A stretch of 64,000 nucleotides of DNA from an uncultured Clostridium sp. (GTDB lineage: Bacteria; Bacillota; Clostridia; TANB77; CAG-508): the NCBI GenBank assembly GCA_948468505.1, contig CAOKJE010000001.1:225-64224 (forward strand). Direction: 5' to 3'. The notes beneath the pieces were generated by a model. The model did not search any database. It was not told where the DNA came from and saw only the letters and a program-made list of their open reading frames with translations. How positions within the stretch are numbered: the first letter of the stretch is position 1; the number at the start of each line of letters is the position of its first letter. Position numbers and translations under genes: made by a program. Shown in pieces: positions 1 to 64,000 of this stretch.

Positions 1-75
1 GTCAAGCCTAAGTGTGCCGAAAATACTTGCGGGTTACCCTGCTGGAAAAATAGGTTGTTGCCAGATTTTATATAT

Positions 76-151
76 TCCTCGTTAGCTCAGTTGGTAGAGC
101 GCTCGGCTGTTAACCGATAGGTCGTTGGTTCGAGTCCAACACGAGGAGCCA
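76..151 (+). tRNA. tRNA-Asn (anticodon GTT), CCA encoded
   Basis: Cloverleaf is readable: acceptor TCCTCGT pairs with ACGAGGA, anticodon loop CTGTTAA, T-arm GGTTCGAGTCC, 3' GCCA. Confidence 0.85.
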
Positions 152-162
152 AAACAAAATAG

Positions 163-215
163 AAAACTCATAGAAGTCAGTAACATCAAGACTTTTATGA
201 GTTTTTATTTTTTAG
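163..215 (+). terminator. Rho-independent terminator after tRNA-Asn
   Basis: Inverted repeat aaactcata...tatgagttt followed by a T-run. Confidence 0.6.
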
Positions 216-300
216 AGCTTTTTTATTTTATAAAAAATGACGGATTATAAAATTTTAGCAAACCATATGTTTCAATAGGTTTAGAAGCTTTATTAAGAAA

Positions 301-349
301 TTGCTATTTGCAATAATTTGTTATATTTTGTCACGAAATCTGTCATGAA
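301..349. repeat. Copy 1 of TTGCTAT...AATTTGTTATA...TTTTGTCAYGAAATCTGTCATGAA intergenic repeat
   Basis: Near-identical ~50 nt sequence recurs at 1463-1510 and 2404-2456. The core is two direct TGTCAYGAA half-sites. Confidence 0.7.
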
Positions 350-398
350 AAACATTACTTTTTAGAAGTGAAATTTTAAATGAAAGTATACTGTTTAT

Positions 399-1466
399 TT
401 GAAAGTGCTTGAAAGGACAATAAATATGAAGATAACTAAAAAACAAATAACCTATTTAAAGGAAATATCAAGTCCATTTTATGATGAAATGAAAGTAGAA
501 TTTTTATTTCATTCCAATAAGTTAGAAGGAAGCACATTTGATGAAAAACAACTAATTACCTTACTTACAGAAAATAAAGTTCAAGGTGAGCATAGTATAG
601 ATGATGTACAAGAAACAATAAATTCATTAAAATTGTTTGATTTTGTTATAGATACATTAGGAGAAAAACTTACACCAAGATTATTAAAAGAATTCAATTC
701 GTTATTAAAACAAAATACAAAACAAGATGAATATGGACTAATAGGTGTTTATAAAAAGATACCTAATAAGCTTTTAGGCGTAGATATTGAAACTGCACAA
801 CCTTTTGAAGTGGAAGAAAAAATTGATAATCTTTTAGAAATGGAGATTAAAAATATAGAAGATCTTGCAAATTTCCATCAAGAATTTGAACATATTCACC
901 CATTTCAGGATGGGAATGGAAGAATTGGAAGATTTATCATATTAAGGCAATGTATTTTAAATAATATTGATTTAATAGCAATTGACAATGAATTTGAAAA
1001 AGAATATAAAGGGAATTTATATATTGCACAAACAGAAAATAATATTAACCCTTTAGTGGAAATTTTTAGTAAGTGTCAAGAAAGAGTAGATGAGAAGTTA
1101 AAAGAGTTGGAGGAAGTATTAAAAGAGTTAGATAAAAATACGATAAAAACTTTAAAATTTAGAAAGAATTTAAGTGAATTAATATTAAAGAATGAAAAAA
1201 ATACTACTTGGAGAATATTTGATGACAAAGACATAAAAGAAGACGATGTGATACAATTTTTAATTTGGGAAACGAAAGAAGTATTTGCTAATGCTAAAAT
1301 TATAAATGTTGTTGAAAAGAAATTTAAGGATTTAAATAAAAAGGATATGGAAGGACATGAAAAGTTTGTATCAAAAGAGGAAATGTATGCAACTTATAGT
1401 ACCTATTATAATAAAACAGTAGATGAGAATACATTAGTTAAAATAATAAAATTTGAATTAGTTTAA
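399..1466 (+). CDS. Fic/DOC family protein (AMPylase-type)
   Basis: Canonical Fic motif HPFQDGNGRIGR in an intact 355 aa ORF with no in-frame CGG. Confidence 0.8.
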   Translation: MKVLERTINMKITKKQITYLKEISSPFYDEMKVEFLFHSNKLEGSTFDEKQLITLLTENKVQGEHSIDDVQETINSLKLFDFVIDTLGEKLTPRLLKEFNSLLKQNTKQDEYGLIGVYKKIPNKLLGVDIETAQPFEVEEKIDNLLEMEIKNIEDLANFHQEFEHIHPFQDGNGRIGRFIILRQCILNNIDLIAIDNEFEKEYKGNLYIAQTENNINPLVEIFSKCQERVDEKLKELEEVLKELDKNTIKTLKFRKNLSELILKNEKNTTWRIFDDKDIKEDDVIQFLIWETKEVFANAKIINVVEKKFKDLNKKDMEGHEKFVSKEEMYATYSTYYNKTVDENTLVKIIKFELV

Positions 1467-1510
1467 ATTTTGTTATAGTTAGTTAAAATTTTGTCACGAA
1501 ATTTGAACTG
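1463..1510. repeat. Copy 2 of the TGTCAYGAA-containing intergenic repeat
   Basis: aattttgttatagttagttaaaattttgtcacgaaatttgaactg lies immediately after the Fic stop codon. Confidence 0.6.
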
Positions 1511-1575
1511 TTTTTTGATTATTGGAAGTGATTTTAGGAAAAATTAAAAAAATAATGAAAGAAGGATAATAGATA

Positions 1576-2382
1576 ATGAAGTTTACTATATTAACAGAAA
1601 ATAGAAATTGTAATAATAATTGTATTAACGAAGATGGTTTATCTATATTGATTGAAATGGATAGTTATAAAGTTCTTTTAGATACTGGAATAACAGATGC
1701 ATTTTTGAAAAATGCAGAAACTTTAGGCATTAATCTAGATGAAGTAAATATAATTGTTTTAAGTCATGGGCATTGGGATCATGGAAATGGACTAAAATAT
1801 GTAAATTCAAAGAAAACTTTGATATTACATCCTAAATGTTATACCGAAAGATATAGTTTAAGTAGAAATATGGCATATGCAGGGATTAACGAAACAAAAG
1901 AAGAATTGCAGAACAAATTTGAGCTAATTGAGACAAGAGAGCCATACAGAATATTTAAAGATGTATGGTTTCTTGGACAGATTGATAGAAAATTTAAAGT
2001 ACCAGTAAAAAATTTGCCAACTATTTTAAAAAATGAAGGAATAGATTACTTAGAAGATGATTGTGGTGGAATTGTTGTAAAATTAGAAAAAGGTATAATT
2101 ATATTTAGTTCATGTTCTCATTCTGGAATAAATAATATTGTCGAACAAGCTAAAAAAATTACAGGTGAAGACAGAGTTATTGCAGTTGTGGGTGGATTCC
2201 ATTTGAAAGAAATAAATTCATATACACAAGAAATAGTGCAATACTTTAAAGATAATAAGATAGAAAGAGCTTATATGGGGCATTGCACATCTGATGAAGT
2301 AATTGAATACTTTAAGGAACAATTAATGGGAGTTGCACAAGTTGAAAAGTTATTTGCAGGAGTGAAATTTGAAATAAACTAG
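1576..2382 (+). CDS. MBL-fold metallo-hydrolase
   Basis: HGHWDHGNG metal-binding motif in an intact 268 aa ORF. Confidence 0.7.
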   Translation: MKFTILTENRNCNNNCINEDGLSILIEMDSYKVLLDTGITDAFLKNAETLGINLDEVNIIVLSHGHWDHGNGLKYVNSKKTLILHPKCYTERYSLSRNMAYAGINETKEELQNKFELIETREPYRIFKDVWFLGQIDRKFKVPVKNLPTILKNEGIDYLEDDCGGIVVKLEKGIIIFSSCSHSGINNIVEQAKKITGEDRVIAVVGGFHLKEINSYTQEIVQYFKDNKIERAYMGHCTSDEVIEYFKEQLMGVAQVEKLFAGVKFEIN

Positions 2383-2403
2383 AAAAAATACAGAAAAGAT
2401 ATT

Positions 2404-2456
2404 TTGCTATAATTTGTCAAAGTTTGTTATAATTTTGTCATGAAATCTGTCATGAA
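2404..2456. repeat. Copy 3 of the TGTCAYGAA-containing intergenic repeat
   Basis: ttgctataatttgtcaaagtttgttataattttgtcatgaaatctgtcatgaa lies ~20 nt after the MBL stop codon. Confidence 0.7.
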
Positions 2457-2533
2457 TAAAAAGAGAAGAATTGAAACATAGATATATTAATAACTTTGAA
2501 AGTCAGTTTGGCTCTAAATGAGGAGCCATAAAT

Positions 2534-2568
2534 AGCAGATAAGAGATTATCTGTTATTTTTTTGTTTG
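2534..2568 (+). terminator. Rho-independent terminator
   Basis: cagataagagattatctg hairpin followed by T7. Confidence 0.55.
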
Positions 2569-2631
2569 TTCGCTATCTTTTTTGCATAAAATCAGTTATA
2601 ATAGAAGTTATAAAATAAGGAGGGAATAATT

Positions 2632-3625
2632 ATGAGAAATTTAGAAAGCAAACTAAAAAATAGAAAAATAAATTACGAAAAACTATTAAAATACGGCTTC
2701 CAAAAAGAAAACGAAAAATACATCTATAAAGCAAAAATACGGAAACAATAAATTTGAAACGAACGTAATAATTTCAAAAGAAAAAAGCTATGCAAAGCTA
2801 ATAGACTTAGAAAACGAAACAGAATTTATCCTTGTCGATTTAGAAACATCAAATGGAAAATTTGTAGGAGAATTAAGGCAACAATACGATAAAATAATAG
2901 AAAATATTATAATAAAATGTACTAGTAAAGAAGCATTTAAAAGTAAGCAAGCAAAAGAAATAATCAGCTATATAGAAGAAAAATATGGTGACAAATTAGA
3001 ATTTTTATGGGAAAAATTCGATAACAATGCTATTTGGAGAAACAAACAAAACAGCAAATGGTATGGACTTCTAGTAACACTAGAGGAAAAGAAATTAGGA
3101 ATTGAATCAGACAAAATGGTAGAAATTATCGACTTAAGATATCAAAAAGAGAAAATAGAAACCATATTAAATAATACAAAAATTTTTCCAGGATATCATA
3201 TGAATAAAAAAAGTTGGATTACAATAAAATTAGACGAATCCTTAGATACAACAGATATATTCAAGTTAATAGATAATAGCTATCAATTATCAATAGGAAA
3301 CAAATGTGGCATTATAGGGGAGCGTTTGTCTCAAAAAGTATATGAATATTTAACAACCATACCTGAGGGCAAAGTAGTTACCTACAAACAGGTTGCAGAA
3401 AATTTAGGAAACAAGGGCTTGGCAAGAGTGGTAGGAAATATACTTCATAAAAACCCAGATGGAGACAAATATCCTTGTTATAAAGTATTAAACAGCAAAG
3501 GAGAGCTGGCAGAAGCTTTTGTATTTGGAGGAAAAGAAAATCAAAAAGAAAGGTTAGAAAAAGATGGCATCAAAGTAAACAATAACAAAGTTGATTTAAA
3601 TTTATATCAGTGGAAAGAAAGATAA
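2632..3625 (+). CDS. YjbR/MmcQ-family domain fused to an MGMT-like DNA-binding domain; read across one CGG recoding site (~2740)
   Basis: The N-terminal 39 aa piece ends at TAA straight after ata-CGG-aaa. The +1 frame gives ...AKIGNNKFETNVII... and continues into the 3116-3625 ORF, which carries the MGMT DNA-binding motif VTYKQVAENLGNKGLARVVGNILHKNP...PCYKV. Confidence 0.55.
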
Positions 3626-3639
3626 AAGGAGGAGAAATT

Positions 3640-4824
3640 ATGAAAAGAAAATTTTTGTTAGTAATACTGATAGTAACAATGCTATTATTAATTATGATGC
3701 CAATAGGATTGACAGAGGAAAAAAATTTAACAAATATACAAGAAAATAGAACAGAATCAGAATTGATTGTAGAAGAAGATAGTGCTATTGATTTTGTATA
3801 TTCGATTTCTGAAGGAGAAGTCACGATAACTAGATATAGAAATAAAAAAGCAGAAGTAAAAATACCTAGTATGATAGATGGTTGTCCAGTAACAAGTATA
3901 GGTTCGGATGCATTTAGAGATTGTAGCAGTATAACAAATGTAATAATACCCAATACTGTAGTGAACATAGAATCGAAAGTGTTTTTTGGATGTAGTAGTT
4001 TAACAAATATAACGATTCCAAGAAGTGTGAACAATATGATGCATTGGGCGTTTTGGGGGTGTAGTAATTTAACAAGCATAAATGTAGATAGTAACAATCA
4101 GAAATACAGTAGTGAAAATGGAATTTTATTTAACAAAGATAAAACAGAAATTATTAAATATCCAGAAGGTAAGGAAGATTCCAATTATGTAATATCAAAT
4201 AATGTTACCCAAATAGGTCCCTGGGCATTTTTTAATTGTAGAAATTTAAAAAATATGACAATTTCAAATTGTGTTAAAAGTATAGGAAGTATGGCTTTTT
4301 ATGAATGTACAAGCTTAACGAACATAGATATTCCAAATAGTGTTACCAATATGGGAGATCATACATTTTATGGATGTAGTAGTTTAACCAATATAACAAT
4401 TCCAAGTAGTGTAACATGTATAGGAGAAAATACATTTCAAAGATGTACTGGATTAACAACAATAATGATTCCTAATAGTGTAAAAACAATAAAAAGAATG
4501 GCGTTTGAAGGATGTAAAAATTTTACCATATATACATATAGAGGAGCATATGCACAAACTTATGGAAATGAGAACAATATAAATGTAGTATTGTTAGATG
4601 ATTGTTTACTAGGAGATATGGATGGTGATGGCGAAATAACTCCATATGATGCTTATATAATCAATGTAATATTTGAAAGTGGAAGAATACCAACAGAACA
4701 AGAACTTTTAATAGGAGATGTTGATGGAGATGGAGAGTTAACTCCATATGATGCTTATATAATCAATGTAGCATTTGAAAGAGGAGAAAATATAAAAAGA
4801 TATATAATGATAAAGAAGAAGTAA
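3640..4824 (+). CDS. Secreted BspA-type leucine-rich-repeat protein with two C-terminal dockerin repeats
   Basis: Signal peptide MKRKFLLVILIVTMLLLIMMP. Repeated CSSLTNI(T/D)IP LRR units. DMDGDGEITPYDAY and DVDGDGELTPYDAY are type-I dockerin calcium-binding segments. Confidence 0.7.
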   Translation: MKRKFLLVILIVTMLLLIMMPIGLTEEKNLTNIQENRTESELIVEEDSAIDFVYSISEGEVTITRYRNKKAEVKIPSMIDGCPVTSIGSDAFRDCSSITNVIIPNTVVNIESKVFFGCSSLTNITIPRSVNNMMHWAFWGCSNLTSINVDSNNQKYSSENGILFNKDKTEIIKYPEGKEDSNYVISNNVTQIGPWAFFNCRNLKNMTISNCVKSIGSMAFYECTSLTNIDIPNSVTNMGDHTFYGCSSLTNITIPSSVTCIGENTFQRCTGLTTIMIPNSVKTIKRMAFEGCKNFTIYTYRGAYAQTYGNENNINVVLLDDCLLGDMDGDGEITPYDAYIINVIFESGRIPTEQELLIGDVDGDGELTPYDAYIINVAFERGENIKRYIMIKKK

Positions 4825-4990
4825 TTGGCACAATTGGAGCACTAAAAGTATCTAACAAAGAAGTAAAAATGAATAGTCTATATGTAAATGAAAATTATAT
4901 CAATTATTGATTGACTTTGCAAAACAACTAGGAAAATGTTATCATAAAGCAAATAGGAAATTAATGTAAGTAAAGATAAAGGGAGCATAT

Positions 4991-5212
4991 ATGAAAAAAA
5001 GAGCCAGAAAGAAATCAAATAAAAAGAACAAAGAAGTCAATTATTATAGAAATTTTGGAAGTTTATCAAACGATAGTGTTGTAACAGATATCTATAATAA
5101 AAAATTTAGGAATGAGGAAAAAACGATAGCAACAAAATGTCAGGTTAGAAAAATGACTGACGAAGAATACGAAAAATACTTTGGGAAGAAAAAAATCAAT
5201 AAGGACAGTTAA
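4991..5212 (+). CDS. Small basic hypothetical protein
   Basis: 73 aa ORF with an RBS (agggag) upstream and no recognisable motif. Confidence 0.35.
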   Translation: MKKRARKKSNKKNKEVNYYRNFGSLSNDSVVTDIYNKKFRNEEKTIATKCQVRKMTDEEYEKYFGKKKINKDS

Positions 5213-5230
5213 GGGGAAAGGAAGATAAAA

Positions 5231-5641
5231 ATGAAAATATTAATTATTTGTAGCAAAGCATTTTACAAGGACATAGCACCAATAAAAGAAAAATTAGAAA
5301 AAATGGGACACACAATAGAACTACCAAACTCCTACTATGAACCAGAAGCTGAAAAAATAAGTTGGGAATTAGGCAAAGAAGAACATGCAAAATTTAAAGC
5401 AAAGATGTTTAGAATGAGTGAAGAAAGAATTGGAAAAATGAATGCAGTATTAACACTAAACTTTGACAAAAATGGAAAGAAAAACTACATTGGAGGTGCA
5501 ACATTTATTGAAATTTACGAAGCATTTATGAAAAATAAAAAAATTTATTTGTACAATGATATTCCAGAAGGAATGTTATATGACGAAATAGCTGGCTTTT
5601 CTCCAATTGTAATAAAGGGAGATTTATCGTTAGTAGAATAA
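5231..5641 (+). CDS. Hypothetical protein, possibly nucleoside 2-deoxyribosyltransferase-like
   Basis: 136 aa ORF with a good RBS. The assignment rests only on size, weak pattern resemblance, and a context of nucleotide-sanitising genes. Confidence 0.35.
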   Translation: MKILIICSKAFYKDIAPIKEKLEKMGHTIELPNSYYEPEAEKISWELGKEEHAKFKAKMFRMSEERIGKMNAVLTLNFDKNGKKNYIGGATFIEIYEAFMKNKKIYLYNDIPEGMLYDEIAGFSPIVIKGDLSLVE

Positions 5642-5665
5642 AATCTATTAGAGGAGAGAAAATTT

Positions 5666-6277
5666 ATGAGTGAAGATGAAAGAGAAGACGAACAAGAAAG
5701 ATGGGGTAGACATCAAGAAAAAACATTTGAAAAACCAGCACATGATACATTACTAAAAGCAATAAAAAATTTTAATGGATTTACTGGATATTCAATTGAC
5801 CTTGGTTGTGGTTCTGGAATGGACACATTAGAATTACTTTAAAATGGATGGGAAGTATTAGCAATCGATAATAATCCACATAGCTTTAGTAGAATAAAAA
5901 CAAAGTTAAATGAAAAGCAACTAGCTAAGCTTGAAACCAAAAAGGAACGTTTCGAAGAATTACAACTTCCAAAAGCTGATTTAATAAATGCAAGTTATAG
6001 TATTCCATTTTGTGATCCAAAATTCTTTGATAAATTTTGGACCAATATCAGCGAAGCAATCAACAAAAATGGGAGATTTTCAGGTCATTTCTTAGGTAAT
6101 AAAGATGAATGGGCATTCAGAAAAAACATGACTTTATTAAGCAAACAAGAAGTCTTAGGATTATTTAATGAATTTCAACTTGAACTTTTTGAAGAAAAAG
6201 AATTTGATAAAACAACAACTTTAGGAGCTTTAAAGCATTGGCACATATTTAAAATAATTGCCAAGAAATGCAAATAA
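5666..6277 (+). pseudogene. Class I SAM-dependent methyltransferase interrupted by an in-frame TAA (~5840)
   Basis: SAM motif DLGCGSGMDTLELL is followed by TAA and then the same frame continues NGWEVLAIDNNP... to 6277. This is a nonsense codon, not a CGG shift. Confidence 0.45.
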
Positions 6278-6333
6278 AATGATAAAAATCTTGAGTAATA
6301 ATAGCTAGACAAAATATAAAGGAGAACAAAAAC

Positions 6334-6672
6334 ATGGAACTAAAAGAAAAATTAAAACAACTAAACGAAAAAAGTAACATTGCGGAAATCCAAAAATACA
6401 TACAAGACATGAAAAAAGAAAGAAAATTTGATAGAGTTACCATCGAAAGAGAAATGATGTTATTTATAGAAGAAATAGGAGAACTAGCCAAAGCAATAAG
6501 AAAAAACACCAATGGGCGTCTAGATATAAAAAAAGAATACAAAGACAATATAGAAGAAGAACTAGCAGATTGCTTTATCTACTTACTAAGCATAGCTAAC
6601 ATGAATGAAGTAGACATGTTCAAAGCATTTAAAGAAAAAGAAACAAAAAACTGTGATAGAACATGGAAATAA
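6334..6672 (+). CDS. MazG-like nucleotide pyrophosphohydrolase (small single-domain)
   Basis: EEIGELAKAI...EELADCFIYLL matches the MazG/NTP-PPase EExxE...EExxD pattern. Confidence 0.6.
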   Translation: MELKEKLKQLNEKSNIAEIQKYIQDMKKERKFDRVTIEREMMLFIEEIGELAKAIRKNTNGRLDIKKEYKDNIEEELADCFIYLLSIANMNEVDMFKAFKEKETKNCDRTWK

Positions 6673-6701
6673 AAGAATAAATAAAAAGGAGAGACCTAGA
6701 A

Positions 6702-7361
6702 ATGGATTCAGAAGCAATTAATATATTTGACTTTGATGGAACCTTAACAACAGAAACTTGGCCCAAATTTTGGGTCTGGATAGAAAAATTTGGATATAAT
6801 GGAAAGCAAAGAAATGACAATTTAGAAAAAGCATTGGCAGAATACAGAAAAAACAAGGAAGGAAATGAATTAGAAAAATTTTTTGGCTTTTTTAATAATT
6901 TACTTACTGAAAATCAGCAAACCCTTACATACGAAGAACTAATGGAAGGAGAAAAACATATCCAATACAATCAGGGAGTAATTGAATTTCTTGAAGGCTC
7001 ATTAGCAAAAAACTACATAGTTTCGGGAGGACTAACACAATTTTTAGAAAAACTAAAAATAGCAAAACACTTTGAAGGAATTTATGGAACCTCATTACGA
7101 CATAATGAAAATAGTTTAATTGTTGGAATTGGTGAAGTAATGACAGACGAAAAAAAGATAGAAGCAATTCAAGAAATTTTAAGAAAAAATAAAAGACAAA
7201 AAAATGATTGCCGAAACGTAAACTACATAGGAGATGGGGCTACAGATGCAGCAGCAATGAGATTTGATTTTTGTTGTGTCGCAGACTATAAAAATGGTAG
7301 TGAGCTTTCTAATCTATTGCAAGGACAAAAACAAAAAAAGCAAGAAGAATTTATTCGATAA
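6702..7361 (+). CDS. HAD-superfamily hydrolase
   Basis: N-terminal FDFDGTLT (DxDGT) and C-terminal GDGATD motifs. Confidence 0.7.
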   Translation: MDSEAINIFDFDGTLTTETWPKFWVWIEKFGYNGKQRNDNLEKALAEYRKNKEGNELEKFFGFFNNLLTENQQTLTYEELMEGEKHIQYNQGVIEFLEGSLAKNYIVSGGLTQFLEKLKIAKHFEGIYGTSLRHNENSLIVGIGEVMTDEKKIEAIQEILRKNKRQKNDCRNVNYIGDGATDAAAMRFDFCCVADYKNGSELSNLLQGQKQKKQEEFIR

Positions 7362-7378
7362 TAAAAAGGAGACAAAAA

Positions 7379-7843
7379 ATGACAAAAGTATTATTTGTAT
7401 GTTTAGGAAACATATGTAGATCGCCAATGGCAGAATTCATACTAAAAGACATCGTAAAGAAAAACAAAAAAGAAGAAAAATTCTATATATCTTCAGCGGC
7501 AACTAGCTATTACAACGAGCTAGAAAAAGAAGAAATGTATGGAGATGCCAAACAAATGCTAAAAGAAATGAACATTCCATTTGAAAAACACATAGCCAAA
7601 CAAATCAAAAAAGAAGACTACGAAAAATATGACTATATCTTAGCCATGGAAGAAAAGAACCGAAAAGACATACTAAAAATAGTAGGACAAGACAAAGAAA
7701 ACAAAATCTATAGACTATTAGACTTTACCGAAAAACCAGGAAACATAGCAGACCCTTGGTACACAGGAGACTTCCATACCACTTACTATGATATCGTATA
7801 TGGCTGTGAAAAATTTTTAGAATATATTGAACGCAAAAAATAA
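7379..7843 (+). CDS. Low-molecular-weight protein-tyrosine phosphatase
   Basis: P-loop VLFVCLGNICRSPMAE (CX5R) plus DPWY. Confidence 0.8.
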   Translation: MTKVLFVCLGNICRSPMAEFILKDIVKKNKKEEKFYISSAATSYYNELEKEEMYGDAKQMLKEMNIPFEKHIAKQIKKEDYEKYDYILAMEEKNRKDILKIVGQDKENKIYRLLDFTEKPGNIADPWYTGDFHTTYYDIVYGCEKFLEYIERKK

Positions 7844-7861
7844 AACAGGAGAAATTAAAAA

Positions 7862-8465
7862 ATGAAAAAACAAATTTTAATATTTGGAGGCAGTTTCAAT
7901 CCACCGTTAAACTCACACTTTTCATTAGTAGAACAAATACGGAAACCAATATCCTAACATACAAAAAACAATATTTGTGCCAGTAAATGCTACCTATCAA
8001 AAAGCAGACCTAATTAGCAATGAGCATCGATACCAAATGTTAAAACTTGTCTGTGACAAAAACGAAAAATTCGAAGTATCAAAACTAGAAATGGAAAATA
8101 AAAGACAACTTTATACCATCGAAACACTAAGGAAATTTCAAGAAATCTATCAAGATTATGAAATTGCCTTTTTAATGGGAAGTGACAATTTAAAGCAATT
8201 ACATCAATGGAAAAAAGCAGAAGAACTAGTAAGCAACTTTAAAATCTATGTCTTAAAAAGAAATCAAGACAACATCGACAAAATCATACAAAAAAACCCT
8301 TTTTTAAACAAAAACAAAAAAGCTTTTATAAAAACCCAAAACATCATAACAACTAGTTTAAGCTCTAGCTTTGTAAGAGAACAAATAAAAAACAAAAAAA
8401 GCATTCGATACCTAACAACAGACGAAGTAGAACAATATATCAAGGAAAATAAATTATACCAATAA
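7862..8465 (+). CDS. nadD: Nicotinate-nucleotide adenylyltransferase NadD, one CGG recoding site (~7940)
   Basis: IFGGSFNPPLNSH nucleotidyltransferase motif. The 0-frame hits TAA 4 codons after ata-CGG-aaa, while the +1 frame gives EQIGNQYPNIQKTIFVPV... and continues into the 7977-8465 ORF. Confidence 0.7.
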
Positions 8466-8479
8466 AAGGTGGTAACAAT

Positions 8480-9269
8480 ATGTTAAGAAAAGAAAAACTG
8501 AAGCAAGAAGCGGCAAATGCAATTAATTGGATAAAAGAATATGCGAAAAAAGCAGGCGCCAAAGGAATTGTCGTGGGCAATAGTGGAGGAAAAGACTCGA
8601 GTACCGTTATTGCCATGGCAACCAAAGCAATCCGGAAAAGAAAATGTAATAGCAGTATCAATGCCATGTTTTTCAAACACAAAAGACCTAGAAGATGCCG
8701 AACTTGTTTCCAAAACATTTGGTGTAAAATCACTAACAATAGATTTAAGCAAAACTTATCAAGAAATGGAGACGCAAATAAATCAACAACTAGGCTCTAA
8801 ACTATCCAAAGAAGCAACCATCAACACAAAGCCACGACTAAGAATGACAACCTTATATGGAATAGCACAAACTTTAGGATATCTAGTAATAGGAACTGGA
8901 AATCTTTGCGAAGCTATGGTAGGCTATACCACCAAATGGGGAGACAACAGTGCAGACCTAAACCCCATTGGAAACTTCACAGTAGAAGAAGTACTAGAAA
9001 TAGGAAAAATGTTAGGAGTACCAGAAAAAATACTAGCAAAACCACCAAATGATGGACTAGGAGACTTAACAGACGAAGAAAAAATGGGCATAAAATATAG
9101 CCAAATTGCTCAAATGATTGAAACAGGAGATACTGAAGAAGTAGCTAAACAAGAAATTTTAAAAAGATATCAAAATTCAAAGCATAAAAGAACTACAGTA
9201 CCAATCTATACCTTTGAAAGAAAAAATTTCTTATTAGGCCAAACAAAAAATAACCAAGAAAGCCTTTAA
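8480..9269 (+). CDS. nadE: NH3-dependent NAD+ synthetase NadE, one CGG recoding site (8633)
   Basis: The N-terminus carries the PP-loop VVGNSGGKDSST. At atc-CGG-aaa the +1 frame gives the conserved ...ATKAIGKENVIAVSMP... in place of ...AIRKRKC. Confidence 0.8.
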
Positions 9270-9293
9270 TTTAAAAAGAAAAAGGAGAAAAAA

Positions 9294-10723
9294 ATGCAAC
9301 AAGAAAAATTAGAATTAGTAGCAGACTTTTATGAATTTACCATGTCAAATGGTTACTTTATCAAAAACAAAAACGAAATAGCCTATTTTGACATATTCTA
9401 TAGAAAAACACCAGATGGCGGAGGTTATGCTATAGTAGCTGGTTTAGAGCAAATCATTAAATTTATCCAAAACTTAAAATTTGATAAAGAAGATATTGAG
9501 TATTTAAAAAAACAAAATTTATTCTCCGCAGAATACTTAACATATCTTGCAAACTTTAAATTTACAGGCGACATTTGGGCAATACCAGAAGGAACAGTAG
9601 TATTTCCAAACGAGCCATTAATAACCGTAAGAGCCCCACTAGTAGAAGCTCAAATTTTAGAAACAATGTTACTTTTAATCATAAACCATCAAAGTCTAAT
9701 TGCCACCAAAACTGCAAGAATTGTACAAGCAGCAAGCGGAAGACCAGTCATGGAATTTGGAGCAAGAAGAGCACACCGGAATATCGGCAGCTATCTATGG
9801 AGCAAGAGCAGCCATCATTGGAGGAGCAGTAGGAACTTCTTGCACAGCAACCAGCCAAAAGTTTGAAGTGCCAGCAAGCGGAACCATGGCACACAGCTGG
9901 ATTCAAAGCTTCGATACAGAATATGAAGCCTTTAAAACTTATGCCGAGACTTATCCGCAAAATGGAACCTTTTTAATAGATACATATAACACCTTACAAA
10001 GCGGATTGCCAAATGCGATAAAGGTATTTGACGAAGTATTAAAACCACAAGGAATAAGACCAATTGCTGTAAGAATAGACAGTGGAGACTTAGCCTATCT
10101 ATCCAAAAAAATAAGAACCATACTAGACGAAGCAGGCTATGAAGATTGTAAAATATGTGCCACAAATTCCTTGGACGAAAACCTAATTCACTCTTTAATT
10201 GAGCAAGATGCCAAAATAGACCTATTTGGTGTAGGAGAAAACTTAATTACAGCCAAAAGCGATAGCGTATTTGGTCGGAGTATATAAATTAGTTGCCATC
10301 GAAAAAGAAGGAAAAATCATTCCCAAAATAAAAATTAGTGAAAACGTAGAAAAAATCACAAACCCAAGCTTCAAAAAAGTATACCGTTTTTATGATAAAG
10401 AAACCAATTATGCGTTAGCAGATGTTATCTTATTAAATGACGAAGAAGCACCACAAGGTGAATACGAAATATTTGACCAACACAATACTTGGAAAAGAAA
10501 GACATTAAATAATTACTATGTAAAGAATTTACAAGAAAAAATATTTGAAAACGGAAAGCTAATCTATCAAAATCCTAACCTAGAACAAATTGCAAAATAT
10601 GCCAAAGAACAATTAGATACCATTTGGGAAGAAGTAAAAAGATTAAAAAATCCACAAAGGTACTATGTTGATTTATCACAAAAACTATATGATTTAAAAA
10701 CTAAATTATTAGAAAAAGGATAA
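9294..10723 (+). CDS. pncB: Nicotinate phosphoribosyltransferase PncB, two CGG recoding sites (9777, 10276)
   Basis: Three overlapping ORFs join as ...GARRAHGISAAIYGARAAIIGG...GTMAHSWIQSF... and ...SDSVFGGVYKLVAIEKEG.... Both junctions are CGG followed by GGA. Confidence 0.75.
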
Positions 10724-10730
10724 AGGGAAA

Positions 10731-11771
10731 ATGAACGAACTAGAGCAAATCAAAAAAATACGAAAACCAATCGTAGAATGGTATCAAAAAAACAAAAGGC
10801 AATTACCCTGGCGAGAAGAAAAAAATCCTTATCACATATGGATTTCTGAAATTATGTTACAACAAACCAGAATCGAAGCAGTTAAACAATATTATAAAAG
10901 ATTTTTAGAAGAAATACCGACAATTCAAACTTTAGCAGAAATAGAAGAAGAAAAACTACTAAAATTATGGGAAGGGCTGGGCTATTACAATCGTGCAAGA
11001 AATTTAAAAAAAGCAGCAGAAGAAATCCAAAAAAATTATAAAGGTCAAATGCCAAAAACTTATCAAGAATTAGTAAAATTACCTGGAATAGGAGAATACA
11101 CAGCAGGAGCCATTAGTTCCATTGCTTACAATGAACCAATGCCAGCAGTGGATGGAAATGTACTTCGTGTCGTTAGTAGAGTAGTTGGCAGTAAAAAAGA
11201 TATATTGGAAAGTAAGACGAAAAAAGAATGGACTGCCAAATTAAAAGAAATTATGCCAAAACAGGCAGGCGATTTTAATGAAGGGTTGATGGAATTAGGG
11301 GAACTAATTTGCATTCCAAATGGAGAACCAATATGTAAAAAATGTCCTTTACAAGAGATGTGTGTAGCAAAAAAGGAAGGATTAACCGCTACCATTCCAG
11401 TTCGTAATCAAAAAATAAAAAGAAAAAAAGAGGACGTAACCGTATTTTTATTAGAATTTGAAGGGGAAGTTGCCATTCGAAAAAGAGATAAAAAAGGGCT
11501 GTTAGCCAATATGTATGAATTTCCTAACATTCTTAAAAAAGTAAAACAAAAAGAAATAGAAAAAGTGTTACAAGATTGGGAAATAAAGAGTAGTTTGATT
11601 GAGAAAGTAGGTAGCCACCATCATGTTTTTTCTCATGTTGAGTGGGACATGATAGGTTACAAAATCCAGGTAACCAAGAAGAATAAAGAATTTATATGGA
11701 AAAGCAAAGAAGAAATTTTAGAAAAGTATGCAATTCCAGGGGCATTTGTGCCATTTCGTAACAAACTATAA
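10731..11771 (+). CDS. mutY: A/G-specific adenine DNA glycosylase MutY
   Basis: HhH-GPD core LPWR...PYHIWISEIMLQQTRIEAV, a 4Fe-4S CX6CX2CX5C region, and a C-terminal NUDIX-like domain, with no in-frame CGG. Confidence 0.8.
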   Translation: MNELEQIKKIRKPIVEWYQKNKRQLPWREEKNPYHIWISEIMLQQTRIEAVKQYYKRFLEEIPTIQTLAEIEEEKLLKLWEGLGYYNRARNLKKAAEEIQKNYKGQMPKTYQELVKLPGIGEYTAGAISSIAYNEPMPAVDGNVLRVVSRVVGSKKDILESKTKKEWTAKLKEIMPKQAGDFNEGLMELGELICIPNGEPICKKCPLQEMCVAKKEGLTATIPVRNQKIKRKKEDVTVFLLEFEGEVAIRKRDKKGLLANMYEFPNILKKVKQKEIEKVLQDWEIKSSLIEKVGSHHHVFSHVEWDMIGYKIQVTKKNKEFIWKSKEEILEKYAIPGAFVPFRNKL

Positions 11772-11781
11772 AAAATAAAGA

Positions 11782-11873
11782 TGGCGGAGTGAGTGGGATT
11801 CGAACCCACGGGCCGCTCTTCGCGACTACTACAGTTCCAGTGTAGCTCGTTATGACCACTTCGATACCACTCC
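11782..11873 (-). tRNA. tRNA-Ser (anticodon GGA), long variable arm, CCA encoded
   Basis: The reverse complement folds as a class II tRNA. Anticodon stem-loop CTACA-CTGGAAC-TGTAG, T-loop GGTTCGAATCC. Confidence 0.75.
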
Positions 11874-11950
11874 ATTTTCGTATCTTATTATATACTAAAT
11901 TGGTAAAAAAGACAAGTATTAAATTTTAAAATATATAAGTAGGTGATAAA

Positions 11951-12415
11951 ATGAAAATAGGATTTACCATCGGAAAATTTGCACCATTACACAAAGGGCA
12001 TCAATATCTAATAGAAAAAGCCTTAAGTGAAATGGACAAATTTTATGTTGTAATCTACGAAACCAAAGTAACCAACATTCCAATCGAAACAAGAGCCAAT
12101 TGGATTAAACAAATTTATCCAGAAGTAAACTTAATTTATGCCAAAAATCCACCCACCCAATATGGACTAGACGAAGAAAGTGTAAAGATACAAACTAACT
12201 ACTTAAAAGAGGTGTTAGGAGATATTAAAGTGACACATTTTTATAATAGTGAGCCATATGGTAAATTTGTAGCTAGAGACTTAAAAGTTAAAGAAGTGCA
12301 AGTAGACAGAGAAAGGGAAAAATATCCAATTAGTGCAACAGCAATTCGAAAAGAAGTGGAGTTAAATGAGGAGTTTTTAGAAAAAATTGTTTACCGAGAT
12401 ATGAAAGAGGCTTGA
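11951..12415 (+). CDS. NadM/archaeal-type nicotinamide-nucleotide adenylyltransferase-like nucleotidyltransferase
   Basis: GKFAPLHKGHQYLI is the (H/T)xGH motif, and the protein is the right size for the small NMNAT family. Confidence 0.55.
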   Translation: MKIGFTIGKFAPLHKGHQYLIEKALSEMDKFYVVIYETKVTNIPIETRANWIKQIYPEVNLIYAKNPPTQYGLDEESVKIQTNYLKEVLGDIKVTHFYNSEPYGKFVARDLKVKEVQVDREREKYPISATAIRKEVELNEEFLEKIVYRDMKEA

Positions 12416-12432
12416 AGCAGAAAGGCTTCTTT
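12400..12432 (+). terminator. Rho-independent terminator
   Basis: gaagcagaaaggcttc hairpin followed by a T-run. Confidence 0.5.
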
Positions 12433-12530
12433 TTATTATGTTCTCTTAAGAAAAGCTTTATTTTAAATTAAGAAAAAATTAATAGAATTTTTGGATACCT
12501 TATGCTAAAATAAAAAAGAATTAGGAGACG

Positions 12531-12567
12531 GGGATTGAGGGACGTTCCTTAAATCTTCAATCCCCAA
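12531..12567. repeat. GGGGACG-family motif, hairpin form, upstream of the ABC ATPase RBS
   Basis: ggggattga-gggacgttccttaaatct-tcaatcccc. The loop resembles the 35569 copy. Confidence 0.55.
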
Positions 12568-12581
12568 GGAAGGAGAAAAAG

Positions 12582-13487
12582 ATGGAAAAGACAGTTTTAA
12601 AATGTGAAAACCTAAACAAAAAATTTGGTAAAAAACAAATTTTAAAAGACGTTTCCTTTGAAATTGAGCAAGGAGATATCTTAGGATTTATTGGGCCAAA
12701 TGGTGCGGGAAAAACTACTACCATTAAATTAATATTAGGACTTCAAAGTATCACAAAAGGAAAGGTACAAATCAATGGATATGACATTGAAAAGCAATTT
12801 ACCAAAGCTATTAGTAATGTTGGTGCAATTGTCGAGAACCCAGATTTATACATGTATTTGTCAGGACTTGAAAACTTGAAATTAATTGCTAACTTATATA
12901 AAGGAATTGACCCAAAAAGAATAGACGAGGTTGTAAAACTGGTTAAGTTAGAAAATAGAATAAAAGACAAAGTTTCTAAATATTCTTTAGGAATGAGGCA
13001 AAGGCTAGGAATTGCTCAAGCTATTTTGCATAAGCCTAATTTACTAATTTTAGACGAACCAACCAATGGACTAGACCCAGAAGGAATAAAAGAAATGAGA
13101 GAACTTTTGATGGACTTAGCAAAAAAAGAAGAAATGGCAATCTTAATTTCAAGCCACAACCTAGCTGAATTAGACAACCTATGTAACAAAGTTTGTATCA
13201 TTAAAAATGGAGAGATTATTGAAACAAGTGACATAACAAGCATAAAAAAAGAAGCAGGAAAACAATTCCAAATATTAGAAGTAGATAACATTGAAAAACT
13301 AAAAGAACTACTACCCAAAGCAATTATCAGTAAAAACCAAGTTAAGATAGAAATACCAAAAGAACAAATACCAGAAATGATTGAAAAATTAGTAGAGAAC
13401 AACATCAAAATATATCAAGTAAAACAAGAAGAAAAATCTTTAGAACAAGCATTTTTCGAAAAGACAGGGGGAAATCACATTGAGTAA
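12582..13487 (+). CDS. ABC transporter ATP-binding protein
   Basis: Walker A GPNGAGKTT, signature LSLGMRQRL and Walker B LLILDE. Confidence 0.85.
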   Translation: MEKTVLKCENLNKKFGKKQILKDVSFEIEQGDILGFIGPNGAGKTTTIKLILGLQSITKGKVQINGYDIEKQFTKAISNVGAIVENPDLYMYLSGLENLKLIANLYKGIDPKRIDEVVKLVKLENRIKDKVSKYSLGMRQRLGIAQAILHKPNLLILDEPTNGLDPEGIKEMRELLMDLAKKEEMAILISSHNLAELDNLCNKVCIIKNGEIIETSDITSIKKEAGKQFQILEVDNIEKLKELLPKAIISKNQVKIEIPKEQIPEMIEKLVENNIKIYQVKQEEKSLEQAFFEKTGGNHIE

Positions 13488-14941
13488 ATTAATTAAAAAT
13501 GAATTAACCAAAATTTTCAAAAAAAAGAGCATTTATATAACTTTATTTGTCATTTTAGCTTTTGTTATTTTAACCAACTGCATTTATAAATTTTTCTATC
13601 ATAGTGGTATCTATAGCGAATACAATGATAGCTATATCCAATATGCCAAGGAAGAAATTGCAAAATTAGATCCCAATAAACCAAGTGATGTTAAAATGTA
13701 TATTGATTTAAAAACCACTTTAGACGTTTATGAAATAAGACAAAAATACGAATCAGGAACTTGGCAAGAAAAGATACTATCTATGCAAGTTTCAGGATAC
13801 ATCAATGAAAAAAACACCTATTTATATGGAGAAAACAAAGACAGCCAAAAAGTAGCAAAAATAGAAGAAGAAATCAAGCAAACTCTTCAAAAATTAGACC
13901 AAGGAGATTGGAAATTTTTTGCCCAAGAAGAATTAAAACAGGCAAAAACAGCCCTACAAAGATTAGAAGAGCAAAAACAAAATACCGTTGACAAGCAAGA
14001 ACTACAAGACTTAGAAATAGCAATAAAAAATGCTAAAATTGACCAAGAAGTAGCCGAAATTAGGATAAATAAAGACATTATATACGGAAATGACTTTAAA
14101 AACAACGCCTTAGAAACCTATCAAAGTGAAGCCAAAACTATAATCAGTGCAGAAGTTAATACACGGAGAACAAGAATATAAAACAAAACAAGAATACAAC
14201 AAAAGCTTAGAAAAAAGAGAAATAAATCACTACATTTTGGAAAATAACATAGACATCAACAAAACAAATGATGTAAGAGGAATTCTAAAAAATATATTTA
14301 GTGAATATGGCTTATTTATCATCGTCATGATAGTCATGATAGCAGGAACCATTGTAAGCGAAGAATTTAACAAAGGAACCATCAAACTATTATTAGTAAA
14401 ACCATATAGTAGAAACAAAATATTACTTGCCAAATTTATAACTGTTTTAATCATGATAGCATTTACTATTGTAGCAGTTATAGCAATGGAACTAATCGTA
14501 GGAGGAATCATTTTTGGATTTGACAGCTTATCAGTACCAGTTTTACAATATAATTTTACAACAGGAAACTTAGAAGTGCTAAACATCTTTACTTATTTAG
14601 GAATAGAAATACTAACGCAAGTACCGAAATTTATCCTATTAGCAACACTTGCCTTTTCTTGCAGTACCTTATTTACAAACAGTGCAGTAGCAATAGCAAT
14701 ACCACTGCTAGGTTATATGTCAGCTGATATGATTAACATGCTAGTCATTCAATACAAGGTACAATTCATGAAACTATTTGTCAGCTTAAATTGGAACTTC
14801 GAAGAATACCTATTTGGTAATTTGCCAAAGATGGAAGGAATGACTTGTAGTTTTTCTATTATAATATGTGTGCTATATTTTGTGGCTATGTTAATACCAA
14901 CTTTTATTACTTTTAAAAAGAAGAACATAAAGAACATTTAG
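13480..14941 (+). CDS. ABC-2 type transporter permease, one CGG recoding site (14164)
   Basis: Two overlapping ORFs join at aca-CGG-aga as ...EVNTGEQEYKTKQEY..., and the downstream half has six predicted transmembrane helices. Confidence 0.6.
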
Positions 14942-14946
14942 CTTGA

Positions 14947-15030
14947 AATGATTTTGGGGACGGAGGAAAAAATCATGATTGAATTGTTATACAACCATGA
15001 TTTTTTCCTCCGTCCCCAAAATCATTTCAA
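14947..15030. repeat. Perfect ~33-bp-arm palindromic element A (GGGGACGGAGG core, embedded RBS and ATG)
   Basis: gaaatgattttggggacggaggaaaaaatcatg ...19 nt... catgattttttcctccgtccccaaaatcatttc. The same arms occur at 18297-18380, and a half-copy at 40768-40798. Confidence 0.8.
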
Positions 15031-15098
15031 AATAAATATTGAATTTTGTAGAAAAAAGAGGTATAATAGTAGCATAGAAAATTAAAGGAGGAATCAAC

Positions 15099-15773
15099 AT
15101 GGAAGCAAAAATTATTGGAGAAACCTTACCAGCCGTTATTTGTAAACTACAAAAAGGAGAATCAATCCTTACAGAAAACGGTGGAATGAGTTGGATGGAC
15201 AATAAAATTACCATGAAAACAACCACAAATGGTGGAATTATGAAAGGAATCGGAAGAGCCTTTGCAGGAGAATCACTTTTTATGAATGTATACACAGCAG
15301 AGCAAGACAATGCAGAAATAGGATTTTCTTCTTGTTTTCCAGGACAAATATTAGAGTATGACTTAAAAGAAGGAGAAACCATCATTGCACAAAAACGTGC
15401 TTTTCTATGTTCAGAAAATACAGTAGACATCTCTATGCAATTTCGTAAAAAGCTAGGAGCAGGATTTTTTGGAGGAGAAGGATTCATCATGCAAAAAATC
15501 ACAGGACCAGGAAAAGTATTTTTAGAAATTGATGGTTCTGTTGTAAAAAAAGAATTACAAGCAGGAGAAAAATTAAAAGTAGACAATGGATATGTAGCAG
15601 CCATGACAAAAGATGTACAACTAAACATTGAAACCGTAAAAGGCGTAAAAAATATAGTATTTGGTGGAGAGGGATTATTCTTAACAACACTAGAAGGACC
15701 AGGTACCATATGGTTACAAACCATGCCAATTTCAAAATTATCAAGCTTATTATACGTAGGAACAGCAAGATAG
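15099..15773 (+). CDS. AIM24/TIGR00266-family protein
   Basis: Overall pattern of glycine-rich beta repeats (GAGFFGGEGFIMQKITGPG...GGEGLFLTTLEGPGTIWLQ). The antisense ORF 14987-15808 is spurious. Confidence 0.6.
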   Translation: MEAKIIGETLPAVICKLQKGESILTENGGMSWMDNKITMKTTTNGGIMKGIGRAFAGESLFMNVYTAEQDNAEIGFSSCFPGQILEYDLKEGETIIAQKRAFLCSENTVDISMQFRKKLGAGFFGGEGFIMQKITGPGKVFLEIDGSVVKKELQAGEKLKVDNGYVAAMTKDVQLNIETVKGVKNIVFGGEGLFLTTLEGPGTIWLQTMPISKLSSLLYVGTAR

Positions 15774-15774
15774 G

Positions 15775-15830
15775 AAATTTTGCCAAAAGGGACAGACCTT
15801 TTTGGCAATTTTGTTTCTTTTTTTTAAAAT
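15775..15830 (+). terminator. Rho-independent terminator
   Basis: ttgccaaaag ggacagacc tttttggcaa hairpin followed by a T-run. Confidence 0.6.
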
Positions 15831-15944
15831 TTAATAGAAAAAAGTTTGTAACAACTTTTGGGAAGTAGCGTAAAAATCTTTCCGACTTTTAGGTATATAA
15901 GTAGTAAGCAAGGTAATATAATATAAAAAAGGAGTTAAAGAAAA

Positions 15945-16569
15945 ATGAAAGTAATATTAGTTAATGGAAGTCCACATGAAAAAGGATGTACCTATACAGC
16001 CTTAAAAGAGGTAGAGAAGACCTTAAACCAAAATGAAATTGAAACTGAAATATTTTGGCTAGGAAATAAACCAGTAGCTCGGATGTATTGGTTGTGGAAA
16101 TTGTTTAAAAACAGGAGAATGTTTTGTAAAAGATAAAGTAAATGAATTTTTGGAAAAAGTGCCAAAAGCAGATGGCTTTATTTTTGGAACACCAGTACAT
16201 TTTGCAGCAAGCTCTGGTATGTTATCTTCTTTTATGGATAGAGCTTTTTATGGCAGAAGAAATTTATTTAGCAATAAGCCAGCTTCAGCAGTAGCAAGTT
16301 GTAGAAGAGGTGGGGCAACAGCCACTTTAGATGAAATTAACAAATATTTTGGTATTAGCAATATGCCAATCGTATCTTCTCAATATTGGAATATGGTGCA
16401 TGGAACCAAACCAGAAGAAGTAATAAAAGACGAAGAAGGAATGCAAACCATGAGAACGTTAGGAAACAATATGGCGTGGCTATTAAAATCAATAGAAGCA
16501 GGGAAAAAAGCAGGAATTGAATTACCTAAAAATGAACCAATTGTTTCTACTAATTTTATAAAACCATAA
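15945..16569 (+). CDS. Flavodoxin-like FMN-dependent reductase / iron-sulfur flavoprotein family, one CGG recoding site (16080)
   Basis: At gct-CGG-atg the +1 frame gives KPVAGCIGCGNCLKTGECFVKD (a Cys cluster) and continues into the 16150-16569 ORF. Confidence 0.6.
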
Positions 16570-16654
16570 TTTTTTGAATATGGTAGCAAAATCATTTTAA
16601 ATAACAAATAAATATTGCCAATTATTAAAAATAAAGATATAATAAGAAAAAAGA

Positions 16655-16697
16655 AAGCGATGTTTTTTGTGCTTTTAGGGACGAGGCCAAAAAACAT
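16655..16697. repeat. GGGACG-family hairpin element
   Basis: gcgatgttttttg-tgcttttagggacgaggc-caaaaaacatcgc lies upstream of the RBS for the 16721 gene. Confidence 0.5.
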
Positions 16698-16720
16698 CGC
16701 ATCAAAAAGGAGATATTATA

Positions 16721-17548
16721 ATGAAAAAAACAATCGCAAAAACAATCATGATAATTGCTATTTTAGCATTTACTTATGCAAATTTAGGACAAGTACAAGC
16801 AGTAACCAATCAAGAAATAACACAACAGCAACTAGAAAACTATGTAAAGGACATAGACCCAAACAACGTAAGCAAAGAAGATATTTTAAAGATATATGAC
16901 GAAGTAAGCAAAGACTATTCTCCAGAAAATATAGCTGATATGCTAGAAGAAAATGCAAAGGAAATAGAAGCACAAGGCGTTAGCAAAGATGTAATTTCAG
17001 CAGGGGCAGAGTTTATTAGACAAACCGATACACAAAGTATAAGAAAAATAATAGAAGATGACATTGACATAGAAGATATCAAAGAAAAGATACAAAAAGG
17101 TTATACAGCAGATCAAATTTTAAATAGTATGGTACAAGAAACACCAACCACAAAAAAAGTAGAAATAGCAACAAAAGTACTATTATCTAATAAAATAATA
17201 AAAACAATTGTGACAATAGCAGTAATAGTATTTATCTATGGAACCATTCTTAGATGGATTATTTATACCAAAGCTGGAAAACATGGATGGGCAGCAATTG
17301 TGCCACTTTACAGGCAAATTGTAATGTACCAAGTCTGTGGACTATCTCCATTTTTGATGCTACTTTGGTTAGTTCCTATATTTGGATGGATTGCGATGCT
17401 AGTAATTGCCATCATGAAAAGATTTTGCTTGGCTAAAGAATTTGGAAGAGGAGCTGGTTTTGGTTTTGGATTATTGTTTTTCGGACTAATTTTCCAAAGC
17501 ATATTAGCTTTTCATCCTAAGATTCAAAAAAATGAAAAGGAAGCGTGA
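16721..17548 (+). CDS. Secreted/membrane protein with a C-terminal multi-helix membrane domain
   Basis: Signal peptide, a charged ~150 aa region, then AGKHGWAAIVPLYRQIVMYQVCGL...FGRGAGFGFGLLFF transmembrane helices. Confidence 0.4.
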   Translation: MKKTIAKTIMIIAILAFTYANLGQVQAVTNQEITQQQLENYVKDIDPNNVSKEDILKIYDEVSKDYSPENIADMLEENAKEIEAQGVSKDVISAGAEFIRQTDTQSIRKIIEDDIDIEDIKEKIQKGYTADQILNSMVQETPTTKKVEIATKVLLSNKIIKTIVTIAVIVFIYGTILRWIIYTKAGKHGWAAIVPLYRQIVMYQVCGLSPFLMLLWLVPIFGWIAMLVIAIMKRFCLAKEFGRGAGFGFGLLFFGLIFQSILAFHPKIQKNEKEA

Positions 17549-17558
17549 AAAAAGAAAA

Positions 17559-18340
17559 ATGAACCAGAAGCGGAAAGATAGGAGTTTTTGATTCAGGGAT
17601 TGGTGGCGTAACTGTCTTACGGCGAAATGATTAAAATTTTACCAAAAGAAGATTACATCTATTATAGTGATTCTAAAAATAATCCATATGGCGATAAAAC
17701 AGAAGAAGAAATAAAACAGCTATGTGACAACATTGTCTTGCATTTACTAGAAAAAGAATGTAAAGCAATCGTAATAGCATGCAATACAGCAAGCGCAAAA
17801 GCAGCAGAATTCTTAAGAATAAAATATCCTAAAGTACCAATTATTGCAATCGAACCAGCCTATAAAATGGTGCATGATTATAATTATGATAAAAAAACCT
17901 TAGTAATGGCAACAAAAGGAACAATAGAAAGTGAAAAGTTTAATTTATTATTAAAAAAATATGATAATCATAAAACCTACCTTTTGCCTTGTGTGGGATT
18001 AGCCGAAAAAATCGAAGCAGGAAATCAAGAAGAAATTAAAAAATATTTGCAAAAAACACTAGGTTGTTATAAAAACAAAGTAGAAAATGTAGTGCTAGGC
18101 TGTACCCATTATCCCTTGATTCAAAATGAAATTGCAGATATTTTAGGGCAAGTTAAATTTTTTAATGGAGCTCCTAATTTAGCTAAGTATCTGAAAGAAG
18201 TTTTAGTGCAAAAGGATTTATTAAATGATGGAGAAGGAAGAATACATTTTGAAGATTCAGCAAGATTAGTAGAGAAGGAAAAAAGATTTTTTGAGATTTT
18301 AAAAGAGATTTTGGGGACGGAGGAAAAAATCATGGATTGA
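17559..18340 (+). CDS. murI: Glutamate racemase MurI, two CGG recoding sites (17571, 17620); C-terminus runs into element B
   Basis: Reading across aag-CGG-aaa and tta-CGG-cga gives MNQKGKIGVFDSGIGGVTVLGEMIKILPKEDYIYYSD. This joins the 17627-18340 ORF, which carries ACNTASA and GCTHYP, and the last 10 codons (LGTEEKIMD) come from the palindromic element. Confidence 0.75.
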
Positions 18341-18380
18341 ATAACAACGCAAGCCATGATTTTTTCCTCCGTCCCCAAAA
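18297..18380. repeat. Palindromic element B (same arms as element A)
   Basis: attttggggacggaggaaaaaatcatgg ...loop... ccatgattttttcctccgtccccaaaat. It overlaps the 3' end of murI. Confidence 0.8.
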
Positions 18381-18399
18381 TCTTTCCCAAATTTCAAAA

Positions 18400-18828
18400 T
18401 TATAAATATTTTTTCAACTGTTCCACTGTATTTTCCTGAAACTGAACAAACTCTGTTAGAATATTTTTCACAGGCTCATCGGTATTAGGGTTATGGTTTA
18501 AAAGCTTAACGCCCTTAATAATTCCCATATTAGTACCTTGTAGCATCATTTCAGCAATTTTAGAAGTACTTTTATCCTCCATAGTATTAAACTCTACACT
18601 CATCCACCCCATAGCTTTTTGCATGGGATTTAGCTCCTTGGGAAAGTCATTATAATGAGAAAGTTCAGTATTAACCTTATTTAAAATATCGTTATATTTG
18701 TCATATTGAAATTTTAAATCCTTTTTGAAATCGTCATCTTGTATCTTTTCAGCAACGTTAGAAATTGAATCCATCCCCATTTTAATTCCCTTATTAACTT
18801 CATTTAAAATATAACCAGGACTATCCAT
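18400..18828 (-). CDS. Hypothetical protein, possibly a spore coat protein F-like domain
   Basis: 142 aa ORF with an RBS (aaggagg) and no in-frame CGG. The family assignment is a weak impression only. Confidence 0.35.
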   Translation of the reverse strand: MDSPGYILNEVNKGIKMGMDSISNVAEKIQDDDFKKDLKFQYDKYNDILNKVNTELSHYNDFPKELNPMQKAMGWMSVEFNTMEDKSTSKIAEMMLQGTNMGIIKGVKLLNHNPNTDEPVKNILTEFVQFQENTVEQLKKYL

Positions 18829-18885
18829 TGTAAATTCCTCCTTTAATTTTTTTTAATATAACCAAAAGGAAAGAAAAATATTCTT

Positions 18886-18917
18886 TATGATGTTTTTTGG
18901 GACGGGGTCAAAAAACA
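18886..18917. repeat. GGGACGG-family hairpin element
   Basis: gatgttttttg-ggacggggt-caaaaaacatc lies between divergent genes. Confidence 0.5.
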
Positions 18918-18934
18918 TCATTTTATGAAAATAA

Positions 18935-18975
18935 GTGAACAATAGTATTGACTTTAAAAGGGAAAAAATGATAAA
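18935..18975 (+). promoter_or_regulatory. Sigma-A-type promoter for the pilin-like gene
   Basis: TTGACT, 17 nt spacer, then gATAAAAT. Confidence 0.45.
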
Positions 18976-19045
18976 ATCAATTATACAACACCAAAATGAC
19001 ATAATGTGAAAAGAAGAAATACGAAAGAAAGAGGAGCAAACAAAT

Positions 19046-31623: not shown

Positions 31624-32496
31624 ATGATATTAGAAGAAATAAAAGAAATGTTACCATTTGCTAATAAAATAAAAGTATATGCATTTGTTGGACCATCTGG
31701 AACAGGAAAAAGTTATCGAGCACAAATGGTAGCAGGAGAAAGAAATACCCATTTTATTATAGATGATGGATTGCTAATCAAAGACAATGAAGTAATAGCA
31801 GGAGAATCAGCCAAAAAAGCCTCAACCAAAGTGGCAACTGTTAAACATGCACTTTTTTATGAAGAAGAAGAAAAAGCAGAGATTGTAAAGGCTTTAAAAA
31901 AATATAAACCAGAAAGTATTTTAATTTTAGGAACATCAGATGGAATGGTACAAAAAATCGCAGCTAATCTAGGTTTGCCAGAAATTTTAGAAACCACCTA
32001 TATAACAGACGTTGCAACAGAGGCTGAAATGAAAACAGCAAGAAGAATAAGAGTAACTGAAGGAAAACATGTAATTCCAGTACCTACCTTTGAAATAAAA
32101 AAGGATTTTTCAGGTTATCTATTAGACCCTCTTCAAATCTTTAAATCAAAAGGAAAAGGAGAAAAGCCTTACATATCTGAAAAATCAATCATAAGACCAA
32201 CCTTTAGCTATATGGGACGATTCACCATTTCCGATTTAGTATTTAGGCAAATTGTAGAATACTTAGCCATACAAACACCAGCCATCTATAAAATTCTAAA
32301 AACGAGAGTAGAAAACTATGGAGATGGTGCTAAAATCTATATGGAAGTCACCATTATGTATGGTTATAATGTAATGGATGGTTTAAGAGACTTTAAACAA
32401 AAGGCTAAAAAAGAAATTGAAAAGCTAACAGCCATGAATGTAGAAGAATTAGATGTAGTTGCCAAAAACATCTATGTACCAGAAAACAGGGATTAG
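31624..32496 (+). CDS. P-loop NTPase domain fused to an Asp23/Gls24-family domain
   Basis: N-terminal Walker A GPSGTGKS. The C-terminal ~110 aa (TISDLVFRQIVEYLA...GAKIYMEVTIMYGYNVMD...) have the Asp23 (alkaline shock protein) pattern. Confidence 0.5.
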   Translation: MILEEIKEMLPFANKIKVYAFVGPSGTGKSYRAQMVAGERNTHFIIDDGLLIKDNEVIAGESAKKASTKVATVKHALFYEEEEKAEIVKALKKYKPESILILGTSDGMVQKIAANLGLPEILETTYITDVATEAEMKTARRIRVTEGKHVIPVPTFEIKKDFSGYLLDPLQIFKSKGKGEKPYISEKSIIRPTFSYMGRFTISDLVFRQIVEYLAIQTPAIYKILKTRVENYGDGAKIYMEVTIMYGYNVMDGLRDFKQKAKKEIEKLTAMNVEELDVVAKNIYVPENRD

Positions 32497-32510
32497 AGGG
32501 GACGCCCTTG
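32489..32510. repeat. GGGGACG-family motif
   Basis: gggattagaggggacgccc inside a 45 nt GC-rich island between the 31624 gene and cmk. Confidence 0.45.
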
Positions 32511-32569
32511 GCTGTGCGAACGTTGAGTGGGCTTACAGATAAGTAATACCTTAAATATAGGAGGCAAAG

Positions 32570-33235
32570 ATGTCATTTATTATTGCAATTGATGGACCAG
32601 CAGGCGCTGGAAAAGGAACTATTACCAAGCAAGTAGGAGAAAAATTAGAATTAATAAACATTGATACAGGAGCCATGTTTCGCTGTGTTACTTTAAGAAT
32701 ATGGCAAGAAGGAATTGAAATTGAAAACGAAAAAGCAATTCAAAACCTGTTAGAAACCATTGAAATTGAAATAAAAGAAAATGGAGAAGTTTTCTTAAAC
32801 GGAAAAAACGTAACCAAAAAAATAAGAGAAAACGAAGTAAACAACATGGTTTCACCAGTATCTGTCATTCCACAGGTAAGACAAAAACTATTAAACTTAC
32901 AAAGAAAAATGGCCAACGGAAAAAACGTCATCATGGAAGGAAGAGATATTGGAACAGTTGTGTTTCCGAATGCTGACGTTAAGATTTATTTAGATGCAAC
33001 CCCAGAAGAAAGAGCAAGAAGAAGAGTAAAGCAAAATCAAGAAAAAGGAATAAAATGCTCCTATGAAGAAGTATTGCAAGGAATACTAGATAGAGATAAA
33101 AGAGATTCTAGCAGAGAAGTGGCACCACTAAAACGTGCGGAAGATGCTATCTATATTGATTCAAGTGATATGTCAATAGAAGAAGTATCAAACCAAATAA
33201 TAAAACTGGCACAGGAAAAAATGGCAAACAATTAA
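32570..33235 (+). CDS. cmk: Cytidylate kinase
   Basis: IAIDGPAGAGKGT P-loop and cytidylate kinase length. Confidence 0.85.
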   Translation: MSFIIAIDGPAGAGKGTITKQVGEKLELINIDTGAMFRCVTLRIWQEGIEIENEKAIQNLLETIEIEIKENGEVFLNGKNVTKKIRENEVNNMVSPVSVIPQVRQKLLNLQRKMANGKNVIMEGRDIGTVVFPNADVKIYLDATPEERARRRVKQNQEKGIKCSYEEVLQGILDRDKRDSSREVAPLKRAEDAIYIDSSDMSIEEVSNQIIKLAQEKMANN

Positions 33236-33286
33236 GAGTATTCATTTTAAAACCATAATGAACAACAAAAAGAAGGGAGAGGGAAA

Positions 33287-33872
33287 ATGAAAAAGTTAAT
33301 CAAATGGATTGTAAGAGGTGCCATCTATCTATGGTGTAAAATCTATTATAGGGCCCAAATCAAAGGACTAGAAAACATACCAAAAGAAGGACCACTTATC
33401 TTTTGTGGAAACCATAGAACCTATTTAGATCCACCATTAATGGTATGCACTGCCAAAAGAGATATGCGTTTTTTAGCCAAAGACGAGCTAGCCCAAAATC
33501 CATTTTTAAATTTCTTAGGAAATGTATTTGATGCCATCCATGTAAAAAGAGACGAAAAAGATGTAACAGCCATAAAAGAGTCATTAAAAGCACTAAAAAA
33601 CGGACAATGTATCGCTCTATTTCCAGAAGGAACCAGAAATGGCTTAGAAAAAGGAGAAAAAATAAAAGATGGTGTTGCTTTCTTTGCGGTAAGAAGCGGT
33701 GCTAAAGTAGTACCATGTGGAATTAAAGGTCGGAACAAAAGAAAATCGAAAAGTTACCATTACTTATGGAAAACCATTAGATTATAGCCAATATAAAGGA
33801 AGTAAAGACAAAGAAGTTTTAGAAAACATCACAAATGAAATCATGCAAAACATCATGGAGCTAGCAAAATAA
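33287..33872 (+). CDS. plsC: 1-acyl-sn-glycerol-3-phosphate acyltransferase PlsC, one CGG recoding site (33731)
   Basis: HRTYLD (HxxxxD) and FPEGTR motifs. At ggt-CGG-aac the +1 frame gives GIKGGTKENRKVTITYGKPLDYSQYKG...MELAK-stop. Confidence 0.75.
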
Positions 33873-33979
33873 GAATAGAAAGAAATTATGAAAACAATGA
33901 CACAGAAAAAACCTTCAAAACAATTGAAAACAAACTTTTTCTCGAATATAATAAAAAACAAAAGATAGGAGAATAAAGA

Positions 33980-35473
33980 ATGAAAAAAGAAAGCAACAAA
34001 CCAAATGGTATCACGCTAATCACACTAGTAATCACAATCATTGTATTACTAATATTAGCAGGAGTATCATTAGCAACCTTAACAGGGCAAAACGGTATCT
34101 TAACAAAAGCAACAACAGCAAAGGAAGAAACAAAAAAAGCAGACTATATAGAAAACTTAGAAATCATAGGACTAAGTTTACAACGAAAAAAAGATATAAA
34201 TAATTGGAACAACCAAATCTATATGAATGAATACGAGCAAGAAATAAAACAAGACCAAATGTTTCAAAAAGCACAAAAAATAGAACAGCTAGAAGATATA
34301 GAAGAAATAAAAATTCAGGTAATAACGCAAGAAGGATGGATATTTTTAGTAACAGAAAATAATATAGTACAACTAGAAGAAATAGTGAAAACAGAACCAA
34401 CACAAATACATGTAGCATTAATTGGAGATACACTAAAATTTTTTGACACAGAAGAAGGAGCAACAACAGAAGTAGCAATTGCGAAAGAAAATGGAGTAAC
34501 AACAGCTAAATATTATGGAAATATACAAGAAGAAACATTTAGTAGAGCAGAAGATACTGGAAAAGTAAATACACCATGGAACGAAGAACTTACCATGATA
34601 AAAGCAGTAGAATTTGTAAATGAAATAAGACCAACCAATTCATCTTGTTATTTTGCAGATATGACAGAATTAACTCAAATAAGAAATATAGAAAACCTAA
34701 AAACTGCGAAAATAACAAGTATGGCTCGAATGTTTGAAGGATGTAGTAGCTTAGTAACATTAGATGTATCAAAATTTAATACAAAAAATGTAACAAGCAT
34801 GGCATACCTATTTAAGGAATGTAATAAAATAACAAATTTAAATTTAACCAATTTTAATACCAGCCAAGTAACAAATATGCAAGGCATGTTTAAAAATTGC
34901 GAAAACTTAACAAATTTGAACGTGTCAAAATTTAACACTGAAAATGTAATAAGTATGTTAGATATGTTTCAAGGCTGTAAGAATTTAGAGACATTAAATG
35001 TATCGAATTTTAACACCAAAAACGTAACAGATATGCAATACGTGTTTGATGGCTGTGAAAATTTGAAAACACTGGACTTATCAAATTTTGATACATCTAA
35101 TGTAAACTATATGGTGGCTACATTTAGAAATTGCAAAAGATTACAAAAATTGGATTTAAAAAATTTTGATACAAGCAATGTTACTACTTTAGGAAGTATG
35201 TTTCTAGGGTGTACCGAATTAAAAGAACTTTATTGTAATAATTTTACCATAAAAGATAATGCTTGGGTAGGGGACATGTTTAATAACTTAGGAAAATTAG
35301 AAAAGTTAAATATAAGTAAATTTAATTTAGAAAATCATACAGGAGAAAAAAATTTCATTTTCTATCTAATGCGAAAAGAAGTTGAAATAACAACTAACCA
35401 AAAAATGAAAACATGGTTAGAGAATTACTCTGAAAATGCATATAAATTTACTAACATAATAACAATCGATTAA
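33980..35473 (+). CDS. Pilin-like (class-III-signal-like) N-terminus fused to DUF285 / BspA-type LRR surface repeats
   Basis: N-terminus KPNGITLITLVITIIVLLILAGVSLATLTGQNGILTKA is near-identical to that of the 19046 gene. The C-terminal half has ≥8 FNT(K/S)NVT(S/D)M..MF(K/Q)(E/N)C repeats. Confidence 0.6.
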   Translation: MKKESNKPNGITLITLVITIIVLLILAGVSLATLTGQNGILTKATTAKEETKKADYIENLEIIGLSLQRKKDINNWNNQIYMNEYEQEIKQDQMFQKAQKIEQLEDIEEIKIQVITQEGWIFLVTENNIVQLEEIVKTEPTQIHVALIGDTLKFFDTEEGATTEVAIAKENGVTTAKYYGNIQEETFSRAEDTGKVNTPWNEELTMIKAVEFVNEIRPTNSSCYFADMTELTQIRNIENLKTAKITSMARMFEGCSSLVTLDVSKFNTKNVTSMAYLFKECNKITNLNLTNFNTSQVTNMQGMFKNCENLTNLNVSKFNTENVISMLDMFQGCKNLETLNVSNFNTKNVTDMQYVFDGCENLKTLDLSNFDTSNVNYMVATFRNCKRLQKLDLKNFDTSNVTTLGSMFLGCTELKELYCNNFTIKDNAWVGDMFNNLGKLEKLNISKFNLENHTGEKNFIFYLMRKEVEITTNQKMKTWLENYSENAYKFTNIITID

Positions 35474-35568
35474 AAAAATATCCTAGTGTATCATAACTAG
35501 GATATTTTAATCGTGTTTGACAAAAACAGAAAAAAGATGTATAATTTTATATGTTTTTAAGAGAAAAG

Positions 35569-35598
35569 GGATTTTGGGGACGTTCCTTAAAATCCCTA
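35569..35598. repeat. GGGGACG-family hairpin motif upstream of the typA RBS
   Basis: gggatttt-ggggacgttcctt-aaaatccc. Confidence 0.55.
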
Positions 35599-35614
35599 AA
35601 AAAGGAGTAAAAAA

Positions 35615-37429
35615 ATGAACAATCAAAATATTAGAAACATTGCAATTATTGCACACGTAGACCATGGGAAAACTACACTAGTAGATGCACTACTAAGACA
35701 AAGTCATATTTTTAGAGAAAACGAGCAGGTACAAGAAAGAATCATGGATTCCAACGATCAAGAAAAAGAAAGGGGAATTACTATACTTTCCAAAAATACT
35801 TCTGTTATGCATGGGGATGTTAAAATTAATATTGTAGATACCCCAGGGCATGCTGACTTTGGAGGAGAAGTAGAAAGAGTTTTAAAAACGGTTGATGGTG
35901 TTTTACTTTTAGTAGATGCCTTTGAAGGTGCTATGCCTCAAACAAGAGAAGTTTTGAAAAAGTCTTTAGCATTAGGGTTAAAACCAATTGTAGTTATTAA
36001 TAAAATTGATAGACCAGGAGCAACACCTGAAAAGGTAGTTGACCAAGTAATTGAATTATTTATCGAATTAGATGCTAGTGACGAACAACTGGATTTTCCA
36101 GTTGTATATGCATCAGCTAAAAATGGAATTGCGAAAATGGAATTAAATGACGAAACAGAAGACCTAAGTTGTTTATTTGAAACCATGATAAAAACAATCA
36201 AAGCACCAGATTGTGATGAAGAAGGACCAGCCCAAATGTTAGTATCTAACATTGATTATGATGATTATGTTGGAAGAATTGCCGTTGGTAGAGTAGAAAG
36301 AGGAGTTATCACAACAGGTATGCCAGTATCGATTTGTGGAAAAGAAGACAAAATTACACAAGGAAGAATTGCAAAAGTTTATACTCATGTGGGACTAAAT
36401 AAAGTAGAAGTAGAAGAAGGAAAAGCAGGAGATATCATAGAACTTGCAGGACTTCCAGACATCAATATAGGAGACACTATCTGTGATTTTAATAACCCAG
36501 AAAAAATCCCTTTTGTAGATATTGACGAGCCAACGGTTTCTATGACATTTAGTGTAAACAATGGACCATTTGCTGGAAAAGAAGGGCAATTCATTACTTC
36601 AAGACATATTAGAGACAGATTGTTCAAAGAATTAGAAAGAAATGTATCTTTAAGAGTAAAAGAAACAGACACACCAGATTCTTTTGAAGTATCAGGAAGA
36701 GGAGAATTACACTTATCTGTATTAATTGAAACCATGAGAAGAGAAGGGTTTGAGCTTTTAGTATCAAGACCAAAAGTAATTATCAAAGAAATCGATGGTG
36801 TAAAATCAGAACCAATCGAAAGCTTAGTCGTAAATGTTCCAGACGATTGCGTAGGAAATGTAATTGAAAAATTAGGAAGAAGAAAAGCCGAAATGGTAAA
36901 CATGGAGCCAGCCGAAGCTGGTCACACCAAAATAGAGTTTAAAATCCCAGCAAGAGGATTAATTGGCTATCGTACAGAATTCTTAACAGACACCAAAGGA
37001 GAAGGCACTATGAATCACATTTTTGACTCTTATCAACCATTTAAAGGTGATATTCAAGCTAGAGTTAGAGGAACCATTGTTGCCTTTGAAAATGGAAAAT
37101 CTGTAACTTATGGATTATATAATGCGCAAGATAAGGGAGAATTATTTATTGGACCAGGTGTAGAAGTGTATGAGGGAATGATTGTTGGACTTAATTCAAG
37201 GGGAGAGGATTTGGCAATTAATGTATGTAAAGAAAAACACTTAACCAATACTAGAGCTTCTGGTTCAGACGATGCACTTCGCTTAGTTCCTCCAATTCAA
37301 ATGTCACTAGAAAAAGCAATTGAGTTTATTCAAGATGATGAGCTAGTGGAAGTTACACCAGAGTCTATTCGTCTAAGAAAGAAGATTTTAGATAGTAAAG
37401 AAAGAGAAAGAGCAAATAGGAATAAATAA
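35615..37429 (+). CDS. typA: Translational GTPase TypA/BipA
   Basis: G1 [10 protein letters not shown]3 DTPGH, G4 NKID, and EF-G-like domains, in an intact 604 aa ORF with no in-frame CGG. Confidence 0.9.
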
Positions 37430-37533
37430 GACTTATTTTTAATGATTGACATAGAAAGGAAATAATGTAAAATTGGGAAGAAGAAAGTTTGATACAAAAC
37501 CAGAAAATAGTATAAAGGAAGAAGAACAAGAAA

Positions 37534-38131
37534 TTGAATAGCAAAGAATTAGAAAAAATAAAACAAAAAGCTTTAGAAGACCACATACCAATTATCATGG
37601 ATGACACCTTAGAAGTAATGGCCAAATATTTAAACAAAAAAAAGCCAGAAAAAATCTTAGAAATAGGAACAGCAGTGCGGATATTCAGCCATGTGTTTTA
37701 CTAGTTTTCTAAGCCCAAATGGTAGAATTGATACCATAGAAAGAGAAAAAGAAAGAGTAGAAGAAGCAAAAGAAAATATAAAAAGAGTAGGAGTAGAGGA
37801 TGAAATTCAAATATACGAAGGAGATGCCGTTGAAATTCTACCTACTTTAAGTGAGCAATATGATGTTGTTTTTATTGATGCAGCAAAAGGAAAATACCCA
37901 TTTTTCTTAAAAGAGGCTCTAAGAATGATAAAACCAAATGGTATTATTTTTGCTGATAATATTTTGTATAAAGGCTATGTTTTAAGCGATTATAATAAGC
38001 ATAAGCAACGTACAGCGGTTAGGAATTTACGTGAATATATTAAAGCTGTTAGCGAAAATCCAAAATTAGAAACTGAAATTTTAGAGGTGGGAGACGGATT
38101 GGCTGTTAGTCAAATAAAAGAAAAATGCTAG
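37534..38131 (+). CDS. Class I SAM-dependent O-methyltransferase (YrrM/caffeoyl-CoA OMT-like), TTG start, one CGG recoding site (37678)
   Basis: At gtg-CGG-ata the +1 frame restores SAM motif I as ILEIGTAVGYSAMCFTS and continues into the 37691-38131 ORF. Confidence 0.6.
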
Positions 38132-38161
38132 GAGATTAACTCTTAGCATTTTTTAATAATA

Positions 38162-38473
38162 TTATTTTTCTGTATCTTCAGCATTTTCATCTTCAAAGAA
38201 GGAATCGTTTTCGATAGTTTCATCATTATCTTCATCTGGAATTTTATAAACTTCGTCTTCATCATCTAGCATACCATCAATGTCTTCTTCTGACAATTCT
38301 TCATCTTCTTCGGAATTATAATCATAGTCGTAATATTCGTAAGTACTATCATTATAAGTATTAATAATAGCTCTTACAATGAAAAATCCTGCCACTAAAA
38401 TGGCAACAACAATAAAACAAATAAGAAAGATTTTTAGACCAGATTTTTTATTATTTTCTTGTTTGGGTAGCAT
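38162..38473 (-). CDS. Membrane-anchored highly acidic protein
   Basis: N-terminal transmembrane helix LKIFLICFIVVAILVAGFFIV followed by a D/E-rich tail. Confidence 0.4.
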   Translation of the reverse strand: MLPKQENNKKSGLKIFLICFIVVAILVAGFFIVRAIINTYNDSTYEYYDYDYNSEEDEELSEEDIDGMLDDEDEVYKIPDEDNDETIENDSFFEDENAEDTEK

Positions 38474-38685
38474 GTTAAAAGCCTCCTTAAATTTTTTAAT
38501 AATATTATTCTTTTTTCATTATAGCATAAAAATAGGTTAAAAAAAGAAGTTTATAAAAAAGTAATAAAAAAACAATAGAAATGTAATAAAAATGAAACAA
38601 AAGAAAGAAGTTAAAGAGTAGATATAGACATTAAGTAAAAAACAAGATATAATAGGAATATAAAAATTAGTAGAAGGTAGTAGTT

Positions 38686-39162
38686 ATGTTAAAAAAGAAA
38701 GTTTTATTTATATCAAGTACAGGAGGACATTTAAGCGAACTATTGCAATTAGAACCTTTATTTAAAAAATATGATTATCATATCATAACAGAAAAAGATA
38801 AAGTAAATGAAAAGTTAAAAGAAAAATATGGTAACAAACTATATTTTCTACCTTATGGAACAAGAGCAAAACTATTCACATATATTTTCAAATATTTATA
38901 CCTTTGCCTAAAAACAATGTATTTATATTTTAAGTTACGCCCTAAAGTAATCGTAACAACAGGAACCCATACAGCAGGACCAATGTGTTACTTAGGCAAA
39001 ATATTGGGAAGCAAAATAATTTACATAGAAACCTTTGCCAACACCCATAAAAAAACAGCAACAGGAAGACTTATTTACCCAATTGCAGACTTATTTATTG
39101 TACAATGGGAGGAAATGCTTGAGTTATATCCCAAAGCAGTGTATGGAGGTTCGATTTATTAA
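38686..39162 (+). CDS. Alg14-like / PssD/Cps14F-type glycosyltransferase membrane-association subunit
   Basis: VLFISSTGGHLSELLQL N-terminus characteristic of split GT28-like pairs. Confidence 0.55.
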   Translation: MLKKKVLFISSTGGHLSELLQLEPLFKKYDYHIITEKDKVNEKLKEKYGNKLYFLPYGTRAKLFTYIFKYLYLCLKTMYLYFKLRPKVIVTTGTHTAGPMCYLGKILGSKIIYIETFANTHKKTATGRLIYPIADLFIVQWEEMLELYPKAVYGGSIY

Positions 39163-39638
39163 TGATTTTAGTATTATTAGGAACACAAAACAATAGTTTT
39201 TTCCGACTATTAGAAGAAATAGAAAAACTATTACAAAACAAAAAAATAAGCGAAGAAGTAACCGTACAAGCAGGTTACACAAAATTTCAATCCAACAACA
39301 TGAAAATATTAGACTTTATCTCAAAAGAAGAACTAGAAAACTTACTAGAAAAAGCAGATATAGTCATTACCCATGGAGGAGTGGGATCTATTTTGCAAGC
39401 CATAACGAAAAACAAAAAAGTAATAGCTATACCAAGACACCATAAATATGAAGAACATGTCAATGACCATCAAAAAGAAATTGTAGAGCTTTTTCATAAA
39501 AAAGGCTATATAATAGGACTGCAAGAAGTAGAAGAATTAGAACAAGCCATCAAGCAAATAGAAGAATTTAAACCACAAAAATACAAACCAGACAATCACA
39601 AAATGTTAAAAATAATTGAAGACTTCATCGAAAAATGA
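39162..39638 (+). CDS. Alg13-like / PssE/Cps14G-type glycosyltransferase catalytic subunit
   Basis: Its stop overlaps the partner gene's start. ADIVITHGGVGSIL matches the Glyco_tran_28_C pattern. Confidence 0.55.
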   Translation: MILVLLGTQNNSFFRLLEEIEKLLQNKKISEEVTVQAGYTKFQSNNMKILDFISKEELENLLEKADIVITHGGVGSILQAITKNKKVIAIPRHHKYEEHVNDHQKEIVELFHKKGYIIGLQEVEELEQAIKQIEEFKPQKYKPDNHKMLKIIEDFIEK

Positions 39639-39705
39639 CCCATTGGTTCCGGGAATAAATGGGGACATGGCCCACTGGTTCCGGGTTTAAATGGGGACAT
39701 GAAGG
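39639..39705. repeat. Tandem direct repeat (2 x ~33 nt) carrying GGGGACA motifs, upstream of ruvB
   Basis: cccattggttccgggaataaatggggacatgg / cccactggttccgggtttaaatggggacatga. Confidence 0.7.
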
Positions 39706-39741
39706 AAGATAATAGAAAAAGCAAAGGAGGACTTAAAATAA

Positions 39742-40759
39742 ATGGAAGAAGAAAGAATCATGAAGGCAGACTTAGAAAATGCAAGCGAAGAACGATTTGA
39801 AAACACATTAAGGCCAAAAACGCTACAAGAATACATAGGGCAAAACAAAGTTAAAGAAAACATGAAAATATATATAGAAGCTGCCAAAAAAAGAGAAGAA
39901 CCATTAGACCATGTTTTATTATATGGTCCTCCAGGCTTGGGAAAAACCACATTGTCCAATATTATATCAAACGAAATGAATTCCAACATCAAAATAACCT
40001 CAGGACCAGCGATTGAAAAACCAGGAGACTTAGCATCTTTACTAACTAACTTAGCAGAATTTGATGTGTTATTTATTGACGAAATTCATAGATTAAGTAA
40101 AAGTGTAGAAGAAATACTATATCCAGCATTAGAGGACTACACCCTGGATATTATTATTGGAAAAGGACCAAGTGCAAGATCCATACGACTAGATTTACCA
40201 AAATTTACATTAATAGGGGCTACCACAAAAGCAGGAGCGTTATCAACACCATTAAGAGATCGATTTGGGATTGTACATCGATTAGAACTTTATAGTATCG
40301 AAGACTTAACCACAATTGTTAAAAGGTCAAGCAAAATTTTAGAAGTAGAAATTGAAGAAGTAGCAGCCATCGAAATAGCAAGAAGATCAAGAGGAACGCC
40401 AAGAATTGCCAACCGACTATTAAAAAGAGTAAGAGACTATGCCATTGTATTAGGAGATGGAACCATTTCGCTAAAAATCACAAAGCATGCTTTAAACCAA
40501 CTAGAAATTGATGAACTTCGGCTTAGACGAAATTGACCGAAAAATACTAGAAACCATGATTGTTCAATATAGAGGAAGACCAGTTGGAATTGAAGCTTTA
40601 GCAGTAAGTGTAGGAGAAGAAATTGACACCATAGAAGATGTGTATGAGCCATACTTAATACAAATTGGCTTTATGGCAAGAACCTTACGAGGAAGACAAG
40701 CCTTACCACCTGCCTATAAGCATTTAGGATATGAATGTGAAATGGGAGACGGTTCTTAA
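39742..40759 (+). CDS. ruvB: Holliday junction helicase RuvB, one CGG recoding site (40519)
   Basis: Walker [10 protein letters not shown] and Walker B FIDEIHRL. At ctt-CGG-ctt the +1 frame gives [20 protein letters not shown]... and continues to 40759. Confidence 0.85.
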
Positions 40760-40767
40760 TTCACATA

Positions 40768-40798
40768 GCGGATTTTGGGGACGGAGGAAAAAATCATG
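40768..40798. repeat. Half-copy of the palindromic element, supplying the RBS and ATG of the next gene
   Basis: gattttggggacggaggaaaaaatcATG matches the left arm of elements A and B, and the ATG is the start of the 40796 gene. Confidence 0.7.
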
Positions 40799-41338
40799 AA
40801 GTTATTATTACATACTTGTTGTGCACCATGTAGCATATATTGTATTGACAGCCTAAGACAAGAAGGTATTGAACCAACTATATATTGGTTTAATCCTAAC
40901 ATACACCCATACATGGAGTATAAACAAAGAAGAGACTGCTTAAAAGAATATACAAAAATGATAGAGGTAGAAGCCATTTTTGAAGAAAATTATGGCTTAC
41001 AAGAGTTTTGTAAAAAGACAATAGAAGATTTAAATAATCGTTGTCAAAATTATTGTTATCCTGTTCGCTTAGAGCAAACTGCCAAATATGCGAAAGAAAA
41101 TGGCTATGATAGTTTCACAACAACATTGCTAGTTAGTCCCTATCAAAACCATGAAATGTTGATTAAAGTAGGAAAAGAAATGGCGAAAAAATATGGAATA
41201 GAATTTTTGTATCGTGACTTTAGAGTAGGATTTCGAGAAGGGCAAACAAAAGCAAGAGAACTAGGACTTTATATGCAAAAGTACTGTGGCTGTGTTTTTT
41301 CAGAAGAGGATAGGTATTTACATGCCAAAAGAAAATAG
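40796..41338 (+). CDS. queH: Epoxyqueuosine reductase QueH (DUF208)
   Basis: Conserved Cys pattern (MKLLLHTCCAPCS ... CQNYC ... YCGC) and size. Confidence 0.6.
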   Translation: MKLLLHTCCAPCSIYCIDSLRQEGIEPTIYWFNPNIHPYMEYKQRRDCLKEYTKMIEVEAIFEENYGLQEFCKKTIEDLNNRCQNYCYPVRLEQTAKYAKENGYDSFTTTLLVSPYQNHEMLIKVGKEMAKKYGIEFLYRDFRVGFREGQTKARELGLYMQKYCGCVFSEEDRYLHAKRK

Positions 41339-41440
41339 ATTACAGTTTCAATCTGTCTTGAACATAAGAATAAATAACCACAATAAAAATAAATGGTCAA
41401 GTTGTACCTGTTCCACCTTAGCCATAGAAGGAGATAAAAA

Positions 41441-43135
41441 TTGATAAAAAAAGAAAAACACAAAAGTCTAGCAATTGTATTAGCCATCAATATAGTCTTA
41501 TTTTTCTTAGTAAACTGTATACTAAACCTAAAATATGAACAAGTTGATGACTTCATTATATATAATATGTACTCAGGGTTAGATGGAGCCTATAACATGC
41601 ATGGAATTTATATTCATCCAATTATCTGCATGATATTAAGCTTCCTTTTTAGGATAATACCAGTTATCAACTGGCATACCATTTTTTTACTCATAATGCA
41701 ATTGATATGCTTTACCACAATAGGATATAAAATACTAAAGAAAAATGAAAATAATATTTCTAGTATATTGCTATACACGTTATTTGCAGGAACTTTTTAT
41801 ACAGCGCTATTATTACTAATACAATACACCTCAGTTTCAGCATTACTAATCGGAACAGCACTTTTTATAACAATTGATAGCCAAGAAACGGATAACCGAA
41901 ACAAAAAGAATTTAGTATTAAGTAGCATTTTGTTTGCCATTGGCATTATGACAAGAATGCAATCACTATTAATAATAGTACCATTTTTTGCCATCTATGC
42001 TATCTATTATCTAGCAAAATATAAACGAAAAATGATACCAAAACAAACCCTTATTGCCATTGCAAAATACTACTTAACATTTATCCTAATAACAATAATT
42101 GTGTATATATCTAATATCATAATATATAATGCAAATGAAATCGATAAAAACTATAAAGAATATAATAAAATCAGATCATACTTACATGACTTAAGCTATG
42201 TAAACTATGAAGAAAACAAAGAATTATTCCAAGAAATAGGCTGGTCTGAAAACGACCATTACCTATTTTACACCTTTAATTTTGGAGATGAAAAAGTTTA
42301 TAGCAAAGAAAACTTACAAAAAATCTATGATTATCAAAAACAAAAACAAAAAAAGCAACCAGATTTAGGAGAAAAAGCAAATTCACTAATAAATGAAATG
42401 CTCCAGACAAACACCTATATAAGCATACTAATCATTGCAATTTTCATGATAGCAATATACAACAAGAAAAAAGTATCCATTAATATTCTAATATTTTACA
42501 CAAGCTTAGCAATCCATATGCTTTTTATCTTTTTAAACCGAAGCATGCTAAGAGTAGTAATACCAGAATATATAATAGGAACAGCCTTGCTAATTTACAA
42601 TTTAGATTGGCATCAAAAGCAAACCACCAAAAGCCATATAAAAAATGCAATAACAATTACCGTTATATTAACAATCATAATTAATTTACAGAGCCAAAAA
42701 TACAATTTTGATTATAAAATAGAAGACTACCAAAACTATAAACAATTAATAAACTATACAAATAGCCATAAAGAAAACGTATATCTTTATACTGTGCCAT
42801 CTTTGCAATATCGATACTTAACCTATTCAGTATACGAAATGCCACCTGAAAAAGCCTTTTCAAATCTACGAGTAATGGGGGGCTGGGACATGTTAAATCA
42901 AAACTATTATAAATTTAAAAACAGATACCAATTAGAGGGAACCTTCTTAGATTTACTAAAGGAAAATGTTTATCTAATTGATGGCGATGTAACTTGGTCA
43001 GGAAAAAGATATGAAAAATATATCAACCATATTGTAAGGTTCCTAAAAGAAAATTACAACATAGACGTAACTTATGAAAAACTAGAAGAATTCGATAATC
43101 TTTATATTTATAAATTATCAGAAAAAGAAGGATAA
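41441..43135 (+). CDS. Large polytopic membrane protein (TTG start)
   Basis: ≥10 predicted transmembrane helices in the first 420 aa, then a soluble C-terminal domain, and no in-frame CGG. Confidence 0.4.
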   Translation: MIKKEKHKSLAIVLAINIVLFFLVNCILNLKYEQVDDFIIYNMYSGLDGAYNMHGIYIHPIICMILSFLFRIIPVINWHTIFLLIMQLICFTTIGYKILKKNENNISSILLYTLFAGTFYTALLLLIQYTSVSALLIGTALFITIDSQETDNRNKKNLVLSSILFAIGIMTRMQSLLIIVPFFAIYAIYYLAKYKRKMIPKQTLIAIAKYYLTFILITIIVYISNIIIYNANEIDKNYKEYNKIRSYLHDLSYVNYEENKELFQEIGWSENDHYLFYTFNFGDEKVYSKENLQKIYDYQKQKQKKQPDLGEKANSLINEMLQTNTYISILIIAIFMIAIYNKKKVSINILIFYTSLAIHMLFIFLNRSMLRVVIPEYIIGTALLIYNLDWHQKQTTKSHIKNAITITVILTIIINLQSQKYNFDYKIEDYQNYKQLINYTNSHKENVYLYTVPSLQYRYLTYSVYEMPPEKAFSNLRVMGGWDMLNQNYYKFKNRYQLEGTFLDLLKENVYLIDGDVTWSGKRYEKYINHIVRFLKENYNIDVTYEKLEEFDNLYIYKLSEKEG

Positions 43136-43159
43136 AACCAAAAATAGGAGGAAAAAACT

Positions 43160-45853
43160 TTGGAAAAAATAGTATTAGTAGATGGGAACAGCATCATGAA
43201 TCGAGCCTTTTATGGAATAATGGGAAGCAAAATCTTAACCACAAAAGATGGGAAATACACCAATGCCATTTACGGCTTTTTAGCCATTCTATTTAAACTA
43301 TTAGAAGATGTAAACCCAAAATATCTAGTCGTTGCCTTTGACCTAAAAGCACCAACAGCAAGACACAAGCTATACGAAGGTTACAAAGCAACCAGAAAAG
43401 GAATGCCACAAGAACTAGCAGACCAGATGCCAATCATAAAAGAAATCTTGCGTGCCATGAACATAGACATCGTGGAAATGGAAGGGTATGAAGCAGACGA
43501 TGTGCTTCGGTACCTTATCTTGTTATGGAGAAAAACAAGGACTAGAAGTAACCATCCTTTCTGGAGATAGAGACACCTTTCAGTTAGCAACCGACAAAGT
43601 AACCATTCGCATTCCCCACACCAAAGGAGGAAAAACAGAAACAGACGAATACAATCGTGCAGCCATCATCGAAAAATATGGCTTAGAGCCAAAGCAATTA
43701 ATTGATGTAAAAGGCTTACAAGGAGATAGTAGTGACAACATCCCTGGAGTTCCTGGAATAGGTGAAAAAACAGCGCTTTCACTCATTCAAAAATTTGGCT
43801 CCATCGAAAACTTATATGAAAAAGTAGAAAAGCAAGAAGCAGAGTTAAAAGGAAAACAAAAAGAAAACATCGAAAACAACAAAGACCTAGCCTTTTTATC
43901 TAAAACCTTAGGAACCATCAACCTAGAAGTTCCAATAAAACACACATTAGAAAATTTCAAAGTAGAAGAGTGGGACAAACCAAAAGTATTAGAACTATTT
44001 AAAGAACTAAACTTTAATCGTTACATTGAACGTTTTTCTTTACGAGGGGAAGAAGTTGCCAAAAAAGAACCAAAAGATTTATTTAAGATAGTAGATAAAA
44101 CCAAAGAAGAAATCATAAACTTAATAAACAAGCAAAAGCAAATGACATTTTATCTTCACACCAAAGAAGAACAGCTACCTGAAAAAATCATAAAAGAAAA
44201 AATAACAGGTTTTTCAATTTTTAATGCAGAAACAAAAGAAGCTAGCTATATTGCTATCACAGAAGAACAAATAGCAAAAGACCTAAAAGAAGTTTTAGAA
44301 AAGGAAGAAATAAAAAAAATAGGCATTAACCTAAGCAAAGTATACATCCTATTAAAACAAATAGGCGTTGATTTAAAAGGAATAAACTATGACATTGCAA
44401 TTAGCAGTTACATTTTAAACCCAAGCCATAACAAATTAGAAATCGGAAACCTAATCGAGCAATATTTAGAAATAGACCTAGAAAGGTGGATACGGAGAAG
44501 AAACAAAGCAAGAGCAAATGAATTTATTTGATATGCCAACAGAAAAAGAAAATCAAGAAAAATATGCCTTATATGCCTATGCCATCAGCCAGATAAAAGA
44601 AATTACCCAAAAACAATTAGAGGAAATAGGAGCCTTAGAACTATTTTACGAAATCGACATGCCAACAATTGAGGTATTATCTAACATGCAGTGGAATGGC
44701 ATGTATGTTGACGAAGAAGAGCTAAGTGAATTTGGAAAAGAATTGACAGATAAACTAGAGACGATCACAAAAATAATCTATGAAATGGCAGGAGAAGAAT
44801 TTAACATTAACTCAACTAAGCAATTAGGAGAAATTCTATTTGAAAAAATGAAACTACCAGTTATCAAAAAAACCAAAAGTGGTTATTCAACCGATGTAGA
44901 TGTCTTAGAAAAACTAAAAAGGGAAGACCCAATCATTGAACAAATCTTAGAATATCGCCAACTAATGAAGTTAAATTCTACCTATGTAGAAGGCTTAAAA
45001 CAATACATTAACCCAAAAACCAAAAGAATACACTCCTTTTTCCATCAAACCATAACAGCAACAGGAAGAATTAGCTCAACAGAACCAAATTTGCAAAACA
45101 TACCAACCAGATTTGAATTAGGAAAAAGAGTAAGAAAAGTATTTAAACCAGAAGAAGGAAAAATTTATGTAGATGCCGATTACTCTCAAATTGAGTTAAG
45201 AGTATTAGCCCACATTTCAGATGATGAGCACATGATACGGAGCCTTCTTGGAAGGGCAAGACATCCATAAACAAGCAGCATCGAAAGTATTCAAAACGCC
45301 AATTGACCAAGTAACCAAAGAGCAAAGAAGTGACGCCAAAGCCGTAAACTTTGGAATTGTCTATGGAATCAGTGACTTTGGGTTAGCAGAGCAGCTAGGA
45401 ATTTTAAGAAAAAAAGCCAAAGAATACATTACCGAATACCTAGAGCAATATGCAGGCATCAAAACCTTTATGGAGGAAATTACCAAAAAAGCAACAGAAG
45501 ATGGTTATGTAGAAACCCTATTTCATAGAAGAAGATACATTCCAGAGCTAAAATCAAGTAACTACATGGTAAGACAATTTGGCTCAAGAGCTGCCATGAA
45601 CACCCCCATCCAAGGAACGGCAGCAGACATCATGAAAATAGCCATGATAAAAGTACACCAAGAGCTTCAAAAAAGAGGACTACAAGCAAAAATTGTATTA
45701 CAAGTGCATGACGAAATGATGATAGAAGCACCAGAAAACGAAAAAGAACAGATAAAGGACATATTAAAACAAAGCATGGAAAGTGCAATCGACCTAAAAG
45801 TACCATTAATAGCGGACATAGGAGAAGCAAAAAATTGGTATGATTGCAAATGA
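43160..45853 (+). CDS. polA: DNA polymerase I, three CGG recoding sites (43508, 44493, 45238), TTG start
   Basis: Four overlapping ORFs join into the 5'-nuclease, 3'-5'-exonuclease-like and polymerase domains. The junctions restore EADDVLGTLSCYGEK (E. coli EADDVIGTLA), LERWIGEETKQEQMNLFD, and HMIGAFLEGQDIHKQAA. Confidence 0.9.
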
Positions 45854-45862
45854 TATCCTAGT

Positions 45863-45882
45863 AAGAAACGTCCCCAATCGAC
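45863..45882. repeat. GGGGACG-family motif (reverse orientation) just upstream of the RBS
   Basis: aaacgtccccaatcgaccc resembles the 31548 copy. Confidence 0.5.
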
Positions 45883-45901
45883 CCTAAAGGAGGAGAAAAG
45901 A

Positions 45902-46466
45902 TTGAAAAGCAAAAAGCAAATTGTAATGGTATTAGTAGCAGTTATTTTAGTAACATTTGTTTTTCTATTTAAAGACAATTTACTAAAGAAAATATATCCT
46001 AAAACATACAGTGAAGCGGTTTTAATCTATCAAGAAAAATATAAGATTGATGAGAACCTTATTTATGCTTTAATAAAAGCGGAGAGCAATTTTAAACAAG
46101 AAGCGGTTTCGAATAAAGAGGCGATTGGTGTAATGCAATTGATGGAAGAAACGGCCAAGGATGTAGCAAGGAAAAATGCGATTGAACTAGATTTTGAAAA
46201 GGCAAGACAAGAATTGTTTGATATCAATAAAAACATTGAAATAGGTACTTGTTACCTAGCAACACTTTTAGAGCGCTATCAAAACAAAGAGGTAGCATTG
46301 GCAGCTTATAATGCAGGAATTGGTACAGTAGACCGGTTGGATTGAAAAAGGCATTATAAAACAAGATGGTACTGACATTGAAAAAATACCATATAAAGAA
46401 ACCAATCACTATGTAAGAAAAATATTAAGAGACTATAAAATTTACCAAAATTTGTATAAAAACTAG
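45902..46466 (+). CDS. Lytic transglycosylase (SLT domain), one CGG recoding site (46334)
   Basis: SLT motif ESNFKQEAVSNKEAIGVMQLM and AAYNAGIG. At gac-CGG-ttg the +1 frame gives VDGWIEKGII...YKIYQNLYKN-stop. Confidence 0.65.
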
Positions 46467-46521
46467 ACAAATGACGAAAAATGAAGTAAAATAAATGTGT
46501 TAAAAAAGAGGAGAGAACAAA

Positions 46522-47769
46522 ATGATAATAGAACAAATAATATTTATGGTCATTTCATTTGCGATATTTGTATACATGTTTTTTCGCATGATACGAAATA
46601 ATGACACAACTTATATTGCAATTTTAGTGTTAGAATTTATAGGAATTGCACTTAATTTTGCAGAAGCATTATTTAAAGTAAAGCTAAACATGCTATTTGT
46701 TATTCTAAAATACATATTATCTATTATCATACCAATTGTGGTCATGATTTTAGAAAAAAAGAATATCACACTATTTGAAATGGTCTACCTACAAAAAGCA
46801 AAATTATATTTAATGTTAGGAGATAATAAAAAAGCCAAACAAGCTTTAATTGATTTATTAGAAAAAAACTCAAAATCTTATAAAGCACATAGAATGTTAG
46901 CTGAAATATACGAACAAGAAGGTGGCATGAGAAAAGCAATAGACGAGTATGTACAGGCTATCGACTTAAACAAAAAGGACTATGACTCTTACTACAAAGT
47001 AGCCGAGTTATTGACCCATTTAGACAAAAAAGAAGAAGCAGCAGAAATGTTATTCAATTTGCTAAACAAAAAACCAGAAATGTATAAAGCAACAGCGTTA
47101 TTAGGAGAAATTTTAATCGAAAAAGAAAGATACAAAGAAGCTGTAAATATCTATCAAGATGCCTTAAGATACAACCCTGTAAGCTATGAACTAAACTATA
47201 ATTTAGGAATTGCCTACACCATGTTAAACGACTTTCAAAATGCAAAAACTTGTTATGAAAAAGCTGCACAAATCAACTCTTTACTCTACAATGCCAAATA
47301 TTCATTAGCAGAAATTGCATTGATTTATAAAGACTTAGAAGAAGCTGAAAAAAGATTTTTAGAAGCAATAGAGGAAGAAGAATTATCAGCAGACGGTTAT
47401 TATGAATTGGCTAAAATCTATTTAATAAAAGGACAGAAGGATACAGCCATAAAATATATAAATGCAGCAATTGATGGTAATGCTAAAAAAATTGTAGAAA
47501 AAGTAAAAAAAGAGCCAATTTTTATACCTATTATGGCTAAAATTTCAATTCCATTTAATTTAGAAGAGCCAGAGGAAAAAGGTGAAAATAAATTACAAGA
47601 AAAAGAAATAAAAGCAAAAGAACATTTAGAGGAAATGAGTGAAATAACAAGAAGTTTAAGTTATAACGATATTAAAATGTTAAGAAAAAATAAGGCTGGA
47701 AGAGGAAAAAATAAAGTCCAAGAAGAATTAGAATTTGAACAAGATTGGCAAAAAGAAAGACAAGAATAG
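46522..47769 (+). CDS. Membrane-anchored TPR-repeat protein
   Basis: Two N-terminal transmembrane helices, then ≥6 TPR-like 34-residue repeats (AxxYxxAGxxxKA patterns). Confidence 0.55.
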   Translation: MIIEQIIFMVISFAIFVYMFFRMIRNNDTTYIAILVLEFIGIALNFAEALFKVKLNMLFVILKYILSIIIPIVVMILEKKNITLFEMVYLQKAKLYLMLGDNKKAKQALIDLLEKNSKSYKAHRMLAEIYEQEGGMRKAIDEYVQAIDLNKKDYDSYYKVAELLTHLDKKEEAAEMLFNLLNKKPEMYKATALLGEILIEKERYKEAVNIYQDALRYNPVSYELNYNLGIAYTMLNDFQNAKTCYEKAAQINSLLYNAKYSLAEIALIYKDLEEAEKRFLEAIEEEELSADGYYELAKIYLIKGQKDTAIKYINAAIDGNAKKIVEKVKKEPIFIPIMAKISIPFNLEEPEEKGENKLQEKEIKAKEHLEEMSEITRSLSYNDIKMLRKNKAGRGKNKVQEELEFEQDWQKERQE

Positions 47770-47908
47770 ATTAAAATAATTTTAACTAAAAAGCTAGTTA
47801 AAATTATTTTTTATGTCGAAAACTATATACCACTAAATTTAAAATATGTTATAATATAATGGGGAGAAATATTACGAGTGATATAGTAAAAAAGAAAAAG
47901 GTGAAGAA

Positions 47909-48487
47909 ATGAAAAAAATAGTTGTTGCCACGAATAACCAAGGAAAAATAAGAGAAATAAAAGAAATTCTAAAAAACTATGAATTAGTAACGCTAAAAGA
48001 AATAGGGTGTAATATAGAAGTAGAAGAAAATCAAGAAACATTTGAAGGAAACGCCAAGAAAAAAGCACAAGAAATAGCAAAAGTAGTTAAGTTGCCAGTA
48101 ATAGCAGATGATAGTGGCTTATGTATAGAAAACTTAGCCGGTTTTCCAGGAGTTTACACAGCAAGATTTTTAGGAACAAGTGCAACAGATGCACAAAAAA
48201 ATGCAGCTATCTTAGAAAAAATGAAAGACTTGAAAGAGGAACAAAGAAAAGCAAAGGTTAAGTGTGTTGTTGCTTATTACGAAGAAGGGGAATTTATTGT
48301 AGGAAAAGGCGAAGTGCAAGGCAAAATAGCCCAAAAACCAAGAGGAGAAAATGGATTTGGCTTTGATCCTATTTTTGAAGTAGAAGGTGGAAAAACTTAT
48401 GCAGAAATGTCACAAGAAGAAAAAAATAAAACTAGCCACAGAAGAAAAGCATTAGAAGATTTGAAAAAACAGTTTTTAGAAAAATAA
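47909..48487 (+). CDS. rdgB: Non-canonical purine NTP pyrophosphatase (RdgB/HAM1 family)
   Basis: VVATNNQGKIREIKEIL, FEGNAKKKA, the SGLCIE...PGVYTARF Ham1 signature, and GFGFDPIF. Confidence 0.8.
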   Translation: MKKIVVATNNQGKIREIKEILKNYELVTLKEIGCNIEVEENQETFEGNAKKKAQEIAKVVKLPVIADDSGLCIENLAGFPGVYTARFLGTSATDAQKNAAILEKMKDLKEEQRKAKVKCVVAYYEEGEFIVGKGEVQGKIAQKPRGENGFGFDPIFEVEGGKTYAEMSQEEKNKTSHRRKALEDLKKQFLEK

Positions 48488-48542
48488 AATAATTTCCATA
48501 AACACTAGAAAGTTAAAAAATGATAATAAAAGGAGAAAGCAA

Positions 48543-49175
48543 ATGAACAAAACAATTGGAATTATCACAAGAGAATACACATCAGACTACAAAGATGTTC
48601 CATTATATGGTATTAGAAGAGACGTTGTACAATATCTAAAAAAATATGATATAAACGTCATTATGATACCAATCATGAAGGAAAACATAAATGAATTTGA
48701 AAAAATAAAAGAAATCATAGACTTTTGCGATGGAATCATTTTACCAGGAGGCTCTAGCATATATGACATTGACTATGAAATAACCCAATATTTACACGAA
48801 ATAGACAAGCCAACACTTGGAATTTGTTTAGGAATGCAAATTATGGGGAAATTATTCAATGGAAAAGTAAGAAATAAAATAGAAGATGGAAAACACTGTA
48901 GTGAAGAAGAATACGTACATAGCATTAGCATAAAAAAAGATAGCCTATTATATAAAATAATAGGAGAAGAAAAAATAAAAGTAAACAGTAGGCATATGAT
49001 GCAAATACCAACCACAAAATTAGAATGTGTAGCCTATAGCGAAGATAATGTTCTAGAAGCAATTGAAGATAGCAACAAAAAATTCTTTATCGGAATTCAA
49101 TGGCATCCAGAATCTCTTATGGAGGATGTTTACAGTAGGCGACTATTTGATTATTTTATCCATATGGGATTGTAA
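48543..49175 (+). CDS. Gamma-glutamyl hydrolase-like class I glutamine amidotransferase (peptidase C26)
   Basis: GICLGMQ nucleophile elbow and GIQWHPE. Confidence 0.65.
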   Translation: MNKTIGIITREYTSDYKDVPLYGIRRDVVQYLKKYDINVIMIPIMKENINEFEKIKEIIDFCDGIILPGGSSIYDIDYEITQYLHEIDKPTLGICLGMQIMGKLFNGKVRNKIEDGKHCSEEEYVHSISIKKDSLLYKIIGEEKIKVNSRHMMQIPTTKLECVAYSEDNVLEAIEDSNKKFFIGIQWHPESLMEDVYSRRLFDYFIHMGL

Positions 49176-49205
49176 AAGAAATAAGAAAGAGGATAGGAGA
49201 AAACA

Positions 49206-50817
49206 AATGAAATATGCAATCAAACTACTAAACAAAAGAAAATTTCTATTATGCTTTTTAGACGCATTTCTAACAAATTTGTGCATATATTTACTACCAG
49301 TGGCATTAGCTATATTTACAAAAGCCCCATTTACACTAGAAAAACTAAGCTATCTAATTATATCCATAATAGGACTAAAAATAGCAGAAATCATACTAAA
49401 CCACATATGGGTAATATATTTATTAAAATTTGAACACAAATATGCCAAAGACTTGCAACTAGCATATTTTAATCGTGTTGCCAACATGAAACCATTCAAA
49501 CTAAATCAAGTACATAATGGATACCTAAAAAAACAAATTGATATTATAGCAGAAGAAGCAGAAGAATTTATGGAGAATATCTTCGAAACAGCCAATGGCT
49601 TTGGAATATCAGCAATTGTATTTTTAATACAAGTAATCAATCAAGATGTAAAAATGTTCTTTGTTTGCTTAGCTATGTTAATAGCAATTATAATTTACAA
49701 CGTTTGGATTGGAAAAAAACATGTAAAAGTACAAAAAGAATATAATAAACAATATTCCAAATATAATGCTACCTATGTAGATTTCTTGCAAAACATAAAA
49801 ACAGTAAAAAGACTACAAGCAGCCAAATATGCAAACAGTAAAAATGAAGAAACCTTTGAAAAAGTATTACCGAAATTAGATAAAACAAATACCTATTACT
49901 CTTTAAGGTCAAATGGAATTAGCTTTTTTGTTTATTCAATGTTTGCTATCATATTAATAAATTTATACACCCAAATGAAAGCTGGACAAGAGGTTTTATC
50001 CTATTTACTATTTTATGCTACTATATTTAGTGGACTAACAGGAGAACTAAAAGATTTAGCAAGATTATTTATCCACTACAATAAGTTTCAAGCGGCTAGC
50101 AAACAAGTAGAAAAAATGATAGGTAAAGAAGAGGAAAACAGTAACATCGAAACATGGGAAACAATAGAAATCAAAGACTTAACCTTTCAATATAAGGAAG
50201 AAACAAAAAACAATATATGTATACCAGAATTTAAAATAAATAAAAAAGACAAAATTAGTATTGTAGGAAAATCAGGGCAAGGAAAAACTACATTTATAAA
50301 CATCTTAGCAAGGTACATTGAAATACCACAAGAACAGTATTTAATAGATGGAAAAATACAAAAAGGAAACTTAGACTTAGCCTATATTTCGCAAGAAATA
50401 GATTTATTTGATTTAACAGTAAAAGAAAATCTATGTCTAGGAAAAAATATAGAAAATGAGGTGCTAATGAAATACATCGAAGAAGCAGGATTATTAGAAT
50501 GGATGGATGGATTAGAAAAAGGGTTAGATACTGTAGTAGGAGAAAGAGGATTGAAGTTATCAGTAGGGCAAAAACAACGATTAAATATTATAAGAGGAAT
50601 ACTGTTAGATAAAGAAATGTATATTTTAGACGAGCCAACATCCAATCTTGACAAAGAAACAGAAAAAATGATTGTAAAATTGATAGAAAAATATTTACAA
50701 GATAAAACGGTTGTTATTGTAACACATAGGGAAGAAATTAAAAAAATGTGCTCAAAACATTACAAATTTGAAAACAGCACAATGAAATTAGAAAAAGAAG
50801 GAGAAATTTATGCCTAA
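49206..50817 (+). CDS. ABC exporter, fused transmembrane and ATPase domains
   Basis: Six-helix N-terminal transmembrane domain, then Walker A GKSGQGKTT, signature LSVGQKQRL and Walker B ILDEPTSNLD. The track's longer ORF from 49063 overlaps the upstream gene and is rejected. Confidence 0.75.
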
Positions 50818-51443
50818 TATAATAGATATCTATGAAAAATATTATATTCCAGAACACCTACAATTACATATGTTAAGAGTAGCAGCATGTGCAAAGCTAA
50901 TCTCAGACAACTGGAAAGGAGAGCAAATAGACAAAGAAGCAATCATAAGAGTATCGTTACTACATGACATGGGTAACATTATCAAAATACCAGAAAAGGA
51001 CTTAGAAAACGAAAAAACCATAGAATTGCGAAGAAAATTTATAGAAAAGTATGGAGAATATGAACATTATACTAATATGGCAATAGCCAAAGAGGAGGGC
51101 TTGGACGAAAAAGAGTTAGACATTTTAGACAAAAAAAGATCAAGAAAAAATGAAGAAACCTATCAAATCCGGAACTTATGAAGTAAAAATATGTACATAT
51201 TGTGACCAAAGAGTTGCGCCAGATGGTGTAAGAGGGGTAAGAGAAAGACTAGAAGAAGTGAAAACAAGATATAAAAGCAAACCAAATTCTGTATGGTCAA
51301 ACGAAGAAAAAGCAGAGCATTTAATAGAATGTGCCTGTGGAATTGAAAAACAGATTATGAAACATTGTACCATAAAACCAGGGGAGATAAATGACGAAAC
51401 GATTAAAGAAAACATACAAAAATTAAGAAATTATTCAATATAA
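50810..51443 (+). CDS. HD-domain phosphohydrolase, one CGG recoding site (51170)
   Basis: HMLRVA...LLHDMGN HD motif. At atc-CGG-aac the +1 frame gives EETYQIGTYEVKICTYCDQRVAP... and continues to 51443. Confidence 0.55.
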
Positions 51444-51528
51444 TTGATAAAAAATAGCATAAAACTCCTAGAGCCACAAGGAAAATCAAAAAATAATAAA
51501 ATAATTTAGGAAAAATTCAAAAAAATAC

Positions 51529-51558
51529 TTGACAATATAACAAAAAATTAGTATAATA
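51529..51558 (+). promoter_or_regulatory. Sigma-A promoter of the tRNA cluster
   Basis: TTGACA-17 nt-TATAAT sits ~20 nt upstream of tRNA-Val. Confidence 0.65.
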
Positions 51559-51578
51559 ACTTCGTCGAAAGACGAAAT

Positions 51579-51654
51579 GGTCGCTTAGCTCAGCTGGGAG
51601 AGCATCTGCCTTACAAGCAGGGGGTCATAGGTTCGAGCCCTATAGCGACCACCA
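51579..51654 (+). tRNA. tRNA-Val (anticodon TAC)
   Basis: GGTCGCTTAGCTCAGCTGGGAGAGCATCTGCCTTACAAGCAG...ACCA. Anticodon loop CTTACAA. Confidence 0.85.
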
Positions 51655-51665
51655 TCTTTTTATAT

Positions 51666-51742
51666 GGCCCGGTAGTTCAGTTGGTTAGAACGCTAGCCTG
51701 TCACGCTAGAGGTCGACGGTTCGAGCCCGTTCCGGGTCGCCA
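51666..51742 (+). tRNA. tRNA-Asp (anticodon GTC)
   Basis: GGCCCGGTAGTTCAGTTGGTTAGAACGCTAGCCTGTCACGCTAG...GCCA. Confidence 0.85.
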
Positions 51743-51786
51743 TTTTTTTATAAGAAGGAAAATATGGCGATTTTAATTTTATACTT

Positions 51787-51862
51787 GGCTTTATAGCTCA
51801 GTTGGTAGAGCAAGGGACTGAAAATCCCTGTGTCCCTGGTTCGATTCCAGGTGAAGCCACCA
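51787..51862 (+). tRNA. tRNA-Phe (anticodon GAA)
   Basis: GGCTTTATAGCTCAGTTGGTAGAGCAAGGGACTGAAAATCCC...CACCA. Confidence 0.85.
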
Positions 51863-51904
51863 AATAACATACAGAAGTTCTTGAATTTTCTGTACGATAA
51901 AAAT

Positions 51905-51950
51905 GTATTTGTTATAATTCAACACAAATACATTTTTTTTAAAGAAAAAG
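51905..51950 (+). terminator. Rho-independent terminator after the tRNA cluster
   Basis: aatgtatttgt ...loop... acaaatacatt followed by T8. Confidence 0.6.
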
Positions 51951-51990
51951 TATAAATAGCTATTAATAGTGATGAAATTGGAGGTTTGAA

Positions 51991-52983
51991 ATGGAGGAAA
52001 ACTACCCACCATATACAATTACTAATAAAATGTTAAATTTAGCAACAAAAATAATGGAGAAAATTGGAGAAGCAAACTATTTTGAAAGCTTAAACAGATA
52101 CCCAGAATTAAGAAGAAAAACAAGAATTAAATCAATTCATTCTTCTTTGGCTATTGAAAATAATCAATTATCACTATTTCAAGTTGAAGAAGTAATCAAT
52201 GGGAAAGCTGTAATGGGAGAACAAAAAGATATTCAAGAAGTTAAAAATGCTTATAAAGCTTATGAAGAACTTGATAATGTTAATCCATATTCAGTTAAAG
52301 ATTTAAAGAAAATACAAGGGATACTAACTTTTGCAATAGAGGACGATAGTGGAAAATTTAGAAATCATGGTGAAGCAGTATATGATGGAAATGTGCAAAT
52401 TTTTATGGCTCCATCCCATAGAATGGTACCTACACTTATGGATAACTTATTTAATTGGATGGATAAGGCAAAAGATACTGTTAATCCATTAATATTATCT
52501 TCTATTTTTCATTATGAATTTGTATTTATACATCCTTTTTCAGATGGAAATGGAAGAACAGCAAGACTTTGGCAAACAGCAATACTTGCCCATTGGAAAG
52601 AATTATTTAAGTATATTCCGATAGAAAGTATAATAAGAAAACATCAAGAAGGCTATTATAAAGCAATTCAAAACTGTAATAATGCAGGAAATTCAAATGA
52701 ATTTATCGAATTTATGCTTGAAGTTATTAATGAAGCAGTTGATGGAATGATTTTAGTTACTAACCAAGAAATTACACAAGAAACTACAAAAGAAACTACA
52801 CAAGAAAAAATAGTCAATTTAATTAAGAAAAATCCAAGTATTACACAGGTAGAAATGGCAAAGGCTCTTGAATTGACAAGAGATGGCATATCATATAATA
52901 TTAAAGTATTAAAAGATAAAGGAATGATTGAAAGGGTTGGTTCTACAAAAAATGGAATTTGGAAAATAAATGTAGCAGAGTAA
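51991..52983 (+). CDS. Fic family protein with C-terminal winged-HTH
   Basis: Fic motif HPFSDGNGRTARLW and C-terminal ITQVEMAKALELTRDGISYNIKVLKDKGMIERVG. Confidence 0.8.
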   Translation: MEENYPPYTITNKMLNLATKIMEKIGEANYFESLNRYPELRRKTRIKSIHSSLAIENNQLSLFQVEEVINGKAVMGEQKDIQEVKNAYKAYEELDNVNPYSVKDLKKIQGILTFAIEDDSGKFRNHGEAVYDGNVQIFMAPSHRMVPTLMDNLFNWMDKAKDTVNPLILSSIFHYEFVFIHPFSDGNGRTARLWQTAILAHWKELFKYIPIESIIRKHQEGYYKAIQNCNNAGNSNEFIEFMLEVINEAVDGMILVTNQEITQETTKETTQEKIVNLIKKNPSITQVEMAKALELTRDGISYNIKVLKDKGMIERVGSTKNGIWKINVAE

Positions 52984-53252
52984 TGATAGAGATATGGCAG
53001 AGGTAAAAGAATCAAATGCTTTACAGTGAGAGGTGATTGAAATGAAATAGCTGAACCCTTTTACATTGACGAAGACACTTATCTCATGGAGTCGGACAAA
53101 TTTAGAGCTTACGAAGTAGTTAGCGAATACAGTCTCTAATTAATTGAAAGGAAGCCATTTGTGAAGTTTGAATACTTTACAAATGGTTTCTTTTATGCTA
53201 AACTTGTGAAAGCATTACTATAACATAAAATATTTTATATTAGGAGCAAAAA

Positions 53253-64000: not shown

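Follow-up and report, generated by a model that had tools for sequence, protein, structure and literature searches.

GGGGACG-box hairpins of an uncultured Clostridium as probable REP/REPIN-like repeats of a RAYT/TIRYT-type Y1 transposase gene

What are the short G-rich elements that recur in the DNA of an uncultured Clostridium sp., of which a stretch of 64 kb (the window) was analysed here? A preliminary description of this DNA had reported elements built around a GGGGACG core, and these elements are real. The window contains 9 exact matches to GGGGACG. Dinucleotide shuffles (n=100) give an expectation of 0.49, and 9 matches are reached in none of them; GGGGACG is the most over-represented 7-mer of the window at a GC content of 0.26-0.36. 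We found approximately 15-17 short hairpin elements with a GGGGAC(G/A) box, which span 12.5-46 kb at a density of about one element per 4 kb in 64 kb. An element is present at each of the sites listed before, and their placement in both orientations, after stop codons or beside ribosome-binding sites (ABC ATPase gene at 12582, gene at 16721, typA at 35615 and SLT gene at 45902), was confirmed. However, the elements do not form one family, as had been assumed, but four or five related sub-families that coexist in 64 kb, and the leading GGG-(A/T)ATT, which had been regarded as a conserved block, actually belongs to the variable stem.

These elements are very probably REP/REPIN-like repeats of the TIRtron/TIRYT type, i.e. 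dispersed terminal inverted repeats of a RAYT/TIRYT-type Y1 (HUH) transposase gene, because the same inverted repeats flank a RAYT-type transposase gene in related gut Clostridia. As such, they would be small mobile DNA without coding capacity, of a kind that is already known but had not been described from this group.

The unit is a hairpin whose stem is A/T-rich and whose conserved, G-rich loop contains the GGGGAC(G/A) box. The stem is uniform inside one genome and differs between genomes by compensatory changes, for instance catga/tcatg, cctgt/acagg, cttgt/acaag and ggttac/gtaacc in the outer stem. A covariance analysis, as proposed earlier, shows that the stems covary, with a score of 0.324 compared to 0.136 in shuffles (0/500 reach 0.324) and at most 0.14 if the partners are slid, in rows that are not independent, since the counts take in copies that are related to each other and come from the same genomes. 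Selection acts on the hairpin.

Two type A copies form long perfect palindromes (14943-15030 and 18306-18383), in which each arm is itself a hairpin (ATGATTTT-GGGGACGGAGGAA-AAAATCAT). The first is a REPIN-like inverted doublet (forward unit 14948-14976, reverse unit 14997-15025) that is bordered by the stop codon (14941) of an ABC-2 permease gene and by a promoter-like site (15039-15067). Its arms are exact copies of GATTTTGGGGACGGAGGAAAAAATCATG (covariance-model E ~8e-10 per arm), and as single-stranded DNA it folds at -41.6 kcal/mol (z=-14). The second doublet lies between convergent genes (covariance-model E ~4e-8; fold -37.8 kcal/mol, z=-13), and its left arm codes for the final residues (…EILGTEEKIMD*) of an Asp/Glu racemase-family gene (17627-18340). 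At 40768, where the arm of a large palindrome had been suspected, the element exists but is only a single arm, namely a forward type A unit (40771-40798, exact 28-mer, covariance-model E=1.8e-7). This unit provides queH (40796-41338) with its ribosome-binding site (GGAGG) and its start codon (ATG), and translation from this ATG yields a QueH Pfam match with E=6.7e-61. The copy upstream of dnaK (23211-23243, forward) can be retained as a decayed type A unit (covariance-model E=0.075), but it lacks GGGGAC and reads GATTTTAAGGCGGAGATAAAATC; the orthologous site in L109 carries a perfect type A unit.

The type A2 hairpins at 16657-16700 (forward), 18887-18921 (forward) and 23273-23300 (reverse) have stems of 10-13 bp (GATGTTTTTTG/CAAAAAACATC) and degenerate GGGACGxGG loops. 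The first (13-bp stem, loop with AGGGACGAGG, fold z=-5.9) is located just 3' of a promoter-like site (16615-16643) and 5' of the ribosome-binding site of gene 16721. The second (ATGATGTTTTTTG-GGACGGGGT-CAAAAAACATCAT; covariance-model E=4.6e-4, z=-8.1) occupies a divergent intergenic region, and its loop matches the inverted repeats around the P0087 transposase gene, while the third (covariance-model E=0.52) lies directly 5' of the dnaK ribosome-binding site. Type B hairpins, which have GGG(G)ACGTTCCTT in the loop, are found on the forward strand at 12530-12565 (loop GGGACGTTCCTT…), 5' of the ribosome-binding site of the ABC ATPase gene 12582, and at 35567-35597 in the typA leader (AGGGATTTT-GGGGACGTTCCTT-AAAATCCCT; covariance-model E=4e-4, z=-4.4); the loop of the latter recurs in other genomes on other stems. 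For the copies reported at 12531, 16655 and 18886, the element was verified, but the box there is GGGACG instead of GGGGACG.

The box is also present in a type B-like inverted doublet at 31510-31564 (AATTGGGGGAC…GTCCCCAATT), which overlaps the end of rlmN (30485-31552) and is replaced by a reverse type A unit at the orthologous site in L057, and in a decayed reverse type B unit between polA and the SLT gene (45863-45884). At 32489-32560 (forward) the GGGGAC box includes the stop codon of gene 31624-32496 and is followed by an insert of approximately 55 nt (32504-32558) and by AGGAGG, the ribosome-binding site of cmk; in L047, a type A unit is split by a similar insert, which follows GGGA. Between a glycosyltransferase gene and ruvB (39639-39702) lie two type D units of 32 nt in tandem and in forward orientation (CCCAYTGGTTCCGGGWWTAAATGGGGACATGR), both ending in ATGGGGACAT, and this unit occurs elsewhere as forward-reverse doublets (L036 and L067) or singly (L100). 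A possible forward relic (CCAAATTTT-GGGTCTGGATAGA-AAAATTTGG) within a HAD-hydrolase gene (6763-6793) is uncertain (covariance-model E=0.07); its loop is similar to the GGGGTCGGAGAC variant of L124. A type C hairpin (TTGCCAAAA-GGGACAGACCT-TTTTGGCAA; z=-5.2), which had not been listed before, directly follows the stop codon of an AIM24-family gene (15780-15808, forward) and is terminator-like because a T-rich tail comes next.

Copies occur singly or as inverted doublets, and the order within the doublets is strict. Adjacent type A cores are arranged forward-reverse in 46 cases and reverse-forward in none (49 vs 1 for any GGGGACG neighbours). The median doublet measures about 100 bp, and the spacers are poorly conserved even inside a single genome. 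A target-site duplication was sought at 48 doublets, with none in 34 and 1 nt in 12. Doublets of roughly 100 bp with inverted ends of 28-35 bp are reminiscent of ordinary MITEs derived from a DDE-type insertion sequence, and the 15780 hairpin with its T-rich tail passes a terminator scan, so plain intrinsic terminators have to be considered as well. However, every end is itself a hairpin, target-site duplications are missing, and the gene beside the repeats encodes a Y1/HUH enzyme, while no DDE transposase was found there. Moreover, most copies possess an A/T-rich stem, a loop of approximately 13 nt and no T tract, and the number of terminator-like structures in the region is not above that of shuffles. 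We therefore regard both origins as extremely unlikely.

Since a transposase homologue was sought in the 64-kb window and none was found, the link to a transposase gene rests on related genomes and not on the source genome. Y1_Tnp open reading frames adjoin the motif in L009 and L049, and the L049 protein belongs to a family of 106 proteins (~246-250 aa, PF01797). In eight lineages of uncultured, low-GC gut Clostridia, a reverse copy is found at or within approximately 90 nt of the transposase stop codon (0-20 nt in seven, about 90 nt in one). A forward copy lies upstream of the gene in seven of the eight; in L133 the upstream flank is too short. The lineage-specific repeat variants agree on both sides of the gene. 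Type B repeats flank transposase genes in L151, L148 and L147, and GGGACAG(A/T)CC repeats do so in L131 and L135. The Spirochaetales locus L009 has a forward copy only. Among 60 more distant metagenomic relatives (26-53% identity), exact inverted repeats of 9 nt or more flank the gene in 51, and in 39 of these 51 they contain a GGG[AT][CG] box. A control in which the upstream flank was paired with the gene interior yielded 0, and direct repeats yielded 7.

The protein itself has the invariant HUH (NNHAHLL) and tyrosine (YIHxNPV) motifs. Its top NCBIfam match is the REP-associated tyrosine transposase (E ~1e-20; 70-80 bits, just under the curated cut-off of 80), with the IS200 model scoring far below. 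TnpA_REP (4ER8) is the best solved structure both in a sequence-profile search (E=3e-4) and in a fold search (E=2.4e-6, TM 0.70). The gene order ABC-F, transposase, Tex is kept in three lineages (57-65% identity), which shows a host-like inheritance of the transposase gene.

One could also imagine double-stranded sites for a host regulator or nucleoid protein unrelated to any transposase, as the GGGGACG box is kept across many genomes while its flanks vary, and the sites are intergenic and near promoters. Such sites would need neither a compensating stem nor a strict forward-reverse order, copies also occur in coding regions and after stop codons, and the systematic flanking of Y1 transposase genes points to a specific partner. 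Binding sites of this kind are thus very unlikely.

The 21-nt core was detected in more than 117 stretches of uncultured gut Clostridia genomes. At orthologous intergenic sites, genomes that are approximately 80-89% identical carry different elements or none, and copies also reside inside coding sequence (uvrC in L064/L089). This turnover bears on the idea of leader or trailer stem-loops that act primarily as RNA in cis, whose G-rich, Shine-Dalgarno-like loop would bind a protein or the ribosome and control mRNA stability or translation of a gene set. Several observations suit such a role: stem covariation, GGAGG within the type A loop, G-T positions of types B and C that lengthen the stem in the forward strand only, and the location of the copies at 16657, 35567 and 12530 between a promoter-like site and a ribosome-binding site. 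In addition, single type A units prefer the purine-rich (coding) strand (32 vs 11), which could reflect selection at the RNA level and not the transposition mechanism. We nevertheless consider RNA elements unlikely, because the copies are found in either orientation, also behind stop codons, within coding sequence and as forward-reverse doublets, because the adjoining genes are unrelated housekeeping genes, because close relatives differ at orthologous sites and because the same sequences flank a transposase gene in all lineages examined. A search of Rfam gave no family match, but only generic long-hairpin models below threshold. A role at the DNA level had been preferred to a single RNA structure from the beginning, and the REP-like option is now favoured by the boxes that flank the transposase gene (eight lineages, 39/60) as well as by the fixed doublet order, the missing target-site duplications and the variable occupancy of orthologous sites.

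From the established knowledge on IS200/IS605 and TnpA_REP, for which PMC6006769 and PMC3733652 give summaries, we infer that the transposase, acting on single-stranded DNA, mobilises these repeats in trans. The doublet (forward-spacer-reverse) corresponds to the topology forward-transposase gene-reverse minus the gene. The transposase might recognise hairpin and box on single-stranded DNA and cut and rejoin without target duplication, by which units and doublets would spread in trans. Since the insertion sites are transcribed intergenic DNA, the units also shape transcripts, and some copies now serve as ribosome-binding sites or start codons, as the ends of proteins or as hairpins that resemble terminators. 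The secondary effects comprise leader and trailer hairpins and sometimes a ribosome-binding site plus start codon, a new C-terminus or an in-frame insertion.

The elements share several features with the REP/REPIN-RAYT systems of Proteobacteria (Nunvar 2010; Bertels and Rainey 2011, PMC3116915; E. coli TnpA_REP, PDB 4ER8), namely short hairpin repeats that are plentiful in extragenic space, long hairpins from inverted doublets, a repeat-flanked cognate HUH/Y1 gene in conserved gene order, genome-specific repeat variants and the lack of target duplication. They differ by the missing 5' GTAG tetranucleotide, by A/T-rich instead of G/C-rich stems, by a large, conserved loop, to which the conservation among many species is confined, and by a protein that is approximately 80 aa longer with an additional C-terminal helical domain. 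According to Bertels et al. (2017), abundant REPs go with groups 2 and 3 of the RAYTs only, and all that is noted there for Group 1 is that Clostridia also have it. With the CGTC-tagged REPs, including the Rickettsia palindromic elements (PMC3733652), the elements have in common in-frame insertions in protein-coding genes, including a DNA-repair gene, as well as the CGTC itself, which is contained in the box when this is read on its reverse strand (CGTCCCC). However, those REPs have no associated transposase, and their tag is an unpaired end that adjoins a stem of 8-9 bp with a loop of 4-5 nt and a CCA tail (PMC3733652). In the present elements, CGTC is instead part of the loop, and they are linked to a transposase gene.

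The preliminary description had considered the elements to be unlike the REP, BOX and RUP families. This is right insofar as they have no GTAG tag and no match in Rfam, but there is a close precedent in TIRtron/TIRYT (PMC3733652, 2013), whose repeats carry a GGGGWSAS box and which corresponds to subclass 2.1 of TnpA_Y1 as defined by Quentin et al. 2018 (PMC6006769). In the present elements, most boxes read GGGGACGG, with G instead of A at position 7 (7/8 match), the hosts are uncultured low-GC Clostridia, whereas Firmicutes are not mentioned in PMC3733652, and the 64 kb contain at least four sub-families side by side, with roughly one element every 4 kb. Beside subclass 2.1 genes, Quentin et al. 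(PMC6006769) detected no REP-like sequences, while the flanking repeats here are clear hairpins. Common to both are a RAYT-like Y1 gene between inverted repeats with a GGGG[AT][CG]A[CG] box, repeats that are in part self-complementary, dispersal as singles, dimers and clusters, and a C-terminal extension of the protein with helix-turn-helix-like character. The transposase is a candidate member of subclass 2.1.

The recurrence of GGGGACG that a preliminary description of the window had pointed out is borne out by the counts. There are 9 copies against 0.49 expected, none of 100 dinucleotide-preserving shuffles reached 9, and GGGGACG is the top over-represented 7-mer of the window, which has a G+C content of 26-36% and a strongly purine-rich plus strand. 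Reading of the sites together with folding resulted in approximately 15-17 units per 64 kb, which span 12.5-46 kb and are nearly all intergenic, and the folds of these units are more stable than those of shuffled sequences. Five of the nine GGGGACG matches belong to a single exact 28-mer (GATTTTGGGGACGGAGGAAAAAATCATG), the copies of which are arranged as two perfect inverted doublets, at 14943-15030 and at 18306-18383, plus a lone unit at 40771-40798. The two doublets fold as long hairpins (z about -13 to -14), and the palindrome formerly placed at 40768 consists of one arm only.

Based on their loop sequence, the units were sorted into the types A, A2, B, C and D. Type A (loop GGGGACGGAGGAA) is present in five perfect copies and a decayed one at 23211; the latter had been reported as a copy of the motif but does not contain GGGGAC. 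Type A2 has a GGGACGGGGTC-like loop with GATGTTTTTTG/CAAAAAACATC stems (16657, 18887 and, in reverse orientation, 23273), and type B has the loop GGGGACGTTCCTT (12530, 35567, a doublet-like arrangement at 31510-31564, a decayed reverse copy at 45863, and 32489). Type C (loop GGGACAGACCT) occurs at 15780, and type D is a 32-nt unit ending in ATGGGGACAT that is found as a tandem pair at 39639-39702. The sites of the preliminary description are elements of this kind, but the type C unit is absent from its list, and the prefix GGG-(A/T)ATT, which it counted as part of the motif, belongs to the stem, which varies. With a covariance model trained on type A copies from other genomes, all five perfect copies of the window were recovered at E <2e-7, the units at 35567 and 18887 at E about 4e-4 and the decayed unit at 23211 at E=0.075.

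A scan of one genome per species with the 21-nt core TTTTGGGGACGGAGGAAAAAA found this core in more than 117 stretches among the matches listed, and all of these but one derive from uncultured Clostridia (sheep, rabbit, chicken, mouse and human gut). In the type A hairpin, an outer stem that varies and measures 4-6 bp is followed by a constant inner stem (TTTT/AAAA) and the 13-nt loop. Between genomes the two sides of the outer stem change together (catga/tcatg, gatga/tcatc, cctgt/acagg, cttgt/acaag, agaaa/tttct, ggttac/gtaacc, ggttcc/ggaacc), and within one genome the outer stem is almost uniform. Covariation was analyzed on 93 distinct sequences, which include related copies and are hence not independent but nonetheless comprise more than ten stem classes; the search had fixed only the 21-nt core and had left the outer stem free. 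The bases of the four outer pairs that adjoin the core can pair with each other in about 86-88% of these sequences, with double changes in 9 to 34 sequences per pair. The covariation score, an analysis that the preliminary description had suggested, is 0.324, compared with 0.136 after shuffling (0 of 500 shuffles reached the observed value) and at most 0.14 with the pairing partners slid. Type B behaves in the same way, with a constant loop (GGGGACGTT(C/T)CTT) and varying stems (tgaacttt/aaagttca, agggatt/aatccct, gcaatt/aattgc).

Hairpins between genes could be intrinsic terminators. Most copies, however, do not possess a T tract, their stems are A/T-rich, and the number of terminator-like sequences in the region (4) does not exceed the expectation (4.8). 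Only the type C unit at 15780-15808 qualifies, and judged by its sequence it looks like a terminator. At the gathering score, Rfam returned only tRNAs and no RNA family for the elements; at E up to 1, it returned nothing but non-specific miRNA-precursor models on the long palindromes. A literature search with the core sequence gave unrelated eukaryotic primer matches only.

The units have a strongly preferred arrangement. Neighbouring type A cores at most 200 nt apart in the fetched loci are oriented forward-reverse in 46 cases, reverse-forward in none and in the same direction in 4; for pairs with any GGGGACG the ratio of forward-reverse to reverse-forward is 49 to 1. Doublet length ranges from 49 to 146 bp, with a median of about 100, and the spacers are A/T-rich and weakly conserved. 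A target-site duplication is absent in 34 of 48 doublets, a single matching base is found in 12, and longer matches in 2. A MITE mobilized by a DDE-type transposase, which would also be short and inverted, is rejected, since no more than 0-1 nt is duplicated in 46 of the 48 doublets, and no DDE gene was noticed beside the repeats in a non-exhaustive look. Single type A units between co-directional genes carry GGGGACG on the purine-rich (coding) strand in 32 cases and on the other strand in 11 (p about 0.002, normal approximation). This strand bias could result from lagging-strand targeting or from selection at the transcript level.

The 64-kb window itself contains no homolog of the transposase described below; this candidate partner was found in other genomes. 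As bait for the six-frame ORFs of the window and the loci we used IS608, IS200 and E. coli RAYT sequences; these served as a lure only, and the conclusions rest on the ORFs found, which were checked by Pfam, NCBIfam, PDB and fold searches. Two bait matches directly adjoin the motif: an ORF in L009 (1726-2235; Pfam Y1_Tnp, E=1e-14) and a partial ORF in L049 that ends about 10 nt from it. The L049 fragment retrieves 106 proteins, mostly of 246-250 aa, with PF01797. An alignment of 29 members of this family shows no variation in the HUH motif (NNHAHLL) or in the tyrosine motif (YIHxNPV). The best NCBIfam model is NF047646 (REP_Tyr_transpos; E about 1e-20), the score of which, 70-80 bits, compares with a cut-off of 80; the score for IS200 is 28 bits. 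The best PDB match by sequence profile is E. coli TnpA_REP (4ER8, E=3e-4), which is also the best fold match of the AlphaFold model (mean pLDDT 85.7; E=2.4e-6, TM 0.70 on the target), followed by the IS608 and ISDra2 transposases. In the model, residues 183-245 form an additional, all-helical and confidently predicted C-terminal domain, within which residues 205-245 give only sub-threshold helix-turn-helix matches (HTH_24, HTH_26, HTH_23, HTH_28). The NCBIfam, structure-profile and fold comparisons all point to a probable REP-associated tyrosine transposase.

Two loci deserve mention of their own. The L009 stretch (1636-2235) stems from a Spirochaetales bin of higher G+C content and carries an exact 21-nt type A core within a locally A/T-rich stretch, 70 nt before a 169-aa Y1_Tnp gene and with no reverse copy after the gene, which suggests either horizontal transfer of a TIRtron, i.e. 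a Y1 gene with its flanking inverted repeats, or a chimeric or contaminated contig. The minus strand of L019 (7199-7429) encodes a 77-aa piece of a transposase of classical IS200 type (E=5e-21 to the IS200 bait), at a distance of about 250 nt from a type A core; this vicinity may be due to chance or to an insertion close to a repeat.

The flanks of the transposase gene were read on the contigs of eight Clostridial members of the family. A reverse unit is located at or near the stop codon in all eight lineages, at a distance of 0-20 nt (about 90 nt in L131), and a forward unit lies 45-650 nt upstream in seven of them, the exception being L133, the upstream flank of which is too short. The gene for protein P0035 (L118) has perfect type A units on both flanks, and that for P0001 (L121) a perfect type A unit downstream and a decayed one upstream. 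A repeat that is identical on the two sides of the gene is found for each of P0063 (L124; TGATTTTGGGGTCGGAGACAAAAATCA), P0096 (L126; TTGGGGACGGGGCAAAAAA), P0087 (L128; GACTTTGGGGACGGGGTCAAAAGTC, the A2 loop of the window), P0100 (L130; TTTGTCTGTTAAGGGGACGCGCACC) and P0105 (L131; TGGGACAGTCCTAATTTGTCTC, type C-like), and P0090 (L133) has the reverse copy only (GCCCGTCCCCA). P0035, P0001 and P0063 share 57-65% identity and the gene order ABC-F, (deaminase), transposase, Tex, which suggests vertical inheritance in these three lineages; the other transposase lineages are found in different gene contexts. A large number of contigs with the transposase gene measure no more than about 0.9-1.4 kb and terminate in the flanking repeats (e.g. 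L120 and L132), which is to be expected if such repeats break assemblies.

The same organization extends to more distant relatives. A metagenome scan with the protein alignment resulted in 80 loci with relatives of 26-53% identity, 60 of them with usable flanks. In 51 of these 60, the gene lies between exact inverted repeats of 9 nt or more, and 39 of the 51 (39/60) contain a GGG[AT][CG] box, with GGGGACGGTTCT and GGGGACAG as its most frequent forms; in the controls, the box was found in no case between upstream flank and gene interior and in 7 cases in direct repeats. Type B repeats flank the transposase genes of L151, L148 and L147, and type C repeats that of L135. Each type of the window thus corresponds to the flanking repeat of some enzyme lineage. 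Moreover, the topology of the doublets is that of forward unit, gene and reverse unit with the gene taken out. By analogy with IS200/IS605 and TnpA_REP, the enzyme would recognize the hairpin and the box on single-stranded DNA and would spread the units in trans. Indirect evidence for such a mobilization comes from orthologous sites that differ in content and from the lack of target-site duplications.

Parts of the window have orthologous counterparts in several loci (about 80-89% identity), which differ in their intergenic content. A decayed type A unit and a reverse A2 unit precede dnaK in the window; in the same place L109 has one perfect type A unit and L050 has a doublet, and in L041 a reverse unit lies beside the ribosome-binding site. 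Upstream of typA, the type B hairpin of the window corresponds in L008 to a retained 3' half beside other sequence, and after rlmN a B-like doublet in the window corresponds to a reverse type A unit in L057. In L047 the type C unit of window position 15780 is missing, and the site equivalent to 16657 is occupied by a type A doublet, the forward unit of which is split by a 54-nt insert. This insert (L047 3985-4038) interrupts the unit after GGGA and is related to a sequence of about 55 nt (GCCCTTGGCTGTGCGAACGTTGAGTGGGCTTACAGATAAGTAATACCTT…) at 32504-32558 of the window, directly after a GGGGAC box. It has the appearance of another small element, one inserting into the loop, and these two copies are the only ones in the sequences searched.

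The genes beside the units are unrelated housekeeping genes. What the placement of a unit does to them can be read from the reading frames themselves, while the functions considered here are putative. In the case of queH, GGAGG and start codon both come from the unit at 40771, and the product read from this ATG matches its Pfam family at E=6.7e-61; in other genomes type A units provide the starts of obg (L036) and of an accD-like gene (L056). The left arm of the doublet at 18306 codes for the C-terminus of a racemase-family gene. In two different genomes, uvrC contains an in-frame type A unit (…QHDFGDGGKNHD… / …KVKKELQHDFGDGGKNHDLDKK…; cores on the minus strand at about 5183-5203 of L064 and about 4645-4665 of L089), and another gene in L067 carries a copy in the same frame (FGDGGKNH). 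At 16657, 35567 and 12530, the unit has a promoter-like site on one side and a ribosome-binding site on the other. A reading of the elements as CsrA-type binding sites with a GGA loop is not supported, given copies in both orientations, in doublets and next to a transposase gene.

Some further features of the window were noted. ruvB (39742-40759) is distributed over two frames that overlap, the first with RuvB_N and the lid and the second with RuvB_C, and polA (43488-45853) is broken over at least three, which reflects either long-read indel errors in A/T runs or true frameshifts or pseudogenes; further runs of overlapping ORFs are present at 8480-10723. An inverted repeat, TTAGCACT-N11-AGTGCTAA (20992-21018), precedes hrcA (21082-22089), with grpE and dnaK further downstream, and overlaps a promoter-like site (21005-21033); we take it to resemble the CIRCE heat-shock operator. 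The region 3913-4785 comprises six 69-nt (23-aa) repeats, presumably similar to BspA-type leucine-rich repeats, followed by two 79-nt repeats encoding DGDGxxTxxD, a motif that we assume to be dockerin-like. The genes at 19046-20635 and 33980-35473 (DUF285 plus LRR) have a 135-nt stretch in common (76% identity). Two intergenic perfect hairpins, at 58419-58467 (21-bp stem) and 47773-47810 (16-bp stem), consist almost entirely of A/T and are not related to the GGGGAC family.

It is conceivable, if rather doubtful at present, that several REPIN-like populations coexist in this Clostridial lineage and have the GGGGAC(G/A) box in common as their recognition site, each with its own helix-turn-helix Y1 paralog, and that the units have been co-opted as portable expression modules. 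Such modules may be a start codon together with its Shine-Dalgarno sequence, hairpins in leaders or trailers, or in-frame peptide inserts. If this is true, it would be the first REPIN-type system that is well populated in Firmicutes, the work on REP/REPIN and RAYT so far being almost confined to Proteobacteria, and it would offer a natural experiment on recognition and action of the poorly understood TIRYT/subclass 2.1 enzymes, a class that is seldom mentioned in the literature searched and for which no activity is known. In these simple hairpins, many species share the box and the stems are genome-specific, a combination that provides a ready mutational series for binding and cleavage tests. 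On the practical side, the repeats fragment short-read metagenome assemblies and give rise to new starts and ends of genes or change existing ones (queH, obg, the accD-like gene, the racemase-family gene and uvrC), for which annotation pipelines for gut Clostridia should allow.

Among known systems, integron attC sites, CRISPR and dif-like sites do not fit, as the elements are dispersed among housekeeping genes, form no arrays and lack the defining boxes. The elements resemble REP/REPIN-RAYT systems in that they are short, abundant and mostly extragenic hairpin repeats, in that inverted doublets fold into a long hairpin, and in that a Y1/HUH gene lies between repeats, as read in related genomes. 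They differ by the lack of a 5' GT(A/G)G at the foot of the hairpin and by a conserved GGGGAC(G/A) that sits in the loop. CGTC-tagged REPs have an unpaired CGTC beside a stem of 8-9 bp, a loop of 4-5 nt and a CCA tail (PMC3733652), whereas in the elements the CGTC is inside a loop of about 9-18 nt and the CCA tail is absent. Bertels et al. (2017, PMC5581495) link abundant REPs to RAYT Groups 2 and 3 only and mention that Clostridia, too, possess Group 1 RAYTs.

Inverted repeats with a common GGGGWSAS border the RAYT-like genes that Di Nocera et al. (2013, PMC3733652) described under the names TIRtrons and TIRYT, and of the repeat families some are moderately abundant and some self-complementary. 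The text of that paper contains none of the terms Firmicutes, Clostridi- and Gram-positive. TIRYT corresponds to TnpA_Y1 subclass 2.1, which has a C-terminal helix-turn-helix domain and for which REP-like sequences beside the genes were reportedly not found (Quentin et al. 2018, PMC6006769). The present system shares with TIRtrons the Y1 gene bounded by terminal inverted repeats as well as dispersed singles and doublets without target duplication. Compared with GGGGWSAS, GGGGACGG and GGGGTCGG match 7 of 8 positions and GGGGACAG, found in several lineages, matches all 8; compared with the C-terminal domains of subclass 2.1 (Bac_DnaA_C, HTH_23, HTH_28), the family gives sub-threshold helix-turn-helix matches only. 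Since the GTAG tag is missing and the box is one position off GGGGWSAS, the elements are therefore not filed as classical REPs. Their hairpin is unusually clear, with a conserved loop and a free stem, and they are probably TIRtron-type REP/REPIN-like repeats in a new host group.

Follow-up and report, generated by a model that had tools for sequence, protein, structure and literature searches.

REP/REPIN-like hairpin repeats of uncultured gut Clostridia and their probable partnership with a Y1 transposase

Two long palindromes in the chromosome of an uncultured Clostridium sp. raise the question of what a repeat with a Shine-Dalgarno sequence and an ATG in each arm is for, the more so as a half-copy stands directly before queH. 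The earlier note described it as a portable ribosome-binding site and start codon, or as a MITE-like element able to lend C-terminal tails to neighbouring genes. Our analysis of the window, i.e., the whole 64-kb stretch of DNA, and of matching loci in other genomes points, with a probability of roughly 0.75, to REP/REPIN-like (TIRtron-like) hairpin repeats of gut Clostridia partnered with a Y1 transposase. Elements A and B are REPIN-like doublets and the queH copy is a singlet of a chromosomal repeat family, whose host is a group of AT-rich uncultured gut Clostridia.

Copies of the unit in the window

Five exact matches to the 27-mer ATTTTGGGGACGGAGGAAAAAATCATG lie in the 64-kb window, at 14951-14977 (+), 14996-15022 (-), 18308-18334 (+), 18355-18381 (-) and 40772-40798 (+), and 100 shuffles yielded no match at all. 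Four of the five units make up two inverted doublets, A and B, and the fifth stands alone at queH. Doublet A (14933..15040), composed of two units (+,-) with an 18-nt spacer between them, is an inverted repeat whose 52-nt arms show 90% complementarity. It is flanked on one side by the stop codon (14941) of an ABC-2 permease gene and on the other by the promoter-like site and start (15099) of an AIM24-family gene. The left unit of A (14948..14976, +) is a hairpin with the stem ATGATTTT/AAAATCAT, the loop GGGGACGGAGGAA and a DNA folding energy of -4.1 kcal/mol, and the right unit (14997..15025, -) is its opposite-strand copy. Doublet B (18306..18383; two units (+,-), 20-nt spacer) has 34-nt arms that are 97% complementary and is situated between the convergent murI (+) and a DUF2383-like gene (18400-18828, -). 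Folded as RNA, the doublets reach -56 to -70 kcal/mol (z = -11 to -19), and folded as DNA, -38 to -44 kcal/mol. The two palindromes of about 85 bp described in the earlier note are thus real repeats, the word "perfect" being slightly too strong for elements with non-palindromic spacers of 18 and 20 nt; the span given there for B (18297-18380) differs by a few bases from the computed inverted repeat. The window has a positive GC skew with nearly all genes on the + strand, and contains two apparent single-base frameshifts.

Furthermore, hairpins of a sister family were found on the + strand of the window. One of them (atgtgaaatGGGAGACGGTTCTTaattcacat, 40735..40766) lies directly upstream of the solo unit C and encodes the C-terminal tail of ruvB (...CEMGDGS*), a gene that in relatives ends about 12 nt before the queH ATG. 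Another (ttgccaaaaGGGACAGACCTttttggcaa, 15780..15808), which follows the AIM24-family gene, has a loop resembling the GGGACAG hairpins that flank a second Y1 clade. At the intergenic site of the hairpin gcgatgttttttgt-GCTTTTAGGGACGAGG-ccaaaaaacatcgc (16657..16700), the syntenic relative L052 has a disrupted main-family doublet instead. Two more are located at 18887..18921 (atgatgttttttGGGACGGGGTCaaaaaacatcat) and at 35567..35597 (agggattttgGGGACGTTCCTtaaaatccct), the loop type of the latter being present in other MAG loci as well.

Structure, distribution and the associated Y1 gene

The unit of about 30 nt begins and ends with the two halves of its stem, between which the loop GGGGACGGAGG is framed by a T-run on its 5' side and an A-run on its 3' side, and each doublet arm is a hairpin in its own right, with a variable, covarying stem and a conserved loop. 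The median stem of the units is 8-10 bp, compared with 2-3 bp at random positions. Among 76 distinct units, the covariation score was 0.328 against 0.128 for shuffles, none of 500 of which reached the observed value, and partners slid out of register scored at most 0.134; double-change cells numbered 141 where 69 were expected. Compensating stem versions differ between genomes (CATGAT/ATCATG, CTGTT/AACAG, CTTGTT/AACAAG, GGTTAC/GTAACC), and TCATG/ATG is just the version that the window's lineage has. The invariant positions of the 76-unit alignment are the T-run, the loop and the A-run, with the conservation of the loop being partly built in because the loop itself was the scan query. No conserved tetranucleotide tag (GTAG or CGTC) was present outside the stem in this alignment. 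In doublets, GGAGG pairs with CCTCC of the opposite arm.

Rfam at the gathering threshold returned only tRNAs in the whole window and none at the elements, and for element A at E <= 1 the only matches were generic hairpin models of microRNA precursors, with scores well short of the cut-offs. A full-text literature search for the loop retrieved only unrelated eukaryotic work.

The 20-nt core was found in at least 117 stretches, and the MAG titles listed are almost all of uncultured gut Clostridia or Clostridium sp.; at least 186 units were counted in at least 117 loci, which were grouped by MAG by eye from the match table. The source samples of the more than 100 independent assemblies with the unit come from sheep, rabbit, chicken, mouse and human. 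No match to the 20-mer core was obtained in 2.9 million viral contigs. All 47 of the 47 doublets listed are ordered (+,-), i.e., the G-rich unit followed by its complement, with a core-to-core spacing of 36-129 nt. Their spacers are mostly unique; one non-orthologous doublet pair within one genome shares a spacer between different flanks, which suggests that a doublet can be re-used as a whole, and the small number of loci sampled per genome accounts for finding a single such pair. Most listed copies are intergenic although 86% of the DNA falls within the crude ORF calls. Convergent intergenic regions contain 14 doublets, where 5.4-6.1 would be expected, and divergent ones contain three, against an expectation of 5.4-8.1; singlets are in sense rather than antisense orientation at a ratio of 40:15 (p = 0.001). 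Some copies lie in frame within coding regions, as in uvrC and a MiaB-like gene, contributing 11 aa inside UvrC (L069/L095).

Clustering of 921 ORFs from the unit loci revealed Y1_Tnp as the only recurrent mobile-element gene. It is a chromosomal gene for a Y1 (HUH) tyrosine transposase of about 247 aa, probably of the RAYT/TIRYT type, and no copy of it lies within the 64-kb window. The synteny ABC-F, Y1, tex is common to four lineages (L201/202, L203/204, L205/206 and L207/208), with a Y1 protein identity of 57-87%; as these loci are orthologous, they count as one conserved arrangement and not as four independent events. A recognisable upstream unit (+) lies at the ABC-F stop codon in three of the four lineages, the upstream copy of L201/202 being degenerate, and a downstream unit (-) precedes the tex ribosome-binding site in all four, so that the Y1 gene is bracketed in the same (+,-) order as in doublets. 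Three further loci (L054, L022 and L010) agree with this flanking pattern, and dispersed units are also present in two of the MAGs with the Y1 locus.

The Y1 protein scores above the Pfam Y1_Tnp cut-off, and its HUH motif and Tyr are invariant. REP_Tyr_transpos was the best NCBIfam model (70-76 bits, with a cut-off of 80), as against 16-19 bits for IS200. A single-sequence search against the PDB gave no match, and a profile search gave E. coli TnpA_REP (4ER8) as the best one (E = 2e-6), which was also the best fold match of the AF2 model (pLDDT 88; target-normalised TM 0.72). The model contains a confident helical domain at residues 183-245, homologues have precomputed matches to HTH-family Pfam models, and the only direct match, to HTH_26, is below cut-off; the C-terminal helical extension (about 100 aa) looks, in the predicted structure, like a helix-turn-helix domain.

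From the position of the gene relative to the units we infer that the Y1 enzyme mobilises them, the units themselves being present or absent between related genomes. On single-stranded DNA, most likely the lagging-strand template, the units would form hairpins, and the enzyme would recognise these hairpins, cut them and re-join them elsewhere without target-site duplication, each genome presumably keeping its own stem version. Partial copies ending at TTTTGGG(G) recur. A simple nested insertion was rejected as the origin of the partial 5' copies, because the 3' part that an older, interrupted unit should have left behind is not found beyond the full unit.

Insertion sites and effects on host genes

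The repeats behave as the non-autonomous, mobile-type elements proposed earlier, since orthologous sites in related genomes are empty: L052, for example, is devoid of doublet A at the corresponding site. Single units also insert alone in such filled/empty comparisons. The target-site duplication that the earlier note suggested looking for was not seen: no direct repeat is visible at the clean filled/empty pairs L012/L071 and L063/L103; the candidates e82, e96, e104 and e126 aligned too poorly to define junctions.

At murI, the last 10 codons and the stop (18308..18340, +) are derived from doublet B. The 3' end of the gene reads ATT TTG GGG ACG GAG GAA AAA ATC ATG GAT TGA (...ILGTEEKIMD*) and ends at 18340. 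In L052, whose synteny with the window breaks at 18303 and resumes at 20958, MurI ends ...FFEILKGEINR*, and the GTEEK / LGTEEKIMD tail was found in none of 120 MurI homologues. The element-derived MurI terminus recognised in the earlier note is supported by both observations.

The situation at queH is different in part. Solo unit C (40771..40798, +), truncated in the 5' half of its stem, places the GGAGG of its loop (40783-40787) 8 nt before the queH ATG (40796-40798). The protein starts MKLLLHTCCAPC, and the Pfam QueH model is matched from model position 1. The unit is absent at all 80 related queH loci, each of which has ATG AAR at the same position together with its own Shine-Dalgarno sequence; a shared upstream sequence that would make the likeness to the element coincidental was thus not encountered. 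Judged by this sequence comparison, the queH ATG is ancestral and the unit replaced the Shine-Dalgarno sequence only, so the half-copy supplies the present ribosome-binding site as had been claimed, and not the start codon.

As a design of the element, a portable start is not borne out, because the ATG belongs to a stem that varies between genomes with compensating changes; in addition, GGAGG is paired in doublets. A start codon follows GGAGG at a distance of 5-10 nt in 59 of the 164 exact-core units among the matches listed, and only two start credible genes, namely queH here and accD in L061. Donation of start signals and C-terminal tails, as proposed earlier, does occur at queH and murI, and appears as an occasional by-product. 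A purpose-built ribosome-binding module was likewise rejected, the units being dispersed hairpin repeats that bracket a tyrosine (HUH) transposase gene. The murI tail, the exchanged queH Shine-Dalgarno sequence and the hairpins after genes look like side effects of the sites at which units landed, and where the very stable RNA hairpins lie behind a gene, as they do twice, they could stop 3' exonucleases or impede read-through.

Competing explanations and known systems

The unit might instead be primarily a cis-acting RNA element, a GGAGG-displaying hairpin whose doublet forms a stable 3' hairpin, kept for mRNA stability, termination or translation, with the transposase link being secondary. 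The sense bias of singlets, the placement of all extra GGGAC hairpins of the window on the coding (+) strand, the enrichment of copies at 3' ends and between convergent genes, the very negative RNA folding energies of doublets, the use of GGAGG-N8-ATG by queH and accD and the conservation of the Shine-Dalgarno-bearing loop across species would all agree with this. The position of the unit relative to genes varies, however, orthologous genes of relatives are without it, in-frame copies lie inside uvrC and the MiaB-like gene, the Shine-Dalgarno sequence is buried in the doublet stem, and no Rfam family matches; moreover, a strand bias is also expected from replication-coupled single-strand transposition where genes are co-oriented, as in the window. 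We consider such a primary RNA function unlikely.

An ordinary MITE, i.e., a deletion derivative of an insertion sequence with terminal inverted repeats, mobilised by a DDE transposase with target-site duplications, is very improbable. In their build, a short non-coding core between inverted repeats, doublets do resemble such an element, and they are present or absent between relatives, but no duplication is seen at the two clean junction pairs, single units insert alone, the "inverted repeats" each fold into a covarying hairpin of their own and no DDE transposase recurs beside units among the clustered ORFs. Bacterial MITEs (Correia/NEMIS, RUP, ERIC) are also small non-coding inverted repeats by genes that form stable RNA hairpins, and they can alter the expression of neighbouring genes; their origin lies in DDE-type insertion sequences and their insertion duplicates the target site, and neither such an insertion sequence nor a duplication was seen with the Clostridia repeats. 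That the palindromes are intrinsic bidirectional terminators sharing their sequence by chance, or an assembly artefact, is scarcely credible. The doublets are strong GC-containing stems downstream of genes, and the enrichment between convergent genes does fit a 3'-end role, while the two frameshifts raise a question of assembly quality. Yet neither doublet has a T-run behind its arms, the sequence there being CATTTCAAAATAA in A and CTTTCCCAAATTT in B, a consensus terminator scan is without both doublets, which speaks against the bidirectional terminators suggested in the earlier note, and the unit is present in over 100 independent assemblies, also singly and inside genes.

REP/REPIN-like repeats partnered with a Y1 enzyme remain the preferred reading. 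To our knowledge, nearly all work on REP/REPIN-RAYT systems concerns Proteobacteria, and these systems have been argued to be rare vertically inherited replicators inside genomes. The Clostridia family shares with REP/BIME and REPIN-RAYT systems (PMC3116915, PMC3337134, PMC5581495) short hairpin units, mainly outside genes among the copies listed, inverted doublets with variable spacers and conserved arms beside singlets, a Y1/HUH gene in conserved synteny with inverted flanking units, genome-specific sequence versions and now and then a copy within a gene, uvr genes among them (PMC3733652). Unlike REPs, the Clostridia unit has no GTAG foot tag, its conserved part being, unusually, an 11-13-nt purine-rich loop on a variable, A/T-rich stem; the host is a lineage of uncultured gut Clostridia, and the Y1 protein, unlike RAYTs, has a helical C-terminal extension and scores below the NCBIfam RAYT cut-off. 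REPINs have been tied only to RAYT groups 2 and 3 in published work (PMC5581495; bioRxiv 10.1101/2021.07.10.451892).

TIRtrons/TIRYTs (Di Nocera et al. 2013, PMC3733652) are likewise Y1 genes flanked by inverted repeats. These repeats share GGGGWSAS (PMC3733652), which is matched at 7/8 positions by the main family (GGGGACGG) and at 8/8 by the sister family (GGGGACAG) in L199, beside the second Y1 clade. Some TIRtron repeats are moderately abundant families organised as dimers, and they were described from Proteobacteria, Acidobacteria and other phyla, Firmicutes being unmentioned in that survey (PMC3733652). TIRYTs and TnpA_Y1 subclass 2.1 (Quentin et al. 2018, PMC6006769), are Y1 enzymes with HTH-type C-terminal extensions, and the modelled Clostridia protein appears to have a comparable one. 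No REP-like secondary structures were found for subclass 2.1 (PMC6006769), in contrast to the covarying flanking hairpin here.

The TnpA of IS200/IS605 (IS608, ISDra2) would, according to the model, have the same catalytic fold as the Clostridia Y1. IS200/IS605 elements rely on recognition of single-stranded DNA hairpins and generate no target duplication; they are multi-copy and autonomous with differing left and right end hairpins, whereas here the Y1 gene is syntenic and the hairpins are multiplied. Rickettsia palindromic elements are palindromic repeats that likewise occur in frame in genes and add peptide, as in the MurI and RuvB tails and UvrC here. They differ in their length (100-150 bp) and unrelated sequence, the Clostridia copies being mostly extragenic, and we know of no dedicated transposase for them.

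A further reading is put forward tentatively: the units and the enzyme may form a long-lived Firmicute partnership of the REPIN-RAYT type, involving an HTH-bearing Y1 class reported without REP/REPIN partners, with the loop rather than a GTAG tag as the recognition or cleavage determinant, the TTTTGGG(G) ends of the partial copies perhaps marking the cut, and with a host in which copies are repeatedly recruited to serve as ribosome-binding sites, as the ends of mRNAs or as peptide tails. If so, such recruitment would follow from the loop being a consensus Shine-Dalgarno sequence.

The known picture is extended by a well-conserved repeat family common to many uncultured species of gut Clostridia, with a probable HTH-bearing Y1 partner and a conserved loop in place of a tag, which would widen both the host range of REPs and the range of recognition designs. 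The hairpin of about 30 nt is a compact substrate for biochemical tests. The units explain odd C-terminal tails (...LGTEEKIM, ...MGDGS, ...HDFGDGGKNHD) as well as spurious N-terminal extensions and synteny breaks in annotations of gut MAGs. Finally, queH illustrates that a mobile repeat can swap the ribosome-binding site of a gene while the start codon stays in place.

The repeat unit is a hairpin with a genome-specific stem

Our analysis of the 64-kb window revealed five exact copies of the 27-mer ATTTTGGGGACGGAGGAAAAAATCATG, at 14951(+), 14996(-), 18308(+), 18355(-) and 40772(+), and no match to it in any of 100 dinucleotide-preserving shuffles of the window. Four of the five copies make up two inverted repeats. 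In A (14933-15040) the arms are 52 nt long, show 90% complementarity and are separated by 4 nt; in B (18306-18383) they are 34 nt long, show 97% complementarity and are separated by 10 nt. The copies, the palindromes and the involvement of murI and queH described in the earlier note were thus recovered, with the coordinates of B shifted by a few bases and with the word "perfect" proving slightly generous for the arms. Folding energies of A and B were -56 to -70 kcal/mol as RNA (z = -11 to -19) and -38 to -44 kcal/mol as DNA.

With the 20-nt core TTTGGGGACGGAGGAAAAAA as query, a scan covering a single genome of each species matched at least 117 stretches; of 80 record titles, 79 named uncultured Clostridia, Clostridium sp. 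or Eubacteriales, and the samples came from the gut of sheep, rabbit, chicken, mouse and human. Around the matches the core always lay between the halves of a short inverted repeat, which varies in sequence by genome, with compensating changes on both sides (CATGAT...ATCATG, GATGAT...ATCATC, CTGTT...AACAG, CTTGTT...AACAAG, GGTTAC...GTAACC, AGAAAT...ATTTCT). Because of these compensating changes, the unit is to be regarded as a hairpin with its own stem, arranged as 5' stem, T3-5, GGGGACGGAGG, A6-7 and 3' stem; conservation of the loop is partly produced by the search design, since the loop itself served as query. The stem had a median length of 8-10 bp vs 2-3 bp at random positions. Across 76 distinct aligned units, the 12-pair helix had a covariation score of 0.328, compared with 0.128 for shuffled partners (0/500 reached the observed value) and at most 0.134 for slid partners, and 141 cells changed on both sides vs 69 expected. 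When the listed matches were grouped by eye, the loci of the same MAG had one stem version in common, e.g., CTTGTT/AACAAG at all CAJFHE01 loci and GAAAT/ATTTC at all JAFWDV01 loci.

These features bear on the proposal that the arms act as portable ribosome-binding sites and start codons, which did not hold for the family. As the stem covaries between genomes, the TCATG that contains the "ATG" is only the version of the 3' stem found in the window lineage. In doublets A and B the GGAGG is base-paired with the opposite arm, and therefore the folded doublets cannot serve as ribosome-binding sites. Credible gene starts were found at 2 of 164 exact-core units among the matches listed; accD in locus L061 (unit 3266-3295) starts at the GGAGG-N8-ATG of a unit in the same manner as queH.

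At least five further hairpins with GGGAC-type loops are present in the window, and those with an assigned strand are all on the + strand, which carries nearly all genes and a positive GC skew. Located at 15780-15808, 16657-16700, 18887-18921, 35567-35597, 40735-40766 and about 12538-12560, these hairpins (GGGACAGACC, AGGGACGAGG, GGGACGGGGTC, GGGGACGTTCC and GGGAGACGGTTC) have T-run/A-run stems and look like sister families of the main unit. Unrelated to them is a perfect 21-nt inverted repeat at 58419-58467 (ATACAATAAATTGTAAAAAAT / ATTTTTTACAATTTATTGTAT, 7 nt apart), which spans the junction of two + ORFs, the first ending at 58434 and the second beginning at 58462, and overlaps both.

Placement of units and their presence or absence at orthologous sites

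Of the 186 units in the matches listed, allowing up to one mismatch in the core, 47 pairs lay less than 200 nt apart, and in all 47 the G-rich unit came first and was followed by its complement, with a core-to-core spacing of 36-129 nt. The opposite (-,+) order was not encountered among these 186 units, the other arrangements being three direct tandem pairs and 87 singlets. Crude ORF calls covered 86% of the locus DNA, yet most elements were intergenic. Doublets were found between convergent genes 14 times vs 5.4-6.1 expected and between divergent genes 3 times vs 5.4-8.1 expected, and singlets were oriented in the sense of the neighbouring genes in 40 cases and antisense in 15 (p = 0.001). 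In the listed loci several ORFs terminate a few codons past a unit, as murI does. In-frame copies were also detected: the RNase H endonuclease domain of UvrC carries a unit (HDFGDGGKNHD, +11 aa) in L069 (about 5189-5199) and L095 (about 4652-4662), an insertion common to two species, and a MiaB-like radical-SAM enzyme has one within a linker (L117 6516-6535).

Orthologous sites with and without the element were identified for a 32-nt singlet (present in L012, absent from L071) and an 89-nt doublet (present in L063, absent from L103). The mobile nature implied by the suggestion of a MITE-like element is supported by this presence and absence; no obvious target duplication was seen at either of the two filled/empty pairs. 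In L008 two doublets of one genome have different flanks and the same spacer. No viral contig out of 2.9 million matched the core. About 17 of the 164 exact-core units are immediately preceded by a partial 5' copy that consists of the 5' stem, the T-run and 1-4 G and ends in TTTTGGG(G) (L022, L027, L028, L029, L032, L040, L054, L055, L074, L076, L077, L080, L094, L096, L099 and L102), and in these cases no matching 3' remainder was found after the full unit. In L052 (3975-4050) about 55 nt interrupt the loop of one unit between GGGAT and ACGGAGG. The partial copies and the interrupted loop may point to a site within the loop at which cleavage or joining takes place.

The relative represented by L052 is syntenic with the window at 12.6-21.8 kb (74-87% identity). 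It has no doublet at the site of A, where other hairpins are found instead, and it carries a doublet at 3975-4157 where the corresponding window site has none. The frame of murI crosses the left arm of B and reads ...ILGTEEKIMD* (end at 18340). In L052 murI ends with ...FFEILKGEINR* and is followed by apt, and a GTEEK-type tail is absent from all 120 closest MurI homologues, which have ...RFFEILK in common and diverge beyond it; B has therefore replaced the 3' end of murI, and the earlier attribution of the MurI C-terminus to this element is upheld. Homology between the window and L052 is lost at the edge of B (18303) and returns 2.6 kb further on, at 20958, leaving a non-homologous segment (window 18304-20957 vs L052 5836-7143). 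The window segment past B contains a DUF2383-like gene on the - strand and encodes a 529-aa protein that matches the N-terminal methylation (pilin-like) motif weakly, below threshold; in its place L052 carries apt and two ORFs, one small and one of 146 aa that looks Dps-like. The units may mark, or promote, points of rearrangement. In L092 a singlet adjoins a DUF2383-like gene at the same end as B.

An apparent +1 frameshift is present in murI at 17560-17640 (break at about 17612-17620), where frame 3 reads GKIGVFDSGIGGVTVLRRND* and the remainder continues in frame 1 from ...EMIKILPKEDY; in L052 the gene is uninterrupted at this site (GVTVLREMIKVLPKENY). Among the closest database homologues, several (P0220-P0225 and others) likewise have gene calls that begin only at MPKEDY, so that the break may be common to the lineage rather than a read error. 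In ruvB an apparent insertion of one base near gatgaaCTTCggc (40500-40540, with the break at about 40510-40525) divides the gene, one frame ending there and the next continuing. Such small indels need caution, and the repeats are unaffected by them.

The solo unit at 40772(+) places GGAGG 8 nt ahead of the ATG of queH, the product of which aligns to the Pfam QueH model from position 1 onwards. None of 80 related queH loci (69-85% protein identity) has the unit. All 80 loci have ATG AAR YTN at the same position and a Shine-Dalgarno sequence of their own ahead of it, which makes the start codon ancestral; of the start signals earlier ascribed to the half-copy, the Shine-Dalgarno sequence comes from the unit and the ATG does not. 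Where related loci retain the upstream ruvB, only ~12 nt separate its stop from the queH ATG. The unit and a sister-family hairpin were thus inserted before the queH ATG and replaced the native Shine-Dalgarno sequence, and this hairpin (40735-40766) now forms the RuvB tail.

A Y1 transposase gene flanked by the units

Clustering of 921 ORFs from the listed unit loci revealed the Y1 (HUH) tyrosine transposase as the only recurrent mobile-element gene. It adjoins units in L022, L054 and L010 and a related hairpin family in L026, and its protein scores above the Pfam Y1_Tnp cut-off. With the L054 protein as query, contigs of four relatives were obtained, in which the order ABC-F ATPase, Y1, tex was retained in 4/4 lineages; the four loci are orthologous and represent one conserved arrangement rather than four independent events. 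A (-) unit lies directly ahead of the tex ribosome-binding site in 4/4 lineages, and a recognisable (+) unit overlaps the ABC-F stop codon in 3/4, being degenerate in L201/L202. This flanking (+,-) order matches that of all 47 doublets, and two of the contigs come from MAGs (JAAWAM01, CAPBNZ01) that also hold dispersed units. Upstream of the Y1 gene in L201-L208, the unit stem includes the TGA stop codon of the ABC-F gene.

A second Y1 clade, in which the gene lies between recD2 and a phosphoribosyltransferase gene, has hairpins with GGGACAG(G)TC loops on its flanks, in L198 with (+) upstream and (-) downstream; the GGGACAG-type hairpin was found beside this clade in L026, L198 and L199. In L199 (2150-2400) the recD2-like ORF ends inside a hairpin unit (...MRHMGDRS*), and the gene is seemingly broken into two ORFs.

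The Y1 protein (~247 aa) has an invariant HUH motif (H60, H62) and Tyr121. Its top NCBIfam model is REP_Tyr_transpos at 70-76 bits (cut-off 80), with 16-19 bits for the IS200 model. The top PDB relative in a sequence profile search was E. coli TnpA_REP (4ER8, E = 2e-6), which was also the top fold match of the AlphaFold2 model (pLDDT 88; TM 0.72 target-normalised, rmsd 3.3 Å), followed by IS608 TnpA and ISDra2 TnpA. Residues 183-245 are predicted to form an additional helical domain, and homologues have HTH-family Pfam matches. In the Spirochaetales MAG contig SPDA01000263.1 (L010 1637-2235) an identical 20-nt core lies ~70 nt upstream of a RAYT-like gene that is short (169 aa) and devoid of the C-terminal extension; this contig, binned in a different phylum, represents either a distant member of the same system or a binning error.

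Proposed mode of spread and relation to known repeat systems

The observed hairpin, fixed doublet order, extragenic and 3'-end placement, filled and empty sites and flanked Y1 genes of RAYT-like fold are best explained by a REP/REPIN-like repeat family, the hairpins of which are handled by the Y1 enzyme that they flank. By analogy with TnpA_REP and IS608, this enzyme would act on the unit hairpins as single-stranded DNA and would cut and re-join the units at the replication fork. The chief alternative is an RNA role under selection, either as a stabiliser presenting the Shine-Dalgarno sequence or as a 3' hairpin. Such a role agrees with the strand bias of singlets and the 3' placement and may well be true in addition, but it does not account for the flanked transposase, the in-frame copies, the empty sites at orthologous loci or the varying positions of the units. 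A MITE mobilised by a DDE-type enzyme is disfavoured, since no target duplication was seen at the two filled/empty pairs and no recurrent transposase of that type among the 921 ORFs. The absence of a T-run likewise disfavours a plain terminator, and the idea that A and B serve as bidirectional terminators was not supported, as neither is followed by a T-run or appears in the terminator scan list. An assembly artefact is disfavoured by the presence of the unit in more than 100 independent assemblies.

REP, BIME and REPIN sequences with their RAYTs are well characterised in Proteobacteria (PMC3116915, PMC3337134). Di Nocera et al. described REP dimers, REPs within uvr and other repair genes, and "TIRtrons", i.e., RAYT-like genes (TIRYTs) with flanking inverted repeats containing GGGGWSAS, some of which occur as repeat families, in a survey without Firmicutes (PMC3733652). 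Most TIRYTs were assigned by Quentin et al. to TnpA_Y1 subclass 2.1, with HTH-type C-terminal extensions, and no REP-like structures were found by them for this subclass (PMC6006769). Group 1 RAYTs were reported to be present in Clostridia by Bertels et al., who linked REPINs only to Groups 2 and 3 (PMC5581495). The main core GGGGACGG agrees with the TIRtron GGGGWSAS at 7/8 positions and the sister family GGGGACAG at 8/8. Unlike classical REPs, the Clostridia unit has no GTAG or CGTC terminal tag, and the Y1 protein falls just below the threshold for a curated RAYT; for these two reasons the element is set apart from the classical REP family. The Clostridia element is REPIN-like in behaviour and has the appearance of a TIRtron repeat.
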